IMG/VR virus record: IMGVR_UViG_3300028840_002850
Span: 698 to 64,697 of that record
Length of the DNA stretch: 64,000 nt
Reading direction: 5' to 3' (one strand)
From: a virus
Lineage: Duplodnaviria; Caudoviricetes
Shown here: in pieces, positions 1 through 64,000 of the stretch
Position numbering within the stretch: position 1 is the stretch's first letter
How the letters are laid out: each line of letters starts with the position of its first letter
Notes under the pieces: model-generated
What the model saw: the letters and a program-made list of their open reading frames with translations, nothing else
Told to the model about the DNA's origin: nothing
Databases searched by the model: none
Program-made: the position numbers and the translations under genes

Positions 1-3000
1 CCCGAATATCGTATAGGCGGGGCTGACGCGGAAGAAGGCATCATTCAAGCAGTTTTTGATTCAGGAGCACAGACTCTTGATTACCTCTTAATTCAAACCC
101 AGACCGCCGATGCAACCGCCGATGAGGGCCGGATTGTTTTCAGCGTTGACGAGGCCACGATAGTCACCATTGACGACGGTGGTATTGAGTTTGGAGCCAG
201 CAAAGTAATCAGCGGAACCACGGCTATCACTCTCGGATCAGCGGGAGCTACAACCGCCATAACGTCTTCGGATTGGGCAATAGACGCTACCGGCTCGATC
301 ACAAATGTTAGTTTAGATGCCGATGGGACTGGCAATTCAATATCCAACATCGAAAACGCCGATATCAAGGCGCAGGCGGCCATCGATGCTACAAAAATCG
401 GTGACGGGACTGTATCAAGCACCGAATTTCAATCTCTTGCCAATGTGACCGATTCAGCACTCGGGACTTCGCTTACCACTGGAACAGTGACGATCTCGAC
501 CCTGTTGGATGTGAACGAGTCGGTGGATATAGATTTTAATGCCAATGACGAATACGTGACCATCAACAACTCTGCCGAATACGGTGCTGATGGTGCACAG
601 GTAACAATAGAGAACACTGATGCCGACATTGCCGGTGCAGCCATGTATCTATTAAGGTTGCGATATACTGCCGATGGGGTGGCTAACGCCGATTTTATGG
701 TTATGGAGGACAATAACGGCGATGATATGATTGCTTTCACTGATGGCGGCGCTGCAACATTCGCGGGGGTGGTTACTTCAACAGGTTTTACAATCGGATC
801 TGCCGCAATCACCGAAACCGAATTGGAGATTTTAGACGGTGCGACCTTGAGTACCACGCAGGCCAACTATCTGTCTTCGGCAACTGGCACGACCGGAACT
901 ACCAATACCAATGTAGTATTTAGTGCTTCTCCAACTCTAACGGGAACCGCTGTTGTCGCCAATATTGACGGTTCCGGCACGATATCTGGGAATTTATTCA
1001 CGCCTGATGCGGCTGGAGGGGCAGACATTGGTACTGTTGATCTCGAATTTAATGATATTTTTCTCAATAGTGGCGGTGTAATTAATTTTCAAGACGATCA
1101 ATCCGTAAAAATTACCGGAGGAACAAACCAGATTATATTAACCGGCGGGATAGATATGGATAATGACTTAGTGTTGGATGACGATACGACCGATTCGCCT
1201 ACTATCACCCTGAAAGATTCTGATGAAGCCACACTAGTATTAACCAAACTTCAAGCTGGTGGATCTTCAATCGTTGATAGTGACGGAGCTATTCAAATTC
1301 AACCATCCGGCGATACAGGTGACTATCTGACAATAAGCACTGCCTCAGACATAATCACTATTACTACAGTGGGTGGCACTGATGGTGACTTGGTAATCAC
1401 GGCTGCTGGCGGTGAAATTTCGTTCGGTGATGAAAATCTTTCTACAACCGGAACTTTTGGGGCAGGAGAAACAACCCTAACCGGAGATTTGAATCTTCTT
1501 TCTTCAAATGCCGATGCCGGGGCTACCGCAGGAGCAATCAAACATGATAGCACCATTACAGGTATGACTGAAGGTGGTTTGAGATGGTATTCGGGAGCAA
1601 CGCAAACTCAACGACTGATTGTTGACCTTGATACCGACCCGACAGGCGCAGGTCAGGATGACTACGTTGTTGCTTACGACAATGCAAACGGAGAATTCTA
1701 TTTAAAACAGGATGCTGATTCCGGCGGTGCGCCAGCGTGGGACGCAATCGGGGCACCTACGGGTGCTGATGAAATCGACTTCGGTGCGTATTTTATCGAA
1801 TTAAATGTCAGTAATTTTGCCATTGGAGACGGAGTAGACAGCAAAGCAAATGCGGTTGTTTTTACCGGTGCCGCTGGGGGTGAATTTCAACTTGGTTCTG
1901 CTGGTGTTTCCTTTACCGGCGACAATGATGGTGCTTTCACCATGAAGGGTTTAGGTGCCGGTTATGATGAAGACTTAACTCTTAACTTTGATGATACTAG
2001 CAATGAAATAGTAGTATCCAGTTCGACAGGGGTTTCTAATATCGACTTCGGGGCAATTACGCTGGAAGTCGGCGGTATTACAATGGACGCCACTGCAACT
2101 CCTGCGTGGACATTTGACGATTCGGATTCAGGTTCAGAAACCACAGATGCCAAGATTTATGCCAATGCCACAGATGCCGGAGCCGGGTCGGAAGATGTTG
2201 ACCTATTCTTTCAGGTTCAGATTGATTCTTCTCTAACCACAGCGCTGCAAATAGATGCTGACGGCAATGCGATTTTTGCCGCCCATCCAGTTCAGGCAGA
2301 CATGGGTGTGGATATCAACGAAGATGTAGACATTGATTTTGATAATGCCGATGAGGAAGTTCATATTGCCAACTCTGCTGAATATGGAGCGGGTAATGCC
2401 CAAGTGAACATAGTTAATTCTGATGCAGATGTCGGCGCACAGATGTACCTGTTGAATCTTGATTATTCCGCAGATGATGACCAGGCCAATGCTGACTATA
2501 TCATAGCACAAGACAGTGGCGGGGAAGTATTCAGACTTGCTCAGAATGGGGACATCGTTACAACCGGAGGCTTGGATATTACCGGAGCGACAGAGCTAAC
2601 CCTGGCGAATGACGAGACTATTACTAACGCGGGTGACGATGTTGTGGTGATAGCATCCAATGACCAAGAAAAGATTGCTTTTGATCTGGACACCGCAACG
2701 GATAACGAAGTTCTCATTACTGGTTCCGATGCCGGAGTAACTCAACTTGACATCCAGATTGCCACCTTAAAAACCGATGCAATGGATATAGACGGAGCAA
2801 TTGACCAAGATGGTGGAGTTATTACATCAACCCACACGGCACCAGCATTAACCCTTGAAGACCAGGACGATGCAGCTGGTACGGGCAATATCTTATTTGC
2901 CTCTGCTAACACACAGGATGTTGTAGGCACACTTCAAGTAGATATTGCTGGAAGCGCCACGACCTTTATCACTCTGGACGGAACGAATGAAGATGTGACC

Positions 3001-3999
3001 CTTAGCCCATCCGATGATGTTATTCTTGATCCCGGTGGAGATGTAATTCAATTTGTGTCCACAACCGAAACTATGACTCTAACCAATGCCACAAATGTAT
3101 GGACATTTGATTCGGCTGGAGACACCTTTGCATTCTCCGATGCTGTTGATGTTGACGGGGCTTTTACGGCAAGTACTGTTGCTGCCGACACTACGGTTTC
3201 CGGTACAACCATAACTGCTTCAACGGGATTCGCCATAGGTGATGGTGACTATATAGGTATAACCGGAAACGAAATTATGACATTCAATGCGGCTGGTAGT
3301 ATTGCCGTTACGGGTGCTTCAATGGATGTTGATGGAGCCTTTTCGGCAACAACACTTGATGCCGATACCGATTTCACCGTAGACGGCCTTGTGCTAACCG
3401 CTGACAATGTCACCAATGATGCTACTTTAAATATTGATTTGGATGGCACTCAAGATCAAGATCTCGTAGTTAAATTAAATGATGGCGGAACTGAGTGGTC
3501 TGTAACTTTTGATGGTTCTGAGAAAACAGTGGTGATCGGTGACGGTGATGCTGCTGATCTTCTTCTCAAATTTGATGCCAATACAACCGATCTAACATTG
3601 ACGTGGGATGAATCAGTCGGAGTCCTTGAATCTTCGCATCCAATTGTTGCTCCGATAAAATCATCTGCCCACGATGCTGCCTATACGGTAGGAACAAATA
3701 ACACCGAAGAAGCATATGGGCATGTATTTCTAAACAGTGTTGGTGGTGCTTTTACTTTAACCTTACCGAGTGCGGTAGCTGGAATGAACCTGTGTGTCAT
3801 GCAGGAACAGGGTGACACCGGAGCTATCACAGTGCAGCCTGCCGATGGTGATTATATCGTATATCAGGGTGCGCGGTCAGACACAGCGGCAGATTATTGG
3901 GTATCGGGTGGAGCCGCAGGAGACAAGATGTGTATTGTAGCTCACGATGCCACCGACTGGTATGTAACTGGTTCTTATGGAACATGGACGGAGGAATAA
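1..3999 (+). CDS. C-terminal part of giant acidic tail-fibre/adhesin-like protein (5'-truncated)
   Basis: Frame 1 is open from base 1 (PEYRIGGADAEEG...) into the listed 445..3999 ORF. Asp/Thr/Gly-rich with internal repeated modules (YLLxLxYxAD-ANAD). Shares modules with the ORF at 61038-64000. Confidence 0.8.
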   Translation, partial: PEYRIGGADAEEGIIQAVFDSGAQTLDYLLIQTQTADATADEGRIVFSVDEATIVTIDDGGIEFGASKVISGTTAITLGSAGATTAITSSDWAIDATGSITNVSLDADGTGNSISNIENADIKAQAAIDATKIGDGTVSSTEFQSLANVTDSALGTSLTTGTVTISTLLDVNESVDIDFNANDEYVTINNSAEYGADGAQVTIENTDADIAGAAMYLLRLRYTADGVANADFMVMEDNNGDDMIAFTDGGAATFAGVVTSTGFTIGSAAITETELEILDGATLSTTQANYLSSATGTTGTTNTNVVFSASPTLTGTAVVANIDGSGTISGNLFTPDAAGGADIGTVDLEFNDIFLNSGGVINFQDDQSVKITGGTNQIILTGGIDMDNDLVLDDDTTDSPTITLKDSDEATLVLTKLQAGGSSIVDSDGAIQIQPSGDTGDYLTISTASDIITITTVGGTDGDLVITAAGGEISFGDENLSTTGTFGAGETTLTGDLNLLSSNADAGATAGAIKHDSTITGMTEGGLRWYSGATQTQRLIVDLDTDPTGAGQDDYVVAYDNANGEFYLKQDADSGGAPAWDAIGAPTGADEIDFGAYFIELNVSNFAIGDGVDSKANAVVFTGAAGGEFQLGSAGVSFTGDNDGAFTMKGLGAGYDEDLTLNFDDTSNEIVVSSSTGVSNIDFGAITLEVGGITMDATATPAWTFDDSDSGSETTDAKIYANATDAGAGSEDVDLFFQVQIDSSLTTALQIDADGNAIFAAHPVQADMGVDINEDVDIDFDNADEEVHIANSAEYGAGNAQVNIVNSDADVGAQMYLLNLDYSADDDQANADYIIAQDSGGEVFRLAQNGDIVTTGGLDITGATELTLANDETITNAGDDVVVIASNDQEKIAFDLDTATDNEVLITGSDAGVTQLDIQIATLKTDAMDIDGAIDQDGGVITSTHTAPALTLEDQDDAAGTGNILFASANTQDVVGTLQVDIAGSATTFITLDGTNEDVTLSPSDDVILDPGGDVIQFVSTTETMTLTNATNVWTFDSAGDTFAFSDAVDVDGAFTASTVAADTTVSGTTITASTGFAIGDGDYIGITGNEIMTFNAAGSIAVTGASMDVDGAFSATTLDADTDFTVDGLVLTADNVTNDATLNIDLDGTQDQDLVVKLNDGGTEWSVTFDGSEKTVVIGDGDAADLLLKFDANTTDLTLTWDESVGVLESSHPIVAPIKSSAHDAAYTVGTNNTEEAYGHVFLNSVGGAFTLTLPSAVAGMNLCVMQEQGDTGAITVQPADGDYIVYQGARSDTAADYWVSGGAAGDKMCIVAHDATDWYVTGSYGTWTEE

Positions 4000-4000
4000 T

Positions 4001-4813
4001 ATGAAACGAGTATTATTTGCTTTGGCTTGTTTTCTTATTATTGCAGGGGTGTCTTCAAGTAAGATCATTGAGATTCCTGAAGCGGGCGCAAGGATGAATC
4101 TGATGATTATGGGAAGCGAAGCGCCTGCTGCTGCTGGTGGTGGATATAGTTGTTCTGGTGACTTTTCAAGTGGTGCGATGGAGTCATTTGAAGCCAGCGA
4201 GGGAAGTTTTTGCACTTCGGATTGGACAGAATCAGACGGTTCCGGTGTCGTAAGCACCTACGACACAGCAGAGCCTTTTTGCGAATCTCACAATCTCAAG
4301 ATTTCGGCAGATTCATCTGATGGTGGTGATGATATAATTTATGCCGATATGGGTTCAGAAGTTGATGGGTACTATATTCGATTTGTAATTATGAATCTAC
4401 CGGATGTTAGCGGTGATGACTATTATTTTTTTCATATGCAAAACGGAACTACTCCAAACGCTACAAGTAACCTTAGTTTGCGACTAACCGCTGGCGAATA
4501 TCTTCGTCTAAAAAGTGGAAGTATAAATTCAGGCAATAATTTTGAATTAACAGCAGGCAACGATTATCTAATTGAAGTCAATTTCGACAATAGTGGTGGT
4601 ACACATAGCTTAAGGGTGTGGGGAACACCAGCAGGTGGCTGGGATGTAGTAAACCATGATGGTGCAGGATCAACGGCTACAGTAAGCGACAATACGTATG
4701 ATTTTCGATATATATTATTCTCAAATTTCTTAGCAAGTAGTTCGGCAACACTATATATTGATGATGTTCAATTAAGCACCTCTGATTGGTTGGGAGCTTT
4801 GACTTGTCCATAA
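4001..4813 (+). CDS. Signal-peptide-bearing beta-sandwich (lectin/LamG-like) protein
   Basis: ATG right after the upstream stop; N-terminus MKRVLFALACFLIIAGVSS; ends LYIDDVQLS, typical of jelly-roll/CBM domains. Confidence 0.55.
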   Translation: MKRVLFALACFLIIAGVSSSKIIEIPEAGARMNLMIMGSEAPAAAGGGYSCSGDFSSGAMESFEASEGSFCTSDWTESDGSGVVSTYDTAEPFCESHNLKISADSSDGGDDIIYADMGSEVDGYYIRFVIMNLPDVSGDDYYFFHMQNGTTPNATSNLSLRLTAGEYLRLKSGSINSGNNFELTAGNDYLIEVNFDNSGGTHSLRVWGTPAGGWDVVNHDGAGSTATVSDNTYDFRYILFSNFLASSSATLYIDDVQLSTSDWLGALTCP

Positions 4814-6387
4814 AGAAAAAATATCTTTTTATATTTATACTGCTATTTATTTTAAGCTTTCCGATGTGGGGCTTTTCTGCGAATCATTACGTCCGAAGTG
4901 GTAGCAGTGGAGATGGTTCAAGCTGGTCAAGTGCATGGGACGACCTACCCTCAAGCCTAACTAGGGATGATACATATTATGTCGCAGATGGGTCTTATTC
5001 ATCTTATACCTTCGACGATTCGGTAGATTCAACCAAACTCATTACGATAAAAAAAGCTACAGTAGCAGATCATGGGACATCTACCGGGTGGAGTGATTCT
5101 TACGGAGATGGACAGGCGACTTTTGGAAGATTAACATTTTCCACCAGTTATTTTACCTTTACCGGAGTCACGCGAGATGCGGGCGATTGGTCTGATAATT
5201 CAGCCTATGGGTTTTACGTCGATGGAGGGACAAGTGGAAACGGCGCTAAACTTTTTAATGTGTCGGGTGCCGACAATATAACCATACGATACGTCTATGC
5301 AGCCTATGATTATGTGCTCGGCGGTGAGGACATTTCAGAAAATCAAAATCATGGGCTTTACAGCACTGGCGGTTCAAACAATATCACCATGGAGTATTGC
5401 TTTATAAAAAATACTTCATGGAAAGCGGCTATTTTAATCAACTCTTCTACCGGACCATTTGTTGTTCGTTACAATAGATTTGAGAATATCGGCAAAAAAG
5501 AGCTGTGGTCTGCGCGTGGAACAGATAATGTTACTTTTGCCTATAATTACTGTAAAAATATTGCTGGCACCGGCGCAATAGTCGCTGACGATTCGGATGA
5601 TTGGGATATATACGGGAATATCATTTGGAACCCATCGGAAAGTTACACGTTTTCAGATGTTACGATTGGGACATGGACAGGAGATCATCCCTCTCGAAAT
5701 GAAACTCTTAATAATTGGAAGATATATAATAATACTTTTTATGATGTTCACGACCAAATTCAAATTCAACACGGGACTGGAAACGAGGTTAGAAACACTC
5801 TTGTTATTGGGGAGAGTATCTCAATAAACGGGTCTTTAACGGCCTCCCACAATGACCAAAACGCATCTACCTCTGTTGTAACGGATGCTGCCAATGGCGA
5901 CTTTACGCTATCTACTGCTACCACCGCAGGGTATTCTCTTTCTTCCCCGTATAACGTAGACATGAATGGCAACACTCGCGGTAGTGACGGCACTTGGGAT
6001 CGAGGGGCTTATGAATATGTGGCTGAGGATTCAAGCCCCCCAACACTACAAAGCGCCACAATTGCTTCAAATGGAACTACCCTAACCCTCGTATTTGACG
6101 AAAATGTAACTCAGGGATCTGGATACGATGACTCAGATTGGGATTTGGATTCAGGACAGCAAGGGGATAATGTAAGCATAACCTATGAAAGTGGAGATGG
6201 AACCACCACTCATATTTATAACATTTCCAAAACTATCTGGATTGGCGACACAGCAAACATCGACTTCAATGGAGACGCGAACTCAGAGGAGGATGGCAGC
6301 GGGAACGATTTAGCGGCTATCGTATCAGACAGTGTTGTTAATAACTCAATAGTGAACCTAACTGCTTTGGGATTACAGATTCAATGA
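4786..6387 (+). CDS. Right-handed beta-helix protein with C-terminal SwmB-like repeat; putative spike/adhesin
   Basis: Hydrophobic N-terminus; NITIRY, IYGNII and IYNNTFY repeats; DMNGNTR-WDRGAYEY motif; PPTLQSATIASNGTTLTLVFDENV module. Confidence 0.7.
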   Translation: MVGSFDLSIKKKYLFIFILLFILSFPMWGFSANHYVRSGSSGDGSSWSSAWDDLPSSLTRDDTYYVADGSYSSYTFDDSVDSTKLITIKKATVADHGTSTGWSDSYGDGQATFGRLTFSTSYFTFTGVTRDAGDWSDNSAYGFYVDGGTSGNGAKLFNVSGADNITIRYVYAAYDYVLGGEDISENQNHGLYSTGGSNNITMEYCFIKNTSWKAAILINSSTGPFVVRYNRFENIGKKELWSARGTDNVTFAYNYCKNIAGTGAIVADDSDDWDIYGNIIWNPSESYTFSDVTIGTWTGDHPSRNETLNNWKIYNNTFYDVHDQIQIQHGTGNEVRNTLVIGESISINGSLTASHNDQNASTSVVTDAANGDFTLSTATTAGYSLSSPYNVDMNGNTRGSDGTWDRGAYEYVAEDSSPPTLQSATIASNGTTLTLVFDENVTQGSGYDDSDWDLDSGQQGDNVSITYESGDGTTTHIYNISKTIWIGDTANIDFNGDANSEEDGSGNDLAAIVSDSVVNNSIVNLTALGLQIQ

Positions 6388-8102
6388 AAAAATATCTCAT
6401 TATATTATTACTCATTCCGGTATCGGCTTTTGGTGCTGAAACCTTTTATGTTTGCGCTGGCGGCGATGGAACTCTACCGGAAACCAACACCTGTGCAACT
6501 GCATGGGATTGGGATGACGTGGACAACACAAATAACTGGGCTGCAACAGAAGCGGATGACACAAAGATAGGCCCGAATGATACAGTGATATTCAAAGATG
6601 ACGGCGGCACATTTAACCTATCAAGCGATATTGACACCTATCAGGCGGGAAGTTCGGGGAGTGTCATAACATTCATTGCTGAATCTGGTGACACCCCGAC
6701 CATCACGGCGGGAACATCCCTAACCGGATGGACCGTGTATTCTGGAAATGTGTATTCTAAAAGTACGGGCAATATTGAAAGTACGGGCCTATATGAAGAC
6801 GGAGTTGTGCTAAACGAAGAAATGAGTGCTGGCGCTGTTGATGCTGCCGGAGAGTGGCACTGTGACGAGTCAACCACTTATGTTTGGACTACTGACGACG
6901 CCGACCCCGACACACACACCATGACCACTTCTGCTATAACGTGGCTGATGTCCATTAAGCATAGCTACATCATTGTAGATGGGTTGAAATTTAGCGATCA
7001 CTATGAGCCGATGGTCATTAACAGCGGTGCTGATAATGTAACAGTTCAAAACTGTACGTTTGAAGATGTATATTTTACCGCAATTCAGGTTGCAGATGGT
7101 AGCGGATCGAATAATTTAAACTTATCAGACAATGTGTTCACCCGTGTTGGTATGGGCGGTATATACGTTTACAGTCAAAACGATACTGGCATTGCCAATG
7201 GTAATGTATGCACCGATATGAATTATCAAGAGTGGGCGGTCAATGCCAACAACACCACAAACTCTGACGGCCACTGTGTTGCAATATGGGGAAGTGATAG
7301 CTGGACTATCCACGAAAATAAAGTTGTCGATTTTAGGGACGCATTTGCGTTGTACGGACACAATGCAACCACACATACGGCTGCAAATAATTCTATTAAG
7401 TACAATTATATCCAGGGAAGTGCCGCCCTAAAATCCCACTATGATGGTGGCTCTTACGGTAAGGGTATAACAATAGGAAGCACCAGCCAGCCGGACGAAC
7501 ATTACAGCAATGTGGTAGCTTATAACATAATAGATCAAGCCCATATCGGCATGAGAATTAATAGGTCGAATACTTCAGGTAAGGGGAATCTGGTCTATAA
7601 TAACACCTTTTATGATTGTGATAGGGGTTTGGATTTAAGGCAGGAAGCAGACTACAATGTTGTCAAGAATAACATTTTTTCAGAAACAGACTCATATCAT
7701 ATCTATGAATATTCGGGAACTACGGGAGCCAATCTTGTTTCCGATGAAAACCAGTTTTATCCCGACACGGGCGGTTCTGCGGCACCAGATTTTGCAGATA
7801 GCGGAAGCGACAAAGATCAGCTAAGTGATTGGCAAACTTCAACATCTCAAGACGCAAATTCGGATGCCGGCGATCCAGGCTTAACTAATCCGTCGTCGGG
7901 CGATTTTACACTAAGCTCCGATCTTGAGGGTGCTGACCTTGGAGCCACATACGATGACGGACTAGATCCAATCAACACAAACTGGACAAACACACCACCC
8001 ACCATCGGCACACTCGATCAAGATGATTACTTACCGTGGGATCGGGGCGCTTTTATATTTGCAGAAGAAGAAATTACAATACAGGGAGTAACAGTATATT
8101 GA
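6384..8102 (+). CDS. Right-handed parallel beta-helix protein; putative spike/adhesin
   Basis: Signal-like MKKYLIILLLIPVSAFGA; NVTVQNCTF, VAYNII, VYNNTFY and VKNNIF repeats; WDRGAF end motif. Confidence 0.7.
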   Translation: MKKYLIILLLIPVSAFGAETFYVCAGGDGTLPETNTCATAWDWDDVDNTNNWAATEADDTKIGPNDTVIFKDDGGTFNLSSDIDTYQAGSSGSVITFIAESGDTPTITAGTSLTGWTVYSGNVYSKSTGNIESTGLYEDGVVLNEEMSAGAVDAAGEWHCDESTTYVWTTDDADPDTHTMTTSAITWLMSIKHSYIIVDGLKFSDHYEPMVINSGADNVTVQNCTFEDVYFTAIQVADGSGSNNLNLSDNVFTRVGMGGIYVYSQNDTGIANGNVCTDMNYQEWAVNANNTTNSDGHCVAIWGSDSWTIHENKVVDFRDAFALYGHNATTHTAANNSIKYNYIQGSAALKSHYDGGSYGKGITIGSTSQPDEHYSNVVAYNIIDQAHIGMRINRSNTSGKGNLVYNNTFYDCDRGLDLRQEADYNVVKNNIFSETDSYHIYEYSGTTGANLVSDENQFYPDTGGSAAPDFADSGSDKDQLSDWQTSTSQDANSDAGDPGLTNPSSGDFTLSSDLEGADLGATYDDGLDPINTNWTNTPPTIGTLDQDDYLPWDRGAFIFAEEEITIQGVTVY

Positions 8103-8308
8103 ATGGAATGCAAATAAAAGAAGTAGAAATTTTTAAGTCTATGCCACTAGAAAAACAAATAGTCGTATTATTTAAAAATGTCGTTGAAGTAAAAGATGAC
8201 GTTAAAAAACTCAAAGCCCGTAAATGGTTGAATACGGGAGCTTCGGCCACCGGCGGGATAGTTGGCGGTTTTGTTGCAATGCTTTTAAAAACGGCATTTT
8301 GGAAATGA
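8099..8308 (+). CDS. Small C-terminal TM protein (holin/XhlA-like)
   Basis: Coiled coil followed by TM segment ATGGIVGGFVAMLL; immediately upstream of the endolysin. Confidence 0.5.
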   Translation: MNGMQIKEVEIFKSMPLEKQIVVLFKNVVEVKDDVKKLKARKWLNTGASATGGIVGGFVAMLLKTAFWK

Positions 8309-8658
8309 AATTGTTCCTTAAATTCAAAAGTGAAAATATATTTCGTAACTACCACATTGTTCCGCATCATCCGAATTTGATTGAGTTTGAATATTGGTGG
8401 TTGGGTGAGTTTGGGGAATCAATTGTCACTTCTGCTTATAGACATGGCGACAAGGGAGTCCACGGGCAAAATCCTCTCAGGGCAATAGATTTAAGGTCTT
8501 GGATTTATAGCAACCCGGAAGGAATGGCGAGGTATGCTAATACTATCTGGATTTACTCTCCCCAAGAGCCTAAAAAGAAATCCGTACTCTATCATAACGT
8601 AAGAGATAAGGGCATTCATTTCCATCTGCAAGTTTGCGACCAAACAATAAAACTATAA
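8305..8658 (+). CDS. Endolysin, peptidase M15-like
   Basis: VTSAYR, H-x6-D (HGQNPLRAID) and HFHLQ zinc-ligand motifs; ATG overlaps the upstream TGA. Confidence 0.7.
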   Translation: MKLFLKFKSENIFRNYHIVPHHPNLIEFEYWWLGEFGESIVTSAYRHGDKGVHGQNPLRAIDLRSWIYSNPEGMARYANTIWIYSPQEPKKKSVLYHNVRDKGIHFHLQVCDQTIKL

Positions 8659-8682
8659 AACTATCTTAATCCAATAATTTTA

Positions 8683-8711
8683 TTGACAAAATTCTCACTT
8701 TTTGTAAGAAT
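8683..8711 (+). promoter_or_regulatory. Sigma70-like promoter with operator-like palindrome upstream of holin
   Basis: TTGACA-N16-TAAGAA(T) containing TTCTCAC-TTTTT-GTAAGAA, nearly identical to the box in the cro promoter. Confidence 0.55.
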
Positions 8712-8735
8712 CTATATAAACATAGGAGGTTTAAA

Positions 8736-8957
8736 ATGGCGAATGGCGAAACTCCGGTAAAACCCGGATGGCAAACGACAGAGTTCTGGGTAACATTGAT
8801 AGTTCAACTTGTCGGCTTGGTGGCTGCGCTTGGCTATATAGTACCCGAACAGGCAAGTGCGCTGAGTCAAGCTGCCGTGCAAATCGGTGGCGCTATTTCA
8901 ATGGTAGCGGCCGCTTTCGGCTACAATCTTAGCCGTGGCATGGCAAAGAAGCAATGA
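8736..8957 (+). CDS. Holin-like 2-TM protein
   Basis: KPGWQTTEFW motif, two hydrophobic helices, basic tail; strong RBS AGGAGG. Confidence 0.65.
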   Translation: MANGETPVKPGWQTTEFWVTLIVQLVGLVAALGYIVPEQASALSQAAVQIGGAISMVAAAFGYNLSRGMAKKQ

Positions 8958-9240
8958 TGAATGCTTGTGAACGCTCTAAAACTAAAGACACTCCTGAAAA
9001 GAATGTGGGGCCGGATTGTTGACCAGCAAAAACAGATCAATCAATTAAGAATCGAACTCCATGGTCTAAAGGAAAAGCAGACGTGACTGACTAAGGCTGT
9101 TGGCCGTGAAGTCAACGACTCTTTATCGCAGGACTTGAGACATCTTGAAGAAGAGGTCTTGGGTCCGAAGAGGCCGCGCAACTACCCTCACCCGTTAAGT
9201 CCATCCGGTACGAAGGATTAACTCTAACCTATGTGACGTT

Positions 9241-10176
9241 ATGTACTATGGGAAACAGTATGCTGAAAGAATAAAGAGTTTAAAAGCAACTACAAACCTG
9301 AGTCATAGAGGAATCGCAGAAAAGTTAGGTTGTTCACCCCGCACAGTACGGCGATATGCTGAAAGCAGATGTCCGACAGAAAGAAGGCGAAGGGGGAAGA
9401 TATTATTATTTGATATAGAAACTTCTCCGATGGAAGTTTATGTTTGGGGGTTGCACGACAAGCGCAATCAATACATTTCACCGGAGAATGTAATTAAAGA
9501 TTGGGCAGTACTGTCGTGGGCGGGGAAGTGGCTGTTTGAATCAGATGTTGTGTCACAGGTTGCCACACCGGAAGAAGCAGAAGCCAGAGACGACGCCAGA
9601 ATACTCAAGGGAATATGGGATTTATTTGAAAAGGCCGATATTATTGTAGCGCACAACGCATTTAACTTTGATGTTAGAAGATTAAATGCACGGTTCATCA
9701 TTAATGATTTCGGTCCCAACACACCTTACAGGGTAATAGACACACTAAAAGAAGCCCGAAAAGTGTTTGATTTTCCAAGCTACAAACTTGACGCGCTGAA
9801 TGAAAGATTTGGCTTATCTAAAAAAGTTGAAACAAATTTCAAGTTGTGGGTGCGGTGCATTACGGGTGGCAGGAAAGCATTGCGGGAAATGCAACACTAC
9901 AACAAGTCTGACGTTGTAGCCCTTGAGGAACTATATCTTGCATTGAGGCCGTGGATTAAAAGTCATCCCCCAATGAGCTTGTATCACGATATGATAGATG
10001 CCATATGCTGCCCGACTTGCGAATCCGAGAAACTCAACTGGAACGGGAACTATACTACACCAGCAGGGAAATACAAATCATTTAGATGTAATAATTGTGG
10101 CGCTATCGGCAGGAGTAGATATTCATGCCTGGAAAAAGACGAAAGGGAGAATCTGGTGATAAGCACCGCGAGATAA
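9241..10176 (+). CDS. HTH + DEDD (RNase H-like/DnaQ) 3'-5' exonuclease + Zn ribbon
   Basis: IAEKLGCSPRTVRRY HTH; FDIET, AHNAFNFD and YNKSDV motifs; CPTC...CNNC. Confidence 0.8.
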   Translation: MYYGKQYAERIKSLKATTNLSHRGIAEKLGCSPRTVRRYAESRCPTERRRRGKILLFDIETSPMEVYVWGLHDKRNQYISPENVIKDWAVLSWAGKWLFESDVVSQVATPEEAEARDDARILKGIWDLFEKADIIVAHNAFNFDVRRLNARFIINDFGPNTPYRVIDTLKEARKVFDFPSYKLDALNERFGLSKKVETNFKLWVRCITGGRKALREMQHYNKSDVVALEELYLALRPWIKSHPPMSLYHDMIDAICCPTCESEKLNWNGNYTTPAGKYKSFRCNNCGAIGRSRYSCLEKDERENLVISTAR

Positions 10177-10270
10177 ATTACAAGGTATGGAGCTCGCCTA
10201 GCGTTAAATTCCTTAGATGGCGTGTGAAGGATGCTCTTCAGCACCTTTCGGACGCTTACGAAAATAAAGA

Positions 10271-10480
10271 ATGAAATATCGAATTGAAGCAATAGAAAAA
10301 GACGATATTTACACCTTCCTACTCCACCAAAATGGCCCCAAATATTTTAATGTACTCGAAGAAATCTATCGCACCTTGCGAAGCAAATGTAAATATACAG
10401 ACGAAACGGGTTCATGGAAAGAGGCATATCAACTTGTAATTGATATTCTAAACGATGCCAATATTGATCTGTATGAATAG
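10271..10480 (+). CDS. Hypothetical protein
   Basis: 69-aa ORF co-directional with the exonuclease. Confidence 0.55.
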   Translation: MKYRIEAIEKDDIYTFLLHQNGPKYFNVLEEIYRTLRSKCKYTDETGSWKEAYQLVIDILNDANIDLYE

Positions 10481-10665
10481 CGTACACTTTCCTATAAAGT
10501 ACAAATTTCTTGAACAAGAAATTCCTGCATGTACCGGAGAATAACATTTTTACGGCATAAAATGTGTTTTTTTGCCATTTTATGGTACGAATAAGGTGCT
10601 TTTTGTCGCAAAACTTGACAAAATTACCTGCACTTGTTTGTTTATGCAAACATGGTAATTTAAAC

Positions 10666-10697
10666 AAAAAGGGAGCCCGCAACTTACACGGGCCCCC
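10666..10697 (-). terminator. Rho-independent terminator ending the leftward operon
   Basis: Minus strand GGGGGCCCG-loop-CGGGCTCCC followed by TTTTT. Confidence 0.65.
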
Positions 10698-10748
10698 ATC
10701 TTATCAACATCCTTTATTTCCTCTATTTTATATAATACCTCCTTTCTG

Positions 10749-11351
10749 TTACGGATTAATGGTTACAACAGGCAGGGAGTTCGGATTAAAGGCAGTTATC
10801 CATCCGTGCTCAATGGCGAATCGGGCATCGAGTTCGGCTTCCGTCATCCCCGCCTGTTCTTGTAGTTGCAACCACAACGGCAACATTGCCTGGATGAGTT
10901 CAATAAGTACCAAGAGAGCTTCGCTTATAGCTTGAGATTCATATTGTTCTATTAATCCCGCATCAACCATTGCCTTAACTACAGTCTCTTTAGAAGGCGC
11001 TATTGCCTGCCTGGTATAAAGGTATCGCTTGACTTCCATAAGAGCAAGGTTGGCCGCATCAATCATTGCGATATTAATGGTTCCGCCAGCAGCAATAGTC
11101 TCAGAAATTGCCCTGATGGGCATATAAGCCGCCACAAGAGCATCCCTTCGTTTATTAAGCATTTCCTTGTGAGTTTCTTGGTCTGCCCATGCTGCTTCAA
11201 TTATGAATTCGTTTACAAGGCGATGATAAGACCCGTCAAAAAACGTAGCCTTGCCCTTCGGTGTTTCTGGATATTGAAGGGTAGCGCATCCAATAATGTT
11301 GACGAAAAAGCTCAATACTACTAAGTAAATTACGTATTTCTTGATTTTCAT
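10749..11351 (-). CDS. Putative lipoprotein
   Basis: MKIKKY, hydrophobic stretch, IIGC lipobox-like site. Confidence 0.6.
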   Translation of the reverse strand: MKIKKYVIYLVVLSFFVNIIGCATLQYPETPKGKATFFDGSYHRLVNEFIIEAAWADQETHKEMLNKRRDALVAAYMPIRAISETIAAGGTINIAMIDAANLALMEVKRYLYTRQAIAPSKETVVKAMVDAGLIEQYESQAISEALLVLIELIQAMLPLWLQLQEQAGMTEAELDARFAIEHGWITAFNPNSLPVVTINP

Positions 11352-11364
11352 TCAATACCTCCTG

Positions 11365-12318
11365 TTAAAAGTTAATATTAAAGTACGATTCTATATGTTT
11401 CCACCGATTGATAACAGTTGTGTTATCCGATCCTGCAAATAGTAAACCTACTATTTTATCGCCAGATACCACGGCACTTCCACTATCCCCCGGTTGGCTC
11501 ATGGCACCGGCTAATAGCTGATCTGTAAATACCGCTATTTTGCCATCGTATTGCACTTGAACTACTGCGTTGATCTGCTGGATTTCTCCCGTTGTAAAAC
11601 CACTCGTCCGTCCTGTTTTCTGAACAGGCATTGTAATAAAAGGGTCTTCTATAACACCGTGAATTTTGCCGATTTCAAGAATAGTGTCGTCAATATATTT
11701 TTCGTCTGCCACGTCTGCGATAGCCAAATCTACAAGATTGGCATCAGCATGGGGGACGATGGCAGACATTCTTGTTTTCCTTCCAAAGAACTTTGAGAGC
11801 TTATTGAAGGAAAACGCCACCGCCTTTGAAAATGGGCAATCGCTATCTTCCCCTAAAAAATGGATAGGAACATAATCTAACAAATACCCAATGCAATCTT
11901 GAGGATATTCGCCCCCGTCGTGGTCGCCTGGTTGAAGAATTGCATCTCCTATGTCAGCCTCATTACTGTTTGCTAGAACGTGGTTGTTAGATAACATTAC
12001 CTTTTTGTCACCCAGGCTTACCCAGCATCCGAGAGTTCCCGCCGAAATGTCAACATGGCCGACAGACACACCACCGGGAGCAGGACGATAGCGGTCTGTA
12101 AAAATATCTAATGCTTTAATCTCTCCTGTTTCCACCACGTCAACACTGGATGATAATACGTGCTGGGGTGATATAAAATGTTTCGGCAGTTTCTTGCGAA
12201 CACCCACGACCGTACATTTTTCGTCAGTCGTTTTGTTCTTCCTGGTTCGTAATCCGTCCCCTACTGACCAAACGTGGGGGTTTTTGTAGATAAGGTCCAA
12301 TTTTTCTTTTGTATCCAT
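11365..12318 (-). CDS. Trypsin-like (Nal1-type) serine protease
   Basis: AGTLGC, LSNNHV (His), VDLA (Asp), KTGRTSGFTTG and PGDSGS (Ser). Confidence 0.85.
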   Translation of the reverse strand: MDTKEKLDLIYKNPHVWSVGDGLRTRKNKTTDEKCTVVGVRKKLPKHFISPQHVLSSSVDVVETGEIKALDIFTDRYRPAPGGVSVGHVDISAGTLGCWVSLGDKKVMLSNNHVLANSNEADIGDAILQPGDHDGGEYPQDCIGYLLDYVPIHFLGEDSDCPFSKAVAFSFNKLSKFFGRKTRMSAIVPHADANLVDLAIADVADEKYIDDTILEIGKIHGVIEDPFITMPVQKTGRTSGFTTGEIQQINAVVQVQYDGKIAVFTDQLLAGAMSQPGDSGSAVVSGDKIVGLLFAGSDNTTVINRWKHIESYFNINF

Positions 12319-12574
12319 TTAATCTCCTTTAGTAAGTTTAAACCACCACCCATTTGGACAACATTACCAAACGGTAACAATATACAATGATTTGTATGAA
12401 TCTATACAAAGCTTTTGTATGGTTTTACTGAACGGTATTATTGTAATTCTGATCTGTAATCAGGTGTTTTTATGCGAAAGGGCATGGTGTTTGGGGGCGA
12501 CCCAAACTTAGCTTTTTTAGCGTGTATCCGGCGAGGACCATGCCCTGTGGCCACCTTATTGTAGATAGGTAGCT

Positions 12575-12988
12575 TTACGCTACTGACCTTTTTTCTCTAT
12601 GTAATTTCTTATGACACTTCTGGCACAGCCACTCCACCTCAAGGGGCTTGTTGTAGTCTTCATGGTGTGCGTGGATTATGCCACCACTGCCACATTGAGA
12701 ACAAATTCCCGGCTTCTTTATCCTGCCTGTTCGAGTTTTGCTGCTGACAGCCACAAATGCCGCTGCTCGCTTCTTGTGTCTTTCGCGGTAATTGCGAACC
12801 CGTTCAATTTGCCGATCAACATTTTTGCTATAATATTGTCGTGTCATTCTCAGGTTGTTTTCGTGGTCTTCATAATATTTCTCACTTCGACAATCACGAC
12901 ACATATAATGTAATCCACCAGGGTTCCCACGATCCTTGTGATATGCACTTTCCGGTTTTTCTTTTTTACATCTGCAACAAGTTTTCAT
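12575..12988 (-). CDS. HNH-like zinc-binding endonuclease
   Basis: CCRC...CRDC N-terminus; CSQC...HAHHEDY...WLCQKCH. Confidence 0.7.
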   Translation of the reverse strand: MKTCCRCKKEKPESAYHKDRGNPGGLHYMCRDCRSEKYYEDHENNLRMTRQYYSKNVDRQIERVRNYRERHKKRAAAFVAVSSKTRTGRIKKPGICSQCGSGGIIHAHHEDYNKPLEVEWLCQKCHKKLHREKRSVA

Positions 12989-13010
12989 TTTCTGATCTAC
13001 TATCTGTTAA

Positions 13011-13139
13011 TCAGTATATTCCAATTGCTCTAAAAATATCTTTCCAGATGTCCATCAAAACACATCCGAATCCATAGCAAACGGGAATTGCAACAAATAA
13101 ACTTAAAAATATAACAAGCACTACTATCATTTTTTCCAT
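13011..13139 (-). CDS. Small membrane protein (42 aa)
   Basis: MEKMIVVLVIFLSLFVAIPVCY...; lies between two boundary motifs. Confidence 0.5.
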   Translation of the reverse strand: MEKMIVVLVIFLSLFVAIPVCYGFGCVLMDIWKDIFRAIGIY

Positions 13140-13164
13140 GGTTCTGGTTTCCTATCAGTTGTGT

Positions 13165-13413
13165 CTAATTAAAAAGAGATTGAACAAAAGCAAATATTAA
13201 TAGACAAATCATTGCATCGCTAAGTGTGATTTCCGATATAGGCTTTTCCCACATTGACCAATCACCTACCCCGCTAAGAGCCCATAAAAAGATACAAGCA
13301 ACCACAACCACAACCACAATAAGTACTGCTATTATTTTGTATTCTTTAAAAAAGTTCCACATTTTTTTCATAAAATCCTCCAAATCTAATTCTATTCTCA
13401 TAACCCCCTCCAT
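13165..13413 (-). CDS. Small membrane protein
   Basis: Two hydrophobic segments; bounded by motifs. Confidence 0.55.
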   Translation of the reverse strand: MEGVMRIELDLEDFMKKMWNFFKEYKIIAVLIVVVVVVACIFLWALSGVGDWSMWEKPISEITLSDAMICLLIFAFVQSLFN

Positions 13414-13421
13414 CGGCCTTA

Positions 13422-13583
13422 CTACTGGTCAGTTGATTCTGTCTCGTATGTAATTATAAATTTGTTCTTAGTTAAAGCATGGGCCTCTTCATAGCTGTAG
13501 GTTTTGCCCGTTACGGTTTGATGAGTAACATCTATAAATTTGACCCCATTAATCCAAACAATTGTATCCTCATAAGGTGCCAT
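13422..13583 (-). CDS. Hypothetical protein (53 aa)
   Basis: MAPYEDTIVWING...STDQ with RBS AAGGA; stop lies inside the boundary motif. Confidence 0.55.
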   Translation of the reverse strand: MAPYEDTIVWINGVKFIDVTHQTVTGKTYSYEEAHALTKNKFIITYETESTDQ

Positions 13584-13623
13584 TCTTATCCTTTCTAATC
13601 TGACTTCCCATCAGAAGGCTATA

Positions 13624-13647
13624 GTTCGCTATTCTCGAATAGCGAAC
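13624..13647. repeat. Palindrome GTTCGCTATTC-TC-GAATAGCGAAC (related copy at 15893-15915)
   Basis: Perfect 11-bp arms; second copy TTCGCTATT-TGAG-AATAGCGAA. Confidence 0.8.
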
Positions 13648-13652
13648 CTGTA

Positions 13653-13877
13653 CTACTCAGTTGGTTTTGATAATTGTCGCGTTATTTCTTCATTGGTTGC
13701 TCTACGGTTGCGTTCACATTCTTCGCCATGCCCCCATCCATGAATGAACGCTTCTTTATATAGATATTCGATGGTTGATACTCCAAATTGGGCTTTGTCA
13801 GGCAAACTAAATAATAACCCTTCAATAAAAGACCAATGATTTTCAGCCATCCGTTTTATTCCTTCGTAGTCTATCAT
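13653..13877 (-). CDS. Hypothetical protein
   Basis: 74-aa ORF with YKEAFIHGWGHG; bounded by motifs. Confidence 0.6.
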   Translation of the reverse strand: MIDYEGIKRMAENHWSFIEGLLFSLPDKAQFGVSTIEYLYKEAFIHGWGHGEECERNRRATNEEITRQLSKPTE

Positions 13878-13905
13878 TCATTTTTCCTTCCGTTCTGATT
13901 ACTAC

Positions 13906-14694
13906 TCAGTTGCTCCAAAGTTTGAGTTGTTTGCGTTCATTTTCGATTCTTTTGGCTGCTATCTCGCAATACTTTTCTTCTATTTCTATGCCTATCCAAC
14001 GTCTATTTAAGCGCTCACAGGACAGGGGTGTCGTTCCCGAACCGGAAAAAGGGTCAAGCACGACATCATCTGGATAACAAAATAGCAAGATACATCTTCG
14101 GGGCAACTCGACAGGAAATTTAGTCGGGTGACCATTCTTTTTTGTGTCCGGTGAGAAATTCCAGACCTCAAGAGTAAATTCAAGAAACTCTTTTTTTTCC
14201 ATTTCTGGCTCAAATTTTTTGGGTTCTTTTTTAAAGTCTGGTTTATAAAATTTACCCCCCTTTCCAGCTATTATAATGTATTCATGTAAACCCCTTAATC
14301 CTGGGGCAGACGGACTTCGCCAACTCCCCCAGGCGGTATTTGACATACAATTTTGCTTATTCCAAACGACAGTACCCATTAGAAACCATTTTTCCCTGAT
14401 TCGGGCGGTTATATCCGAATGTATCGGAAAATATGGGTTTCTGCCCAAATCGGCCACATTAATGCACATTCTTCGCCCATCTTTTGCTAAAGAAAAACAA
14501 CAATCCCACACGCAATCGAGCCAATCCAAATAATCATTATATGCCTTAGAATCCTTATAGGAGTCACCATACTCTTTGCCACAATTATACGGTGGTGACG
14601 TAACTATCAAATCAACCGACCCAAGCTCTGGCATAATCTCAAGACAATCCCCATGATAGAGTTTGCCCAATTCTGTTTCATAATATGGTTTCAA
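13906..14694 (-). CDS. DNA methyltransferase, N4-C/N6-A beta class
   Basis: GDCLE, TSPPY (motif IV) before HPTKFP and LDPFSGSGTT (motif I). Confidence 0.9.
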   Translation of the reverse strand: MKPYYETELGKLYHGDCLEIMPELGSVDLIVTSPPYNCGKEYGDSYKDSKAYNDYLDWLDCVWDCCFSLAKDGRRMCINVADLGRNPYFPIHSDITARIREKWFLMGTVVWNKQNCMSNTAWGSWRSPSAPGLRGLHEYIIIAGKGGKFYKPDFKKEPKKFEPEMEKKEFLEFTLEVWNFSPDTKKNGHPTKFPVELPRRCILLFCYPDDVVLDPFSGSGTTPLSCERLNRRWIGIEIEEKYCEIAAKRIENERKQLKLWSN

Positions 14695-14700
14695 ATCTAC

Positions 14701-14886
14701 TTATCCCATATCAGAAGGTTCTTTTTCAACTTGTTGGAATAAATCTAATAGGTGCTTCAACCCTTTAATAAATGCTTCTTCCCAAGTTGTACTTGGACCT
14801 TCGCCACGATTTTCTTCATGCCATTTAATTTCTTGTTTCGTTATTTCGATTGCCCTTTTCATACTCTCTCCAAACCTATCGGACAT
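14701..14886 (-). CDS. Hypothetical protein
   Basis: 61-aa ORF; start and stop both inside boundary motifs. Confidence 0.55.
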   Translation of the reverse strand: MSDRFGESMKRAIEITKQEIKWHEENRGEGPSTTWEEAFIKGLKHLLDLFQQVEKEPSDMG

Positions 14887-15044
14887 CAGGTGGCTAGTAA
14901 TTTTGCGAGGCTATCCAGAAAATTTGTTGCTCCGAATAACGCCAAAATTATCCACCAAAAGCGAGTAAGTTTAGCATCGGAAATAAAACAAAGAACCATC
15001 ATAAAGGTAAAGATTGAATGAATAACTATTCCGACGATTGCCAT
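14886..15044 (-). CDS. Small membrane protein (52 aa)
   Basis: MAIVGIVIHSIFTFMMVLCF...; RBS GGAGG; TGA stop is part of CACCTGA. Confidence 0.55.
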   Translation of the reverse strand: MAIVGIVIHSIFTFMMVLCFISDAKLTRFWWIILALFGATNFLDSLAKLLAT

Positions 15045-15055
15045 TGTTCCTCCTT

Positions 15056-15226
15056 CTACTGGTCAGTTGTCCATAGGCCAAATTCTCTGCCCACTCGATC
15101 AACTACCTTATTGATGCTTGCCATGCGAACAATCTGTTTGTCGATATTCATTTGGAGTGTGATCCAAATTTCTTCGTCCAGTATTTGTTTCAATCTGTCG
15201 GCTGTTAGTTTCTTTTTTCTTCCCAT
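15056..15226 (-). CDS. Hypothetical protein (56 aa)
   Basis: MGRKKKLTADRLKQIL...WTTDQ; bounded by motifs. Confidence 0.55.
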   Translation of the reverse strand: MGRKKKLTADRLKQILDEEIWITLQMNIDKQIVRMASINKVVDRVGREFGLWTTDQ

Positions 15227-15231
15227 CGGCC

Positions 15232-15456
15232 CTACCTCCCATCAGTTGCTTCTTTTCGACATTGTTCCAGAAATTCAGGGTTTACCTTTTTGTCTGGTAC
15301 CTTTATTAGTTTTAGCTGGTAGACTTTTTCGCATTTGGGACAAAACATGGCTTTTGAAAACCAACCATTTGAAACCATCTTGAGATTGTTTCCACACTTA
15401 CAATATGCGTGACTAATGAACGGGGCGGCGTTTATTTCAAAATCATCAAATTTCAT
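15232..15456 (-). CDS. Zn-ribbon small protein
   Basis: CKCG...CPKC. Confidence 0.6.
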   Translation of the reverse strand: MKFDDFEINAAPFISHAYCKCGNNLKMVSNGWFSKAMFCPKCEKVYQLKLIKVPDKKVNPEFLEQCRKEATDGR

Positions 15457-15471
15457 AGTTCTGACTTCCCA

Positions 15472-15654
15472 TCAGTTGCCCCAGAGTTTTAATTGTCCCT
15501 TCTCAGCTTTTTCTAAGGGGCATTTATTTAAACGAACAATCCATTCCTTGGCCTTTTTGCAAAAAACCCCTTCGCGCACTGTAACCTGGCCCGTTGGTTT
15601 CAAACAGGAATACTGGCAAGGAGCATAATTTATTTTACTGCACGGATATTCCAT
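15472..15654 (-). CDS. Cys-rich small protein
   Basis: 60 aa, ends QLKLWGN; TGA lies within CAACTGA. Confidence 0.55.
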   Translation of the reverse strand: MEYPCSKINYAPCQYSCLKPTGQVTVREGVFCKKAKEWIVRLNKCPLEKAEKGQLKLWGN

Positions 15655-15660
15655 CTAAGC

Positions 15661-15861
15661 TTACCATCGGTCGGTTGATCTTAATAATTTTGTATGGCGT
15701 TCAAATTCTGATTTAATCGCATCATATAATTCGATTTTTGTATGGAATTCTGGTCCCTCTACCAAAAGACATGATATTGATTCAAAGAAGTCTTTATATA
15801 TTTCCGGCTTGCCCTTGGCCCCCTTATATCCATGCCCATAATCATTTAGCATATCATTCAT
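15661..15861 (-). CDS. Hypothetical protein
   Basis: 66-aa ORF with RBS GGAGGG. Confidence 0.55.
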   Translation of the reverse strand: MNDMLNDYGHGYKGAKGKPEIYKDFFESISCLLVEGPEFHTKIELYDAIKSEFERHTKLLRSTDRW

Positions 15862-15926
15862 GGTCTATACCCTCCCCGCCGTTTGGCTGTAATTCGCTAT
15901 TTGAGAATAGCGAACCCCATTATTAC

Positions 15927-16112
15927 TCATCGGTAGTTATTTTTCATTGCGTTTAATATTAAATCGTGAAGCAAACTTATCCAACCGTCTTTTCGATTAT
16001 GACCCCTAATCATACCACTGGCGATTCTTCTTTCATTAACAAAAACACCATAGGTATAATTGGCAGATTCATTAGTACCCGTACTATCATTATGTATTTT
16101 GATGATAAGCGT
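15927..16112 (-). CDS. Hypothetical protein with apparent ACG start (61 aa)
   Basis: Frame (T/M)LIIKIHNDSTGTNESANYTYGVFVN...NYR fills the interval between two motifs; no in-frame ATG at the N-terminus. Confidence 0.45.
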   Translation of the reverse strand, partial: TLIIKIHNDSTGTNESANYTYGVFVNERRIASGMIRGHNRKDGWISLLHDLILNAMKNNYR

Positions 16113-16119
16113 TTTATTA

Positions 16120-16305
16120 CTACTCAGATGTTCGCAATGAGGTCAAAATAGACTTCATCGATTTGGTAATTGTTTCTCGCCGTATCTTTTCGCAACGGTC
16201 ACACCAATATTTTGATTTCGGTCGCAGATTACCGCCGGCATTGTTCTCACATTTATTTTCGTACTGTGCGTATCCTATACATTTCATGGATATACCTATT
16301 CCCAA
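16120..16305 (-). CDS. Cys-rich small protein
   Basis: CIG...CEN...CDRC. Confidence 0.55.
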   Translation of the reverse strand: MGIGISMKCIGYAQYENKCENNAGGNLRPKSKYWCDRCEKIRRETITKSMKSILTSLRTSE

Positions 16306-16313
16306 TCAGTTGC

Positions 16314-17129
16314 TCAGTCTTTGCTGTAAAAATTACCCTTCCCAATATACCAATTATTAAGGAAGGTTTTGAAATCAATCGGTTCGGCGTACTTCAAAGA
16401 TACGCGCCAATTATTGTTCATGTGGAATTTCCGAATAGATGGTATCGTCCCTGTTAAGTAAAATTTTTTCATAGCACGTTCAAACGTGGCATAAATTTTA
16501 GGCCAGCGGTCTTTGTGAACTTGAAGTTGCCACTTAGCAAATTTTGGTTTGGGGTTACAAATAAACGGGCACACCACGCAACCAATCCGGTTAAAACCCT
16601 CATCGTAAAGCGAAGAATAGGGCAGATTGTGGCGCTCGATGTACTCCCATATTTCCCATTCGTTCCAGTAGAATATTGGTTTATAAATCGTATCGCCATT
16701 TTTATAGGCATCAATTTGAGGGCGCTTTCCCCTTCGGCCTTCTTCTGCCCTGAGCCCCATAAGCCTGTGTTTATATGGCACATCAGCGGTTGGGTCTTTT
16801 TTGAGGAAATCACAGCACCAGCGGGTGCGCTTAGTCGGAAAACCCCTGATTTGTAATTCTTGATAGAATGACTGTTTAGGTTTCTTGATAATAACATCAG
16901 GGTAAAACCGCTTAATGTGCTTAACAATCTCTGGTGGATCAATCCCTGTTGCTGAATAATAGTATCGACATTCAACCCCCGATTTTTCGCATAAATCATA
17001 GAGTACGGCTGAATCTTTGCCACCAGACACGCCAACAACCCAAGGGGCGTCTTCGGGTTTATGTCTAATGATAAATTCAAGGGCTTCTTCTTCCTTCGTT
17101 TTTCCTGATATGGCAATTTGTTGTGCAAT
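16314..17129 (-). CDS. PAPS reductase family (PP-loop) protein
   Basis: VGVSGGKDS, RWCCDFLKK, GLRAEE, PIFYW and RIGCVVCP. The frame extends upstream of 17030 to ATT at 17129. Confidence 0.85.
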   Translation of the reverse strand: MAQQIAISGKTKEEEALEFIIRHKPEDAPWVVGVSGGKDSAVLYDLCEKSGVECRYYYSATGIDPPEIVKHIKRFYPDVIIKKPKQSFYQELQIRGFPTKRTRWCCDFLKKDPTADVPYKHRLMGLRAEEGRRGKRPQIDAYKNGDTIYKPIFYWNEWEIWEYIERHNLPYSSLYDEGFNRIGCVVCPFICNPKPKFAKWQLQVHKDRWPKIYATFERAMKKFYLTGTIPSIRKFHMNNNWRVSLKYAEPIDFKTFLNNWYIGKGNFYSKD

Positions 17130-17145
17130 ATCTACTTACTCCCGA

Positions 17146-17304
17146 TCAGGCGTTCTTAGATTTTTCAAGCATTTTCAAGCCGGCGTGCAGGCTGCCCGAT
17201 AAATTATTTACAGCCTGCGTCCACCTCACGGCATCCTCACTCTTTTCGCAAGATTGAATTTTCTGTAATAACACCTCAATGGATTTCCTTATTGATTCTT
17301 TCAT
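17146..17304 (-). CDS. Hypothetical protein (52 aa)
   Basis: MKESIRKSIEVLLQKIQ...; RBS AAGGAG; stop within CGCCTGA. Confidence 0.55.
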   Translation of the reverse strand: MKESIRKSIEVLLQKIQSCEKSEDAVRWTQAVNNLSGSLHAGLKMLEKSKNA

Positions 17305-17737
17305 GTTTTTTCTCCTTGTTTAAAAGTTTAAATAAAATTATATTCCGGGTAGCCTGGTGGATCACCAGCATCCTCAATAAATCTTTTCTGGCAGTCTTCA
17401 TCTTGGCAATAATAATGATGACCGAACCTTCCATAGATACCATTACATTCTGAGGTGCTTTTTTCTTCACCACATATCCAACATTTTACTTTTACCTTCA
17501 TAAATCACCTGACTGTAAGCAAGGCGGTCACGGAGTACCTTTCGGCATATGTCCCGTTTAGTTTTGTATGCACAACCACCTATTTGAACACAAGTTGCTT
17601 ATTTTCGTACTGTTGCCCACTTGGACAACAATAGCTTTTGAACTCTTGACAATTTATTGTTATTGTCTACAATGAAATCATAACGTGAATTATCACCGAA
17701 CGGCTTGGATACCGTAACCGATAATTTATCAACGACC

Positions 17738-17967
17738 CTTAACAATTTTTTAACACTCATAATTTGCTATTAATAATTTCGGGTAGTTAGCTTCGGGAGC
17801 GGGGATTTCAAGTCTCCCCTCTCGCACCATTCTATTCAAAAAAATTAACAAGACAATAAACCACCAACACACTGAAATGTAATATTAATTGAAACAATAT
17901 TTGAACTACAATATATGTTTTTAGCCAGTCCATTTTACCTCCGAAATCTTTAACACATCTTTAACAG
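17738..17967 (+). other. attP: 3' end of tRNA-Leu (core 17807-17829) flanked by TTAACA arm-type repeats
   Basis: TTCAAGTCTCCCCTCTCGCACCA is a T-loop, T-stem, acceptor strand, A discriminator and CCA. Tandem TTAACA pairs at about 17739-17756 and 17950-17966. Non-coding region close to the integrase. Confidence 0.75.
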
Positions 17968-17999
17968 GTCTGTGACCCACCATTTCCCAATCAGTGGGT

Positions 18000-18215
18000 T
18001 TATATCGTTACATGATCCGGGTATTTTGTTGCAAGGGGTCGATAATTGTCTGATGCTGTTTTTCCACATTTGGGGCATTTCATCGCAGGAATAACATTTT
18101 GGTGAAAATTGGCATCATCATAACCAGAACCCTCTCTTTCAAAACTACAATGTTCACATTCGTAAACTGCTATAAAATCTCTTCTCATTTGTGATTTTAT
18201 TTCTTTGATTTTCAT
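18000..18215 (-). CDS. Zn-ribbon small protein
   Basis: CEHC...CPKC; RBS GGAGG. Confidence 0.65.
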   Translation of the reverse strand: MKIKEIKSQMRRDFIAVYECEHCSFEREGSGYDDANFHQNVIPAMKCPKCGKTASDNYRPLATKYPDHVTI

Positions 18216-18225
18216 AAAATCCTCC

Positions 18226-19305
18226 TTACTCCCGATCAGCCGCCTTCTTCATTGGCGCAACCTCGCCCCGGGTTTGCGCATAAATAGCCCTCAGTTCATC
18301 TCCCTGGATTTCCAAATATCGGTCAAAGGCTGTTTGTGTCCGATGGCCAGTAGCCCGTTTTATTTCTTCTGGTGTTAGTCCTTGTCTGAGGGCGATAGCA
18401 CTGGAATGTCGGGTTCCACCATACAGGTCAACATCTTCGATTCGTAGATTTGAACATGCTTTTTTCCACCACTTGTATAAATAACCCTTACCAAAAGGCG
18501 ACCCTGGTGCATTTCCGCCTCGACCTTTAATATGTCTGAAGAAACAAAGTGTCGGAAATCCTTTAGGTTGTTGTCGTAAAAGCTTAACATCGTCCGGCAA
18601 GAGATAGATGTATTTGGGTTCTCCTGTTTTTGATTCATTTATTAAAATCCTTCCGTTGTGGAGGTCGATGTCTCTTTCTCTGATACCGATAAGCTCACCC
18701 GGTCTGATATTGATGTAGGTGGAAAGAAAAAGGACGGCCACATATATCCGTGGGTTGAATGCCGTGATCCGTCTGATTTCCTCCAAAATACGGCACTGAT
18801 CTTCTTTGGTGATAATTTTTCGATACGGGCTTGACGCCTTGACGATTGGGAATCTTGGAATTTGCTCATGCGTTATTTCTCCTGATTGGTAGAGCCAGCG
18901 ATAAAACATCTTGACAGTATCTCGTATGTCCTTGATATATTTAGACGCATAGCCCATTTCAAAAAGATTGGCGACAAGATGCTCCACGTCACAAAATCCA
19001 ATTGTTTTAACATTGCGATTTCCCCAAGAGTTAGTTGCTTTGTCCAATCGTTGTTCATATTTTTTAACTCCTTTCAAAAGCCTCTTTGAATGTAAAAATT
19101 TCTCAACCAGATTGGCAAAGCCCAACGGGTTGTCTTTGCGATAATCCCGGCCATCCAAAGTGCCCTCGTCGTGTTTAAATCTGAGACCTGTTAGAAATCG
19201 TTCTGCCTGCTCATAATGTTTAAACCGTTGCCTGATGTCCTTTTCAGACCCCATTGGAAACCAAACTAAATAGCCATGCTTTGTTTGATAAATATTCCCT
19301 TTCAT
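18226..19305 (-). CDS. int: Tyrosine recombinase/integrase
   Basis: IRPGEL (R), SKTG (K), YGGTRH (HxxR variant), TGH and catalytic RY; RBS GGAGGG before ATG 19305. Confidence 0.9.
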   Translation of the reverse strand: MKGNIYQTKHGYLVWFPMGSEKDIRQRFKHYEQAERFLTGLRFKHDEGTLDGRDYRKDNPLGFANLVEKFLHSKRLLKGVKKYEQRLDKATNSWGNRNVKTIGFCDVEHLVANLFEMGYASKYIKDIRDTVKMFYRWLYQSGEITHEQIPRFPIVKASSPYRKIITKEDQCRILEEIRRITAFNPRIYVAVLFLSTYINIRPGELIGIRERDIDLHNGRILINESKTGEPKYIYLLPDDVKLLRQQPKGFPTLCFFRHIKGRGGNAPGSPFGKGYLYKWWKKACSNLRIEDVDLYGGTRHSSAIALRQGLTPEEIKRATGHRTQTAFDRYLEIQGDELRAIYAQTRGEVAPMKKAADRE

Positions 19306-19379
19306 AGTTAGCCCTCCCTCCATGTATTTTGGAGATTGGGTACTATATGCTATGGCATTTTGCAACATTTTCGATATTC

Positions 19380-19571
19380 TTATCCGTGATCAGGTGCTTC
19401 TTTTTTCGCTTTTTCTAATTCGGTTAAGTGTAGTTCGATATTTACATATTTTCGATAATCAGTGGTATCTTCCACTTTTTTTATTTGAACTAAAAAATCT
19501 CCACCTAATGATTCGGCAAGAATCATATTTACCCTGCTTGCTATTTCTAAGGCTGTCATGGTTTTCTCCAA
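19380..19571 (-). CDS. Hypothetical protein
   Basis: 63-aa ORF bounded by motifs. Confidence 0.5.
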   Translation of the reverse strand: MEKTMTALEIASRVNMILAESLGGDFLVQIKKVEDTTDYRKYVNIELHLTELEKAKKEAPDHG

Positions 19572-19586
19572 TCTTCTATTACGCTA

Positions 19587-19760
19587 TCAGGCGGTTGTTA
19601 AATTAAATTTTCCCGAATATTTTAAATTTGGTCGTTCATAAAAATATTTTCTTTTTCGATAACATTCCCTACAAATAGTTGGGTACGCCATGTAAAAAAG
19701 ACGGTTTATGTTTCTGCTATCTTCGATACCGCATTTGTGGCATTTAAATTCTGCTCTCAT
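19587..19760 (-). CDS. Zn-finger small protein (57 aa)
   Basis: MRAEFKCHKC...CRECY; stop within CGCCTGA. Confidence 0.55.
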   Translation of the reverse strand: MRAEFKCHKCGIEDSRNINRLFYMAYPTICRECYRKRKYFYERPNLKYSGKFNLTTA

Positions 19761-19797
19761 TAGCCTACCTATTAGATGTCAGTTGCTTCCGCTCATG

Positions 19798-20253
19798 TTA
19801 TTTAAATGCTTTTACAATATCAGGAATAACTTCTTCCCATTCAACCCGATAGTCTTTGATAATTGTAATGCGGGAGTATTCAATCACAACCGTATTGAAT
19901 TTAAACCAGCCATCTTCGTTTTTTAGGTTGATTAGATATTCATACAGACCCAAACCGGCAGCAGTGATTTTATTCTTATCGGCTTTATTTACCCTTCGGC
20001 TACGGGTTTTAGGATCTTCAATTACATTCCCGTATTTGGCATACCTTTCGGTAGCCAAGGGACTATCTGGAAGTAAAATCATAATGTTTTCGGTTTTATC
20101 CTGCCCCAAGAGATATTTTCCGCCTTCAAACTCTACCCATCCAGGTGTTTCAGCGGGTTTCGGTTCAACAACAGCATGAGCTAAAAACGGTACAACACAA
20201 AAAGCTAAAATTAGTGCGATTTTTTTCATTGGTTTTCCTTTCTTAATGTACAA
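19798..20253 (-). CDS. Secreted hypothetical protein
   Basis: MKKIALILAFCVVPFLAHA signal peptide. Confidence 0.6.
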   Translation of the reverse strand: MYIKKGKPMKKIALILAFCVVPFLAHAVVEPKPAETPGWVEFEGGKYLLGQDKTENIMILLPDSPLATERYAKYGNVIEDPKTRSRRVNKADKNKITAAGLGLYEYLINLKNEDGWFKFNTVVIEYSRITIIKDYRVEWEEVIPDIVKAFK

Positions 20254-20373
20254 GTAGATAGAGTTTAATAAACCCTGGTATTATTATATACATCATAAGT
20301 AGAGCAAAAGCTGCACCCATTATAAGACCCATTGAAAGACCTATTGAAAATTTTTCTGTTTCTTTTTCATTCA

Positions 20374-20988
20374 TTACTCAGCCTTTGCTTTCTCCCATTC
20401 CGATTCAATTTCTTCCACTTTCTTCTTGCCGGGTTTGTAAACCAGATTTGCGAATTTACGCAGAATGTATTTAATGGTTAGTTTGGGCATTACGAATTTT
20501 ACGGTGACAACACAGATAAGCATAATGATTAATGTGTTCATTACGGTAAACATGGGTTGATCCTCCTTCTTTTCAAGGTTTAATATTTTTTGTTCTATGG
20601 ATTCAAAATATTCTTTACTCAGTTCCTTGCCATTTAATAATACAATTGGAGCTTCAAGACTTATATATTCTGGTGCTTCTATCGTATCTAGGGCTGGGGC
20701 ATCTGTTCCATCGGAAAATGTTATTGTGCCATCAACGTCCAAGACCAAGTAATCATCTGTTCCAGTAGCAAAATCTATAGTAGTAGTGTCAGCCGAAGTC
20801 GCAATTTCAATAGCTGAATCATCGGTTATACTTGTTGAGCTTCCACTCCCCACGTCTAAAATAACCCATCCGCTATCGTGATACAAAACAAGGTTTTTAG
20901 AATCTCTATTATAAGCCACTTGACCATTATATTCTCCGGGTTCATCGAGCGAATCAATTACTCTGATACCATAACTATTTGAGTCCAT
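20374..20988 (-). CDS. Membrane-anchored protein, paralog A
   Basis: Acidic beta-rich N-terminus; C-terminal about 75 aa (coil, TM, basic tail) near-identical to 21256..21963. Confidence 0.65.
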   Translation of the reverse strand: MDSNSYGIRVIDSLDEPGEYNGQVAYNRDSKNLVLYHDSGWVILDVGSGSSTSITDDSAIEIATSADTTTIDFATGTDDYLVLDVDGTITFSDGTDAPALDTIEAPEYISLEAPIVLLNGKELSKEYFESIEQKILNLEKKEDQPMFTVMNTLIIMLICVVTVKFVMPKLTIKYILRKFANLVYKPGKKKVEEIESEWEKAKAE

Positions 20989-21256
20989 CTATCACATCAT
21001 CAATAGAATAAGCCACAATCGCAATACCACCATTGTTTCTTACCTGAGATAAAAAGATTTCTTGATACTTACTTAATTTGCCGTTAGGCGATTTCACTTC
21101 GATTGCCAGAAAGCGTTTTTTGTATATTCCAATAATATCAGCTATGCCTTTGTATGCTCCCAAACCCTGAAGGGCATGGAAATGAAATACCCCTATTGCC
21201 TTCAGGTATTGCTTAATGGCCTTCTTTAATCTAGTTTCTGGTGTCAGTTTTGGCAT
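20975..21256 (-). CDS. VRR-NUC nuclease (Holliday junction resolvase-like)
   Basis: ETRLKKAI, GIADII, AIEVKS and LSKYQ motifs. Confidence 0.85.
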   Translation of the reverse strand: MPKLTPETRLKKAIKQYLKAIGVFHFHALQGLGAYKGIADIIGIYKKRFLAIEVKSPNGKLSKYQEIFLSQVRNNGGIAIVAYSIDDVIDGLK

Positions 21257-21963
21257 TATTCGGTCTTTGCTTTTTCCCATTCAGTCTCAACTTCTTCAAT
21301 CTTCTTTTTTCCGGGCTTGTAAACCAAATTGGCAAACTTCCGTAGAATGTATTTTATAGTTAGTTTGGGAATTACGAATTTAACAGTGACAACACAAATA
21401 AGCATGATGATTAAAATGTTCGTTGTTGTAAACATGGTTTGATCCTCCCTATTTTCAAGGTTAATGATTCGTTGTTCTATTGATTCAAAATGTTGTTTAT
21501 TATACCTACTGCCACCATCTGACACAGCCACCCAATTATTGCCATTATGTATGCAGATGTTAATTAGTCTACCTCCACCTATTGAACAATCGTGGGGTGT
21601 CAGACCATCTTTTATAATTACAATATCTCCTTCTTTGCCCACAGCCAGGTCCGATATTTTATTTTGTTTAATATTAATCGGGGCAACCCACTCAAAAGTT
21701 CCATCTTCATATGTTAAAATTTGGTCAGGTGAGGGATGGCTAAGAACTAAAAGATCGGTGTCTACCCATTCTTCGCCAGTAGCAGTAACAATCCATTCGG
21801 AGTCGGTTGGTGCACCAATTTCTATATCTACCATTGTGTTATTTTTTAATACAAAACAATCAGTTGAAGAATCAAAAGTAAGAGTAGCGTCTGTAGCTGA
21901 CTCTATTGTGGAATCCGCGTCTATCAGGGTATTGCTAAATATAATCCAGGAATCATCGCCCAT
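21256..21963 (-). CDS. Membrane-anchored protein, paralog B
   Basis: Shares the C-terminal FESIEQ...EWEKAK module with 20374..20988. Confidence 0.65.
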   Translation of the reverse strand: MGDDSWIIFSNTLIDADSTIESATDATLTFDSSTDCFVLKNNTMVDIEIGAPTDSEWIVTATGEEWVDTDLLVLSHPSPDQILTYEDGTFEWVAPINIKQNKISDLAVGKEGDIVIIKDGLTPHDCSIGGGRLINICIHNGNNWVAVSDGGSRYNKQHFESIEQRIINLENREDQTMFTTTNILIIMLICVVTVKFVIPKLTIKYILRKFANLVYKPGKKKIEEVETEWEKAKTE

Positions 21964-22141
21964 CAGGTATTCGGGTATCCTCTCCTATCAAATCCCCACA
22001 TATCGGGCATTTATATAGCCGTATGGGAGGGTCGGGGAATTTTTTTGCTTTCCCGTTATGGTCAAAGTCCCCTTGTTTCAAGGCTCCGGTGGAAGCCTCA
22101 ATTACTATCATGGGCTTTCCGCAACAAAGTCGTGTGGCCAC
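21953..22141 (-). CDS. Zn-ribbon small protein
   Basis: CCGKPM...YKCPICG. Confidence 0.55.
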   Translation of the reverse strand: MATRLCCGKPMIVIEASTGALKQGDFDHNGKAKKFPDPPIRLYKCPICGDLIGEDTRIPDGR

Positions 22142-22455
22142 TATTTCTCGCTTTCCCTAAACAGAAATTCATTTACATATTCCAGACATCTCAAGGGCAG
22201 GGTTTCCCACATGCTACCCCAGAATGTCTGACCGCCTTTCTGGTGTTCCCACGCCTGATGTTCACTCCAAAGTAACGGAACTGCGTAAATGTCAGGAGCT
22301 TTTAAAGATGTTCCCTTTCTTCCAAAGCCCTGATGTGCTGGCACTATCGGATCATCCTTAATCCCGGGCAACCCCGAATATAGCGACCGCTTGGTTCTGA
22401 TGAAGTCCAAGTATTTTTTCGACCGGAAGTTTTTTATTTTGGGATAGGCTGTCAT
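22141..22455 (-). CDS. DUF968/HNH-like protein, degenerate Cys ligands
   Basis: RSKKYLDFIR, AHQG, KAPDIYAVPL...H. Confidence 0.55.
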   Translation of the reverse strand: MTAYPKIKNFRSKKYLDFIRTKRSLYSGLPGIKDDPIVPAHQGFGRKGTSLKAPDIYAVPLLWSEHQAWEHQKGGQTFWGSMWETLPLRCLEYVNEFLFRESEK

Positions 22456-22880
22456 GGATTAGAATTCTCCAAAAGCTTATTGACCGTTACCCCTATCTTT
22501 GCGGCCATAATTTCTAACGCTCGGCTGAAATAGTCACATGCCTTAATATGGCTCAGGTTGCGAAAGGCAATTGAGCGATACTTGAAGTGCATCCGTTTTC
22601 CGTCCCATACCGACTCTTTCATATTGACAAAATTAGTTGCTATCCGGCATTGAAAATCAACCTTCTTTTTTGTGTCCCAATCTTTGTCTTCGCAGTTGTC
22701 AGCAACGGTTTGACAGCAGGCCCAGTATCCGTTAATCTGCCGTAAGCTCCGGGGGCTTTTCACTCCGTAAACCTGAAGCCTTAAAACCTTGTCGGTCGGG
22801 TATTCCCGTATGATATCCTCATCCCCTTGCGAGATGGGTTCGAACCGACCGTGCTTTCTTTGTACGAATACCTCTTGCAT
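22452..22880 (-). CDS. NinB/DUF1367-like recombination protein
   Basis: RSLRQINGYW...SIAF motifs; next to exonuclease and ERF. Confidence 0.5.
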   Translation of the reverse strand: MQEVFVQRKHGRFEPISQGDEDIIREYPTDKVLRLQVYGVKSPRSLRQINGYWACCQTVADNCEDKDWDTKKKVDFQCRIATNFVNMKESVWDGKRMHFKYRSIAFRNLSHIKACDYFSRALEIMAAKIGVTVNKLLENSNP

Positions 22881-23485
22881 TATTTCGCTTTTAGTTCCTG
22901 AATAGTAGCGGCCAGCACATAGCAGAATTTGTCAAGTTCGGCTTCCAGCTTTTTAAGAAATTCCTTGTCGCGTTCAACCCGGAAAATAAACGGCTTTATG
23001 CCGGGATGGTAGCTCACGAAGTCGCACCATTCGCGGCCGGTGATCAAAAGCCCCCCCTGCACTTGGCGGTGATACGCCGCGGGAAGTTTGTCCTTTAACA
23101 GATATTCTACATGGGTTGAGATGATGGGGCACTTGATTTCAATTTGCCCATCCTCACCGATAAGTCCATCTGGTGAATAGCTGTATTTCTTTTGTTCATC
23201 GGGATAACAAAGACCGACCTCTTGAACTTCAACATCATTAATGAGTTCATATAACCCTCTGGCCTCTGGCTCCATTTCAACGCCACGCTCAATAATGGCA
23301 TTCGAATAACCATCAGCCTTTTTTCCGGTAATCGCCTCTCCCGCTAGTTGAAATAGATATTTTTCAGCCTGCTTTGATGGCTTGCCGTCAGAGGTTATGA
23401 TTTTATCGAAGCAACTTGCAGTGGGGATGCCGGCCCTTGCCGCGAACCATTCATTCGAAAGTTGGGGAACATCTAAGGTTATCAT
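22880..23485 (-). CDS. YqaJ/lambda-exonuclease family
   Basis: EWFAARAGIPTAS, RGVEMEPEAR, SPDGL, IEIKCP, QVQ and WCDFVSY. Confidence 0.9.
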   Translation of the reverse strand: MITLDVPQLSNEWFAARAGIPTASCFDKIITSDGKPSKQAEKYLFQLAGEAITGKKADGYSNAIIERGVEMEPEARGLYELINDVEVQEVGLCYPDEQKKYSYSPDGLIGEDGQIEIKCPIISTHVEYLLKDKLPAAYHRQVQGGLLITGREWCDFVSYHPGIKPFIFRVERDKEFLKKLEAELDKFCYVLAATIQELKAK

Positions 23486-24271
23486 TTATTTCCCCTTCCG
23501 CTTGTCTTCTAGCTTCGCTTTAAGCCATGCCATTGCGGTATCGAATTTTTCCGCTGGCAGAAGATCGAGCTTTTCAACCCCACCTAGTTTTAGAAATTTA
23601 TCAAGGTTTGTTTCGGTTTCGTTGATCATATCTACGAGTTGACTTAGCTGCTTTTCGCTGATAACAACCGTTCCCCCGGTTTTTACATCATCATCCATAT
23701 CCTTGCTTGCCAATCCGGTAAGAGCTAAAACCGTGTATCTTTCCAAATAGCTTACAGTTGAGCCAATAGCCTGTATGGGGTTTTTGCTGCCGGAATTGTC
23801 GGGCGATGCGGTTAGGGTGGTTTCTTCGCTGTGCCCCATTACATGAGTAATTTTACACGTTACGCTGATGGTTCCGTTTTCCTGGTGGGTGGTCCAGGCC
23901 GCAGACAATCTATGTTTACTCAGGGCTGCATTAATCTTTTCGGTTACATTGGCAAGGGTGGCGTGACTGTATTCAGTCTGGCCCTTGCCCGTTGGGTATG
24001 ACACCCGCTTGTCCTTGTTGATTTCGGGTGGATTCGCTTTGAAATTCGCCATAGCCTCAACATAGGCTTTTTTGGCTTCATTCGCTTCATACCGCTCCTG
24101 TAACGCCATGAGCTTTTCCAGCTTGTCAAGATCGGCTTTATTAGAGATCGCCATCTGAATTAAGGCCGCTGGTGTGTTCTCGGGTGTGGTTGCCGGTAGG
24201 TTCTCCTCTCCTGAAACCCGGCCCTCGAATTTGACAAGGTCTGTTTCTTGTTGCGTCATAGTGTCCTCCAT
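23486..24271 (-). CDS. erf: ERF-family single-strand annealing protein
   Basis: YSHATL, HVMGHSE and QAIGSTVSYLERY...GL...DDD signature. Confidence 0.9.
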   Translation of the reverse strand: MEDTMTQQETDLVKFEGRVSGEENLPATTPENTPAALIQMAISNKADLDKLEKLMALQERYEANEAKKAYVEAMANFKANPPEINKDKRVSYPTGKGQTEYSHATLANVTEKINAALSKHRLSAAWTTHQENGTISVTCKITHVMGHSEETTLTASPDNSGSKNPIQAIGSTVSYLERYTVLALTGLASKDMDDDVKTGGTVVISEKQLSQLVDMINETETNLDKFLKLGGVEKLDLLPAEKFDTAMAWLKAKLEDKRKGK

Positions 24272-24525
24272 ATTCTAAAACCGTTTTTCCCTTCCATTTC
24301 ATTGATTTTTTCGGTTGACCTATTTATTCTGTCAACAATCTCATCCAACTGCTTGTCTATTTCTGCAAGTTCTGGATCTTTATGGTTAGCTGCTTGATGC
24401 AAACACCCATTGTGACATTCTTCATCTTCCCATCTGGGCTTTACCCAATCCCTGCAATCATATAGCGCCGCACCACAATTTTCGCAGAAGTCAATTATTG
24501 CTGGCTGGAATTCGTTTAGCATCAA
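24256..24525 (-). CDS. Hypothetical Zn-binding protein
   Basis: FCENCG; overlaps the ERF start. Confidence 0.5.
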   Translation of the reverse strand: MMLNEFQPAIIDFCENCGAALYDCRDWVKPRWEDEECHNGCLHQAANHKDPELAEIDKQLDEIVDRINRSTEKINEMEGKNGFRIWRTL

Positions 24526-25147
24526 AGCCGTCCTTTCAGATTGGTGTAAAAATAAATCCTATCGCTCCGTTCGCATGTCAGCAAAAAACAAAGCAATGCC
24601 GTCCGCGCTTCAGGCGTAAGCCTTACCCTTCTTTTTTTGCGCCGCTCTGGAAGCTCCGTGATACCAACAAAATTTTGCTTGGCCGACTTCGGCTCGTTTT
24701 TGCTCATTTCCGTCCTTGTCTTTTTCGGTGAACCACCTGACAATGTGGCCGGCCTGCAACTGGCACTCCGGGAACCTGCATATTTTTCCCGCTTTGAGCA
24801 AGGCTTTGTAAAGAGGATCACCGGTCTTTACACCCATTGTTATTTATACAACTCCAATGCAAACCACAGAACTGCCGTGATCGAATACGCGATTACGAGT
24901 GACCAAAATAGTTTCCTCATAGTCTCGACCAAGGCGAATTAAATTTTTCGTGAATTACAAAATATTTTTTCGTGCTGTGATTGTAAAAAAGATAGCCGAA
25001 ATTTGCATATTTAATGAATTCACAATCGGTTATTAAAAGTTTTGGCATTTATTCCCCCTTTTAAAAGACGCCGGGGACCATTCAAGGCCTGGAGACACGG
25101 GGGGTGGTGGCCACCCAATCCTTACGGTATTGGGAATCCCCGGCGTT

Positions 25148-25378
25148 CTATCTTTCCAGAGAGTTTAAAAGCGCCAGTAGCGCCGGTTTATCTTTCGGGC
25201 AATCCCATTTTTTCGTCTTTGCGTCAAAGCCCTTAGCCTTTAATTCTTTCCGATCCTTCCTGGCATCAGCTTCGGTGCCCGACCAGTGCCGCCTGCTTTT
25301 TTCCCCGAAGTTGGCAATGGTCGCCTTGCTCGACTTAATCCCCATCGTGCAATATAAAGCCATTTCTCGTACCTCCAT
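25148..25378 (-). CDS. Hypothetical early protein
   Basis: First ORF after the leftward promoter leader. Confidence 0.5.
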   Translation of the reverse strand: MEVREMALYCTMGIKSSKATIANFGEKSRRHWSGTEADARKDRKELKAKGFDAKTKKWDCPKDKPALLALLNSLER

Positions 25379-25610
25379 TTTTGAGTGTGTGGGGCCAGCA
25401 CCGGGCTCACCGGCCTTTATCCGCTATTACTGACCCCGCTTTTTAGACCCTATCCCTGATGCTTTTACCCCGTCTGCCGTCGCATGTCGGGGCGTCAGGG
25501 CTTCGGGTTTTACCACCCACTCCCCCGCCGCTGGTAGGGTTGACCCTTTACGCTATTAAAGCACCTGGCCAACGGGCGTGTGGGTGGTCTGGGCCGTGGT
25601 TGATTTTTTA

Positions 25611-25639
25611 TCTCACATGCAGTATCTCAAAAAGTGAGA
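25611..25639 (-). promoter_or_regulatory. Leftward early (PL-like) promoter/operator region
   Basis: Minus-strand TTGACA -35 at 25639-25634 followed by the palindrome ATCTCA-N5-TGAGAT and a further TCTCAC half-site at 25611; exact -10 uncertain. Confidence 0.55.
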
Positions 25640-25719
25640 TGCTTGTCAAGAAAAAATTGCCCTTAGGAAGAAAAAAATTGATTGTGGTTTTCCGCGATCT
25701 ATCTCACGGGGGGGGGGTG

Positions 25720-26079
25720 TTACTTTTTTTCTATGGAATTAACTGCCTGTTGGGTAAGGAATTCAATAGTTTTCAGATGTTCGGAGTTGGGTTCGTCTTC
25801 GATAAGCGTGGTCAGGTTTGAAAATAACTTTAAATGCCGTTTGTCGAACTCCTTGTCACTCATCAAAATAGCCGGATGAATGCCCAGAACTCTAGCCGCA
25901 TTGATCAATTTTTCTTTGCCCATACCTCGGTCCCCAGATTCGATCTGGCTGATGGCTCCTGTTGAGTTGTAACCTAATTTATATGCCAAATCCATTTGAG
26001 ACATACCCTTTATTTCCCGGAGTGTCCTGATTTTATTTCCCAAGATCTGGTTAAATGTTTTTGCAACTTTCGTGCCCAT
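25720..26079 (-). CDS. CI-like XRE HTH repressor
   Basis: IRTLREIKGMSQMDLAYKLG...ISQIESG; divergent from the cro-like gene; no peptidase domain. Confidence 0.85.
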   Translation of the reverse strand: MGTKVAKTFNQILGNKIRTLREIKGMSQMDLAYKLGYNSTGAISQIESGDRGMGKEKLINAARVLGIHPAILMSDKEFDKRHLKLFSNLTTLIEDEPNSEHLKTIEFLTQQAVNSIEKK

Positions 26080-26181
26080 TATACTTTCCTTTCTCACAAA
26101 AAGCAAGGCTTTTGATATGGGTTACGTTATAGGAATAATTCCTAAAAGTAAATCACAAACGGAAAGAACTTCAATTTTTTA

Positions 26182-26210
26182 TTGACAACCTATCTCACAT
26201 TTTGTAAGAT
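26182..26210 (+). promoter_or_regulatory. Rightward early (PR-like) promoter with operator
   Basis: TTGACA-N17-TAAGAT overlapping ATCTCAC-ATTTT-GTAAGAT. Confidence 0.75.
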
Positions 26211-26219
26211 AGCCTTGTT

Positions 26220-26414
26220 ATGAAGCTAAATCCATATATCAAAGAGGTAAGGAAAATCTCGATTACCAAAGCGGCCGCCGAAATCGGCATTACGAAACAG
26301 TGGGTGTCTAAGCTATGCAGCGGGTCTCCTGGCGGCAAAAAGCTAGCTCGGGTAATACAGAACTGGTCCGGTGGTTACGTGACCGCTGACGAGATCATGT
26401 TTCCAGACGATTAA
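26220..26414 (+). CDS. Cro-like HTH protein
   Basis: ITKAAAEIGITKQWVSKL...IQNWSGGYVT. Confidence 0.75.
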   Translation: MKLNPYIKEVRKISITKAAAEIGITKQWVSKLCSGSPGGKKLARVIQNWSGGYVTADEIMFPDD

Positions 26415-26425
26415 TCTAAGGGGGG

Positions 26426-26713
26426 ATGATGGACAAAGACAAACCTTTGTTTGTGCCACTGGATTCCAAGATGAAAGAAAAAAAGGTGGTTGAGTCCAAA
26501 GATGTCATCTTGAAACTCCGCACCACCGAAACCCGTGCAGAGCAAATCAAGTCGCATTGTTACGACCGCACCCAACGATGGGGCCGTGTCTATACGGTCA
26601 GCGATTGGTTTAGAGACGGCGACGCTCTTATGGAGCATTTCGGTGATGTCCAAGATCGGCTGTTGGCAAACCGTGATTTGATATTCCATCTTGCCTCAAG
26701 ACTACCAAAATAA
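26426..26713 (+). CDS. Hypothetical (CII-position) regulator
   Basis: Position after cro; RBS AGGGGG. Confidence 0.45.
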   Translation: MMDKDKPLFVPLDSKMKEKKVVESKDVILKLRTTETRAEQIKSHCYDRTQRWGRVYTVSDWFRDGDALMEHFGDVQDRLLANRDLIFHLASRLPK

Positions 26714-26719
26714 TGAACG

Positions 26720-26989
26720 ATGGTCTATGGCACGTATGTGTCACATTTTAGGGGAACTGTGATTCAAGACCGCGATACAATATCTAAGGCATTAAAACTA
26801 ATCCAGTTATTTGAATCCGGGAAACCAGTTACGGTCAGAGATGTAATGAACAAGCTGGATATTTCAAAGTCGAGCGCCCGAAGGTGGATAGACCGCATGA
26901 GTCTGCACCTCCCAATATATGAATACACTACCCCAGATACTAAAATAAGCTGGCTGAACCCTATCAGATACATATTGCGGAAAAATTAA
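26720..26989 (+). CDS. HTH protein
   Basis: VTVRDVMNKLDISKSSARRWI; similar to 28275..28595. Confidence 0.6.
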   Translation: MVYGTYVSHFRGTVIQDRDTISKALKLIQLFESGKPVTVRDVMNKLDISKSSARRWIDRMSLHLPIYEYTTPDTKISWLNPIRYILRKN

Positions 26990-26992
26990 TAG

Positions 26993-27778
26993 ATGGAACG
27001 TGGATATTTCGCTCTATGGAGAAAATTTCAAGATCACGCATTCTGGAAGGAGCGGAGGGTGTTTTCTAAAGCCGAGGCATGGATTGACATCTTGTGGAAT
27101 GTTCAATGGAAGGAGGAGCCACAGGATGTCGTTTTGGGCATGACAGTACTGAAACAACACTATGGGGAGTGTTTAAAGTCAGCAAGGACGTGGGCTTACA
27201 GATGGAACTGGTCGCCAAGCAAGGTCAGACGCTTTCTTGCATTTTTGGAAAAAAAATTAGGTCAAATTCGTATCAAGAATGAAGGTGTGACGACCCGCAT
27301 ATTTGTAATAAATTTCGAGCAATACGACCCAAGGCGAAACACTAATGGAGCTTCAGTGGAACGCGAGCGACCCACTTCCGACCCACAAGTGGTGACTAAT
27401 AATAAAGATAAGAAGGTTAATAAAGAAAGAATACCTTTTGTTGAGATCGTAAACTATCTCAACGCTAAATCAGGAAAGAATTTTAAAAACAACACAAAGG
27501 AAACGAGACGTGCTATTCGGGCGCGGTGGAACGAGGGTTTTCGTTTACCTGATTTTAAGCGGGTTATTGTTACTAAATGTGCGAAATGGAAATCAGACGA
27601 AAAAATGGTGGACTATCTCAGGCCCCAGACGTTATTTGGCACCAAATTTGAGGGCTATTTAAACGAGTCTCCACCAATTCAACAAAAATCAGTTAAAACT
27701 TCAGAACAGGAGGATCTCGAAAGATGGCAGAGAATAGTGCAGCAGCGCAAATCGAATACAACGTCCATGAAGACCTGA
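26993..27778 (+). CDS. Phage replication initiator (conserved phage C-terminal domain)
   Basis: GYFALWRK...AWIDIL N-terminus; IVNYLN...RARWNEGF...YLRPQTLFGTKFEGYLN C-terminus. Confidence 0.85.
   Translation: MERGYFALWRKFQDHAFWKERRVFSKAEAWIDILWNVQWKEEPQDVVLGMTVLKQHYGECLKSARTWAYRWNWSPSKVRRFLAFLEKKLGQIRIKNEGVTTRIFVINFEQYDPRRNTNGASVERERPTSDPQVVTNNKDKKVNKERIPFVEIVNYLNAKSGKNFKNNTKETRRAIRARWNEGFRLPDFKRVIVTKCAKWKSDEKMVDYLRPQTLFGTKFEGYLNESPPIQQKSVKTSEQEDLERWQRIVQQRKSNTTSMKT
27288..27432 (+). other. Putative replication origin inside the initiator gene
   Basis: Four CGACCC iteron-like repeats followed by an A-rich tract, as in lambda O. Confidence 0.45.
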
Positions 27779-27996
27779 GATTCCCAATCGGTCTATTATA
27801 CAAAGCATCGTGGATTTTAGAAAATCATGGATATGCTAAATTTCGCAATTATGTAGACAGGGTAAATATGCCAAATCAAGATATTGAGCGTGTCATCAAT
27901 AAACACAAATATAATTCTGACCCTGAATTTAGAGAATCCATCGAGCAAAAGTGTAAATACATCAAGGATAAGTGGGGGATAGAGATTAAGCCATGA
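27724..27996 (+). CDS. Hypothetical protein
   Basis: Overlaps the end of the replication gene. Confidence 0.5.
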   Translation: MAENSAAAQIEYNVHEDLRFPIGLLYKASWILENHGYAKFRNYVDRVNMPNQDIERVINKHKYNSDPEFRESIEQKCKYIKDKWGIEIKP

Positions 27997-28193
27997 ACGA
28001 ACTAATCATAACTAACGAAGTAGTTGCTGTAATTGTATTATGGATTCTTTTAAGTTTCGCTCTGTGGGGTGTGATTGATTTAATGAACCGACTCAGTTTT
28101 TGGGGTGAACGAATTGTTAAGCGGTTTATTGATAGAATTCGTAATTTTAGTTTTCAATGTGAATTCCCGGATATCGAAGATATTGAACCATGA
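27993..28193 (+). CDS. Small membrane protein
   Basis: ATGA coupling; hydrophobic N-terminus. Confidence 0.5.
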   Translation: MNELIITNEVVAVIVLWILLSFALWGVIDLMNRLSFWGERIVKRFIDRIRNFSFQCEFPDIEDIEP

Positions 28194-28274
28194 TTGAAAA
28201 GGTATTCATAGCTTTGGGGCTGGCTGTTTTAGCTTGCTACATTCCGATATATTGGAGGGCATTACGCAGAGAGA

Positions 28275-28595
28275 TTGATGCTGAAGACGATAGGGAAAAT
28301 GAGTCCGAATCTAATTCACGGTCGAGCAGTGGGGGAGTGGGAGGCGAGAATCAAGTCGAACGAACAGACGATAGTGAATGCGATTAAATTTCTGCAAGTT
28401 TTTTATGAACTCAAACCCCACGGCAGGGAAGTATCAAGGAGTCACATCGATGATGCCTGTGATTTTAAACCGTGGACATCTCGCAGATGGCTTGAAGCGG
28501 CTTCTCGGGTTCTGCCACTTACACGTAGGGCTACTGTTGGCAATGAGTATCCTAAAAACTATTACAGATGGAAAACTATAAAGACTGATGATTAA
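28275..28595 (+). CDS. HTH-like protein
   Basis: AIKFLQVF...SRRWLEAASRVLPL resembles 26720..26989. Confidence 0.5.
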   Translation: MMLKTIGKMSPNLIHGRAVGEWEARIKSNEQTIVNAIKFLQVFYELKPHGREVSRSHIDDACDFKPWTSRRWLEAASRVLPLTRRATVGNEYPKNYYRWKTIKTDD

Positions 28596-28605
28596 AATTA
28601 TTTAG

Positions 28606-28788
28606 ATGAACAGATGCGAGCGCCCAACACACAAATGCAAAATGTTCCGATGCACCGCTGAAACTTATAAAGAGCAACAGGAATGTGAATATTTTGATAA
28701 AGCAACTCGGGTGAAAAGATGTTTTTACCAAGTTCCGCTCGACGATTTCGTTCATTGCGGTTCGTGCGAAGCGCAAAATAATGCTTAA
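28606..28788 (+). CDS. Cys-rich small protein
   Basis: Multiple cysteines; coupled to the next gene. Confidence 0.5.
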   Translation: MNRCERPTHKCKMFRCTAETYKEQQECEYFDKATRVKRCFYQVPLDDFVHCGSCEAQNNA

Positions 28789-29152
28789 AAACAAAGCTGA
28801 AATAAATCAAAGCATTACCATAGACGATGAGGCTCTTGACAAACTCAGCCACGTCCAGGGTAATGTCTATATAATCAACAGCAACGATGGCTCGATCAAC
28901 ACCCAGATAAATGCGTCTGCTCTTTCTGATTGCTTAGAGCGATATTACAAGGACGGTATAAGCTTCAAGGAAATTGTTACTGAGGTAAAACGACTTTATC
29001 TCAGCTTCGCTGTTAGGGATAGCGTTAATTACAGTCAGGCCGCACGGCGTATCAAGCTGGACCGCAAGGCAATAGAATATTATTTTTACCCAAACGACAG
29101 GCTCGGGGTCTTTAAAGACAAGAAGCTCATAACCGATGGGGGCAAGAAATGA
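28781..29152 (+). CDS. Fis-type HTH protein
   Basis: SFKEIVTEVKRLYL...NYSQAARRIKLDRKAI. Confidence 0.6.
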   Translation: MLKNKAEINQSITIDDEALDKLSHVQGNVYIINSNDGSINTQINASALSDCLERYYKDGISFKEIVTEVKRLYLSFAVRDSVNYSQAARRIKLDRKAIEYYFYPNDRLGVFKDKKLITDGGKK

Positions 29153-29361
29153 AATGCCCTAGTTGTGGCAAAAGACTCTATGTAGCCGATAGCTTTTCGA
29201 CCGAAGATCCCCCGGGACTCATAGAGCGAATCAGGTATATGGAATGCAAGAGTTGTGATTATACGAGGAAGAACGGGAATATAAAGGACATCTGGTATCT
29301 ATCACGAACGAAATCTTGGGTTGAGGATATGGGGTATAAAAAAGCCCCACTTGCTGAGTAG
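29149..29361 (+). CDS. Zn-ribbon (NrdR/Ogr-like) protein
   Basis: MKCPSCG...VADS...RIRYMECKSC. Confidence 0.55.
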   Translation: MKCPSCGKRLYVADSFSTEDPPGLIERIRYMECKSCDYTRKNGNIKDIWYLSRTKSWVEDMGYKKAPLAE

Positions 29362-29368
29362 GGCTTTT
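29340..29368. terminator. Bidirectional terminator
   Basis: AAAAGCCC-loop-GGGCTTTT between convergent genes. Confidence 0.6.
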
Positions 29369-29388
29369 CGGGAGTTGTTTATTCCAAG

Positions 29389-29559
29389 TCAGGTGTTTTT
29401 CTTTTTGCGATAAATTTTCTTTTTTGGCGTTATAATGTTTGACCGATCTTCCTTAACTTCAACAAATCGGCAAACATGACCATCAGTCCATTTGATAGGT
29501 TCGGGTTTTCTGTTGGAAATAACCTCATGGTTACAATAGGCGCAGACATATGATTTCAT
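29389..29559 (-). CDS. Small Zn-binding basic protein (56 aa)
   Basis: MKSYVCAYC...HVC; RBS GGAG; stop within a CACCTGA motif copy. Confidence 0.55.
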   Translation of the reverse strand: MKSYVCAYCNHEVISNRKPEPIKWTDGHVCRFVEVKEDRSNIITPKKKIYRKKKNT

Positions 29560-29568
29560 GGTGTTCTC

Positions 29569-29790
29569 CTAAAAGTGATAGGTACAATCTTCTGTTGGAT
29601 CGTAATTGTGTTTGATGTCATTATACGCCGATTTAAAGCTTTGGAAGTCCAGATTAAGTTTTTTGGCATAGGCTCGGAGGTATTTATCTTTAATGTTTTT
29701 ATGATCGACTTCGCCGTATGCTCGGATTATTAGTTCTTTGGCGTATCCTGCACAAACGTCATAGCTTTTTGATGGTGGGTATTTTTTCAT
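29569..29790 (-). CDS. Hypothetical protein
   Basis: 73-aa ORF in a small leftward operon. Confidence 0.5.
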   Translation of the reverse strand: MKKYPPSKSYDVCAGYAKELIIRAYGEVDHKNIKDKYLRAYAKKLNLDFQSFKSAYNDIKHNYDPTEDCTYHF

Positions 29791-29808
29791 AGATAACCTG
29801 CTTTCTAA

Positions 29809-29985
29809 CTATATGCTTTTCGGCCTTCCCGCAGGAAGGCGCTTGAAGTTTTTGAGATCATCCTCTTTGACAAACCAATCCCGGCCTATCTTCTCGGCGG
29901 GGAGTCTCCCGCTTTGGACTAGCTGCCATACTCGGACCCTTGTGAGTCTGAGTTTTTGGGCAACTTCTGGAAGTGTTTTCAACAT
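29809..29985 (-). CDS. Excisionase-family HTH protein (58 aa)
   Basis: MLKTLPEVAQKLRLTRVRVWQLVQSGRLPAEKIGRDWFV; missed by the ORF track. Confidence 0.75.
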   Translation of the reverse strand: MLKTLPEVAQKLRLTRVRVWQLVQSGRLPAEKIGRDWFVKEDDLKNFKRLPAGRPKSI

Positions 29986-30029
29986 AGGCGAATCCTTTCT
30001 TTTTCTGGGTAATTTTATTATCCAAGATT

Positions 30030-30058
30030 AATATATATGCTCGTAAATAGTTTGTCAA
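30030..30058 (-). promoter_or_regulatory. Sigma70-like promoter
   Basis: Minus strand TTGACA-N17-TATATT. Confidence 0.6.
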
Positions 30059-30125
30059 GTCTTTTTTTGAAAAAAAAATGAACTTTTTTAAAATATTTTT
30101 CTTTCGTATTTTCCGATAGACCCTC

Positions 30126-30154
30126 TTGCATCCCCTTTCCCTGTTTACGATAAT
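30126..30154 (+). promoter_or_regulatory. Candidate promoter for the packaging/late region
   Basis: TTGCAT-N17-GATAAT followed by GC hairpins. Confidence 0.4.
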
Positions 30155-30396
30155 AATATCGTACACGTGTCCTCCTTAACAGAGCCCCGGTTTTCCTCCT
30201 TTCGCCGGGGCCACGCAAACTACCCCAACGCTTTCGAGCTTGGGCGCGGGTGGGGTGTAACAGCCCCGCCCTGCTTTAAATTTATGGAACAAGTCTTTAA
30301 GCAAAACAGATCGGTTTTGGGGCCTTATGTTCTGCATGTAATACTGTGCGCGGCTCTCGCAATAGGTCTGATAGTCAAGCTGTGTTGGGATAGGGT

Positions 30397-30801
30397 ATGC
30401 CGCAACCGATAGACCCATCAACTGCGATTAGACGTGCATTGATAGTTATCCTGTGCATCTTTGTCTGTGCGGGTTTTGTGGTTTGGGCAACCATCAGTCA
30501 GGCGTTTACATTTAAGATAGAAAACAACTTGGACGCCACCGTTGTCTGTGGACTGTTTGAAAGAGATCACGACCTATCGGAATACCCCGGACCGATAAAC
30601 CGATTTACAGGAGAAATCAAGGGGCATTCAAGTCGGCAGCTAATCGGTGCATTTGAATCCGGTAAGTATTTTGTATTCTGGCATGACATCAATGAACTCT
30701 GGGATACAAGAGCAGAGTTTGAAATCCCGCCCCATGTTACTAACGAGATCGTCACGGTATCAATTGATTTCATCCCAATGAAGATCACGGTAATTAAGTA
30801 A
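30397..30801 (+). CDS. Membrane/secreted hypothetical protein
   Basis: N-terminal hydrophobic helix. Confidence 0.55.
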   Translation: MPQPIDPSTAIRRALIVILCIFVCAGFVVWATISQAFTFKIENNLDATVVCGLFERDHDLSEYPGPINRFTGEIKGHSSRQLIGAFESGKYFVFWHDINELWDTRAEFEIPPHVTNEIVTVSIDFIPMKITVIK

Positions 30802-30811
30802 GAAATTAAAA

Positions 30812-31330
30812 ATGCCAGTTAAAAAGAAACCAACCCGCAAACCAGCCAAAAAGAAACGCCCGATGGGTGCTCCTACCAAGTACACCAAAAGATACTGTAC
30901 TGCAATTATCAAATACTTCGATGTCCCTCATTCTAAGATAATAACCGAAACATACGCATATAAAAACGGCGATACACGCGAAAGGGAAATTGAGGTTGCA
31001 AACGACATACCGTTAATATCGGAATTTGCAAATAGCATTGGAGTAAGCAAAACAACACTATTGGCGTGGACTGAGAGGCATCCCGACTTCCTGAACGCCT
31101 ATAATAAAGCCAAAGAAATGCAGTTGGCCTTTTGGATGAAAAACGGGCTCAAGGGGCTTTACAATGCACCTTTCGCTATCTTTACAGGAAAGAATATGTT
31201 CGGGTGGCGTGATCAGAAGGATATCGACCTGAAAACAGACAATAAACACAAGCTTGAACTGAGCGACGAGGACCGGCAGCTAATCAAAGAGCTTGCCAAG
31301 CAGATGGCGATAACGAGATCTAAGGGGTAA
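30812..31330 (+). CDS. Terminase small subunit (P22 gp3-like)
   Basis: GAPTKY, FANSIGVSKTTLLAW...HPDF, GLYNAPFAIF...KNMFGWRD. Confidence 0.85.
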   Translation: MPVKKKPTRKPAKKKRPMGAPTKYTKRYCTAIIKYFDVPHSKIITETYAYKNGDTREREIEVANDIPLISEFANSIGVSKTTLLAWTERHPDFLNAYNKAKEMQLAFWMKNGLKGLYNAPFAIFTGKNMFGWRDQKDIDLKTDNKHKLELSDEDRQLIKELAKQMAITRSKG

Positions 31331-31331
31331 G

Positions 31332-32993
31332 ATGCCAGACACAGCTGAAGATTTGACCTACAAGATGATGGAGATCGACCCCTGGGCCTGGGCTGAATAT
31401 TCAAAGATTTCTCTTGTTGATGGGCAGTTTGGCATTGAGGATCGGGCATACCAGATCGAGCCCCTTCAATCTGAAGCACAAAGGATGTGCGCTCGGAAGG
31501 CCACTCAGGGTGGATGGACGCTTATTGAGGTTATCCGGTGTCTGCACCGCATGATCAAGGGCGTTTATCCCAAAGGCATTCTTTACCTGTTTCCAACCGC
31601 TGATGACGTGACCGATTTTAGTTCATCCCGTTTTAAACCTCTCATTAATGACAATCCCCAGGCGATAGGCCGCTATGTCCGGGATACCAACCGCGACAAC
31701 CTAAAGCGAATAGGCGACGGCTTCCTGTATTTCCGTGGTGCGAAGCTGGCAAATCCTGTCAAGGGCCACCAGAAGACATCAGCCAAGCTTAAATCTATTC
31801 CGGTGGATTCGGTTGTATTCGATGAGTTTGACGAAATGGACGTAGGGGCGCAGGGATTGGCCCGGGCACGTATGGCTGACTCGTCGTTTAAGGACGAGGC
31901 TTACCTTGCAAACCCCACCATACCTGATTACGGCATCGATTATCTGTATGAAACCAAGTCAGACCGCAGGGTATGGACTATCAAATGCCAAGCGTGTGGC
32001 AAAGATGCGTGTTTAGAGCTGGAATTTCCTAATTGCCTGAAGCGCAGGACCGATGGCAGTGTTTACCTTGCATGTATCAAGTGTGGCCGGGAAGTGTTTG
32101 TCAAAGACGGCCGGTGGATTGCCCGGAACCCCGAGCGCAGCAACTACATGCACGGCTACTGGAACTCGCAGCTTATCCAGCCGAACACCGATCTGACCGA
32201 TTTGCTCAATGAATACGAGCAGATGTCCTTCGCCCAGAATGTATCAAAAGCTACCACCGACTTTTACAATCTTCGGATGGGTATGGCTTACATTGCGGCT
32301 GAAAACAGGCTTACCGTCAATGATGTCTACCATGTTTGCACAATGGACCCCATGATGCACACCCATATCGGTCCTTGTGCGGCTGGCATCGATGTTGGCA
32401 GCAAGCTTCACGTGGTTATCGGCTACCGGCCGGCAGACTATGGGTTAAGAATTGTCAGGGTTGCCCGGGTATCTACATTTAATGATGTTTACGATTTATG
32501 TAGTAAATTCAACGTATCCACCGCAGTTTTTGACCTAAAGCCTGAGATTCACAAGGTACGTGAATTCCGGGATAATGTGAACTTTGAGGTGTTTGGCTGC
32601 GATTATCAGGAAAACCAGCGCACTGCACCAGCCTTTGATTCGAATAGAGGCATTGTCACCATTAACAGAACGGAAGTGTGCGACGCCACGCACGACCTAA
32701 TCACCGTACCCGGCAGGGTTGAGCTTCCCAGGCGAGACGATGAGATAGAGCAATATGCCGTTGAGATGGCCAATATCGCTAAAGTGCTTGAAGAAGACGA
32801 GCAGACCGGTTCGAAACAATACGTCTACCGCAAGTTAGGGGACGATCATTACCGCCATGCCACCAACTATTTCTTATTGGCTGCAATGCGGATAGGCGTA
32901 TGTGACCCTGAATTTGAGAAGAACAGACCCAAAGACGGATGGGCCGACGCCTTTCAGGATGTCGGTGAATTCGGTGGGTTTATGGGAGCGTAA
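31332..32993 (+). CDS. Terminase large subunit (GpA-like)
   Basis: RKATQGGWT Walker A-like, FDEFD Walker B, NPT, CxxC pairs, GIDVG and DDHYRHA nuclease motifs. Confidence 0.85.
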   Translation: MPDTAEDLTYKMMEIDPWAWAEYSKISLVDGQFGIEDRAYQIEPLQSEAQRMCARKATQGGWTLIEVIRCLHRMIKGVYPKGILYLFPTADDVTDFSSSRFKPLINDNPQAIGRYVRDTNRDNLKRIGDGFLYFRGAKLANPVKGHQKTSAKLKSIPVDSVVFDEFDEMDVGAQGLARARMADSSFKDEAYLANPTIPDYGIDYLYETKSDRRVWTIKCQACGKDACLELEFPNCLKRRTDGSVYLACIKCGREVFVKDGRWIARNPERSNYMHGYWNSQLIQPNTDLTDLLNEYEQMSFAQNVSKATTDFYNLRMGMAYIAAENRLTVNDVYHVCTMDPMMHTHIGPCAAGIDVGSKLHVVIGYRPADYGLRIVRVARVSTFNDVYDLCSKFNVSTAVFDLKPEIHKVREFRDNVNFEVFGCDYQENQRTAPAFDSNRGIVTINRTEVCDATHDLITVPGRVELPRRDDEIEQYAVEMANIAKVLEEDEQTGSKQYVYRKLGDDHYRHATNYFLLAAMRIGVCDPEFEKNRPKDGWADAFQDVGEFGGFMGA

Positions 32994-34889
32994 ATGAGTG
33001 AAATAGACTCCATAGAAAATAAAACCCTGAAAACAGGAAGGAAACGCTTTAAGGAAGTCAGAGAATGCCCTGCTGAAAAGACCTTCAGGGAGCAGAGCAA
33101 CAAAGACCTCCATTATTTTACCGGGGAGGATCAGGGATGGGACGATGAGGGCGCCCGGGCCAAGCTAACCGAAGAGGGCCGGCCGGCAATGACCTTGAAC
33201 CGGGAAGCACCTATCATTCGCTTGATTCAGGGAGCCAGACCCCAAGCTGATGCTCGTTTCACCGCTGTTGAAGAGGGAGATGTCGAAACCGCTGATATTC
33301 TTAACTCTGTTAAGGATCATGTTGACGGTGTAAACCGCTGGAAATTTATGGAATCAGACTGGTTTAGGGACAGCTTGATTAAAAGCAGGGCAGTGGTGGG
33401 CATATTCCCAAGCTATGATAAGGACATCAGGGGTGAGATTGAGCTTAATGTCGAGGATGGCCACAAGTTTTACTTTGACCCCAACGCCAAGAGGCGGGAT
33501 CGCTCGGATGGCGATTATATGTTCAAGGTTGAGTCCATGTCCCCCGACCAGGCCAAGCGCATGTGGCCCAAGTCAAAGGGCAAAATAGAAGAACTGACCA
33601 TAAACGCCGATGAGGATGTTAGCGGCCACGTGTCGCGGCAGGAGTCAAAACCCGATGATTACGAGGATTTAAGGTCTGATTACTACGATTCAGCCAACAA
33701 CCGGCTTACCGTCGTTTATTACTGGCACAAAGAATACGAGAACGTAACCAAGATTATCGACCTGATGGACCCGGCTAATTCGGTCTTTGAGTCACCCAAG
33801 AGCAAGGAAGAGGTCGAAAACGAACTGGCTGAGATTTCCGATGCGCCCGAAAGATTCAGGGTTGTCTCGGTTGAGTATGTGAACGTGCGCTTTATGGTTT
33901 TCTGCCACGACATCATATTTGAAGAGGGCGACACCCCCTGGTTGCGTGAGGATGGTAAAAGAACGCTGTTAAGCGAGAACTTCCCATATATCTGTGCCGA
34001 GCCCGAAAGAATACACGCTGGAACCCGGCAGGAGCTTATCTCGATCTTAAATCCCCTGCACGACCCTCAGAAGTTTCACAATAAGCTGGCCAGCGCAATT
34101 ATCCATATCATCGGCACTACTGCGAATACCGGCTGGGAATACGAAAAAGGCGCTATTTCCCGCAAGGAAGCCCAGAAGCTAAAGAAATACGGCTCCAAGC
34201 CCGGTGTTAACATTACGTGGGAAAAAGATGCACTGGCACAGAACAGAGCCAGGAAGATTCAGCCGACCATACCGCCCCAGTCTCACATGATGCAGGCAAA
34301 GCAGATGGCCGCTGATATTCTGGATATTTCAGGGGTTGAATCACTGGTGAGCACAGAATCATTAGGTAAAGGGGCTTCCGGCAAGGCGATTGACCTGAAA
34401 CAAAGGCAGGGCGGCAATATCATCGATTGGGTGTTCGAGTCCTTCAGGTTCTTCCAGCATGTTTTAACCGAGTATGTACGGGATGCCATTCAGGTGCTTT
34501 ACAACTACGAGAAGGTTATCAGGATTACCGGGCCCAACACTCGCTATGTCCGAATTAATGAGAACGTCTACGATCAGATGGGCGCAATTGCGGAGGTTCT
34601 AAACGATGTTACCATCGGGGATTATGATGTGTCTATCGTGGACAAGGAAGTGCTGCCAACGATGAGGCTTGAGCGATTTCGGGAGTTTGTATCACTGGTC
34701 AAAGAGGGTGCCTTGCAGCTGCCACCGCCCGTTTTAACCAAGGTTGTCATGGAACTAATGGAAGATCCGCAGCTTAAACAGATAGTCGAGGAAGAAATGT
34801 CGGTCTTCGAGCAGCAAATGGCTCAGATGATGCAACAGCAACAGGGCATGGGCGCACAACCTCAACAGATGGGGATGCAGGGGTTTTAA
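32994..34889 (+). CDS. Portal protein (P22-like)
   Basis: YFTGEDQGW, GRPAMTLN, DPQKFHNK, SGKAIDLKQRQG and GDYDVSI. Confidence 0.85.
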   Translation: MSEIDSIENKTLKTGRKRFKEVRECPAEKTFREQSNKDLHYFTGEDQGWDDEGARAKLTEEGRPAMTLNREAPIIRLIQGARPQADARFTAVEEGDVETADILNSVKDHVDGVNRWKFMESDWFRDSLIKSRAVVGIFPSYDKDIRGEIELNVEDGHKFYFDPNAKRRDRSDGDYMFKVESMSPDQAKRMWPKSKGKIEELTINADEDVSGHVSRQESKPDDYEDLRSDYYDSANNRLTVVYYWHKEYENVTKIIDLMDPANSVFESPKSKEEVENELAEISDAPERFRVVSVEYVNVRFMVFCHDIIFEEGDTPWLREDGKRTLLSENFPYICAEPERIHAGTRQELISILNPLHDPQKFHNKLASAIIHIIGTTANTGWEYEKGAISRKEAQKLKKYGSKPGVNITWEKDALAQNRARKIQPTIPPQSHMMQAKQMAADILDISGVESLVSTESLGKGASGKAIDLKQRQGGNIIDWVFESFRFFQHVLTEYVRDAIQVLYNYEKVIRITGPNTRYVRINENVYDQMGAIAEVLNDVTIGDYDVSIVDKEVLPTMRLERFREFVSLVKEGALQLPPPVLTKVVMELMEDPQLKQIVEEEMSVFEQQMAQMMQQQQGMGAQPQQMGMQGF

Positions 34890-34996
34890 TGTCGAATCTA
34901 ATGTGCAGTGATCATAAGGCCACCAACCCGGAATACCGGAAACGGTATGATACCGTTCGGTGGAATAAAACTAAAGATCGGAAGAAAAAGAAATAA

Positions 34997-35443
34997 ATGC
35001 CAAGCTTTCTATCACATAAGCTCAAGCTGATATTCTGCCATATACCGAGAACGGGCGGAACATCATTCACGAAAGCCATTGAACCGTATTTAGGGTTTGA
35101 TGTCGAAAACGATTTTCCCCAGCACATACCAATGTCTGATTTTGCTATCGGCAGACTCGGCAGGTATTTCGATCAGTACCTAAAGGTTTCGATATGGCGG
35201 GATGACAGGGAGCGATTTGCCAGTCTGTCGATTGGCGCAGCCCTAGCCCCGCAACTGATTCCAAAGGATGACCCTTACTACTGGCGAACCAACGAGCAGT
35301 GGCTTAACGATCATAAAAATAAGAATCTTGCAGATGTTTTGATTAATTTCGACAGATTACCGGGGAGCGCAGTACGGTTTATCCAAGCCATAACAGGTAT
35401 TCGTGTTGATGAATATCCTCATCTGAATAAGAGGGATACATGA
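34997..35443 (+). CDS. Sulfotransferase family 2-like protein
   Basis: FCHIPRTGGTS (5'-PSB loop), RDDRERFAS (3'-PB-like), YPHLN end. Confidence 0.7.
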   Translation: MPSFLSHKLKLIFCHIPRTGGTSFTKAIEPYLGFDVENDFPQHIPMSDFAIGRLGRYFDQYLKVSIWRDDRERFASLSIGAALAPQLIPKDDPYYWRTNEQWLNDHKNKNLADVLINFDRLPGSAVRFIQAITGIRVDEYPHLNKRDT

Positions 35444-35838
35444 ATCAACCCATTAAACACTGGTCAATCATAGCAATTTCCGGGCCTGAGATAGAGACAC
35501 GGAAGGCCAGGCACGACATTCTTTCAGAGCAACTTTATAACAAAGTACTTGCATTTGGTCATCCAGACGATTACGGGCTATACCCCGACACTTCCGGGTA
35601 TGATTCGGATAATTGGGAAGATGTTGAGCTTTTAGACGAGGACGGCAACCTGTTCAGGCACATGACTAAGTGCATGGACGCCGTTTTAGAGTATGTCAAC
35701 AAAAAATACAAAAAAGCCAGCAACCTGTACCCTGGGGAGATTGAAAAGTCAATCCACTGGCCGAAAAAAGGTGGCAAGATGTTCTTTGTCACTGGCCACG
35801 TTACGGTTATGCCGGGAAAGGTAGGGTTACTTCATTGA
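35440..35838 (+). CDS. Hypothetical protein
   Basis: ATGA-coupled ORF. Confidence 0.55.
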   Translation: MNQPIKHWSIIAISGPEIETRKARHDILSEQLYNKVLAFGHPDDYGLYPDTSGYDSDNWEDVELLDEDGNLFRHMTKCMDAVLEYVNKKYKKASNLYPGEIEKSIHWPKKGGKMFFVTGHVTVMPGKVGLLH

Positions 35839-36020
35839 GTCTTGAATTCGACACATTTGACATTGATGTAACAACCAAAAAAGATGATGTTAATAACTTT
35901 CTAAAGGGTTGTCAGATGTTTTTTATCATAGATTTGCCGAATGGCAAGAAAAGAATATGGGCATCTTTTAGGTACGATGCCATTGACGATAAATTTAGAG
36001 AGAAAGAAACGATCAACTAA
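35835..36020 (+). CDS. Hypothetical protein
   Basis: Coupled ORF. Confidence 0.45.
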   Translation: MSLEFDTFDIDVTTKKDDVNNFLKGCQMFFIIDLPNGKKRIWASFRYDAIDDKFREKETIN

Positions 36021-36030
36021 GGAGATGATA

Positions 36031-36363
36031 ATGCCAGAAAAAGCCAAGAAAGAAAAAAAGGTCGAAATGACGGCCGAGATCAAGGACGTTCAGCCAGCGC
36101 CAGAACCGCCATTTTACGAGGCAGACCTTGAGTTTACAAGGATCAACAAGTTCACAGCCCGTTATCGGGTACTAAATTCCGCAGGTGCGCCGCTTGACCT
36201 CCATCATTTAGAATTCGATAGGAGCGCATTTCCCGAAGACGATGATTTCAACCCTGATTTCATTAACCGGGAACTGCCCAACGATAAGGATCATGCGTCA
36301 TTAAGGGAAAAGCAGGCGTATTTCCGGTCATTTATGCGCCTTGCGATGGCGATTGCAAAGTAG
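36031..36363 (+). CDS. Hypothetical protein
   Basis: RBS AGGAG before MPEKAKK. Confidence 0.55.
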   Translation: MPEKAKKEKKVEMTAEIKDVQPAPEPPFYEADLEFTRINKFTARYRVLNSAGAPLDLHHLEFDRSAFPEDDDFNPDFINRELPNDKDHASLREKQAYFRSFMRLAMAIAK

Positions 36364-36364
36364 G

Positions 36365-36523
36365 ATGCCAACACCCCGCAAAGGCGAAAGCCGGGACGAT
36401 TATCTGAAACGCTGTATTCCAATTGTCCTGAACGAAGGTGAAGTGAAATCTGTTGAACATGCAGCTGGCAAGTGCGGAGGTATGTACGACCATTGGAAGG
36501 AAAAAAATGTTAAAAATAATTAG
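36365..36523 (+). CDS. Small phage head-region protein
   Basis: MPTPRKGESRDDYLKRCI...AAGKC. Confidence 0.55.
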   Translation: MPTPRKGESRDDYLKRCIPIVLNEGEVKSVEHAAGKCGGMYDHWKEKNVKNN

Positions 36524-36857
36524 CATTGCAATCATAATTTCAATCGTTTCTGTTGCGATGATTGCAATCATAATTTCAATCGCTTCTGTTGCGATGGGTG
36601 AAGGTGAAGATGTGCGTCTCGATCTTGAAGATGAGAATATTAGTTCCATAAGGGAAGACGAAAAATTAAGAATAGCGGAAGCAGGGTTTGTGGTTTTTCA
36701 AGAGTACGATAACGATGAGATATTCAGAGTACTAATGCCCGAGGGATACCCAGAGACGGAATTAACGACAAGTAATGTTTTTATTACATTTCCAGATATG
36801 TACGGCAAATATTCTATAGAAGAAATTAAATCAGCATTAAGGCAAAAGCGCCGATGA
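36507..36857 (+). CDS. Membrane/secreted protein with a 36-bp tandem duplication in its hydrophobic segment
   Basis: 36525-36560 and 36561-36596 differ by one base. Confidence 0.55.
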   Translation: MLKIISIAIIISIVSVAMIAIIISIASVAMGEGEDVRLDLEDENISSIREDEKLRIAEAGFVVFQEYDNDEIFRVLMPEGYPETELTTSNVFITFPDMYGKYSIEEIKSALRQKRR

Positions 36858-36952
36858 CTGAAGACACCCGCAAGCTAATTAAAGTTTTAAAACGTGGCTT
36901 GAAGTTTATCATTTCCCTGTTAGAGAAGATAGAAAGGGGAGAGGAAGTCTAA
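36854..36952 (+). CDS. 32-aa amphipathic peptide upstream of a structured leader
   Basis: MTEDTRKLIKVLKRGLKFIISLLEKIERGEEV; ATGA coupling. Confidence 0.5.
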   Translation: MTEDTRKLIKVLKRGLKFIISLLEKIERGEEV

Positions 36953-37015
36953 AAACATAACCACCCCCGGCCTCCGTTGAACGCCGAGGGTTAAAGTCCA
37001 TAACGCTTTTTAACC

Positions 37016-37065
37016 GAAGCCTCATGGAGTCAATCAAGATTATGACTCTATGGGGCTTTTTTATT
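37016..37065 (+). terminator. Long hairpin + U-tract upstream of the scaffold gene
   Basis: AAGCCTCATGGAGTCA...TGACTCTATGGGGCTT followed by TTTT. Confidence 0.65.
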
Positions 37066-37086
37066 TCAAACTAAGGAGAAAAAAAC

Positions 37087-38094
37087 ATGGCTAGAAAGAT
37101 TCAGACTTTCGGGAGAGCCTTTAATATATGGGGTTCTCTCAGGAAAATCACAACGGTCCTTCAACCGCTAATGAACGAAAGAGGTATGGCAGGTGAACCT
37201 GATGACCCCACCAATCCAGGTGACGATGCGCTCGAACACGACACCCCTGATGATGCTCCTGGGACTGGCGATGACAAAACTCCCGCGGTCCCAGATCAGG
37301 AACCCTCTGAGGATGCGCCCGGCGATGAGCCCGGAGCGGAACCGCCAGACAAGACCCCGGCTGATCAAACACCACCGGATGACACACCACCACCGGAAGT
37401 TGAACAGCTAAATCAGCGTATCGCGCAAATGGAAGCCGACCTGAAGCAGCAGACTGAAATGGCTCAGTTTTACGGCCAGTTCTATCAAGATCACCTTCAG
37501 GCGCAACAGCAACCGGGACAGCAGCAGCAACCGCAGCTTGGACCCGGCCAAGTGGCAGATGGCCAGCCACCGGAAGGCGTTATCAATCCCGGTGATTGGG
37601 ATTCACAGGAACATACGGCTAATTGGGTCAACCATACGGTTCAAACCCGACTTGAGCAGGGTTACCAGCAAACGGTTTTGCCAGTTTTGCAGAAGATAAC
37701 CACTGCATTGCAGGGCTTACAGCTGCATTCTGCTAAAGCCGGCAAGGATGATTGGGACGATGTTTACGGTGAGACGATGAACGAGATTTTCACAATGGGG
37801 CCTGACGGCAAGGTTCTCGGCGTGAAAAACCAGGCACTTCTCACATATTTCCAGTCTCAAGGCAACCCGTTTGAATCGATGTATGAGTACGGTCTGACCA
37901 AAAAGACGCCGGAAAAAATTAAAAAACAGGTTCAAGATCAGACCAAAAAAACTGTTGAGAAGCTTTCCAACCGCCCGAAAGGGCCAAAGCAGCCGAAAGC
38001 CGGGGAAACTCCCAAAGATTCACCCGATCTTGATTGGGATACACCCTCAAGTGAGGCTGAGAAGATTCTCGATAAAAGAGGCCTGATCGGTTGA
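37087..38094 (+). CDS. Scaffolding protein
   Basis: Acidic Pro-rich N-terminus, coiled coil, directly upstream of the capsid gene. Confidence 0.7.
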   Translation: MARKIQTFGRAFNIWGSLRKITTVLQPLMNERGMAGEPDDPTNPGDDALEHDTPDDAPGTGDDKTPAVPDQEPSEDAPGDEPGAEPPDKTPADQTPPDDTPPPEVEQLNQRIAQMEADLKQQTEMAQFYGQFYQDHLQAQQQPGQQQQPQLGPGQVADGQPPEGVINPGDWDSQEHTANWVNHTVQTRLEQGYQQTVLPVLQKITTALQGLQLHSAKAGKDDWDDVYGETMNEIFTMGPDGKVLGVKNQALLTYFQSQGNPFESMYEYGLTKKTPEKIKKQVQDQTKKTVEKLSNRPKGPKQPKAGETPKDSPDLDWDTPSSEAEKILDKRGLIG

Positions 38095-38120
38095 ACCTCA
38101 TAACTTAGGAGGTTTTTCAC

Positions 38121-39149
38121 ATGGCACTTATTCAATTTACAGGTGGTGTCAACAACAGCCACCGAGTTCAAAGATGGGCCAAAGAATTGTGGCATACCCA
38201 TCAAAGGGACCAGTTTTTCAGCGGTTTCCAGGGCAAAGGAACAAATAACATTGTCCAGCTGAAAACTGACTTTGCTAAAAAAGCCGGTTATCAGATGACC
38301 GAAGGCCTGATCATGCCGTTTGAGGGCGCAGGCGTGATCAATGACGAGCTTTTGGAAGACAACGAAGAAGCTCCCGATTTTCACAGCATGACTTGGACCA
38401 TTAGCCAGCTGAGAAATGCCGGGCGTCTGGCCGGCGAGGAAACCGAGCAGGCTGTTGAGTACAATCTGCCGGTTGAAATCAAAGACGGTCTTGGCGATTG
38501 GATGAAGGAAAAGCGCGATGAGGACATCTTTACCGCTATCGCAGCTTCATGTACCAAGATTTATTACGTCAACAGCCGGGCCGGTACGTCTACGGTAGTG
38601 GCAACCGACCTTTTAACTCTGGCCGATATTTCCAAGGCTAAAACCTATGCCAAATCAACAGCAAACCCGAAGATCCCGCCGCTCAAGATTTCTAAAGTCG
38701 GCAAAAAGACCGTGTATCGCTATCTATTCCTGATGCACGACCATGTTTCTTACGATCTTCTGATAAACGACGCTACCTATCAGCAAGCCACCAGGGAAGC
38801 GCAGCGCAGAGGCGGGGGAAATCCGCTATTCTCCGGTGCGTTGATTGATTGGGACGGCGCGATGCTGTTTGACCATGACAACTGCTCGATTTTCACCGGA
38901 TGGGGATCTGGATCTGATGTTTACGGTGCAGAGTCCTACCTGTTAGGTCGCCAGGCGGTTATCGTGGGTGTCGGCGGTTACAGAATAGCCAACAAAAACG
39001 GTTATCTGAAATGGGTCGAGAAGAAGTTCGACTATGAAAACCAGTTTGGTGTGGCCGTGGGTATCATCAAGGGAGAGGCCAAGTCAGTGTTTAATTCCAA
39101 AGACTTCTCCGTTGTTGCATATCGTTCAGCCCGTACCAACGTATCTTAA
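38121..39149 (+). CDS. Major capsid protein (N4-gp56/DUF4043-like)
   Basis: RWAKELW, LEDNEE, QLRNA, NPLFSGAL...WDG and WVEKKFDYEN. Confidence 0.85.
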   Translation: MALIQFTGGVNNSHRVQRWAKELWHTHQRDQFFSGFQGKGTNNIVQLKTDFAKKAGYQMTEGLIMPFEGAGVINDELLEDNEEAPDFHSMTWTISQLRNAGRLAGEETEQAVEYNLPVEIKDGLGDWMKEKRDEDIFTAIAASCTKIYYVNSRAGTSTVVATDLLTLADISKAKTYAKSTANPKIPPLKISKVGKKTVYRYLFLMHDHVSYDLLINDATYQQATREAQRRGGGNPLFSGALIDWDGAMLFDHDNCSIFTGWGSGSDVYGAESYLLGRQAVIVGVGGYRIANKNGYLKWVEKKFDYENQFGVAVGIIKGEAKSVFNSKDFSVVAYRSARTNVS

Positions 39150-39177
39150 ACCCTAATGGGAATAAGGAGATAAAACC

Positions 39178-40083
39178 ATGAGCGGAGATAAAAACATATC
39201 TCGGGAGGCTCCAACTCCTGATGAGGGTAAAATCCTCAATAGTTTCAAAAGGCTGGGAAAGGATAGGTTTCTTGAATTTATATCCGATCCCGAAAAACTC
39301 AATGCAGTCAAAACTGCTTCTGAGGAAACTCGGAAGGAATTTGATGACAAATGTGTAAAGATGAGTATTACAGATCCCTTTAATCGCACCTTCGCACCGG
39401 GTTCTATGGCTCAAAAGGCTCCCGCGACTATCAAAGAGCGTGACAAGAGCGGTCCACCTAAAATTCCCGAAAGCCAGGATGTCGAATATCTCAACTATCA
39501 GGAAATCACGGTGGAAGACGAGATTAACACGCTTCGAGAGCGTTTAGTGGAAGCCCCGGAACTGGGTAATAGCGCCAATTGCTTTATCGAGCGTTGCATG
39601 GGCCGCAACCCCGAAACCAACAAGCTGATGGTGGTGCGTATCCCGGCTAAAGCAGAAAAGATCCTGCCCGGCCAGGTCATGCGGTATCTTGGAAACGTGG
39701 TTATGGACTTAAACTCGGTTCATACCGGCAATATCGTGTTCCAGCGCAGGCGCTTCGGGTACGTCTTTGATCGGTTTTTCTATCACAACAACAAGAAATT
39801 AACCCGTTGCTGCATGGTTGAAGACCGAATTCATCAGGCGGGGTTGATGTATGAGAAATTCGTGCATCGGAAATCCCAGAAAGCAATGGCCCGGATTAGA
39901 AGGATACCGGGACAGGGAGATGCGCCGATGTACGAAGTAGTTGGAGCGAAAGAAACCGACTACCGGGATTTGAAGCGTCTGTATGAAAGGCATTTTCTCA
40001 ATCGCAGCGACCGTATCGTTGTTGACGATCCGGCTTTTACGAAACTCATTGAGGGTGCAATGCCCTTAATCCCAACTGAATAA
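39178..40083 (+). CDS. Hypothetical protein
   Basis: 301 aa, strong RBS. Confidence 0.6.
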   Translation: MSGDKNISREAPTPDEGKILNSFKRLGKDRFLEFISDPEKLNAVKTASEETRKEFDDKCVKMSITDPFNRTFAPGSMAQKAPATIKERDKSGPPKIPESQDVEYLNYQEITVEDEINTLRERLVEAPELGNSANCFIERCMGRNPETNKLMVVRIPAKAEKILPGQVMRYLGNVVMDLNSVHTGNIVFQRRRFGYVFDRFFYHNNKKLTRCCMVEDRIHQAGLMYEKFVHRKSQKAMARIRRIPGQGDAPMYEVVGAKETDYRDLKRLYERHFLNRSDRIVVDDPAFTKLIEGAMPLIPTE

Positions 40084-40095
40084 GGAGATTTTAAT

Positions 40096-40356
40096 ATGGC
40101 AGACATTAATCTGACCAGCAGCACCGCAAACCTGGTCTACTTGAAAGCAAAACTGAAAGAAACCGGGATCGGGCAACAGGAACTTGCTGCGGCCATTTAT
40201 AATCTAACCCAGGCGGTCTATGCCATCTGTAACAATCTGGATGAAGATTCAGGGACTCTGGGTACTGATTATCTGGCTAAAATCGGCACTCCACTGGCAA
40301 GCGCACAGTACACATCGCTGGTGGCAAAGCCTCACGGCAAGACAACTGCGGCCTAA
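40096..40356 (+). CDS. Hypothetical virion-region protein
   Basis: RBS AGGAG. Confidence 0.55.
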   Translation: MADINLTSSTANLVYLKAKLKETGIGQQELAAAIYNLTQAVYAICNNLDEDSGTLGTDYLAKIGTPLASAQYTSLVAKPHGKTTAA

Positions 40357-40401
40357 AACCGGTATAAACTTAAACAACTAAACGTATCAAGGAGATTTAT
40401 A

Positions 40402-41262
40402 ATGAAGAAACTTTTTACTTTTCTTACAGTCTTTTTGGTTTTAGCTGCATTTTGTGTAGCTCCGGCTGACGCCGCAGTGCAACATTTTATAGCTAAAGTT
40501 TACAAACAGACAACTGAACGAGCCGACCAGCTGACTGAGATTACCTCCAATATCACCTATCAGGTCTTGGCGACTGATTCTGACACGGAGGAAACTCTTT
40601 ACAGCGACACGGCTTTAACCTCAAAAACCAACGCGGTCACGACAACGGTGTTTAACACCCAGGACCGGATTGATTTTTACTGCGACCCGACCGATAGCGG
40701 AGATGTGCAGGTTGATTTAGTCGTTACGCATACAGACGGTGGGTTTTCGGTATTTGTCGAGGATTTTGATATTTACACCCATAGCATCGTCATCGATGAG
40801 AGGCCCAATATCCTGCATCATGGCATGGTGCTTTTTGAAGATGCCGATGGCGCTTCAACCGATACCGGTGTGGATTTTCTGCCCGATACAGTCATTTTCA
40901 ACATGGCTGTCGAGGTCGTTACCATTGATAACGGCCAGGTCATCGATATTGAGACAGCCGATACCGCCAATGGTTTTGCGGTAGCTGTCCCGATGACAAC
41001 CGCGGGTTATTACTGGATCGGCAAGCCGACTATCACTGCCGGTGGAACTGAAACCTATGTTTCCACCGCTGCCTATGCCGGTTCGTTGATGGGAAGCTCG
41101 CTGGCTGGCGCAAACACCGCCACCGATGAGGGTTCTTCCTATCTGTGGCCTCATACTGTCATAACTTCCGGGACTGACGATGATCTGTATTTCGACACAG
41201 ACGCCAGTTCTGGTTTTGCGGCAACCGGATATATTCATTACTTTTTTATCCGTATGAGATAA
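40402..41262 (+). CDS. Virion-region protein with signal peptide (decoration-like)
   Basis: MKKLFTFLTVFLVLAAFCVAPADA; beta-rich body. Confidence 0.6.
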   Translation: MKKLFTFLTVFLVLAAFCVAPADAAVQHFIAKVYKQTTERADQLTEITSNITYQVLATDSDTEETLYSDTALTSKTNAVTTTVFNTQDRIDFYCDPTDSGDVQVDLVVTHTDGGFSVFVEDFDIYTHSIVIDERPNILHHGMVLFEDADGASTDTGVDFLPDTVIFNMAVEVVTIDNGQVIDIETADTANGFAVAVPMTTAGYYWIGKPTITAGGTETYVSTAAYAGSLMGSSLAGANTATDEGSSYLWPHTVITSGTDDDLYFDTDASSGFAATGYIHYFFIRMR

Positions 41263-41266
41263 CCGA

Positions 41267-41596
41267 TTGAAACTACGCAACAAACGGTACAGTGTCAGCA
41301 GATGGCTTTTGTTCCTGGCGCTGGCCTGTACCGTTTTTCTCGGATTCTATATCGGTCATTATGAAGTGGACCGGAAGCCAACCCCGAGAAGCCTGTTAAA
41401 CCTCGGGGGCAGTTACCTTGAATCCGGCGATATGCTGAATGCTTTAAAGTATTGGCGAATATGTGCTCTTTACAACGAGATTTACGGCACCAATTATGAT
41501 TACGATACCTATCCAGAGGGTAAGTATATAAAAACATGCCGTGATAATCTTTCGCACATAATTGTAAACGAACCACTTTTGAGGCGTGGTAAATGA
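41267..41596 (+). CDS. Membrane protein, TPR-like
   Basis: TM segment then LLNLGGSYLESGDMLNALKYW. Confidence 0.45.
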   Translation: MKLRNKRYSVSRWLLFLALACTVFLGFYIGHYEVDRKPTPRSLLNLGGSYLESGDMLNALKYWRICALYNEIYGTNYDYDTYPEGKYIKTCRDNLSHIIVNEPLLRRGK

Positions 41597-43896
41597 AAAA
41601 ATATATTATCCTATCTGTTCTTTTTATTTTACTTCTCGCGGCCAGTGTCGGCATTTCCGTCACTATCACAAAGGGTTTAATCGGAAAGCAGGATTTATCC
41701 CTTTGGAACGGCACTTCAACCAAGACCTTCACCCGCACCACTGAAGACAGCTACACTTTGACCTTAAATCAGTTCGATTGGGTTGGGGTTGATGTGCTTC
41801 AAAAATTTGGCGGTGGGGTAAGCCGAACCGATACGACCATTACCTCTGCCAAGGGAACCGTGGGTTCGTCAAATGATGTTGCGTTGTGGTTTTCTCCCGG
41901 TACCTGGACGATTACCGATGATTTAACCATTACTTCAAATATTACGATGGTTTTGCCCCCGGGAACTGTGTTTTCCATTACTGCTGGAAAGACGTTGACA
42001 ATTAATGGGCCGTTTAAGTCGGGTTTGTATCAGGTGTTTTCGGGTAGCGGGTCGGTTGCGTTCGGTAATTTTGTCAAAAAAGTATATCCCGAATGGTGGG
42101 GAGAGAACACGACTCCCGGCACAACAGATATGACAGCGGAAATACAGGCAGCTATTGACTCAGTAGGGGACGACGCTATTACTTATTTCTCACCTACATC
42201 CTATTTGATTTCAGATGTTATTGATGTCGATCAGGGATCTAATGTCTCCCTAATAGGTGAAAGCGGTGCAGAAATAATTTTATCCGTTGCTGACAAAGAC
42301 GGATTTAATATCACCCAAAATAATGTAACTGTCAGAAACCTAACAATGGAGGGAGAGGGGACTTATGTCACTTCTGGAAGTTCTGGCAAATCTCTTATTG
42401 TTACAAGTGGTGATCATACAATAATTAGAGATTGTTATCTGAAAGAACCAGAGCAAAGAGGGATTGAGATAACTGGTGATTATGCAGTAATAGAAGATAA
42501 TGTTATAGAGGGTGGTGACTATTTTGCTGATGCGGGTGCAATTGGTTCAGACAGACAGCATTACGGTATTTACCTTGCGAGTGGAGCCGATTATGCGAAA
42601 ATTACAGGTAATAAAATTATCCCCAACTCAGATGCCAATGCAGGGGTTGTTATTCAAGGAATTACAAACTCAAGTTATGCTCAAGATGCGCGAGTACAAA
42701 ACAACTATGTTAAAAATGCTTGGGATCATGGAATTTATTTAGTTGTTGAAAACTCCGTGATTTCCCAAAATGTTGTTGTGGGATGTGGAATAAAGACTGG
42801 GATGAGGGTATCGGGCACTTCTGTTAAGGGAAATGTTATTTCTGGGAACAGTGTGGACGTTAATGATCTTACTCGTCCTCTGGCGGGGGATGATGGGATT
42901 ATTTTAATTAACCCTAAATGGACGGTGGTTATAAACAATACTGTACGAAGAACAGCTGATTCGGGAATCGCTGTAAGTTGTGCGAGTCCCTATGTGGTAT
43001 CTCATAATTCCATTGTCGGTAATGTGATAGATAATGTGAGAGACGGCGCTGGATCGGATTCAGCAGGAATAGGGATAGACGATAGCAATATTACTATTTT
43101 CGCTCACAATGTTATATCGGGAAATGTCATATCTGACATAGGAGATGACACTGATGGTACACAGGCGGCTATTTATATAAATGTCGCGGATAATGCCAAC
43201 CATATAGGTAATGTGATTACAGGTAACACCATAGATACCTCGCAGGAAAATGGTATTTACGCAAAACATCTAACGGGATCTATTATTGGCAATAATATTT
43301 TTTACGATGTCGGGCAGGGAGCAGCATCAGCAGCTATTGAGGTTGACGATCTTCAAAGGTCTAGAGTGGAAGGTAACATAACCTATGGAGATGGGTCAAC
43401 ACTAAGCTATGGATATACGGAGACCAACTCGGATTATAATATTATTGATGGAAATACTTTTTATAACCCAGCTACGGCGATGATAAAAACAAGTGAATTC
43501 GGTTCTAATTCATCTGCAAGAAATAACTCATTGGGCAATGGGGATATTAGTGTTGATTCAACAGCAGATGCGCGGAGCATTCTCTACGGAGATTTAAATA
43601 AGAGTGTTCATTTAAGAGATCCCAACGGAGCGAGTAGGACAGATACAACAGACACGGCAGCTAATATTAATGCCCAATTACTTTTTAACGATGGAGCCAG
43701 CTTTGAAATTATCTATATAAACACTGGCGGTGCTGGTGAAACGATCACAATTGCCGGTGGAAGCAATGTTACTATTTACAATAATGAGGGAGCAGCCGAT
43801 TTGGTTATTCCCGCACAAAGCGGAGCGAGATTAATTTTTATTAGAGATTCTTCTACAACCGTCCGAGTGTTTGGGACGGTATTTGAGGCTGCATAA
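41593..43896 (+). CDS. Tailspike/depolymerase with pectin-lyase-like beta-helix
   Basis: YPEWWG...DMTAEIQAAID motif followed by many ISGN/ITGN repeats; signal-like N-terminus. Confidence 0.8.
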   Translation: MKKYIILSVLFILLLAASVGISVTITKGLIGKQDLSLWNGTSTKTFTRTTEDSYTLTLNQFDWVGVDVLQKFGGGVSRTDTTITSAKGTVGSSNDVALWFSPGTWTITDDLTITSNITMVLPPGTVFSITAGKTLTINGPFKSGLYQVFSGSGSVAFGNFVKKVYPEWWGENTTPGTTDMTAEIQAAIDSVGDDAITYFSPTSYLISDVIDVDQGSNVSLIGESGAEIILSVADKDGFNITQNNVTVRNLTMEGEGTYVTSGSSGKSLIVTSGDHTIIRDCYLKEPEQRGIEITGDYAVIEDNVIEGGDYFADAGAIGSDRQHYGIYLASGADYAKITGNKIIPNSDANAGVVIQGITNSSYAQDARVQNNYVKNAWDHGIYLVVENSVISQNVVVGCGIKTGMRVSGTSVKGNVISGNSVDVNDLTRPLAGDDGIILINPKWTVVINNTVRRTADSGIAVSCASPYVVSHNSIVGNVIDNVRDGAGSDSAGIGIDDSNITIFAHNVISGNVISDIGDDTDGTQAAIYINVADNANHIGNVITGNTIDTSQENGIYAKHLTGSIIGNNIFYDVGQGAASAAIEVDDLQRSRVEGNITYGDGSTLSYGYTETNSDYNIIDGNTFYNPATAMIKTSEFGSNSSARNNSLGNGDISVDSTADARSILYGDLNKSVHLRDPNGASRTDTTDTAANINAQLLFNDGASFEIIYINTGGAGETITIAGGSNVTIYNNEGAADLVIPAQSGARLIFIRDSSTTVRVFGTVFEAA

Positions 43897-44961
43897 ATGC
43901 CAATTCAACCACAGCAAACAGGACTTTACGAGGGCTTGATCCTTTCTGATTTAAAAAACAGATCGCTGGACCGGCTGAAAATCGCCCGGGGGAACTATGA
44001 CCGGTACTCTGCGGCTACCATATTAGACGCTCTAATCGACTCTGAAGTTGAAGCGGCTAGACTTACTAAATGTATTCGCTCGTTTGCGTTTATCGTTTTA
44101 AAAGAAGGTTACGCTCAATACCGGCCACCGAGCAACTTCTTAATGCTCGATAAGGTCTTTTTTTACAAATCCAATACCAATTATTACGAACTTAAACAAA
44201 AAACACGCCGATGGCTGGACAAGCATAAAAGAGGATGGCGAACCGTTACCGGCGACTCGCTGATCACGTTTCCGGGCGATAATTACGGTAACATGCGGAA
44301 AATAGGGGTTTATCCAACTCCTGACACGGACTCCGGATTTGAGATCGACCCTGACACCGGGGCTTACGAGAGGTCTTCGGCTGGGGCTCCTTCGGGTAAT
44401 GTCTCAGGGGCCAACGAGGCCGCACACGCCACTATCTGCACAAAAGCCGCGGGGGATTTTATCAACAACGGTGTCCAGGTCGGCATGATGGCGCTAAACG
44501 TCACAGACGGCAGTTCGGGCCAGATATCAGCTGTTTCCTCAACTACTTTCACCGTAACCTTAACCGGGGGAACAAATAACACCTGGGCGCTCGGAGACAG
44601 CTTCACGATTCTGGCTGGTGAGTACGGTGTGGTCACAGATTGGGATACGGATGAATCATATGTATTTACAACCGATTATGGGGTAATGACCGGTATTACG
44701 AATGAAAACAACCTTTACGTCGAATATTTCAGGCGTCCGATACCATTGCAGTATGACGGTCAATACCCCGAAATTCCACCTGAACTGCATCAATATCTGC
44801 CCGATAATGTTGTTTATCTTTTAAAAAGAAACGCCCCGAAGGGTTCGGGGGATTACAATGAGGCGGTTATCGGCCGGCAGGCGTTTTTAAACGGCATTTT
44901 TGGCTACGACGACCTTGACGACAGCATGGAAGATGATGTCGCAATGGATTGGAGCTTATAA
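43897..44961 (+). CDS. Head-tail adaptor-like protein
   Basis: Position; KIGVYPTPD and YPEIPPELHQYL motifs. Confidence 0.55.
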   Translation: MPIQPQQTGLYEGLILSDLKNRSLDRLKIARGNYDRYSAATILDALIDSEVEAARLTKCIRSFAFIVLKEGYAQYRPPSNFLMLDKVFFYKSNTNYYELKQKTRRWLDKHKRGWRTVTGDSLITFPGDNYGNMRKIGVYPTPDTDSGFEIDPDTGAYERSSAGAPSGNVSGANEAAHATICTKAAGDFINNGVQVGMMALNVTDGSSGQISAVSSTTFTVTLTGGTNNTWALGDSFTILAGEYGVVTDWDTDESYVFTTDYGVMTGITNENNLYVEYFRRPIPLQYDGQYPEIPPELHQYLPDNVVYLLKRNAPKGSGDYNEAVIGRQAFLNGIFGYDDLDDSMEDDVAMDWSL

Positions 44962-44972
44962 GGAGAATATTC

Positions 44973-45239
44973 ATGGCGAAAGGACTAAATTTAGTCAGCA
45001 CAAACATTCGTGAATGGCGCGGCACTGTAAACGACCCGGGAGACGACGCAACCTTGAAGATTCTGGTAGAGGTAAATGATGATACCGGTGCGTATGTGAA
45101 GTCTACGAGTTTAAATTGCAGATTCACCACCTTACCGGCTCAAGCGAAAGCCGCATTGAATAATTTCCTGCGCCTTATGAGCAGGGAAATCAATAACGAT
45201 TTGGTAGAAGAAGACTCTATTACGTGGTCTGATCTATAA
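44973..45239 (+). CDS. Hypothetical virion-region protein
   Basis: RBS AGGAG. Confidence 0.5.
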   Translation: MAKGLNLVSTNIREWRGTVNDPGDDATLKILVEVNDDTGAYVKSTSLNCRFTTLPAQAKAALNNFLRLMSREINNDLVEEDSITWSDL

Positions 45240-45242
45240 AAA

Positions 45243-46946
45243 ATGCCGAAGGATCTCATACCGATAAGGTTAGTTGGCGGGATTAACAATCGCCATACGC
45301 CGATTGATCTTTTCCTGATGGGCAAAGGCGATCTGGTTGATCTTGTCAACGCCGACACCACTTATTACGGTGAAATTCGTCCTTTACGGCCCCTGACGGC
45401 GCTAAATGCAACCGCTGAATCAAGTGCAATACACAGTTTGTTCAGGGCGAATTCGGTTCTTTTAGTTGGCACCAGCACCACCTTGAAGTATCTAAACGGC
45501 ACGGCTTTAACCACTCTTTTATCCAGCCTTGCCAGTGCGAATATGTCTTTTGCTCATGCCGGGAATTGGGTGTTTTTCGGAGAGGGCACAAATAAAGGGG
45601 CGGTATATACGACAACTCCAGTGGGAACCGATTGGGGTCTTGCAATCCCGGCAGCTGGGCCGACAACCGCGACCGGGGCTGCTGGCAACCCTGACGGGAC
45701 TTACACGTGTTATTACCGCTATCGAATTACCCTGCCGGATGGCACGGTGATTCTTACGGCTCTGTCAACGGTGTCCTCTCAGATTTCACCGTCAGCGCAG
45801 AAAATTTCATGGTCTGATATTGTTCACGCTTCTTTTACCGGCGCAACCTCTGTGCAGGTTGATCTTTTTCGCACTTATACCGGGGCCGGGGGAACTTATC
45901 TCGTTGCTACACTGGACGAAGGCACGACAACCTACACCGATGATTTAAGCGATGCCGATCTGATCACCCAGACGGCATACGCAGAGACAGGATACTGGCC
46001 ACCGCCCTCTAACCCTTCGATAGTCCGGTATCATCCCGGCGCTGACAGGGTGTTTGCCGCGGTTGACAATGCTTTATATTGGAGCGAGGCCGCAAAGTAT
46101 CACACATTTTTATACGACGAGGACGCCAGCGAGTACACCAATATAAACGATGTGTTTCTATCGGGGGAAGATATCACGGCATTGGAAATGCTCGATGAGC
46201 AGATGTATATCGGCTCCCCGAACACGTGGAGAAGGTTAAAGGGGACTGATCCTGATTCGTGGTCATTCGAGGACACCAGCGCCAGCAAGGGGCCGGTATC
46301 CAAAAGGGCAACTGTAAGAACCCGTTGGGGTTTAATCTATCCTGGAAATGACGGCCGTATGTGGCTGTTTAACGGTTTTGACGCAGTTCCGTTTTTAGAA
46401 CGGTTTGTGTTCGACACTGACCCTGATTCCACCTGTCACGCGACTTTCGACGGAAGATTCTACCGGTTATTTTACGGCGACAGCACATATCCCGAACTGG
46501 TGATCGATCTTTACGGTTTTCCCGAGATTTCTCCGAGGGCTATCAAGAGTACCAGGGATGCAGAGGCGTCTTTCTACGACAACCACAATGATGAATTTTA
46601 TCTTGGCGATTCAGATGGTTATGTGAGAAACAGTGCGGATACCGACGAGTCGGTGACTATTACAATAGAAACTCCTGAAATTCCAGTGGAAGATTTAACC
46701 CGATTCGGTGATATGGCCAAGCTGGTTTTAAGATGCGATACCGATAGTTCCGATTTAACCGTAACCCCGAAACGCGATGGTGTCTCGGGCAGTGCGCTTA
46801 CGGCTATAAACAATTCTGCCTTGACATTCGAGCACGTTCCGCTTGACTTGAACATATCGCATACACTGTCTTTCATTCTGAGCATTACATCAAGCGGGTC
46901 GGTGCTAATCAGAGATCCGCTTCTAATCGGCAAGGAAGATGGGTAA
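45243..46946 (+). CDS. Tail nozzle/stabilization protein (P22 gp10-like)
   Basis: GGINN start, LYWSE, beta-propeller-like repeats; position. Confidence 0.6.
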   Translation: MPKDLIPIRLVGGINNRHTPIDLFLMGKGDLVDLVNADTTYYGEIRPLRPLTALNATAESSAIHSLFRANSVLLVGTSTTLKYLNGTALTTLLSSLASANMSFAHAGNWVFFGEGTNKGAVYTTTPVGTDWGLAIPAAGPTTATGAAGNPDGTYTCYYRYRITLPDGTVILTALSTVSSQISPSAQKISWSDIVHASFTGATSVQVDLFRTYTGAGGTYLVATLDEGTTTYTDDLSDADLITQTAYAETGYWPPPSNPSIVRYHPGADRVFAAVDNALYWSEAAKYHTFLYDEDASEYTNINDVFLSGEDITALEMLDEQMYIGSPNTWRRLKGTDPDSWSFEDTSASKGPVSKRATVRTRWGLIYPGNDGRMWLFNGFDAVPFLERFVFDTDPDSTCHATFDGRFYRLFYGDSTYPELVIDLYGFPEISPRAIKSTRDAEASFYDNHNDEFYLGDSDGYVRNSADTDESVTITIETPEIPVEDLTRFGDMAKLVLRCDTDSSDLTVTPKRDGVSGSALTAINNSALTFEHVPLDLNISHTLSFILSITSSGSVLIRDPLLIGKEDG

Positions 46947-47217
46947 ACACTGGAAATATCAGGATACCGGCAACGGGGTTGCCAATATATTTTGCCCGAC
47001 TTTAACAGAAGCCAGGGTTGATAGCTTTACGGTTAAAAAGGAAATATATAAAGAATTTCAGGTATTTGAGAGAAAACTCAGAGAGAAATTTTCCGGGTGG
47101 GTTTCCTGGACTGAGTTACAAAACGATCATATCATGCTGTTTTGCGCCAAGAGTGGTGCGAAGCCGTTTGACATAGATATAAAAACCAAGCGCATTTGGT
47201 TTTATAAAAAATTTTAG
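46939..47217 (+). CDS. Small tail-assembly protein (GNAT-like position)
   Basis: Between the nozzle and ejection genes. Confidence 0.4.
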   Translation: MGKHWKYQDTGNGVANIFCPTLTEARVDSFTVKKEIYKEFQVFERKLREKFSGWVSWTELQNDHIMLFCAKSGAKPFDIDIKTKRIWFYKKF

Positions 47218-47226
47218 GAGGTAGTT

Positions 47227-47802
47227 ATGTGTGGTCCAGATGGTGGCGGCGGCGGTGCTGGTGGAGGGTTTGGTTTGTCTAACCCCGATTCAGCCGCTTT
47301 GGCTCTTGCAGGGGCTTCCCCTCAAGATATTGGAATGATGGGCGGCAACCCGGCTGCAACAGGTATGCCCGGTACTCCGGGAATGGATATCGGTGGCCAG
47401 GAGGGTGGTGTCGGTAAAATACTTAAAAAGGGGTTGACAGGTGCAGCGGCTGGCGCACAGCTGGGTACAGGTTTGGGCTTGCTTAATCCAACATTAGCTG
47501 TTCCCGGCATGATCGGCGGTGGCATTCTCGGCGGGGGAATTGGTATGCTATCGGATATGGAGATGGGTAATATGTCTGCCCCACAACCCATGTCGCCGGG
47601 CGGTCCAGTAGGTGGCCAACACCCTGAAGCGGCACCGATGCGTCCTTTTTCACCAATGCCGGTACCGCCCCCGGTTGATCAAGTAACGGCTCCGGGGTTT
47701 CCATCACCACAACCGGTTCCGGGGCAATATACAAACAGATTAACCGGGCAGGCTCTAACTCCCGAAGAATTCTTTAACCTCTTATCAATGGCGAGGCAAT
47801 AA
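47227..47802 (+). CDS. Internal virion/ejection protein
   Basis: MCG start; Gly-zipper hydrophobic segment. Confidence 0.55.
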   Translation: MCGPDGGGGGAGGGFGLSNPDSAALALAGASPQDIGMMGGNPAATGMPGTPGMDIGGQEGGVGKILKKGLTGAAAGAQLGTGLGLLNPTLAVPGMIGGGILGGGIGMLSDMEMGNMSAPQPMSPGGPVGGQHPEAAPMRPFSPMPVPPPVDQVTAPGFPSPQPVPGQYTNRLTGQALTPEEFFNLLSMARQ

Positions 47803-47804
47803 TT

Positions 47805-48266
47805 ATGTGTGGCGAAGCAACAATGCCTTTAATGTATGTCGGGTCTAATCTTGCGGGTGCATATACCCAATCGAAGATGGCCAAAGATGCAGCTAAAAAG
47901 GCAGAAAAAAGTTACGATAAATATTTGGACACGATTAATCCACCCAAGAATGTGCTCGACGCCAGATATGCAGAAGCTAAAGATTATATTACCGGTTCTG
48001 CACCGACAGCCAGACGGCGGCTTGAAAACAGGCTTGCATCAAGAGGCATTCGGGGCCGCGGGGCGACATCTCCGATATCAGATCAGGAACAGGCAATTCA
48101 GGACCAGCTAAACGACGCCTATTTTAATGTTTACACGAATTACAATGTTCCTTCTCAGACACCCCCGGCAGTGCCGACTCCGAGTATGGGCCAGATGTTC
48201 GGCACGAATATAGCGCAGGGTATGAATTACATGCTTCCGCTTTGGTGGATGAATCAGACTAAATAG
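47805..48266 (+). CDS. Internal virion/ejection protein
   Basis: MCG start; LASRGIRG motif. Confidence 0.55.
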   Translation: MCGEATMPLMYVGSNLAGAYTQSKMAKDAAKKAEKSYDKYLDTINPPKNVLDARYAEAKDYITGSAPTARRRLENRLASRGIRGRGATSPISDQEQAIQDQLNDAYFNVYTNYNVPSQTPPAVPTPSMGQMFGTNIAQGMNYMLPLWWMNQTK

Positions 48267-48276
48267 GATTTGAATC

Positions 48277-49167
48277 ATGCCAGTTTATTGGAATTTTCTT
48301 AATCCGTACATGCGGCCCCTGTCAGAGAGTTTCAAGCAGGGTGCGGCGCACGGCTTGCAGTTTAAGCAGCACCGGGAAGACCTGGGAGAAAGGAGACGGC
48401 AGTTTGACGCAAGGGAGCCCTACCGCAATGCTTTAGTTCAACAGATGATGCAGCAAAACGCCCAAAGAACTGCGGCGCAGGACGCTTACAATTGGGCGAT
48501 GGGGGGTTCGGGTCAGATGTTTACAAAGCCTTACACGCGAGAAAGCGCAAACCAGATGTTGCTCAATCCGTTTATCACCGGATATTTGGGAATTACGGGA
48601 CAGCAACCTTCGAAACCTCAGTGGGATCTGATCAGAACAGGGCCGAAAACAAAGAAGTATGTCGAAAAAGGTACACCGGGGGATATCCCATATTATGAAA
48701 AGCCGGACGAGCCGGATAAAAAAACATGGGATCTCATTAGGACGGGACGAAAAACCAAAAGATATTACGAAAAGGGTACACCGGGAGACATCCCGTTTTA
48801 TGATGAGGATATCGAAGGCGAAGGGCCGGGCGGCGTCAAGGGCAAATACACCATCCAGCAGATGGTTGACGATAATCTCGCACATTATAAAGCCGAATTT
48901 TCACAACGCACAGCTAATATGACTGATCCGGTCAGCGGTATCCCTTATAAGGAATACAAAGACCAATACGCTCAAATACAGCAGGAAATTTTTAAGAGGT
49001 TTCAGGAAGATAATTACCGAATCAACCAGGGCCAGCGTCCGAGTTGGCTAACCGGTGTGGGAGATGAGGACCAGAAGCAGAAGCGGTATTTTCAATTAAT
49101 GGATCAATACGGCGGGGATCGAGGAAAAGTCGAGCAAATAATGAGAGCCGAGGGTTTTGAGGGATAA
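48277..49167 (+). CDS. Internal virion/ejection protein with internal duplication
   Basis: RRRQFD motif; two copies of WDLIRTG.KTK.Y.EKGTPGDIP.Y. Confidence 0.55.
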   Translation: MPVYWNFLNPYMRPLSESFKQGAAHGLQFKQHREDLGERRRQFDAREPYRNALVQQMMQQNAQRTAAQDAYNWAMGGSGQMFTKPYTRESANQMLLNPFITGYLGITGQQPSKPQWDLIRTGPKTKKYVEKGTPGDIPYYEKPDEPDKKTWDLIRTGRKTKRYYEKGTPGDIPFYDEDIEGEGPGGVKGKYTIQQMVDDNLAHYKAEFSQRTANMTDPVSGIPYKEYKDQYAQIQQEIFKRFQEDNYRINQGQRPSWLTGVGDEDQKQKRYFQLMDQYGGDRGKVEQIMRAEGFEG

Positions 49168-52100
49168 ATGACGACCTCTTTTCACGAATTATATCAGCTT
49201 TACCAAAAGTCAAGACAACCAAGAAGAAGTAGTTTTGACGACCTTTACGAGCAGTACAATGCTTCTAAAGGGATTACTGCGCCTTTGGGTCAACCCCAAA
49301 CACCATCAGCCATAACTCCTGAACTTCGCAACCAATTAGCCGTTCAGCAGGGATATCCTGCTTTAAGACAAGCTCCCCCGGAAGATAAATCTCTTGTTCG
49401 AAAGGGCATAGAATATCTTTTGGATTTTTTCGGCAAGGAAGCCCCACCGGTCCAGATGACACCTGAACAACGGGCAAGGGCGGTTGTGGAACTTGAAGCT
49501 GGTTTAGAGGGCATTCCGGTATCAGAATATAGAGAAGGAAGCGAGATACCAGAACAAATCTCAGCTAATTTTGTGAATGCGTTTTTAGCCGGACTTCCCG
49601 GAGCACTAGAAAAAGCACTTACAGGAGAAGGCTTGGCACCCCCACCTACTACGACAGGTGGTAAAATCGGTGCGGGTATCGGTGAATTGGGCGGTTTTAT
49701 TGCCGGTGTCCCCGGTGGTGTAACTAAAGGGGTTGCTGGAGCATTGATGCCAGCTACCGGGAAATTGGCCCTGCCCTCTTTTAAACAAGCGGGTACAATA
49801 GGTGAAAAACTGGTCAATATCGCCATGAGGTCGATAGCGACAGCTGGTGGCCTTGGCGCTGGATACGGAGTTAGAAATATCGGGGAAGCTCTTGAAGAAC
49901 CCACTTTAACCGAAGCGGCTAAATCAACCGGGCAGGCATTATCGGAAGGGGCCGGGACCGGAGCCGTTTTCGGGGTGGCAGGGCATATTCCCAACAGGAT
50001 TGCTAGGATTGCGGCTGGAATCGGGATGCTTGAGGCTGAAAGGGCAACAGACCTAAAAGCTCCCATATTTGACGACAGGCCGATTGAAGAAAAGGTTTAC
50101 GATATTGCCCAGTCAATTTTCTTCCTGTGGAACAAACACGGCACTCCGATTCTGACAAATATTGAAAGCCGGGTCAATGATTATGCCAAAAACCCCACAG
50201 CTGACACCCCTGTAAAATTAATCGAATACGCCGCTAAAGAATGGCAGACAAAGGAAGTCGTACCCCGCAGCCGCACAATAAAGATGGGTCGGGGCCAGAT
50301 TTCAACGCCAGAAGAAGCTTTTCCAACGCCCGATGAATTGAAACCCATCACACCTCAACCGACCTTGCAGCCGAGAATTGAAGGGGGAATGCAACGGCCG
50401 GCAGCATTGCCCCCGGGACAGGGATTCGTTATGCGGGAGCCTTCGATCAATCGCCAGCTTATTAGCCAAAAAGGACAAGCGATTTCGCAGACTCCCCAAC
50501 TTCCCCCGGGGCAGGGATTTCAAACCATAGGTGAGCCGTTTACGCCGCCGCCACCGGTCAAACCCGCAGTACCCGGCCCTGCTCAAAAGTCGGCAGATGT
50601 CTTTGCAAAAGAATTTGCCACCATTCAAGGGCCGAAGGGCAAAGAGTTACTTGAGCAACGCCTAGGAGCAGAGCAAGGGGTAAAACCGAGTGATTCTCAG
50701 GTGGAATCTATCTTAAACCAGATCGTTCCCGGTCACAATTTTAGGTTCGAAGGATTCGGTGAGAAGGGAGTTGCGCCTGAAGGCTATTCGTTTCATGCTG
50801 AAAACACCGAAAGTCCGATTCATGGTTCGTCCATAGCCGTGCCCGATTTGGCCCCGGATACTATCAGGAAGACCATTGAAGACCGGATTAAACTTTACGA
50901 GTCCACCAACGAAAGGGTTTACAATGAAGAATTAAATGAATATAATAAGCTACAAAAGAAGGCCAAAGATGAAGGACACACCGAGCAAGACATTAGAGCA
51001 GTTGAAAGCGAAGCGGATTCTGTTGAACCGCCTCCGCAAGAAGCTGGGGTACGCCCCGAAACCCGACCTGAAGTTAGTCAAGCCCGCCCTGCCGCCGAAA
51101 AACAACCAGTAGTTCCAAAACAAGCCATACCCCCCACCGAAAAGGCAGTGGAGGGTGTTAATTTAACAAGAGTCAAAGAATATAAAGGCCGCGAGGGTGA
51201 CAGGAAACACATAACGAGGGTTGAAGAAGGTACTGTTGATCCTAATTTAATTTCTCACCTAAAGGGTGAAATGGGTGAAGTTCGCGGCGAACACAGAAAC
51301 CGTACTGGTGAGAAGTGGGAAGAATTTAAGGAGGATATAAAAAAGAATGGAATAAAGGAAGCGATTTTCATTCTTAAAGACCCCGGCAAAGAAGCGGTTA
51401 TTTCTGAGGGTAATCATCGTCTTGATGCCGCCATTGAGCTTGGCATGAAAGAGGTGCCTGTTGAAATTCGCTATTTCGGTCATTCGGAAAGAACGGGATT
51501 GGCATATAAAAAACTCAAACCCAAAACCGCCGCTCAACTTAAAGCCGAAGGCGAAGCCCTTGACAGGGAGATAGCCGAAGCCGCCAAAGAGGTTGAAGCT
51601 CCCAAACTGGCCGCTATTGGTGGCGCAAAGGCAGTTCCCGCACCCAAGCAAGAACCCCCGAAACCCAAAGAAAAGCCAGAACACGGCTATGCGTGGATAG
51701 ACAACCAGAAGCGCCCGATCTATGATGCCAATAAGATTACCAGAGGTAAAAACAAAGGCAAATATCGGGTTACGCTGGCACTTGGCAAGGAGAAGATAGT
51801 TCCCGCTGAAGATATTGAGAAATTTCCAGAAAAGAAGGCTGAAGCGAAACCCGTCCTCGCCAAGAAACCGAAGAAGACGCTGCCTGATAAAACCAAACCC
51901 AAGGCGGTGCCGAGTAAGAAGGAAAAAGCTAAAAAACCAAAGAAAGCAAAACCGGCGTCCGACATCTTCAAATCCGAACGCGGCTCCCTTGACATCGATA
52001 TTGACGATATCAAAAAGGGTGTTAAGAATCTCAAGCTGAACCTTCCCAAGAAGGATATGTCTCTCATCGAGCAGTGGACCGCTTTGCCAACATGGGTGTC

Positions 52101-54450
52101 TGATAAATACGGCAAGGACTATAAACCCATTCAAGACGTAATCGACAACCGGTTTAGAAATAAAAACATCATCCGAAACCAGTACACCAAGGAGCTTTTG
52201 GAATCGTGGGGTCCGTTGAGCAAGGCTGAGATTAAAAAAGTCGGTGACATGCTCTGGAAGGGTGATCAGCTTGGGATGGTTCTGAAAAAATCCGGTCTTT
52301 CCAAACTCAACGAAAGAGAGCGCAAGGCTTATCTGGTAACAAGGGAGATCCTTGATTACATCTGGTTTGAAGACAGGCCCGGGTTGATGAAAGAACTCGA
52401 AGTAAGCGATTCTGACATTCAGAAGTTCCGCAACGAAGCCGGTCGTCAGATTGGGTACATGCCGCACCCGAGGGAGGGACGGTATTTTGTCCGGGCGAAA
52501 AAGGCTGATAAAGTCTTACACCGTGAGCATTTCCACGATATCATAGCGACCTTAACCAAGAGAACTCCTGTTCCGTTGGGGCCAAAGACCAAACTGAAGG
52601 TTCGCAAAATCGAAAAGATGTTTGACGATGCCATTATCGAATACGGTGAAAACACCAAAGATTTAGCTGAATCAGCTTATTTTGACGTTTCACCGGAAGT
52701 GACTCAGGAATTGTTAAATGCCGCTATTAAAAGAGCCGAAGGCACCCCCGAACAAAAAGAAAAGCTTAAAAAAGCAATGTCGAAAGCCGTTTCCGATATC
52801 TTTAAAATCAGGGGTTTTATGTCTCATGCTGTTGAAAGGCAGAAGATACCGGGATTTGATAAATCCAACTGGCAGGATGCGGTTTTAAGCTATGTGTCCT
52901 CATGGGCAGGGTATAAATCAAAGCTTATCGCCGCAAGGGAGATGTGGGACGCCTGGGGTAATATAGACTGGAAGGGCAAAGAAAGGCTCCGTGCATTTGC
53001 CGATAAGCAGGTTAGAGACACTTTTGCAAACGACACCTTGACCGACAGGGCAATTGACAAGGCCAGAGCATTGCTATTCAGGCAGTTTCTATCGGGTAAC
53101 GTCAAGTCTGCCGCACTCCAGCTTACACAGAACTATATCGCGGCTGTTCCAAGGCTCACCATAGAAACCAACTGGGCCGGTGTGAAGATTCAAAACCAGA
53201 TGATCAGGGCCGCAAAGGATATTCTGACAACTATTCCAGGGCCGGGATGGGAGAAGCGCAGGCAGCTAAAACAGTCAAAGCGTTTAAGTAAAGAGGAAGC
53301 AAGAGCCATCAACCGGGCTCGGGAGAACGGCATTATCTCAACGCAGACCACAGACGAGCTTTTAGGCCAGAAATTAGGTAAGTTCGGTTCTAAGCTTCAG
53401 AAGGTTGACGCCACGCTTGCATGGATGTTTCGCAACGCAGAGCTATACAACCGCGAAACAACCTTTTTAGCATCGTTTCGGATAGGCAAGAAGCAGGGTA
53501 AAACATACGAGCAAGCCGCTGATTTCGCAGAGAAAATCATTGACGAAACCCATTTCAGGTACGGAAAGCTAAACCTTCCCGCAATCACCAGGGGAGATTA
53601 TAAGGCACTTCGAGCCCCTTACGCTTTCAGGCATTTTGTACGCAATTTATTTCACCTTTGGGGTAAATTGGGGTCCAGAACCGGTATGCGGGGAAAATGG
53701 GGTCTTGCAAAGAGTTTTGCTGCATTGCTGTTTTTCGGCGGGGCAATGGCATGGCCGTTTATCGAAACTATTGATTGGGCCTATTCTAAGATCACAGGAA
53801 AAAGTCTATTAAGCGAGATTGCCGACATGGCTGGTAAATGGTCTAAATATGCACTGTACGGCGCACCTGGGGGCGCTTTAGACATAGATATAACCGGATC
53901 ATTGGGAACTGATATCCCGACCAGCGCAGAGGATATCCTCGGAGCCCCTACCGAATGGGTCAAGCGGTCCAAGCAAACTGCTGAAGATGTTAAAGCCGGT
54001 GATATGCCAAGAGCCGTTGAGGATTTTCCCCTGATGCCGACTTTTGCGCGAAATGTCGCTAAAGCCATCCGGTTAAAAGAAAGGGGTTTGGAAAAGCGAA
54101 GTGGCGCTCCTGTGATGGACGATGATTACGAAAAGATCAAATTAACCACCAAGGAAGCGGCGCAACAGGCGATTGGATTTAGACCGCCTAAACTTTCCGA
54201 GCATTACAGAAGGGGTCAATCTGAAAGATTAGTGGAAAAATACTGGCAGGATAAAAAATCTGAAATCGTAAAACGGTGGGTGATCGCCCGGAACAGGGGG
54301 AAATCAACCGATAAAATGCGGGACGAAATAGACGATTACAACTATTCAAAACCCGATTTCATCCCGGCCATCACCCGTGCGGATTTAAGGCGTCGGGTAG
54401 TACCGAGAAGGTCAAAGCGCAAGAGTCTAATGCGAGAGGTTATTAAGTAA
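49168..54450 (+). CDS. Large ejection/polyvalent protein with ParB-like domain
   Basis: 1760 aa; EDIKKNGIKEAI...EGNHRLDAA...EVPV; YMPHPREGRY (PLxRFG-like). Confidence 0.7.
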   Translation: MTTSFHELYQLYQKSRQPRRSSFDDLYEQYNASKGITAPLGQPQTPSAITPELRNQLAVQQGYPALRQAPPEDKSLVRKGIEYLLDFFGKEAPPVQMTPEQRARAVVELEAGLEGIPVSEYREGSEIPEQISANFVNAFLAGLPGALEKALTGEGLAPPPTTTGGKIGAGIGELGGFIAGVPGGVTKGVAGALMPATGKLALPSFKQAGTIGEKLVNIAMRSIATAGGLGAGYGVRNIGEALEEPTLTEAAKSTGQALSEGAGTGAVFGVAGHIPNRIARIAAGIGMLEAERATDLKAPIFDDRPIEEKVYDIAQSIFFLWNKHGTPILTNIESRVNDYAKNPTADTPVKLIEYAAKEWQTKEVVPRSRTIKMGRGQISTPEEAFPTPDELKPITPQPTLQPRIEGGMQRPAALPPGQGFVMREPSINRQLISQKGQAISQTPQLPPGQGFQTIGEPFTPPPPVKPAVPGPAQKSADVFAKEFATIQGPKGKELLEQRLGAEQGVKPSDSQVESILNQIVPGHNFRFEGFGEKGVAPEGYSFHAENTESPIHGSSIAVPDLAPDTIRKTIEDRIKLYESTNERVYNEELNEYNKLQKKAKDEGHTEQDIRAVESEADSVEPPPQEAGVRPETRPEVSQARPAAEKQPVVPKQAIPPTEKAVEGVNLTRVKEYKGREGDRKHITRVEEGTVDPNLISHLKGEMGEVRGEHRNRTGEKWEEFKEDIKKNGIKEAIFILKDPGKEAVISEGNHRLDAAIELGMKEVPVEIRYFGHSERTGLAYKKLKPKTAAQLKAEGEALDREIAEAAKEVEAPKLAAIGGAKAVPAPKQEPPKPKEKPEHGYAWIDNQKRPIYDANKITRGKNKGKYRVTLALGKEKIVPAEDIEKFPEKKAEAKPVLAKKPKKTLPDKTKPKAVPSKKEKAKKPKKAKPASDIFKSERGSLDIDIDDIKKGVKNLKLNLPKKDMSLIEQWTALPTWVSDKYGKDYKPIQDVIDNRFRNKNIIRNQYTKELLESWGPLSKAEIKKVGDMLWKGDQLGMVLKKSGLSKLNERERKAYLVTREILDYIWFEDRPGLMKELEVSDSDIQKFRNEAGRQIGYMPHPREGRYFVRAKKADKVLHREHFHDIIATLTKRTPVPLGPKTKLKVRKIEKMFDDAIIEYGENTKDLAESAYFDVSPEVTQELLNAAIKRAEGTPEQKEKLKKAMSKAVSDIFKIRGFMSHAVERQKIPGFDKSNWQDAVLSYVSSWAGYKSKLIAAREMWDAWGNIDWKGKERLRAFADKQVRDTFANDTLTDRAIDKARALLFRQFLSGNVKSAALQLTQNYIAAVPRLTIETNWAGVKIQNQMIRAAKDILTTIPGPGWEKRRQLKQSKRLSKEEARAINRARENGIISTQTTDELLGQKLGKFGSKLQKVDATLAWMFRNAELYNRETTFLASFRIGKKQGKTYEQAADFAEKIIDETHFRYGKLNLPAITRGDYKALRAPYAFRHFVRNLFHLWGKLGSRTGMRGKWGLAKSFAALLFFGGAMAWPFIETIDWAYSKITGKSLLSEIADMAGKWSKYALYGAPGGALDIDITGSLGTDIPTSAEDILGAPTEWVKRSKQTAEDVKAGDMPRAVEDFPLMPTFARNVAKAIRLKERGLEKRSGAPVMDDDYEKIKLTTKEAAQQAIGFRPPKLSEHYRRGQSERLVEKYWQDKKSEIVKRWVIARNRGKSTDKMRDEIDDYNYSKPDFIPAITRADLRRRVVPRRSKRKSLMREVIK

Positions 54451-55091
54451 TGCCAGACAGTCAACCAGCAGTAATAAATGTCAAAGACGAAAAGAATCAG
54501 GAATTGATTCGCCAGCTGAATTTTATCTTTAAAGACATCTATCGCTGGGTTGATTATATGCGGGGCATTCGAAACAACACCTTTGATCCGGTATCAATGG
54601 GGGGGCACGACCATCAATCAGACGATGCCGGGGGTGATTATGACTGGGCCGACTTTGAGGCAGCTGATGTTGTCTATCTTCAAGCATTAAGAGCGGCTAT
54701 TTTAGTTTCAAACCTGCTTGACAAATCTGCGGCTGAAACCGTCACTGGTGCGTGGACATTTAACGATCTAATCATAGATATCACAGATGGTGTTGTTACA
54801 TTCCAGAAAGAGGATGGAACCGGCCAGCCTGCTTATTTTCAGTTGTTTCCGGGTGCCGCATCAAATCAAGGTCCGATAATCGGGCTTTATACCTGCGACG
54901 ATCACGATAGCAATATTCCGTGGTACGGCTTACAGGTTCGTTATGACGATCTTTATCTTGGCCCGTCAACTGATCAGGACGCCTTGAAGTATGATGGAGG
55001 CAACAATCAGTGGGAATTTAGCAAGCCGGTAAAATTTTCCGACGATATCATTGGCGGCGGTGCAAAAGCATACTTTTTTGGAACTATGTAA
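54450..55091 (+). CDS. Tail fibre-associated protein
   Basis: ETVTGAWTF motif; position. Confidence 0.5.
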   Translation: MPDSQPAVINVKDEKNQELIRQLNFIFKDIYRWVDYMRGIRNNTFDPVSMGGHDHQSDDAGGDYDWADFEAADVVYLQALRAAILVSNLLDKSAAETVTGAWTFNDLIIDITDGVVTFQKEDGTGQPAYFQLFPGAASNQGPIIGLYTCDDHDSNIPWYGLQVRYDDLYLGPSTDQDALKYDGGNNQWEFSKPVKFSDDIIGGGAKAYFFGTM

Positions 55092-55415
55092 ATGGCAGAA
55101 ACATATACAAGATTAGCGGCATTAAGGCCAACAGATACAAACGAAGCTGAATTATATGCGGTTTCGGCAAGTCAATATATCGTTGCGACTTTGTTTATTT
55201 GCAACCAAGATAGCGTAGCCAGAACTTACCGGGTGGCGCTTTGTGACGATTCGGGTGCAGCAAGTGGGGAAGAATGGCTTGAATATGATACCGTAATTCC
55301 GGCAAATACAACATATTCTCTAAAATTCCCGGCAGGAGATGGAGACACAATAAGGGTTAAGGCAAGTGCGGCAGATGTTATAAGTTTCGTTTTGGCCGGA
55401 TTGAAAATAACATGA
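55092..55415 (+). CDS. Small virion beta-sandwich protein
   Basis: LYAV...ICNQD...YDTVIPANTT...GDTIRV. Confidence 0.55.
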   Translation: MAETYTRLAALRPTDTNEAELYAVSASQYIVATLFICNQDSVARTYRVALCDDSGAASGEEWLEYDTVIPANTTYSLKFPAGDGDTIRVKASAADVISFVLAGLKIT

Positions 55416-55450
55416 GATGAAATTGTTTTTCTTTTACATAGGAGTAGGAT

Positions 55451-57394
55451 ATGGCGACTAATATCACCGGCGTTACAATGCCTACTCCTGGTGGCGACCC
55501 CGCCATTAATGCCAATGGCAACTTCGCAATGGGGGGGCAGATAACCACAGCTGGTGGTGGCGGTTGGAGCGAGTCTGGTGATATGTATTTCCAGTGGGAT
55601 CAGGGCCTTGGCGACAGTGAGGGAAATTACGCTGACCTTGGTTCTACCGGCGATTTAAACATAGCGGCTCAGACCAATCCGATAACCGGGTTGCAGACGG
55701 AAACCGAGCAGCAAGTTACCGTTTACAACGACGGAACAGCCGGTACTTTTTATATTCGTGTTAAACTGATCGAAGACGACTTGACGGAGCATACCACCGC
55801 TGGACAACAGGTTACGGTAAGTGCTCAAGAACAGCAATCGGAATCGGTTAGCGAGAGCGCTAGCGAGAGTGCCAGCGAATCGGCGTCCGAATCCGCATCT
55901 GAGTCGGCTTCAGAGTCGGCGTCTGAGTCTGCCAGTGAAAGTCAATCAGAGTCAGCCTCAGAGAGTGCTTCTGAATCTGGATCATACAGCGCCTCAGAAT
56001 CAGAATCCGCGTCGGAATCCGCTTCTGAGAGCGCCAGCGAAAGCGCAAGCGAGTCTGCCTCCGAATCGGCGTCAGAAAGTGCCTCAGAAAGCGCCTCAGA
56101 GTCAGCTTCGGAAAGTGCTAGTTATTCTGCCTCAGAGTCAGAATCAGCATCCGAATCGGCGTCAGAATCAGCTTCCGAAAGTGCTTCCGAATCTGCCTCA
56201 GAATCAGCTTCGGAGAGCGCATCCGAGTCGGCCTCATATTCAGCATCAGAATCCGAAAGCCAAAGCGAATCCGCATCAGAAAGCGCGAGTGAGAGTGCCA
56301 GCGAATCGGCCTCAGAAAGCGCGTCGGAATCTGCAAGTGAGAGCGCAAGTGAATCGGCTAGCGAATCTGGTTCATATTCAGCTTCCGAGTCAGAGTCGAC
56401 CTCAGAAAGCCAATCGGAATCTGCGTCAGAGTCGGCCAGTGAAAGCGTGTCGGAAAGCGCTTCGGAGAGCGCATCTGAATCGGCATCTGAATCAGCAAGC
56501 CCGTCAGCATCCGGTGGAATATCCGAGAGTGCAAGCGAGAGCGCATCGGAATCGGCTTCAGAGAGTGCGTCAGAAAGTGGCAGCTATTCGGCATCGGAAT
56601 CAGAATCTCAATCCGAATCTGCCTCAGAGAGTGCCTCAGAGTCGGCATCGGAGTCACAATCAGAAAGCGCGTCCGAATCTGCCAGCGAGTCAGCTTCAGA
56701 GTCGGCGTCAGAAAGTGGCAGCTATTCGGCATCAGCATCCGAATCGGCCTCTGAGTCTGTCAGTGAGTCTGCCAGCGAATCGGCATCGTACAGCGCATCT
56801 GAATCAGAATCAGCTTCTGAAAGTGCGTCTGAATCGGCAAGTGAGTCAGCGTCCGAAAGCGCATCGTATTCTGCTTCTGAATCCGAATCGGCATCTGAAT
56901 CCGCTTCTGAGAGTGCGTCAGAGAGCGCGTCAGAGAGCGCCAGTTATTCGGCATCTGAGTCTGAATCAGCATCGGAGTCTGCCAGTGAGAGTGCCAGTGA
57001 ATCAGCAAGCGAATCAGAGTCGTATTCAGCATCTGAATCAGAATCGGCATCTGAAAGCGCATCAGAGTCAGCATCCGAATCGGCCAGTGAGAGTCAGTCT
57101 GAATCCGCATCAGAATCCGCATCAGAAAGTGCTTCTGAGAGTGCGTCTGAGAGCGCATCGGAGTCTGAGAGCGAATCTGCATCAGAATCAGCTTCAGAAA
57201 GCGCAAGTGAGAGCGCCAGCGAATCAGCGTCATATTCCGCATCAGAGTCGGAGTCGGCTAGCGAGTCGGTTTCGGAATCGGCTTCTGAGAGCGTGTCTGA
57301 GTCGGCATCACCAAGCGAATCATCTGCAAGCGCATCGGGCGGTGGGTCTGCTACCGGTGGCTGCGTATTTGTGAGTACTATATTAATTGGCTAA
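55451..57394 (+). CDS. Serine-rich repeat (mucin/SRR-like) protein
   Basis: About 125-aa globular N-terminus then about 500 aa of (SESA)n punctuated by SYSASE; no signal peptide. Confidence 0.85.
55836..57335 (+). repeat. Degenerate 12-bp coding repeat (Ser-Glu-Ser-Ala)
   Basis: Over 100 units with mixed TCN/AGY codons. Confidence 0.9.
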
Positions 57395-59609
57395 AGTATC
57401 TGTCATAATAGCAGGAAGATGTGAACAATATTTTCAAAAAACCGTTGAGTCGGTTTTTGAGTCAGCTAAAGAAGACGTTGAGGTTATGGCTGTTGTTGAT
57501 GGGCCGGGGCAAGACCCACCCGTCAAGGAAACAAAAAACACAAAGGTTATAAATCTTCCAGAATCCATCGGGCAGAGGGCAGCTTATAACATGGGTGTTA
57601 AAGAATCATGTGGTGAATATGTAATGAAGATAGATGCTCATGCCTTATTGTCGCCTGGATTTGATGTTAAGTTGAAAAACAACTGCCCACCCAAAACGGT
57701 AGTCTTGCCGGAAATGAGAAGGCTTGATCATAGGAAATGGAAACCAAAACCAAGGGGTAAAACTCTTTTCATGTATCCCGGCCTTGATTTGTACTGTCAT
57801 TACTGGAAGGATTACAAAAAACGACCAGAGGCAAAGGTTGACTATCCCGAAGTTATGACAGGGCAGGGATCGTGCTGGTTTACAACAAGGGAATGGAACG
57901 ATTATATAGGATTGCTCGATGAGGGTGTGGGATCATGGGGCAATGTCGGGATCGAGGTTTCTTTAAGAACATGGCTTTGCGGTGGTCGGCAAATAGCAAA
58001 TAAAAATTGCTGGCAAGCCCACTGGTTTAGGGTTTCAGAGGGTGGTTTCCCATATCCGTTTTCAGGAAGACAGGTAGCCAGGGCGCACAAGTACACATGG
58101 GAAAACTACTATTTTAAAGATAACGCCTTTAAAAATCAAGTTAGACCGTTTCATTGGTATATTAAAAAATTTGCTCCTGTACCTTCGTGGGAAGTTTATT
58201 TAAAAGATCAATACAAACCCAATAGAGTTATCGTATATTACACAGATAACAATCTTGAGAGATCACTTGCTGATGCGGCAAGGAAGAATTTGATAAAAGC
58301 GGCTGGGCCAATTCCGATTATAAGCGTTTCTCAGGAACCTTTAAATTTCGGTCAAAATATATGTGTCGGCAAAAAACCAAAAACAAAGTTGTCAATGTAC
58401 GAGCAAATGCTTGAGGGTGTAAAAGCCGCACCGGATGATTCTTTTATTTATCTATGTGAACACGATGTATTTTATCATTATAGCCATTTTGAAAAAGTAC
58501 CGCCCAAAGATGATGCTGTATGGATAAACCAAAATAAATATCACTGGCAGCAGGGAAATCATTTTTATCTAAAGGCGAAGGACCAGAAAGCATGGAGCAT
58601 GGCAACTGGTTCTAAAAAATATTTATTAGAAAAACTTGAAACCACCGTTAAAAATAAAATGGGTGAAATGAAGGTTAGGTGGTTTAAGTATAATAGTGAA
58701 CGGCCAAACATTGATATACGGCATGATAGGAACTTAACAAAAGGAATAAAAGCACACAAGAAACAGATTTTTAATATCGCAGGGTGGGGAAGCCCTAAAC
58801 ATTTTAAATCCGTTGCAAAATATAAAGGGACAATGCGGTTTGATATAATTCAATGGCTAATAGATTTTTATGATTTTACATCGTACCTTGAGATTGGAGT
58901 AAATAAGGGGCATACGTTTAAAGTTATAAAATGCGAGTTAAAGCATGGCGTTGATCCCAAAAGTAAATTTGCAACACACAAGGTAACAAGTGACGAATAT
59001 TTTAAAGGTTGTGATTTAAAATACGATATTATTTTCGTAGACGGGTTGCATGAACACTCACAGGTAAAGCGGGACATCTTAAATTCACTTGATCATTTAA
59101 AGCCGGGTGGGGTTATTGTGGTTCACGATTGTAAACCCCGTAATGAAAAAGAGCAGCACGTTCCCAAGCTTCCTAACCAAAAAATATGGGTTGGAGATGG
59201 GTGGAAAGCATTTGTTGAGTTACGCGAACGCAATGATCTTTATATGTATGTTGTGGATACAAATAATGGCGTTGGAATAATCCGGCGCGGTTTTCAGGTG
59301 CCACTAAAAAGAGATTGCCCTCTTGATTGGGTAAATTTTCAAAGAAATACAAAACGATGGTTGAAATTAAAAACGCCGGATGAATTTAAAAAATTTGAGC
59401 ATGACCTTTTTGAAGTTAAGAAATACAAACCGATGTCGCTTAAAATGATGGAAAAGCAGGGTGGTCGGCCAGGAACCATTTGTCAAGAATTAAGGGAAGT
59501 GTATTACAACATAGACAGTGAAGACCTAAAATATAAACTTCGGGTTTGTATGGCAATGGTTAAGTCGATGCACAGGCGCTTAAACGAATACAAAGAAAAC
59601 TTGTCTTAA
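57387..59609 (+). CDS. Multidomain glycosyltransferase: ppGalNAc-T-like GT-A + second GT-A-like domain + class I methyltransferase
   Basis: [34 protein letters not shown]...AHWFR; LCEHDVFY; YLEIGV...IFVDGLH...GGVIVVHD. Confidence 0.8.
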
Positions 59610-60100
59610 TGCACGAAAACAGCTATAAATTAATGAGGGGATTTGTCAGAAAGTATGTTGATTTGGACAAGCCGTTATTAGTTGCCGAAATTGGCAGTAT
59701 GCAATACCACGACCAGCCCTGGTTATATAGGAATCTTTTTCACGACAAGCACGTTTATTTGGGAATTGATATTGAAGATGGGCCAAATGTAGATTGTGTT
59801 TTGAAAAATCCTTACGATTGGAAAGAGCTTAGAGACACTTCTTTTGATATCATCGTAAGTGGCCAGATGCTTGAACATTGCGAAAAATTCTGGTTAGTGG
59901 CTAAAGAGATGAAAAAAATCATAAAACCCGGTGGTTTGATTTGCCTTGTCGCTCCCTGGATGATGGGCAAGCACAAGGCTCCGGTTGATTGTTGGAGGAT
60001 TTTACCGGACGGGATGAAGGTTATTGGGGATTTGATGGGTGCGGATACTGTTGAGGCCCGAAGGTCAAAAAAAGATTGCATAGGTATTTTTAAGGTGTAG
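59609..60100 (+). CDS. Class I SAM-dependent methyltransferase
   Basis: EIGS, YLGIDI.DGPNVD, FDIIVSGQMLEH, KPGG and PVDCWR. Confidence 0.85.
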   Translation: MHENSYKLMRGFVRKYVDLDKPLLVAEIGSMQYHDQPWLYRNLFHDKHVYLGIDIEDGPNVDCVLKNPYDWKELRDTSFDIIVSGQMLEHCEKFWLVAKEMKKIIKPGGLICLVAPWMMGKHKAPVDCWRILPDGMKVIGDLMGADTVEARRSKKDCIGIFKV

Positions 60101-60103
60101 CTA

Positions 60104-60439
60104 ATGGGATGCCCTGCTGAAGTAGCAATAGAAGACAATTTGGTTTTTTCGGTTTGCTCACATGATCCCGACACAGGGGTTTTAACTGATGCCGATGCTG
60201 TACCTTCTTATCGACTGTATGAAGACGAAACCGGAACCCCAATTTTAACCGGAAATATGGATAAGATAGATGATGCCAACACCACCGGATTCTATACCGA
60301 ACTTATAGCGTGTACCCTGGCAAACGGATTTGAGAGTGGAAAGTCCTACACCATTTACATTACAGGGGCGGTAGATGGCGATACGGGTGGTATTTGCTTT
60401 GGATTTAAAGTTGCACCAATTAAACGATATATATCTTGA
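60104..60439 (+). CDS. Hypothetical virion-region protein
   Basis: Beta-rich 111 aa. Confidence 0.5.
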   Translation: MGCPAEVAIEDNLVFSVCSHDPDTGVLTDADAVPSYRLYEDETGTPILTGNMDKIDDANTTGFYTELIACTLANGFESGKSYTIYITGAVDGDTGGICFGFKVAPIKRYIS

Positions 60440-60451
60440 TAGGAGTAAAAC

Positions 60452-60904
60452 ATGAAAAAATTATTGATCGCCTTTTTAATTCTTTTCGCATGGGTTAGTA
60501 TCAGCTTTGCCGCAGGCACGGTTGTACCCTCAATCGGTGACGAGCAGGACGGAAGCATTACCGTTACGTTAGTGTGTACGAGTGACGGCAGTGGTGTTAT
60601 ATCCGACACCGACTTTGCAGGGCCAGGGACGGATCTAACAAAAAATCTGCACGGCTATTACCTGTATGAAGTCAAGGTTGTCCCGGGAGCTACCGGCCCA
60701 AAAGATGATTCAGACCTTTACATTAAGGATGCAAATGGTATAGACTTATTGGGCGGAACTGGTGTGAACAGGATAGACGAAACCACCAACAGCCATTTTC
60801 AGCCTCCATTTTATTCGAGGATTAACTCGACCCTGACTCTGGATGTTGATAATAATGATGTGGACAGTTCCACCTATACCATAACATTAGTATTCGCTAA
60901 ATAA
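60452..60904 (+). CDS. Virion-region protein with signal peptide
   Basis: MKKLLIAFLILFAWVSISFA; DANGIDLLGG motif. Confidence 0.55.
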   Translation: MKKLLIAFLILFAWVSISFAAGTVVPSIGDEQDGSITVTLVCTSDGSGVISDTDFAGPGTDLTKNLHGYYLYEVKVVPGATGPKDDSDLYIKDANGIDLLGGTGVNRIDETTNSHFQPPFYSRINSTLTLDVDNNDVDSSTYTITLVFAK

Positions 60905-60974
60905 ATAAAAACATAACGACCCACTGCCTCAGTAACACTTACGCTTTGGGTTTGTAAGCCAGCCGCAGCTTCTT

Positions 60975-61019
60975 AAAAGCCCCGCTGGAACAAAAACCTT
61001 TGTTCTTGTGGGGCTTTTT
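60975..61019 (+). terminator. Long hairpin + U-tract upstream of the giant gene
   Basis: AAAAGCCCC...GGAACAAA/TTTGTTCT...GGGGCTTTT. Confidence 0.6.
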
Positions 61020-61037
61020 GCCTCAAGGAGTTGCGAT

Positions 61038-64000
61038 ATGAAGAAAAGATTTTTAGCCCTAACGCTTTTAATTATCTTTACCGCTGGTCTGGCTTACGCG
61101 ATACCCCCATCCCCGCCTGTGCCTACCACCGGTCTTAAAACGTATGCAGTAGCAGATCTGCCTGCTGCTTCGGACAATGCTAATATGGCGGTCATTGTCA
61201 TCGATGGCGATGGAGCCGGAGATTGTACGACCGGGCTCCAAAGCACAAGGGTAATTTGCGTATCAAACGGAAGTTCTTGGGAAGCTGCCGGTGATGGGAC
61301 CGGTGGAGAAGGATCGGGATCTGTAACCACGATTCAAATTGGGGATGATTCTCTCGATACTGATATTGTGGTTGTGGATTTCAATGCCACAGTGTTTTCG
61401 GGGGTAGAAGCACCGGAAAACGAAGCCAATATTGATCTCGATCTAACACCGTCTAGCGGAAATGCCACTTTAATAGCAGAAGAAGATGCACTCCAAGTTA
61501 AGTATGACAGCACTTTAACAGAGGGTGCAAGTGGTCTGGGCATAGCCGCCGATGCGATTGACGAGGCTTATCTTGCCGACGATAGTATCGATTCAGAGCA
61601 TTATAATGACGGCTCGATTGACGCAGCGCATTTAGCCGCTGATGTTATCGATGAAACCAAAATCGCAGATGACGGTATCGACTCCGAGCACTATAACGCC
61701 GACTCAATAGACAACGAGCATATCAACTGGGCAGATATTGATAATCTTGGAGACGAAGGGGCCATAACGGTTGCCGATACGACAGACGCCACTGCTTACG
61801 TGGCTTTGTGGGAATCGGCTACCGGCGACCTGGCCGCTAGATCCGATGCGGGTTTAACCTATAACGCCGAAACAGGGGTTCTTACCGCCACGGGCTTTTC
61901 CGGTCCACTTACGGGCAATGTCACAGGAACCGCCTCTCTCGCCACAACCCTGACAATCACAGACAATGAAAGTGAAAACGAAAACAATGCCGTTATATTC
62001 GCTTCCGGTGGCGCAGTGGAGGGCGGGGATATCGGTCTGGAGTCGGATGGAACCTTTTACTATAATCCGTCAACGGGAACCGTCACCTCTACCGCATTTG
62101 CGGGAGCATTAACCGGCAATGTCACAGGAACCGCTGACACAGCGACAGTTGCCACCACCGTTACGATTACCGACAACGAAGATACCGCAGAAACAAACGC
62201 CATTATATTTGCAGAAGGCGGGGATTTAGACGGCGGTGATCTGGGTCTGGAATCAGATGGAAATCTTACCTATAACCCGGGAGCCGGTCAGCTTCAAGCA
62301 ACCTCCCTCACCGATGGCACTTCGGTTATCACCGGAGGCGAAATTGAACTCGGCGCAGCCGCAGACACCACGCTTGCCCGGGCTGCTGCTGGCGCTGTCA
62401 CCGTGGAAGGCGATTATATCATTCTTTCCGGTGACACACTAACCGGAGAAGTCACGGCAACTTTCGATACGGACGGATCAACAGCGACCACTATCGCAGA
62501 TAGCGTAGCGGTTTCCAGCTGGAACCTCACCACCCCGACAATTACGAGCGGTGCGGTTTTTACCGGTGCCGATGCCTCCCCCGATGCAGATGGGGAATTG
62601 GTTTATGACAATGTAACCGCAGGGGTAGATGACGGCCAATTCGCCTACTATGGTGGCGGCGACACGGTATATTATTTACCCTCTTATGTCACATTACCGA
62701 CAGACTCAGAGGACGATTACCATCTTGCTTACGATAAGGATATCGACCGCCTGTATTGGCGTGCTGATGCCACAGCCGGGGCTCCAACCCTTGATTCGGT
62801 AGGCGACCCGGACGCAGAGTGGACACCGGTACATGCAGACGAGGAAAAAATAACCATCTCAACGGCACAGGACACTGCCGGCAGCTTTATGGTTATCGAT
62901 GATACCGACACGGCAATCGGTAACAATGTCTACCTATTGGAACTTCAGCACTCCGATGATGGCGAAGCCAATGCGGATTTCTTCAAATGTGTGGATAACA
63001 ACACCGATGTCTGGTTTTCCATTCAGGAAGAAGGCAAGACTTCCATTGGTAACGCACCGGCCACAACCGGGGCGCTCAACCTCGAAAATGCAGCCGCTAT
63101 CGCATGGCTGGATGCCACCCCCGCTACAATCACCCACGTAGACGATACCGGATTAGCCTTTAATCTTGGCATTGACGTTCAGGGTTCGGGTGGAATCACT
63201 CTTGAAAATGATGAGACGATTACAAATTCAAGTGACGGATATATAGCCCTTAGTGGACATCTGGTTATCCCGGATGCGGGTAATATCGGCTCGGCTTCAG
63301 ATACCGATGCAATCGCCATTGCCTCTGACGGCAAGACCACGTTCACACAGGACTTGACGGTTAATGAAGATATCATCATAGGCGATGCAAAATATATCGG
63401 TTCTGCTACTGCCCCAACTGCGATGCAGATTGCGGCCACGGGGATTGTCACCTTTATTGACGATATTCTTATTAAAGACGCCGGGACAATCGGCTCTGCC
63501 TCTGCCACAACCGCGATATCCATAGCTTCTGACGGAATAGTGACCTTTGTTGACGATATTATTATCAAGGATACCGGGACAATCGGCTCTGCTTCCGACG
63601 TGGACGCCATAGCAATAGCCGCTGACGGCAAGGTTACTTTCTCTCAAGATTTAATTATTTCCGGCACGGGCATAGAGTTAAATCATGCTTCAGAGAACAC
63701 CCTGACCGCTTCCGGCGGGGTACTTAGTATCGAGGGCGGGGCGTTAGCTCCGGTGGCCTCACCTACCTTTACCGGCATCGTAACCATCCCAATAGCCGCT
63801 GACCCGACTACCGATGCAGACGGGGAGATTTCCTTTGATACCGATGGATGGGGATCAGGGTACGACGCACTGGAAATCTGGAACGGCACGGCTTCGGCTT
63901 ATGTTGTGGCAACAACAGCTTCAGATACCCCCTCAAACGGGGAAATCCCGACTTTTAATACTGGCGGCACGATAACATGGGAAACTGCCGGAACCGGGGA
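61038..64000 (+). CDS. N-terminal part of giant acidic tail-fibre/adhesin-like protein (3'-truncated)
   Basis: RBS AAGGAG, MKKRFLALTLLIIFTAGLAYA, open to the window end; IDSEHY..SID, TITDNE and IGSASD repeats. Not in the ORF track because it has no stop. Confidence 0.8.
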   Translation, partial: MKKRFLALTLLIIFTAGLAYAIPPSPPVPTTGLKTYAVADLPAASDNANMAVIVIDGDGAGDCTTGLQSTRVICVSNGSSWEAAGDGTGGEGSGSVTTIQIGDDSLDTDIVVVDFNATVFSGVEAPENEANIDLDLTPSSGNATLIAEEDALQVKYDSTLTEGASGLGIAADAIDEAYLADDSIDSEHYNDGSIDAAHLAADVIDETKIADDGIDSEHYNADSIDNEHINWADIDNLGDEGAITVADTTDATAYVALWESATGDLAARSDAGLTYNAETGVLTATGFSGPLTGNVTGTASLATTLTITDNESENENNAVIFASGGAVEGGDIGLESDGTFYYNPSTGTVTSTAFAGALTGNVTGTADTATVATTVTITDNEDTAETNAIIFAEGGDLDGGDLGLESDGNLTYNPGAGQLQATSLTDGTSVITGGEIELGAAADTTLARAAAGAVTVEGDYIILSGDTLTGEVTATFDTDGSTATTIADSVAVSSWNLTTPTITSGAVFTGADASPDADGELVYDNVTAGVDDGQFAYYGGGDTVYYLPSYVTLPTDSEDDYHLAYDKDIDRLYWRADATAGAPTLDSVGDPDAEWTPVHADEEKITISTAQDTAGSFMVIDDTDTAIGNNVYLLELQHSDDGEANADFFKCVDNNTDVWFSIQEEGKTSIGNAPATTGALNLENAAAIAWLDATPATITHVDDTGLAFNLGIDVQGSGGITLENDETITNSSDGYIALSGHLVIPDAGNIGSASDTDAIAIASDGKTTFTQDLTVNEDIIIGDAKYIGSATAPTAMQIAATGIVTFIDDILIKDAGTIGSASATTAISIASDGIVTFVDDIIIKDTGTIGSASDVDAIAIAADGKVTFSQDLIISGTGIELNHASENTLTASGGVLSIEGGALAPVASPTFTGIVTIPIAADPTTDADGEISFDTDGWGSGYDALEIWNGTASAYVVATTASDTPSNGEIPTFNTGGTITWETAGTG

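Follow-up and report, generated by a model that had tools for sequence, protein, structure and literature searches.

A short stop-codon-bearing word recurs between single small genes of a temperate phage and may act as both an intercistronic linker and a site of gene shuffling

In integrons, the cassettes are single genes without promoters, all pointing the same way, and an attC site follows each of them; a promoter lies upstream and a tyrosine recombinase (IntI) nearby. In phages, the closest described systems are the promoter-early stem-loop (PeSL) cassettes of T4-type phages (Arbiol et al. 2010, PMC2839356; Comeau et al. 2014, PMC4122927) and the linker sequences, short conserved gene-boundary sequences in some phages that underlie a targeted-homologous-recombination model of mosaicism (PMC3233612). 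Two further kinds of short repeat, both from mycobacteriophages, also bear comparison: start-associated sequences (SAS/ESAS) in Cluster K (PMC3203893) and stoperators in Cluster A (PMC9283540).

The locus described here lies in a window of 64,000 nucleotides, the whole stretch of DNA analysed, from a temperate phage of sulfate-reducing bacteria. Like PeSL regions as those papers outline them, it has a repeated conserved junction element in a hyperplastic, ORFan-rich part of the genome, around single small genes, and insertion, deletion or replacement between related phages is bounded by the element, which for PeSLs has been proposed to provide linker homology for recombination. However, a PeSL is ∼100 bp long and consists of a sigma-70 promoter and a terminator stem-loop, so that each PeSL cassette is transcriptionally isolated, whereas the word in the window is ∼21 nt long, has neither, overlaps a stop codon in two frames, and sits within one long operon of a temperate phage with Erf. 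Mini-circles have been demonstrated for PeSL cassettes. The boundary linkers are likewise short, conserved and proposed to target homologous module exchange, although, going by the summary of that work, the density in the window is far higher (21/23 junctions) and the stop codons here lie in the word itself (PMC3233612).

The junction word has the consensus AA.CaaCTGAt.gG.aaTaAG (∼35 nt including flanks) and is present in 22 curated copies between 12.4 and 19.8 kb, all of them on the minus strand, which is the transcribed strand. A preliminary description had reported about 21 same-orientation copies, and this is borne out, as are the six sites it quoted (13895-13909, 15461-15475, 13418-13432, 14875-14889, 17135-17149 and 19768-19782). 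A 23rd copy lies outside the array, at 29.4 kb, where it ends a small gene islet; there are almost no copies elsewhere in the 64.5-kb phage. Of 28 CAMCTGA cores in the window, 12 are on the minus strand of 12460-19785 and the remaining 16 are scattered on both strands across the other ∼57 kb. Under leave-one-out (LOO) scoring with a position weight matrix (PWM), 20/22 curated copies score at least 9.8. A PWM scan of the genome, as the preliminary description had envisaged, gave 24 window matches at a score of at least 12, 21 of which fall on the minus strand of 12400-19800; in 40 mononucleotide shuffles the mean was 2.5 and the maximum 7. No match of at least 12 falls in the conserved early block (19.8-26.1 kb). 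An unbiased repeat search of 12300-19900 returned the junction word as the dominant family (D1-D5, D8, D10, D11, D14). The GC content of the variable block is lower than that of the core (0.395 vs 0.475).

By our gene map, the word bounds single, small, mostly unrelated genes, as had been claimed. It had also been placed at essentially every junction: from the 151-aa gene (19798-20253) to the trypsin-like gene (11365-12318), at least one copy is found at 21/23 junctions, but it is absent from two, 17599/17501 and 17328/17304. The motif does often provide the stop codon of the upstream gene (17/23 copies), and the C-terminal peptides TDQ, TDGR, ADRE, PDHG and WSN were read correctly. Eight of these 17 stops are in the TGA frame, nine in the xCT-GAx frame and none in the third frame, which contains no stop; the chance of 0/17 is (2/3)^17 = 0.001. 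Stops are thereby offered in two frames, TGA and then TAG or TAA 4-10 nt later. A start codon lies 19-32 nt downstream in 16/23 copies, usually preceded by a purine-rich ribosome-binding stretch, while several copies (29392, 17994 and 12463, naming copies by their anchor position) have no downstream start. Given the two-frame stops, the ribosome-binding stretch and the start, the upstream gene would be terminated and the next restarted. The word is better conserved than the genes flanking it, and since the 15-nt word CTGATCGGGAGTAAG is identical in two peptide readings, ...NA* at copy 17149 and ...ADRE* at copy 18239, the conservation is at the nucleotide level.

The copies, all on the minus strand, are as follows. 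The copy at 19768-19788 (AAGCAACTGAcatctaaTAGG, LOO score 18.7) has the upstream stop 18 nt before its anchor and an ATG at +22, and at 19576-19596 the TGA is the stop of a 57-aa gene, with an ATG at +31. The gene before 19379-19399 ends ...PDHG* at the second-arm TAA, followed by an 88-nt gap and then the integrase ATG; this copy shares 33 nt of homology (D10) with copy 12463. The integrase ends ...ADRE* at the motif TAA of 18225-18245, which has the same spacer as copy 17149. The copy at 17980-18000, with the spacer of copy 16309, follows a 71-aa gene and has no gene start next (this is the attP region). At 17135-17155 the TGA is the stop of a 52-aa gene, and a PAPS-reductase frame, lacking ATG, GTG or TTG, opens directly after the TAA. 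The top PWM score belongs to 16295-16315 (LOO 25.1); 16113-16133 has a TAG stop within its spacer, which is the same as that of copy 13909. Two copies are degenerate, with a CCGA core: 15919-15939, followed by a hairpin at 15885-15916, and 15660-15680, where the second-arm TAA is the stop and an ATG stands at +20. At 15461-15481 (CTGATGGGAAGTCAG at 15461-15475) the TGA stops a gene ending ...LKLWGN*; spacer and arm are the same as in copy 13614, and 39 nt of homology (D4) link it to copy 13909. Genes end ...TDGR* at 15231-15251, which has 31 nt of homology to copy 13432 (D11), and ...TDQ* at 15052-15072, which has the spacer of that same copy. The TGA is the stop at 14875-14895, whereas at 14700-14720 the gene ends ...SDMG* and a methyltransferase begins from TTG at +20; its C-terminal ...LKLWSN* falls at the TGA of 13895-13915 (CTGAGTAGTAATCAG at 13895-13909). 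The weak copy at 13646-13666 (LOO 5.7) is followed by a hairpin at 13617-13648, directly after which stands 13600-13620, with an ATG at +31. A gene ends ...TDQ* at 13418-13438, and 13144-13164 has a stop 9 nt upstream and an ATG at +19. At 12992-13020 a weak copy (LOO 5.3) with a lengthened spacer precedes the HNH-type endonuclease gene (12575-12988, minus strand; phrog_2340, 6e-30), which lies between copies 13014 and 12463; the latter, at 12449-12469, is the last of the array and has AAAAACACCTGA in common with copy 29392. That copy, outside the array (29378-29398, PWM 18.3), supplies the TGA for the final gene in an islet of three minus-strand genes, with no gene after it; a promoter-like site is present in the islet, along with a hairpin and T-run read by eye.

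The 7-bp spacer is not free to vary, as had been supposed: spacers group into sub-families, and five copy pairs have identical 7-nt spacers. Homology extends over as much as 31-39 nt between paired copies, with 66-77% identity (D1, D4, D10, D11). Together, identical spacers and extended homology point to copies related by descent or exchange. The 5' halves and spacers assort mosaically around an invariant CTGA core, and near-same-type copies stand around single genes at 15475/15245 and 13909/13660 (6/7 spacer positions); copies 13014/12463, a pair read by eye, are of the same or near-same type and flank the HNH gene. Spacer sub-types also repeat in order along the array (F2 F4 F2 F4; F5, F5-like, hairpin, F1, F3 twice), which could reflect old segmental duplications instead of cassette exchange. 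Carried further, the array may have arisen as a junction and its gene were duplicated again and again, in tandem or as segments, and the genes then diverged or decayed; the word would be functionless and survive solely for the needed stop and ribosome-binding site. The 32-nt palindromic element that lies beside a motif copy at 13617-13648, and again at 15885-15916 with 84% identity (D9), is present in both F5...F1 stretches and fits such a history, as does a paralogous gene pair just upstream of the array (21256-21963 and 20374-20988, with 78% identity across 85 aa). However, pairwise comparison of the array genes themselves detected no paralogues at E≤1e-4, the word family occurs in relatives beside unrelated genes, with one word pair bracketing three different contents, and the AA.C upstream of the stop is conserved although neither stop nor Shine-Dalgarno (SD) sequence needs it. 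We consider this history unlikely.

For the comparison with related phages we used 111 loci with integrase or terminase relatives (1.06 Mb), in which the background at a PWM score of at least 12 is 0.03 hits per kb per strand. The closest long loci contain five same-strand matches (L134, integrase 69% identical) and four (L105, 64%), of which 4/5 and 4/4 lie no more than about 2.4 kb from the integrase gene, and the small genes of both are not homologous to those of the window. The word family is conserved in phages with related integrases, beside unrelated genes. Two conserved junctions, J1 and J2, enclose a 74-aa gene in L134, an unrelated 59-aa gene in L135 (no BLASTP match between the two at E≤10) and just 46 nt in L105. 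J1 is invariant at 21/23 core positions in 3/3 loci, and J2 is CAACTGATTCAGGAT in 2/3; the likeness of J1 to the window word is in architecture only (stop-N7-TNAG-SD-ATG), with the PWM threshold passed by the L105 copy alone. The interval from the 224-aa gene to the integrase contains ∼1.9 kb of small genes in L105 and measures ∼0.44 kb in L135. The replacement between J1 and J2 is the one clean three-state example found among the relatives. Replacement and loss are bounded by conserved junction words, as the preliminary description led us to expect, but the relatives are distant (integrase 63-69% identical) and breakpoints are therefore not mappable to the base.

That description likened the motif to a tyrosine-recombinase core site and took the array for the work of a cassette-capture system. 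On such a reading, DNA would be cut and rejoined inside CTGA-N7-TNAG, as at an integron attC or Xer pdif site, and the recombinase could be the integrase, a Xer-like enzyme of the host, or some phage protein not recognised as one, for instance the HNH-type endonuclease. There is a likeness to integrons in the promoterless single genes of one orientation, in their expression from a promoter upstream, in the site-like element at the 3' end of each, and in the tyrosine integrase (359 aa; 18226-19305, minus strand) inside the array; the invariant core, the mosaic assortment and the like-type copies around single genes, as site insertion would give, also accord with it. Yet the CTGA/TCAG inverted repeat, real in some copies, is found at 7-nt spacing in 4/22 only, plus one with a longer spacer; the second arm is TAAG or TAGG in most, and the dyad symmetry amounts to 4-bp arms in few copies. 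No hairpin or conserved RNA fold is detectable at the motif (mean z −0.17, 23 copies), nor any attC-type folded palindrome. The integrase, moreover, is of the generic phage kind and has a classical attP of its own, whose 23-nt core (17807-17829, plus strand) exactly matches the tRNA-Leu(TAG) 3' end of Desulfobacterales and has no evident resemblance to the motif. Its score is 55.9 bits where the cut-off of the XerA/integron-integrase model is 220, and 24.9 where that of XerC is 335; no integron-integrase-specific model appears among its matches, and the proteins scanned yielded no other recombinase family. Homology between copies often exceeds a core site (31-39 nt), as homologous exchange predicts. 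With no fold, sparse symmetry and an integrase far under the Xer cut-offs, we find no support for a dedicated integron- or dif-like system, and regard site-specific capture by any of the candidate enzymes as very improbable.

Another possibility is that the word serves primarily for regulation, being bound by a protein or RNA of the phage or its host that controls elongation, RNA processing or translation of each accessory gene, with gene turnover incidental. Its single orientation with transcription (22/22) and its retention in relatives although the genes differ are consistent with this. So are the conserved positions that belong to neither stop nor SD—C at −3 in 21/22 copies, A at −6 in 14/22 and at −5 in 16/22—in unrelated coding ends read in two frames, where the AA.C could be a protein- or RNA-binding site instead. 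Many small zinc-ribbon proteins can be read by eye in the array; these could bind nucleic acid, a point in favour of the regulatory reading. Stoperators are similarly short, asymmetric intergenic sites of temperate phages, in more than 20 copies with transcription-tied orientation, but as described in that source they are also promoter operators and genome-wide (PMC9283540), whereas the window has no copy at a PWM score of at least 8 around the divergent CI/Cro promoters (24-27 kb; the repressor is a 128-aa HTH_3 protein) and no same-sense copy in the late operon by PWM scan. The stoperator alternative that had been raised is weak for these reasons. SAS are also short one-orientation repeats confined to the non-structural genome half, with an SD-like core, sometimes an upstream stop, different gene families and a function given as unknown, but they lie 3-7 bp from the start (PMC3203893), whereas in the window word it is the stop that serves as the anchor, the best-conserved stretch (CaaCTGA) does not resemble an SD, and a start, where there is one, follows at 19-32 nt. 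The lack of a conserved fold among the 23 copies also counts against a regulatory site, and the paired identical spacers indicate descent rather than independent selection on a degenerate site, making us doubtful of this explanation.

Our preferred reading, to which we give a probability of about 0.5, is that the word is a stop/restart intercistronic linker that may also offer a short patch of homology at which genes are shuffled, plausibly by Erf and its exonuclease; both roles are inferred from anatomy and comparison. It would be a portable linker in the variable accessory part of a long leftward early operon, which presumably starts at a PL-like promoter match (25621-25649, minus strand), just downstream of the CI-like gene (25720-26106), and ends at the strongest minus-strand terminator-like hairpin (10671-10697). 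The motif itself is without promoter or terminator (44 sites in the promoter scan vs 38.7 in shuffles). As it recurs at junctions and in related phages, the word may act as a short homology patch. The likely agent would be the phage's own Erf-family single-strand annealing protein (23486-24271; PF04404, 2e-16) with its partner, a YqaJ-like exonuclease (22880-23485; PF09588, 1.3e-22), or else host RecA; Erf, the exonuclease and a VRR-NUC nuclease (20975-21280) are all encoded on the minus strand just upstream of the array. The Erf/Exo pair of phage D3 is reported to equal lambda Red in recombination efficiency on both identical and 78%-identical substrates, and Erf-type recombinases are credited there with a leading role on short, diverged sequences (PMC3945230). 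Against the homology-patch role, exact identity between copies is only 12-16 nt, which is short even for annealing proteins, and modules bounded at gene boundaries can, as that source has it, also follow selection after random illegitimate recombination (PMC3233612).

If the linker reading is correct, each word would end the small gene before it and restart the next on one polycistronic mRNA, and recombination at word patches would insert, delete and swap single genes. Related phages swap unrelated genes between such words, and the word therefore probably marks the places at which genes are shuffled.

A stop-codon-bearing word of ~21 nt recurs along the minus-strand array of small accessory genes at 12.4–19.8 kb, and an independent repeat search recovers it as the main repeat of the region. 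We curated 22 copies in the array, all 22 on the minus strand, and refer to single copies by the coordinate of their anchor. Their consensus is AA.CaaCTGAt.gG.aaTaAG, with C at position −3 conserved in 21 of the 22, a purine at +13 in every copy and G at +14 in 19; the conservation of the CTGA core is partly an artefact of ascertainment, because the copies were anchored on CTGA. Leave-one-out scores against the position weight matrix (PWM) are at least 9.8 in 20 copies and ~5.5 in the remaining two. At a PWM score of at least 12 the window holds 24 matches, of which 21 fall within the array on its minus strand, whereas 40 mononucleotide shuffles of the window averaged 2.5 and never exceeded 7. 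Similarly, the minus strand of 12460–19785 has 12 occurrences of CAMCTGA, compared with 16 in the remaining ~57 kb when both strands are counted. The sole strong match outside the array is 29392 (minus, PWM 18.3), a 23rd copy; weaker ones lie at 7899 (minus, 13.5) and 17509 (plus, 13.1). All 22 array copies and copy 29392 are on the coding strand of their genes. Every example site quoted in the preliminary description is present in the sequence, and its placing of the motif at gene junctions is borne out, with a copy at 21 of the 23 junctions of the array. An exact 15-mer of the word was found in at least 102 database stretches, in a single copy each; this we took as chance and left out of the analysis.

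The word is anchored on gene ends and not on gene starts. [quoted passage not shown] The third reading frame of the word is without any stop and is used by none of the 17, for which the chance probability is 0.001. In a further four copies the stop falls 7–18 nt upstream of the word. The next start codon is 19–32 nt from the anchor in 16 of the 23 and 72–88 nt away in four; behind copies 29392, 17994 and 12463 no gene begins. One and the same 15-nt stretch, CTGATCGGGAGTAAG, ends one gene as ...NA and stop and the integrase as ...ADRE and stop, so that what is conserved is the DNA or RNA, rather than the peptide. Behind copy 16127, and in the motif's third, stop-free frame, lies a protein-like stop-to-stop frame of 71 codons (15927–16142, minus) with no canonical start near its 5′ end.

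No common structure emerged from folding positions −10 to +30 of the 23 copies (mean z −0.17 relative to shuffles). Promoter-like sites are not enriched in the array (44, against 38.7 ± 6.4 in shuffles) and none lies at a junction, nor are terminator-like sites enriched (18 against 15.5). The CTGA/TCAG inverted repeat that had been described around a 7-nt spacer does exist as a 4-bp symmetry, but at that spacing in only 4 of the 22 copies. We also considered the word as a CcrM or Dam methylation target, as an integrase arm site and as a site for 16S rRNA 3′-end pairing beyond the Shine–Dalgarno sequence, and dropped each for want of a consistent match by eye across copies.

The genome around the array has a familiar layout. 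The window is bases 698–64697 of a contig of 64,697 bp, whose first 100 bases recur from base 64,553, 145 bases before its end; from this we take the phage genome to be ~64.55 kb long and either terminally redundant or closed into a circle. Terminase, portal and major head protein are encoded on the plus strand. The long minus-strand early block is headed by a CI-like HTH repressor (25720–26106, minus; 128 aa, HTH_3 domain), with a Cro-like gene opposite (26220–26414) and a PL-like match from the promoter scan (25649–25621, minus); at its lower end is a strong terminator-like hairpin (10697–10671, minus). The genes of its conserved part, 19.8–26.1 kb, mostly abut or overlap and include an Erf annealing protein (23486–24271), a YqaJ exonuclease (22880–23485) and a VRR-NUC nuclease (20975–21280), all on the minus strand; no PWM match of at least 12 occurs there. 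Just upstream of the array, 20374–20988 and 21256–21963 (minus) are neighbouring paralogues with 78% identity across 85 aa. From 19798 to 12438 every gene is coded on the minus strand, and beyond the array the last genes of the early block, on the same strand, encode a trypsin-like protein and a 200-aa protein.

Within the array, likewise on the minus strand, are a tyrosine integrase (18226–19305), an N6/N4 DNA methyltransferase (13906–14694), a PAPS-reductase-family protein (about 16314–17132) and an HNH-type endonuclease (12575–12988) with a motif copy on each side. The array also encodes ~20 small proteins, and 18 of the 20 scanned have no PHROG match at E<1e-5. A 71-aa zinc-ribbon gene (18000–18215, minus; phrog_14808) encodes a protein 59–71% identical to those of Streptococcus, Yersinia and Acinetobacter phage genes, which blastn detects too; it is a very widely travelled small gene. 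Copy 29392 closes a moron-like islet of three genes (29389–30060, minus) that runs against the rightward operon. By eye, a TTGACA-17-TATATT promoter precedes this islet, which consists of a 58-aa HTH_17 (excisionase-like) gene and two small genes, then the motif copy, and a hairpin with a T-run, common to the convergent gene, follows.

Host group and integration site can be named from the attP core (17807–17829, plus), whose 23 nt equal the 3′ end of Desulfobacterales tRNA-Leu(TAG). The core has exact matches in at least 120 genome stretches; among the 80 matches listed, nearly all are Desulfobacterales or Thermodesulfobacteriota assemblies, the four exceptions being Bacteroidales, Hyphomicrobiales, Patescibacteria and a 'Proteobacteria' MAG. 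In all five host loci checked, the match is the last 23 nt of the tRNA gene. We therefore regard the phage as temperate and as infecting Desulfobacterales; its integrase/attP module is an ordinary one, located midway along the array. Identity ends exactly at the 5′ edge of the core in all 121 matches and extends 0–4 nt on the 3′ side. One host contig carries the core twice and exactly (6981–7003 and 7447–7469), the second 466 bp downstream of tRNA-Leu and without a tRNA; it may be an att site left behind by an element that was excised or has decayed. The word is not overrepresented in the host loci surrounding tRNA-Leu, where each strand of an 8-kb locus has at most 3 matches; the window contains no tRNA gene, and an Rfam search of 10–27 kb at E<=1 gave no match. 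The best sigma-70 match of a 16.5-kb scan (17646–17673, plus; TTGACA-16-TACAAT, 11/12) lies in the attP region, directed towards the core, and would read into host DNA in a lysogen.

A word repeated in one orientation along a transcribed block could be a regulatory binding site. Stoperators of Cluster A mycobacteriophages, which had been put forward as the alternative reading, are likewise asymmetric with an orientation that follows transcription, and they resemble the word in copy number, as do the start-associated sites (SAS) of Cluster K phages, also oriented. However, stoperators, in the text of PMC9283540 available, also serve as operators in early promoters and are spread genome-wide. 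Here there is no PWM match of even 8 between 22243 and 29391, a span covering the CI/Cro region, and no strong plus-strand copy in the late operon; in position, then, the word departs from stoperators. SAS, as described in the accessible part of PMC3203893, lie 3–7 bp upstream of the start and have an AGGAG core, whereas the starts here are 19–32 nt away in most copies. We consider a regulatory site unlikely.

The preliminary description had interpreted the array as the product of a cassette system acting at recombinase-like sites; were it true, temperate phages of sulfate reducers would have an integron-like means of gene capture, on a 21-nt stop-codon-bearing site. The array does resemble an integron in that its units are single genes without promoters of their own, all facing one way downstream of a common promoter. 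A dedicated, phage-borne machine for site-specific cassette exchange would have its candidates in the integrase, working at secondary sites, in the HNH-type endonuclease with a copy on either side, and in any one of the small zinc-ribbon proteins. An attC site spans tens of bases and, as single-stranded DNA, folds through its imperfect palindrome, whereas the word is ~21 nt long and unfolded. No IntI-type integrase was recognised: the best NCBIfam match of the integrase is a XerA/integron-integrase model, at 55.9 bits against a cut-off of 220, and no integron-integrase-specific model is among its matches. A pdif site has two ~11-bp inverted arms around a 6-bp spacer, whereas the word has its 4-bp symmetry in a minority of copies, and the integrase scores 24.9 against 335 for XerC and 22.9 against 330 for XerD. 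The lambda-type core site of this phage, its attP core, bears no evident resemblance to the word. The cassette boundaries of the earlier interpretation thus stand, whereas its site-specific recombinase system, lacking the structural marks of attC, dif and lambda-type cores, does not, and we judge such a machine highly improbable.

In its working the word comes closest to the PeSL cassettes of T4-type phages (PMC2839356, PMC4122927) and the 'conserved boundary sequence' model of phage mosaicism (PMC3233612), so far as the accessible parts of these papers describe them. It shares with PeSLs confinement to an ORFan-rich hyperplastic region, here 12.4–19.8 kb, and the bounding of differences between relatives by the element, here in one three-state replacement. 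A PeSL contains a sigma-70-type early promoter and a stem-loop terminator; the word has neither and is therefore not a PeSL. Mini-circles formed between neighbouring elements are a feature of the known system (in the available text of PMC2839356 and PMC4122927).

The replacement came from a comparison of related phages. The integrase has many homologues, and with an alignment of 14 of them we fetched 29 viral and 80 metagenome loci, none of which contains a dense array of the exact word. A terminase search gave only two loci, both distant (52% and 47% identity), and scans of viral contigs with a 151-aa protein and with the trypsin-like protein singly gave no match. Counting CTGA-N7-TMRG in the full records of two relatives, L002 and L105, revealed no array (8 and 0 matches). 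A diverged family of the word is nevertheless present in relatives, visible only by PWM and direct reading of the sequence. In the closest long loci, L134 (integrase 69% identical) and L105 (64%; L175 is the same contig), it lies beside the integrase and on the same strand, with 5 and 4 PWM matches of at least 12 respectively, four of those in L134 falling within 2.3 kb upstream of the integrase. The background at this threshold is 0.03 per kb per strand (111 loci, 1.06 Mb). Read directly, the junctions of the relatives are AGCAACTGAT..., AGCAACTAAT..., CCAACTGAT..., AGCAGATAATCAG...TAG and similar: TGA or TAA as the first stop is followed by a second, with genes ending in different frames.

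The small genes of the window are not found in these relatives, with few exceptions. Matches exist for the integrase, the PAPS reductase (L134 and others), the trypsin-like protein (L105 and a third relative, L135), the methyltransferase (distant, 24–37% identity) and a fragment of a 53-aa ORF (in L136, a fourth). At the DNA level L134 and L105 have in common the integrase and an upstream block, and across the interval between them (2.7 kb in L134, 3.9 kb in L105) just two islands match, one of 24 nt at a junction (96%) and one of 50 nt that takes in a junction plus gene start (78%). Two conserved junction words are involved. The first, J1, is the 23-nt word AA[C/A]TAATTTCAAAT[C/T]AGGTGCTTT, with 21 of 23 positions invariant in all three loci; an exact search for it returned the L105 contig only. 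The second, J2, reads ...CAACTGATTCAGGAT... in L134 and L135, and its 5′ half has diverged in L105. Between J1 and J2, L134 has a 74-aa gene, L135 a 59-aa gene unrelated to it (no BLASTP match at E<=10), and L105 just 46 nt. Thus gene gain or loss does break at the motif, as had been predicted, once and at the resolution that distant relatives allow. From a shared 224-aa gene to the integrase, small genes occupy ~1.9 kb in L105 and ~0.44 kb in L135. Downstream of the integrase a second linker family (GTGATAAAACTTTTGGRGG...ATG) is found at 11139–11164 and 12485–12508 in L134 and at 11032–11057 in L105, which suggests that phages of this group habitually use conserved stop/restart linkers. Separately, L134 contains GTCCATCGAGGCTGGCG 7–10 times, and an internally repetitive 231-aa ORF at about 3363–4058.

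Copies of the word are related to one another. Five pairs have identical 7-nt spacers (15475/13614, 18239/17149, 15066/13432, 17994/16309 and 16127/13909) and four further pairs match at 6 of 7 positions. In repeats D1, D4, D10 and D11 of the unbiased repeat search, homology between some copies extends to 31–39 nt at 66–77% identity, reaching from the final codons of one gene through the ribosome-binding site to the start of its successor; for instance, QLKLW(S/G)N is the C-terminus of both the methyltransferase and a 60-aa protein unrelated to it. Sorted into spacer sub-types F1 to F5, the copies run F2 F4 F2 F4, F5, F5-like, hairpin, ..., F1, F1-like, F3 along the array, and the series F5, F5-like, hairpin, F1, F3 recurs later. 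The hairpin is a 32-nt palindromic element at 13617–13648 and 15885–15916 (84% identical), one in each series, with a near-perfect 9-bp palindrome directly after an F5-type copy. It accompanies only 2 of the 22 array copies and is probably not an intrinsic terminator, since by eye no T-run follows. There are two possible explanations for the repeated series: either unequal crossing-over between two versions of the array or an old segmental duplication. That the word itself reflects mere duplication history is a reading that the repeated series would suit; no two array genes are detectable paralogues, and we consider it improbable.

Our conclusion from this set of results, which we hold with a probability of roughly one half, is that the word is a stop/restart linker that doubles as a homology patch for gene shuffling, the mechanism being inferred. 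The basis is that a word conserved at the nucleotide level ends nearly all the accessory genes and is followed by a ribosome-binding stretch and a start, all in one transcription unit. At such a junction whichever gene is joined would be terminated and the next one translated. The word, being repeated and shared with relatives, would also be the place at which recombination adds, removes or swaps genes, and the agent would plausibly be the phage's own Erf and exonuclease pair. In the accessible part of PMC3945230, a related pair from phage D3 matched lambda Red in efficiency on sequences that were identical or 78% identical, and its authors see recombinases of this kind as playing a leading part where sequences are short and diverged. 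The PAPS-reductase frame is open directly after the TAA of the word and conserved with L134 from the second residue, and its first ATG, GTG or TTG is a GTG at 17030, inside the Pfam domain. Such a startless frame fits a crossover at the word, the original start having been cut off by the junction; an ATT start near 17126 is the alternative.

The contigs of three DNA sequencing runs on 9000–27000, which drop rare variants, list no joint between a pair of motif copies. Two of the runs may be the source sample. In both, a second contig (depth ~12–14, compared with ~22) at 15503–15622 has at least 8 differences, confined to a 60-aa gene that sits between copies 15674 and 15475; this could be one cassette present as a diverged allele in the same sample, or else a k-mer bubble from a co-occurring strain. 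Three listed joints (14021/14608, 16685/16933 and 14249/15685) were set aside, as they lie within the methyltransferase or PAPS-reductase genes or have a side of 20 letters, and probably come from other organisms. In the third run, at depth 3, 25249 is joined to 12951 with 11 other letters between; this would remove the whole early block and the array, and the joint may be chimeric.

How phages exchange their small accessory genes, of which many probably serve defence or counter-defence, and leave the neighbouring genes intact is an old question. Two models stand against each other: targeted exchange at conserved boundaries, and illegitimate recombination at random with selection acting afterwards. 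The present phage is an unusually dense and simple instance, with one ~21-nt word at 21 of 23 junctions and an Erf/exonuclease module next door, in which the targeted-linker model is directly testable. As a practical rule for annotation, the word marks gene ends in such arrays, even where starts are non-canonical. The finding would extend the PeSL idea from lytic T4-type phages to the temperate phages of an environmental phylum.

Follow-up and report, generated by a model that had tools for sequence, protein, structure and literature searches.

Tailed phages, in the textbook account, assemble wholly in the cytoplasm: the usual expectation is that cement proteins stabilise the head there while DNA is packaged or shortly thereafter, and podovirus tailspikes such as P22 gp9 and Sf6 gp14 are leaderless. 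The host Sec route is used by the coat proteins of filamentous phages and by Sec- and SAR-type endolysins. Virion modules also contain or adjoin genes for exported moron or exclusion proteins that bear a signal peptide or lipobox (Lom and Bor of lambda, Llp of T5); these small outer-membrane proteins or lipoproteins have no relation to virion parts, vary in presence and are expressed separately. Among bacteria, Caulton et al. in 2024 reportedly described mosaic adhesive trimer fibres of Bdellovibrio that resemble phage tail fibres and are exported for display outside the cytoplasm. The WceF protein of Pantoea stewartii is a trimeric, tailspike-like beta-helix protein with a cleaved N-terminal export signal that acts on the bacterium's own exopolysaccharide, according to the parts of the published account considered here (PMC7949094).

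The window analysed in this work, 64,000 nucleotides of viral DNA, carries seven late proteins with predicted Sec-type leaders. These leaders lack a twin arginine and their genes are part of a phage late operon, whereas WceF, as far as the same account describes it, has a Tat signal and belongs to a chromosomal EPS cluster (PMC7949094). The Bdellovibrio fibre genes belong to the chromosome of a predator bacterium, those of the window to a phage that also encodes capsid, portal and terminase; unlike Lom, Bor and Llp, the leader-bearing proteins of the window are of cement, spike and fibre type, seven of them in a packed late operon. Filamentous phages, which assemble at the membrane with neither capsid nor tail, differ from the window phage, and Sec- and SAR-type endolysins are not virion appendages, unlike its spike- and fibre-type proteins. 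Export leaders on a cement look-alike, a tailspike and a 2504-residue fibre conflict with the textbook view of all-cytoplasmic assembly, and a literature keyword search retrieved no paper on export signals in such tailed-phage particle proteins.

Genome organisation

The window represents a complete temperate podovirus of 64.6 kb, the 64,697-bp record being circularised via a 144-bp terminal repeat, with 553 bases of the circle falling outside the window; the presence of integrase, ERF and YqaJ genes marks the phage as temperate. Its major capsid protein (MCP) shares 24-32% identity with those in 81 records of cultured podoviruses, GP4-like phages, Pan3/Pam5 and BcepIL02 among them. Proteins are named below after the first base of their genes (Table 1).

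The leader-bearing genes are separated by 0-46 nt or overlap within the late operon, the first base of the adaptor ORF directly abuts the stop codon of the 41593 spike, and promoter- and terminator-like sites around the leader-bearing late genes showed no excess over chance. A leaderless candidate set of conventional fibre proteins includes a 107-aa protein at 55092 with a PHROG tail fibre match (3.7e-6) and a protein at 54450 whose first ~105 residues are 54% identical to a protein of the relative G001. The glycosyltransferase/methyltransferase pair (Glycos_transf_2 8.6e-10, Methyltransf_24 2.1e-11, Methyltransf_11 2.8e-8) sits immediately 5' of the distal leader-bearing block.

Table 1. Features of the late module (a slash marks the junction between leader and mature protein)
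Positions	Strand	Product	Leader and N-terminus	Remarks
1..3999	+	Giant fibre, C-terminal 1332 aa		Frame followed across the 144-bp terminal repeat after circularisation of the record
4001..4813	+	270-aa acidic protein	~20 aa; MKRVLFALACFLIIAGVSSS	
4804..6387	+	527-aa beta-helix protein	~25 aa; MSIKKKYLFIFILLFILSFPMWGFSA	TTG start; beta-helix after leader, without anchor domain
6384..8102	+	572-aa beta-helix protein	15-18 aa; MKKYLIILLLIPVSAFGA	Pfam Beta_helix 1e-12
38121..39149	+	Major capsid protein	Leaderless	Phage_capsid_3 4.3e-33, phrog_334 6.6e-47
40402..41262	+	286-aa cement-like protein	24 aa (MKK...APADA/A); MKKLFTFLTVFLVLAAFCVAPADA/AVQ	Ig/CnaB-like domain 25-135, jellyroll 136-286
41267..41596	+	109-aa ORF		Signal-anchor-like: basic N-terminus, single hydrophobic segment
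41593..43896	+	767-aa tailspike-like beta-helix protein	~22 aa; MKKYIILSVLFILLLAASVGIS/VTITKG	Mature (V)TITKGLIGKQD... opens conserved anchor/neck domain
43897..46946	+	Adaptor, small ORF and nozzle-like protein	All leaderless	
43897-44961	+	Adaptor	Leaderless	SU10_adaptor 1e-10
45243-46946	+	Nozzle-like protein	Leaderless	Adaptor and nozzle positions agree with those annotated in phage KLEP18-1
54450..57394	+	Candidate conventional fibre set: 213-aa, 107-aa and 647-aa (SESA)n-repeat proteins	Leaderless	
57387..60100	+	GT2 glycosyltransferase-methyltransferase fusion (740 aa), then 163-aa methyltransferase		
60452..60904	+	150-aa protein	20 aa (…SISFA/AGTVV); MKKLLIAFLILFAWVSISFA/AGT	Large phage-specific family adjoining fibre/spike genes
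61038..64000	+	Giant fibre, N-terminal 987 aa	21 aa (…GLAYA/IPPSPP); MKKRFLALTLLIIFTAGLAYA/IPP	ORF runs on across record junction

Leaders of the late proteins

All seven proteins listed in the preliminary description indeed start with a basic-hydrophobic Sec-type leader that ends in small residues, and the capsid, portal, nozzle and (SESA)n proteins lack one, as it had stated; TerS, TerL and the adaptor are likewise leaderless. The leader at 4804 lies inside the ORF that had been placed at 4786. Neither a twin arginine nor a lipobox Cys at +1 was found among the seven leaders, nor a second hydrophobic segment in any of the seven proteins. A custom heuristic detector, not SignalP, which called leaders by a net positive n-region, an uncharged h-region of 8-20 residues with a mean Kyte-Doolittle value of at least 1.9 and small residues at -1/-3, flagged 9 of 34 late-module proteins, namely the seven and the signal-anchor-like ORFs 30397 and 41267. 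The same detector flagged 2/168 internal Met positions, 11/1651 internal positions and 117/3250 shuffled N-termini (binomial P ~2e-10 for 9/34 at a 1.2% control rate).

In homologues, the type of leader was conserved across families while its sequence drifted. Among 86 homologues of 40402, 81 carry a leader (median length 24 aa) with Ala at -1 in 79/81 and at -3 in 68/81, two are leaderless at the junction and three are truncated. The 60452 family has 616 representatives at E<=1e-3; in the best 150 of these, 125 show a hydrophobic leader, 24 start with MA(G/A/S) at the junction and one is a fragment, small residues occupying -1/-3 in 110/118 leaders. The 43 picked rows of the 41593 N-domain divide into 22 with a leader and 21 without. 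Leaderless members of these three unrelated families begin at Met plus the mature N-terminus (MA[QL]KHF..., M-x-x-ITKG..., MAGTVT...), which fixes the cleavage site and shows the mature form to be functional by either route, cytoplasmic synthesis or export. Judging from the conserved leaders, the -3/-1 Ala pattern and the variants that start at the junction, the seven leaders are very probably genuine cleavable signal peptides of the Sec/signal-peptidase-I type. Hence the earlier proposal of exported virion-module proteins gains strong family-level support for export and cleavage alone, while the three functional options that it had offered fare differently, as described below.

It is very improbable that the leaders go unused, as mis-called starts or as tolerated or oligomerisation N-termini of proteins that assemble in the textbook cytoplasmic manner. 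The TTG start of 4804 and the lack of a clear ribosome-binding site at 6384, whose start overlaps the stop of the preceding gene, would suit this explanation, as would the fact that fast-folding trimers can escape Sec export. Yet a clear Shine-Dalgarno-like sequence (AAGGAG, TAGGAG, CAAGGAG, GGAGG, GGGAG) lies 5-10 nt 5' of five starts, and such motifs precede the leader-bearing starts of 40402, 60452, 61038 and 4001, which makes ATG 61038 and ATG 4001 the likely starts rather than those of the longer ORFs 61008 and 3977; GAGG stands 5' of the 41593 start. Moreover, no in-frame Met occurs just past the leader in 40402, 41593 or 60452, and the full n-h-c architecture is kept over hundreds of diverged homologues, against a control rate of ~1%.

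Improbable, too, is an arrangement in which uncleaved N-termini anchor the appendages at the inner membrane, either as staging for late assembly or to keep sticky or enzymatic parts aside until lysis. The 41593 h-region is long (~19-20 residues), AF2 models the leaders as helices, and the neighbouring late ORFs 30397 and 41267 look like plain signal anchors, the latter having no family match and being unlike the multi-pass membrane protein that fills the same slot in relatives. However, an uncleaved anchor would not need the -1/-3 pattern of the 40402 and 60452 leaders, leaderless members start exactly at the junction in three families, and a type II anchor would still put the protein on the periplasmic side.

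Proposed export and fate of the leader-bearing proteins

The leaders and their conservation, the leaderless members that start at the junction, the resemblances in fold and gene slot and the operon packing are observed; what we infer is export, cleavage and, above all, the joining of particles, and the course that we tentatively favour, with a probability somewhat below even, is as follows. The leader proteins would be made late alongside the rest of the virion module, cross into the periplasm and undergo maturation there. The virion-type set, i.e. the cement-like 40402, the 41593 tailspike and probably also the 60452 protein and the giant fibre, would consist of surface add-ons of the kind that bind finished particles last in other phages, and their first contact with DNA-filled particles would come with the breach of the inner membrane at lysis. 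Before release, the beta-helix enzymes 41593, 4804 and 6384, once exported, could act on the host envelope polysaccharide.

The main alternative, only somewhat less probable, is that the proteins are exported but never join the particle, and instead remodel the envelope, late in infection or in the lysogen, as free depolymerases and adhesin- or fibre-like surface proteins. By removing or masking the receptor polysaccharide of the cell itself, they could block superinfection, keep progeny from sticking to debris or ease exit through slime, and the leaderless proteins at 54450-57394 would arm the virion. With the latter, including the tail-fibre match at 55092, the particle might need no exported protein at all. 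The temperate gene set (integrase, ERF, YqaJ) also favours this alternative, and so do the glycan genes that adjoin leader genes, which are the GT2-methyltransferase in the window and the multi-pass membrane protein in relatives (weak Wzy_C match in 1/4). A bacterial precedent exists in Pantoea WceF, described in the cited account as an exported (Tat) tailspike-fold enzyme for its own exopolysaccharide (PMC7949094). The lack of own promoters or terminators above chance and the tight coupling to the adaptor gene speak against it.

Cement-like protein 40402

The AF2 model of 40402 (pLDDT 94.2) gave its best fold matches with 7eel_H (Z 11.4), 7dou_4 (Z 10.5) and 8h89_J (Z 10.0), the jellyroll aligning with cement proteins at rmsd 2.2-3.1 over 105-125 residues. 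The modelled fold thus best resembles capsid cement proteins and the gene occupies the cement slot, between MCP and adaptor, in 9/9 assessable relatives; the resemblance is one of fold and gene position only, as a profile-profile alignment to the cement protein of GP4 type reached a probability of 0.6% and the 40402 family profile had no match in the PDB.

Cement proteins of Pam1 (7eel chain H), Ralstonia GP4 (8h89 chain J) and Helicobacter KHP40 (7dou) have the same jellyroll as residues 136-286 of 40402, and the MCPs of the Pam-type and GP4-like lineages are homologous to that of the window. Gervaise, a GP4-like phage, has its leaderless cement gene (match to 8h89_J, E 4.9e-99) directly 3' of the MCP gene, with the adaptor gene two genes beyond, so that it lies in the same MCP-to-adaptor interval as 40402 in the window. 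In contrast to these cement proteins, which are 124-157 aa long and leaderless (a status taken from the GP4 type), 40402 begins with a signal peptide of 24 aa, has an additional Ig/CnaB-like domain and shows no detectable sequence similarity to them. The cement fold and a slot kept in all assessable relatives, unlike that of an accessory moron, argue against an exported set that stays off the particle.

Tailspike 41593 and its anchor domain

Protein 41593 matched Pfam Beta_helix (8.4e-22), NosD (2.5e-12) and PHROG tail spike (2.9e-12), and the fold matches of its structure model (pLDDT 89.1) include the Pam1 tailspike 7eea_A (Z 17.4), with which it shares a right-handed beta-helix body of depolymerase type. 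Its N-domain is present in 316 proteins with varied C-terminal domains and, from these combinations, behaves like a spike anchor; no match was found in 50,697 cultured-phage records. A swapped, conserved N-terminal domain and a gene position in the tail module are common to leaderless podovirus tailspikes and 41593, but the latter differs by a Sec-type leader immediately before the anchor domain. The spike gene stands beside the adaptor in the window, in the adaptor-nozzle interval in the relative L010 and in the spike slot after the ejection proteins in the relative L026.

That leaderless spikes encoded in the canonical slot use the same N-domain counts against exported proteins that never join, and so does L026, whose spike and fibre candidates are all leader-bearing. 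Three such genes follow one another there, with a 650-aa leader-bearing relative of 6384 behind the spike, and the 19.6 kb of L026 analysed show beside the trio no large spike- or fibre-like gene that is leaderless; a 302-aa leaderless ORF, unmatched in the window, lies 5' of it. Joining at or after lysis, one of the options raised earlier, is the reading that we prefer, from the cement-like fold and slot of 40402 and the anchor that 41593 has in common with leaderless spikes. The tandem spike paralogues of G001, one leaderless and one leader-bearing, favour the non-joining alternative and fit a division of labour, with one copy particle-borne and the other exported.

Distal leader-bearing proteins

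Atlas look-alike clusters of the 60452 family are 88-100% viral, which also argues against an exported set without a place on the particle, and runs of 2-4 leader genes lie 3' of a 60452-like gene in L031, L032, L035 and L037. Periplasmic folding via Cys pairs, as proposed in the preliminary description, found no support in the window's own proteins: a single Cys is present in mature 40402 and likewise in mature 60452, and Cys density is 0.72 per 100 aa in the seven leader proteins versus 1.14 in leaderless late proteins. A weak family-level signal appears in the 60452 family, where an extra Cys near the mature N-terminus was seen in 30/106 leader-bearing versus 1/30 leaderless members (Fisher P 0.003), the contrast being weak evidence because the rows are related sequences.

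The acidic giant fibre (2504 aa in total) is encoded by 61038-64000, the 553 bases outside the window and 1-3999. Its residues 169-235 match repeats of cyanopodovirus and pelagiphage proteins, and its C-terminal part (1..3999) has no Pfam or PHROG match; P0222, the sole genuine orthologue detected for the N-terminal part (67% identity across the region searched), combines a diverged leader with a conserved mature part. For the 4001 protein there was no family match and no relative among viral contigs, and 4804 matched Pfam Beta_helix at 2e-4, below cut-off. Having no anchor domain, 4804 and 6384 look like ordinary secreted beta-helix enzymes, and a beta-helix that begins straight after the leader favours the non-joining alternative for them.

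Service as lysogen surface proteins, also put forward earlier, agrees with a temperate phage but less well with the packing of the late operon, the chance-level promoters and terminators and the presence of 40402 in 9/9 assessable relatives, unlike an occasional moron.

Two minus-strand ORFs of the early/lysogeny region carry leaders as well, that at 10749-11351 with the lipobox IIGC and that at 19798-20229 with the leader MKKIALILAFCVVPFLAHA/V, and both fit the exported moron class of the lambda Lom/Bor type.

Genome and host indications

The phage studied here is a temperate podovirus. Its record of 64,697 bp carries a 144-bp direct terminal repeat, so that the assembly is circular and complete at 64,553 bp; the window is bases 698-64697. 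The genome encodes TerS, TerL, a P22-type portal (5.2e-80), a Phage_capsid_3 major capsid protein (MCP), an SU10-type adaptor, a nozzle-like protein and a series of ejection-type proteins, one of them of 1760 aa, and its minus strand holds an integrase, ERF and YqaJ recombination genes and a DNA methylase. Identity of the MCP to its counterparts in 81 cultured podovirus records is 24-32%; these records include GP4-like Ralstonia phages, BcepIL02, KPP25 and the cyanophages Pan3 and Pam5. No tRNA genes were found in the window, and no endolysin, holin or spanin families were recognised by Pfam and PHROG among the late genes or by Pfam among the early genes.

The only locus that the genome scan for relatives returned lies in a Dehalococcoidia MAG bin, and the organism names in the protein clusters include Deltaproteobacteria, Thermodesulfobacteriota and Algoriphagus MAGs. 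Shine-Dalgarno-like sites precede 28/47 plus-strand genes, a frequency that we take to be an argument against a Bacteroidota host.

Leader peptides on seven late proteins

Analysis of the late module revealed seven proteins with an N-terminal Sec-type signal peptide-like segment (leader), all present as the preliminary description had reported. Named by their start positions, they are 40402 (cement-like), 41593 (tailspike), 60452, 61038 (a giant fibre of 2504 aa that crosses the record junction), 4001, 4804 and 6384; the TTG codon at 4804 is most likely the start of the protein previously placed at 4786. The MCP, portal, nozzle and (SESA)n protein are leaderless, as had been stated, and so is the adaptor. 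Leaders were called with our own heuristic detector, which was run with controls and is distinct from the trained predictor SignalP. It flagged 9/34 late-module proteins, namely these seven and the signal-anchor-like ORFs 30397 and 41267; in the control sets it flagged 2/168 internal Met positions, 11/1651 internal positions and 117/3250 shuffled N-termini.

The architecture of the leaders is uniform. Each has a positive n-region right after the Met (MKK, MKR or MSIKKK) and an uncharged h-region of 14-19 residues with a mean Kyte-Doolittle value of 2.2-3.0, and twin arginines, a lipobox Cys at +1 and further membrane segments are absent from all seven. Residues -3 to -1 and +1 of the predicted cleavage junction read ADA/A in 40402, SFA/A in 60452, AYA/I in 61038 and, by alignment to relatives, GIS/V in 41593; 4001, 4804 and 6384 have a small-residue c-region in which the exact cleavage site is uncertain. 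The predicted mature N-termini are AVQHFIAK... (40402), (V)TITKGLIGK... (41593), AGTVVPSIGDEQ... (60452) and IPPSPPVPTT... (61038). The mature parts of all seven are strongly acidic, with 413 D+E vs 48 K+R in the fibre, and BLAST detected no domains shared among them. Clear Shine-Dalgarno-like sequences stand before the leader-bearing starts of 40402, 60452, 61038, 4001 and 4804, the start of 41593 is preceded by GAGG, and that of 6384 overlaps the stop codon of the preceding gene.

The leader genes are packed against their structural neighbours in a manner resembling co-transcription (see table). Promoter-like sites numbered 8, 19 and 14 vs 11.1, 12.6 and 14.9 in shuffles, and terminator-like sites 7, 6 and 4 vs 6.0, 6.7 and 4.1, i.e., both occurred at chance level; the promoter scan used a sigma-70 consensus, from which the promoter type of the host may differ. 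Within the limits of that scan, packing and chance-level signals would speak against separately expressed morons. Patchy presence, a trait of morons, was not seen for 40402, which is present with its leader in all assessable loci.

Coordinates of gene junctions, ORFs and regions in the window and in relatives (L-numbers, loci of relatives; G001, genome of a close relative)
Feature	Location	Observation
Leader/structural gene junction	41262/41267	gap too short for promoter or terminator signals
Leader/structural gene junction	41596/41593	overlapping; too short for such signals
Leader/structural gene junction	43896/43897	adaptor start immediately after spike stop; too short for such signals
Leader/structural gene junction	3999/4001	
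Leader/structural gene junction	4813/4804	overlapping
Leader/structural gene junction	6387/6384	overlapping
200-aa ORF	10749-11351 (-)	lipobox (…NIIGC); outside the late module
ORF	11365-12318 (-)	sub-threshold matches to trypsin-like peptidases
ORF of ~143 aa	19798-20229 (-)	classical leader (MKKIALILAFCVVPFLAHA, then V); just upstream of the integrase gene
Neighbouring early ORFs	20374-20988 (-), 21256-21963 (-)	C-terminal 85 residues 78% identical; a hydrophobic segment in each; no family match
Signal-anchor-like ORFs	30397-30801, 36453-36857	lysis candidates by shape only
Gene of the 1760-aa ejection-type protein	49168-54450 (+)	ParB_N-like stretch at residues ~710-770; region matching PHROGs annotated as DarB-like antirestriction (4.6e-20)
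(SESA)n protein gene	55451-57394 (+)	leaderless, 647 aa
Spike body	42001-44000	G+C 0.41 vs 0.46-0.50 nearby
Glycosyltransferase/methyltransferase genes	58001-60000	G+C 0.38 vs 0.46-0.50 nearby
Multi-pass membrane protein genes	L003:5788-6864, L004:3958-5082, L005:13295-14428, L010:4451-5620	right 3' of the cement-like gene
Siphovirus-like locus	L031:1-12770	leader genes after a tape-measure-like ORF
Additional gene block	L044 and L005 (G001:C1 about 7900-20300)	between portal and scaffold in G001

Conservation of the leaders and leaderless variants

The preliminary description had proposed conservation in homologues as a check on the leaders, and this was borne out for the 40402 and 60452 families. 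In 81 of the 86 proteins of the 40402 family, query included, the mature start is preceded by a K/R n-region and an h-region, with a median leader length of 24 aa. Small residues occupy -1 and -3 in 80 of these 81, Ala being found at -1 in 79 and at -3 in 68. Three rows are N-terminally truncated, and two homologues (P0008 and P0025) are leaderless and begin M-A-[Q/L]-K-H-F, exactly at the junction. The exhaustive search with 60452 gave 616 representatives, and among the 150 listed of these a hydrophobic leader was present in 125, the full heuristic was passed by 115, 24 began MA(G/A/S)..., mostly MAGTVT, and one was a fragment. Small -1/-3 residues occurred in 110/118 leaders of this family. 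Since its leader-bearing members read ...FA/AGTVT, the leaderless ones begin at the junction.

The N-domain of the spike 41593 (residues about 23-200; TITKGLIGKQD...TFTR...TLTLN..DWxGVDV) is common to 316 proteins. Forty-three rows with the domain at the N-terminus were picked from the 120 listed of these 316; 22 carry a leader and 21 begin with M-x(-x) followed at once by ITKG. When 119 listed rows were classified independently by pairwise comparison, 28 fell into the leader class (26 of them with the leader at the domain start) and 21 into the leaderless one, 6 had another extension, and in 64 the domain was not N-terminal or not aligned. The start codons of some relatives in these comparisons are those chosen by our ORF caller. 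A leader that is present or absent at an identical place in three unrelated families would be hard to explain otherwise than by its removal at that site.

Conservation could be followed less far in the other leader proteins. One true N-terminal orthologue of the fibre was found (P0222), in which the leader has diverged and the mature part is conserved; among 120 listed proteins that share its repeats, 21 have leader-like N-termini and the others begin like ordinary tail fibres. For 4001, 4804 and 6384, conservation of the leader is read from analogues at two loci alone (L026 and L027), since single-protein scans of viral contigs gave no match for 4001 and only two weak C-terminal matches for 6384. 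Such a scan gave no match for 40402 either.

As judged from these sequence patterns, the leaders very probably direct Sec-dependent export and are cleaved. Both the conservation at -1/-3 and the existence of leaderless twins fit poorly with an uncleaved leader that would act as a membrane anchor, an improbable alternative, and the same two observations make it most improbable that the leaders are simply unused.

The preliminary description had further suggested that export might serve periplasmic folding through Cys pairs. This rationale found no support in the window's own proteins. In the 60452 family, Cys occurs within the first ten mature residues of 30/106 leader-bearing vs 1/30 leaderless members (P 0.003) and at least two Cys are present in 51/106 vs 8/30 (P 0.04), evidence that is weak because the rows are related sequences; it gives a faint hint that leader-bearing forms may see an oxidising compartment. 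No such leader-linked trend was seen in the spike N-domain.

A capsid cement-like protein with a leader

The AF2 model of 40402 (pLDDT 94.2) comprises an Ig/CnaB-like domain (25-135) and a jellyroll (136-286). Compared with 48,161 chains, the jellyroll found its best matches among capsid accessory proteins, i.e., the cement protein of Pam1 (7eel_H; Z 11.4, rmsd 2.2 over 109 residues), that of KHP40 (7dou_4; Z 10.5) and the 'virion associated protein' of GP4 (8h89_J; Z 10.0), with the next rows at Z 9.0 or below. In the GP4-like phage Gervaise, the gene right after that of the MCP corresponds to 8h89_J (E 4.9e-99) and is leaderless, and its product is related also to the Pam1 cement protein (7e-6). 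The gene order of the window (MCP, 39178, 40096, 40402 ... adaptor), with a leader-bearing 40402, recurs in L003-L010 and L020 (9/9 assessable loci), and the more distant loci L011 and L014-L019 of the same MCP lineage have leaderless genes of 137-151 aa after the MCP gene.

Thus, 40402 resembles a capsid cement protein in its modelled fold and its gene slot. The absence of sequence similarity counts against membership: homology to known cement proteins received an hhalign probability of 0.6%, the family profile gave 0 matches at E<=10 against PDB sequences, and no match was obtained by tblastn in 50,697 phage records.

The gene right 3' of the leader-bearing cement-like one encodes, in four relatives, a conserved multi-pass membrane protein of 358-389 aa, which has an invariant P-x-H-N-E motif and 7 or more hydrophobic segments. 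A match to Wzy_C (O-antigen ligase) was obtained for 1/4 only and below threshold (E 7e-4), and neither NCBIfam (2/4 scanned) nor a profile search against the PDB returned anything; an O-antigen ligase identity is a lead only. The window has in this slot only the unrelated 109-aa ORF 41267, which was rejected as a remnant of the membrane protein, there being no similarity.

Spike, fibre and other leader proteins

The body of 41593 is a right-handed parallel beta-helix (Pfam Beta_helix, 8.4e-22). A fold search with model residues 65-336, which barely cover the first ~40 residues of the mature protein, matched the tailspikes of Pam1 (7eea, Z 17.4), Fri1 and CBA120 at Z 14-17, and also polysaccharide lyases. 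The N-domain is joined to varied C-terminal domains (Beta_helix, Pectate_lyase_3, GH28, P22 Head_binding and others), and on this pattern it is probably a particle (tail)-binding module with exchangeable C-terminal domains. A complex prediction of three copies of spike residues 23-130 with the adaptor scored 0.00, which counts neither way on binding. The G+C dips at the spike body and at the glycosyltransferase/methyltransferase genes (see table) are consistent with horizontally exchanged modules.

Proteins 4804 and 6384 are beta-helix proteins that lack an anchor domain. No family match was obtained for 60452, and its look-alike clusters in the Atlas are 88-100% viral. The fibre has a short repeat alone in common with proteins of cultured cyanopodoviruses and pelagiphages.

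Leader genes in other phages

Alignment-based locus scans gave 5 viral loci, 1 viral locus and 7 metagenome loci, too few for genome-wide co-occurrence statistics, so the loci are given one by one. At L026, a leader-bearing spike in the usual podovirus slot after the ejection proteins is followed by two further leader-bearing proteins (649 and 650 aa); a 302-aa leaderless ORF that has no match to the window precedes the spike, and in the 19.6 kb of this locus there is no large leaderless spike- or fibre-like ORF beside the leader-bearing three. The spike of L027 is leaderless and is followed by three leader-bearing proteins, and at L028 a leader-bearing 60452-like gene lies upstream of a leaderless spike. 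L029 has a leaderless spike, and L030 a spike fragment with a leader. At L031, L032, L035 and L037, 2-4 consecutive leader genes follow a leader-bearing 60452-like gene; L033, the one locus with a leaderless 60452-like member and assessable downstream genes, has no convincing leader adjacent to it. The close relative G001, with an MCP 80% identical to that of the window, has the leader-bearing cement-like gene, tandem spike paralogues (a leaderless one of 372 aa and a leader-bearing one of 690 aa) and further leader or lipobox ORFs. Leaders hence cluster within genomes, with no strict all-or-none rule.

The layout of L031 is siphovirus-like, with an overlapping pair of chaperone-like ORFs before a tape-measure-like ORF of 1057 aa. 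The genes after this ORF all have leaders (147, 294 and 94 aa), and a 471-aa leader protein follows the MCP-like gene; the leader phenomenon thus extends beyond podoviruses.

Possible roles of the leader proteins

A limited, keyword-based full-text search of the open-access literature found no description of Sec leaders on virion-type proteins of tailed phages. New here are the capsid-cement look-alike, which makes the phenomenon wider than fibres and spikes, the counts for junction-exact dimorphism in three families, the large phage-specific 60452 family and the operon evidence against morons.

The preliminary description had offered joining of the particle at or after lysis as one purpose of export, and export first with joining later is the account that we tentatively prefer. 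Cement, spikes and fibres are outer add-ons and would dock when lysis opens the inner membrane. In model phages, outer add-ons such as P22 tailspikes and decoration proteins are the last to bind to the finished particle and can also be attached in vitro, so docking after opening of the inner membrane could work. Before lysis, nothing would keep the exported beta-helix enzymes from cutting the host's own surface polysaccharide.

The main rival reading, to us only somewhat less likely, would be that none of them joins the particle and all act as free envelope-remodelling enzymes or adhesins, the virion being armed by the leaderless set at 54450-57394. WceF of Pantoea, described as an exported enzyme with a tailspike fold (PMC7949094), offers a likeness for such free enzymes. 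A mixed outcome, in which 40402, 41593 and 60452 are virion-bound and 4001, 4804 and 6384 free, is quite possible.

Returning to export followed by joining, the account may hold for a widespread set of tailed phages, in which cement, tailspikes, fibres and a small fibre-side protein would pass through Sec, mature in the periplasm and dock at lysis on DNA-filled particles made in the cytoplasm. In relatives, the parts may first be modified in the periplasm by the multi-pass, weakly O-antigen-ligase-like membrane protein whose gene adjoins the cement-like one. By gaining or losing a leader, one and the same protein would then switch in evolution from one assembly route to the other.

In the textbook view, assembly of tailed phages is purely cytoplasmic. 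Real export signals on cement-, spike- and fibre-like proteins would leave room for two readings, a second, two-compartment assembly route or a routine diversion to the envelope of copies of the phages' host-recognition proteins, which would serve there in receptor destruction, exclusion or exit. Each of these, if true, would change the annotation of receptor-binding proteins, their expression for phage engineering, in which leader-bearing spikes may need periplasmic expression, and the view of how lysis timing couples to particle completion. The dimorphism of leader-bearing and leaderless forms, in three unrelated families and always with an identical junction, is a ready-made natural experiment.

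Further candidate surface-related genes

A role as lysogen surface proteins had also been suggested for the seven. As candidates for lysogen surface or exclusion proteins, the lipobox ORF and the ORF next to the integrase gene on its upstream side (see table) are to be preferred, by sequence, to the late proteins.

In the (SESA)n protein, an N-terminal domain of ~125 aa is followed by ~500 aa of almost perfect (SESA)n repeats, interrupted periodically by SYSASESE; the C-terminal tail is short and hydrophobic. Its only matches in NCBIfam, due to composition, are Ser-Asp repeat adhesins. The gene directly 3' encodes a GT2-methyltransferase fusion. The additional block between portal and scaffold in G001 includes one gene weakly similar to the GT2 of the window and one with a Rossmann-type N-terminus (MRILITGGAGFIGS); the block has the look of a cassette for sugar metabolism placed within the head module.
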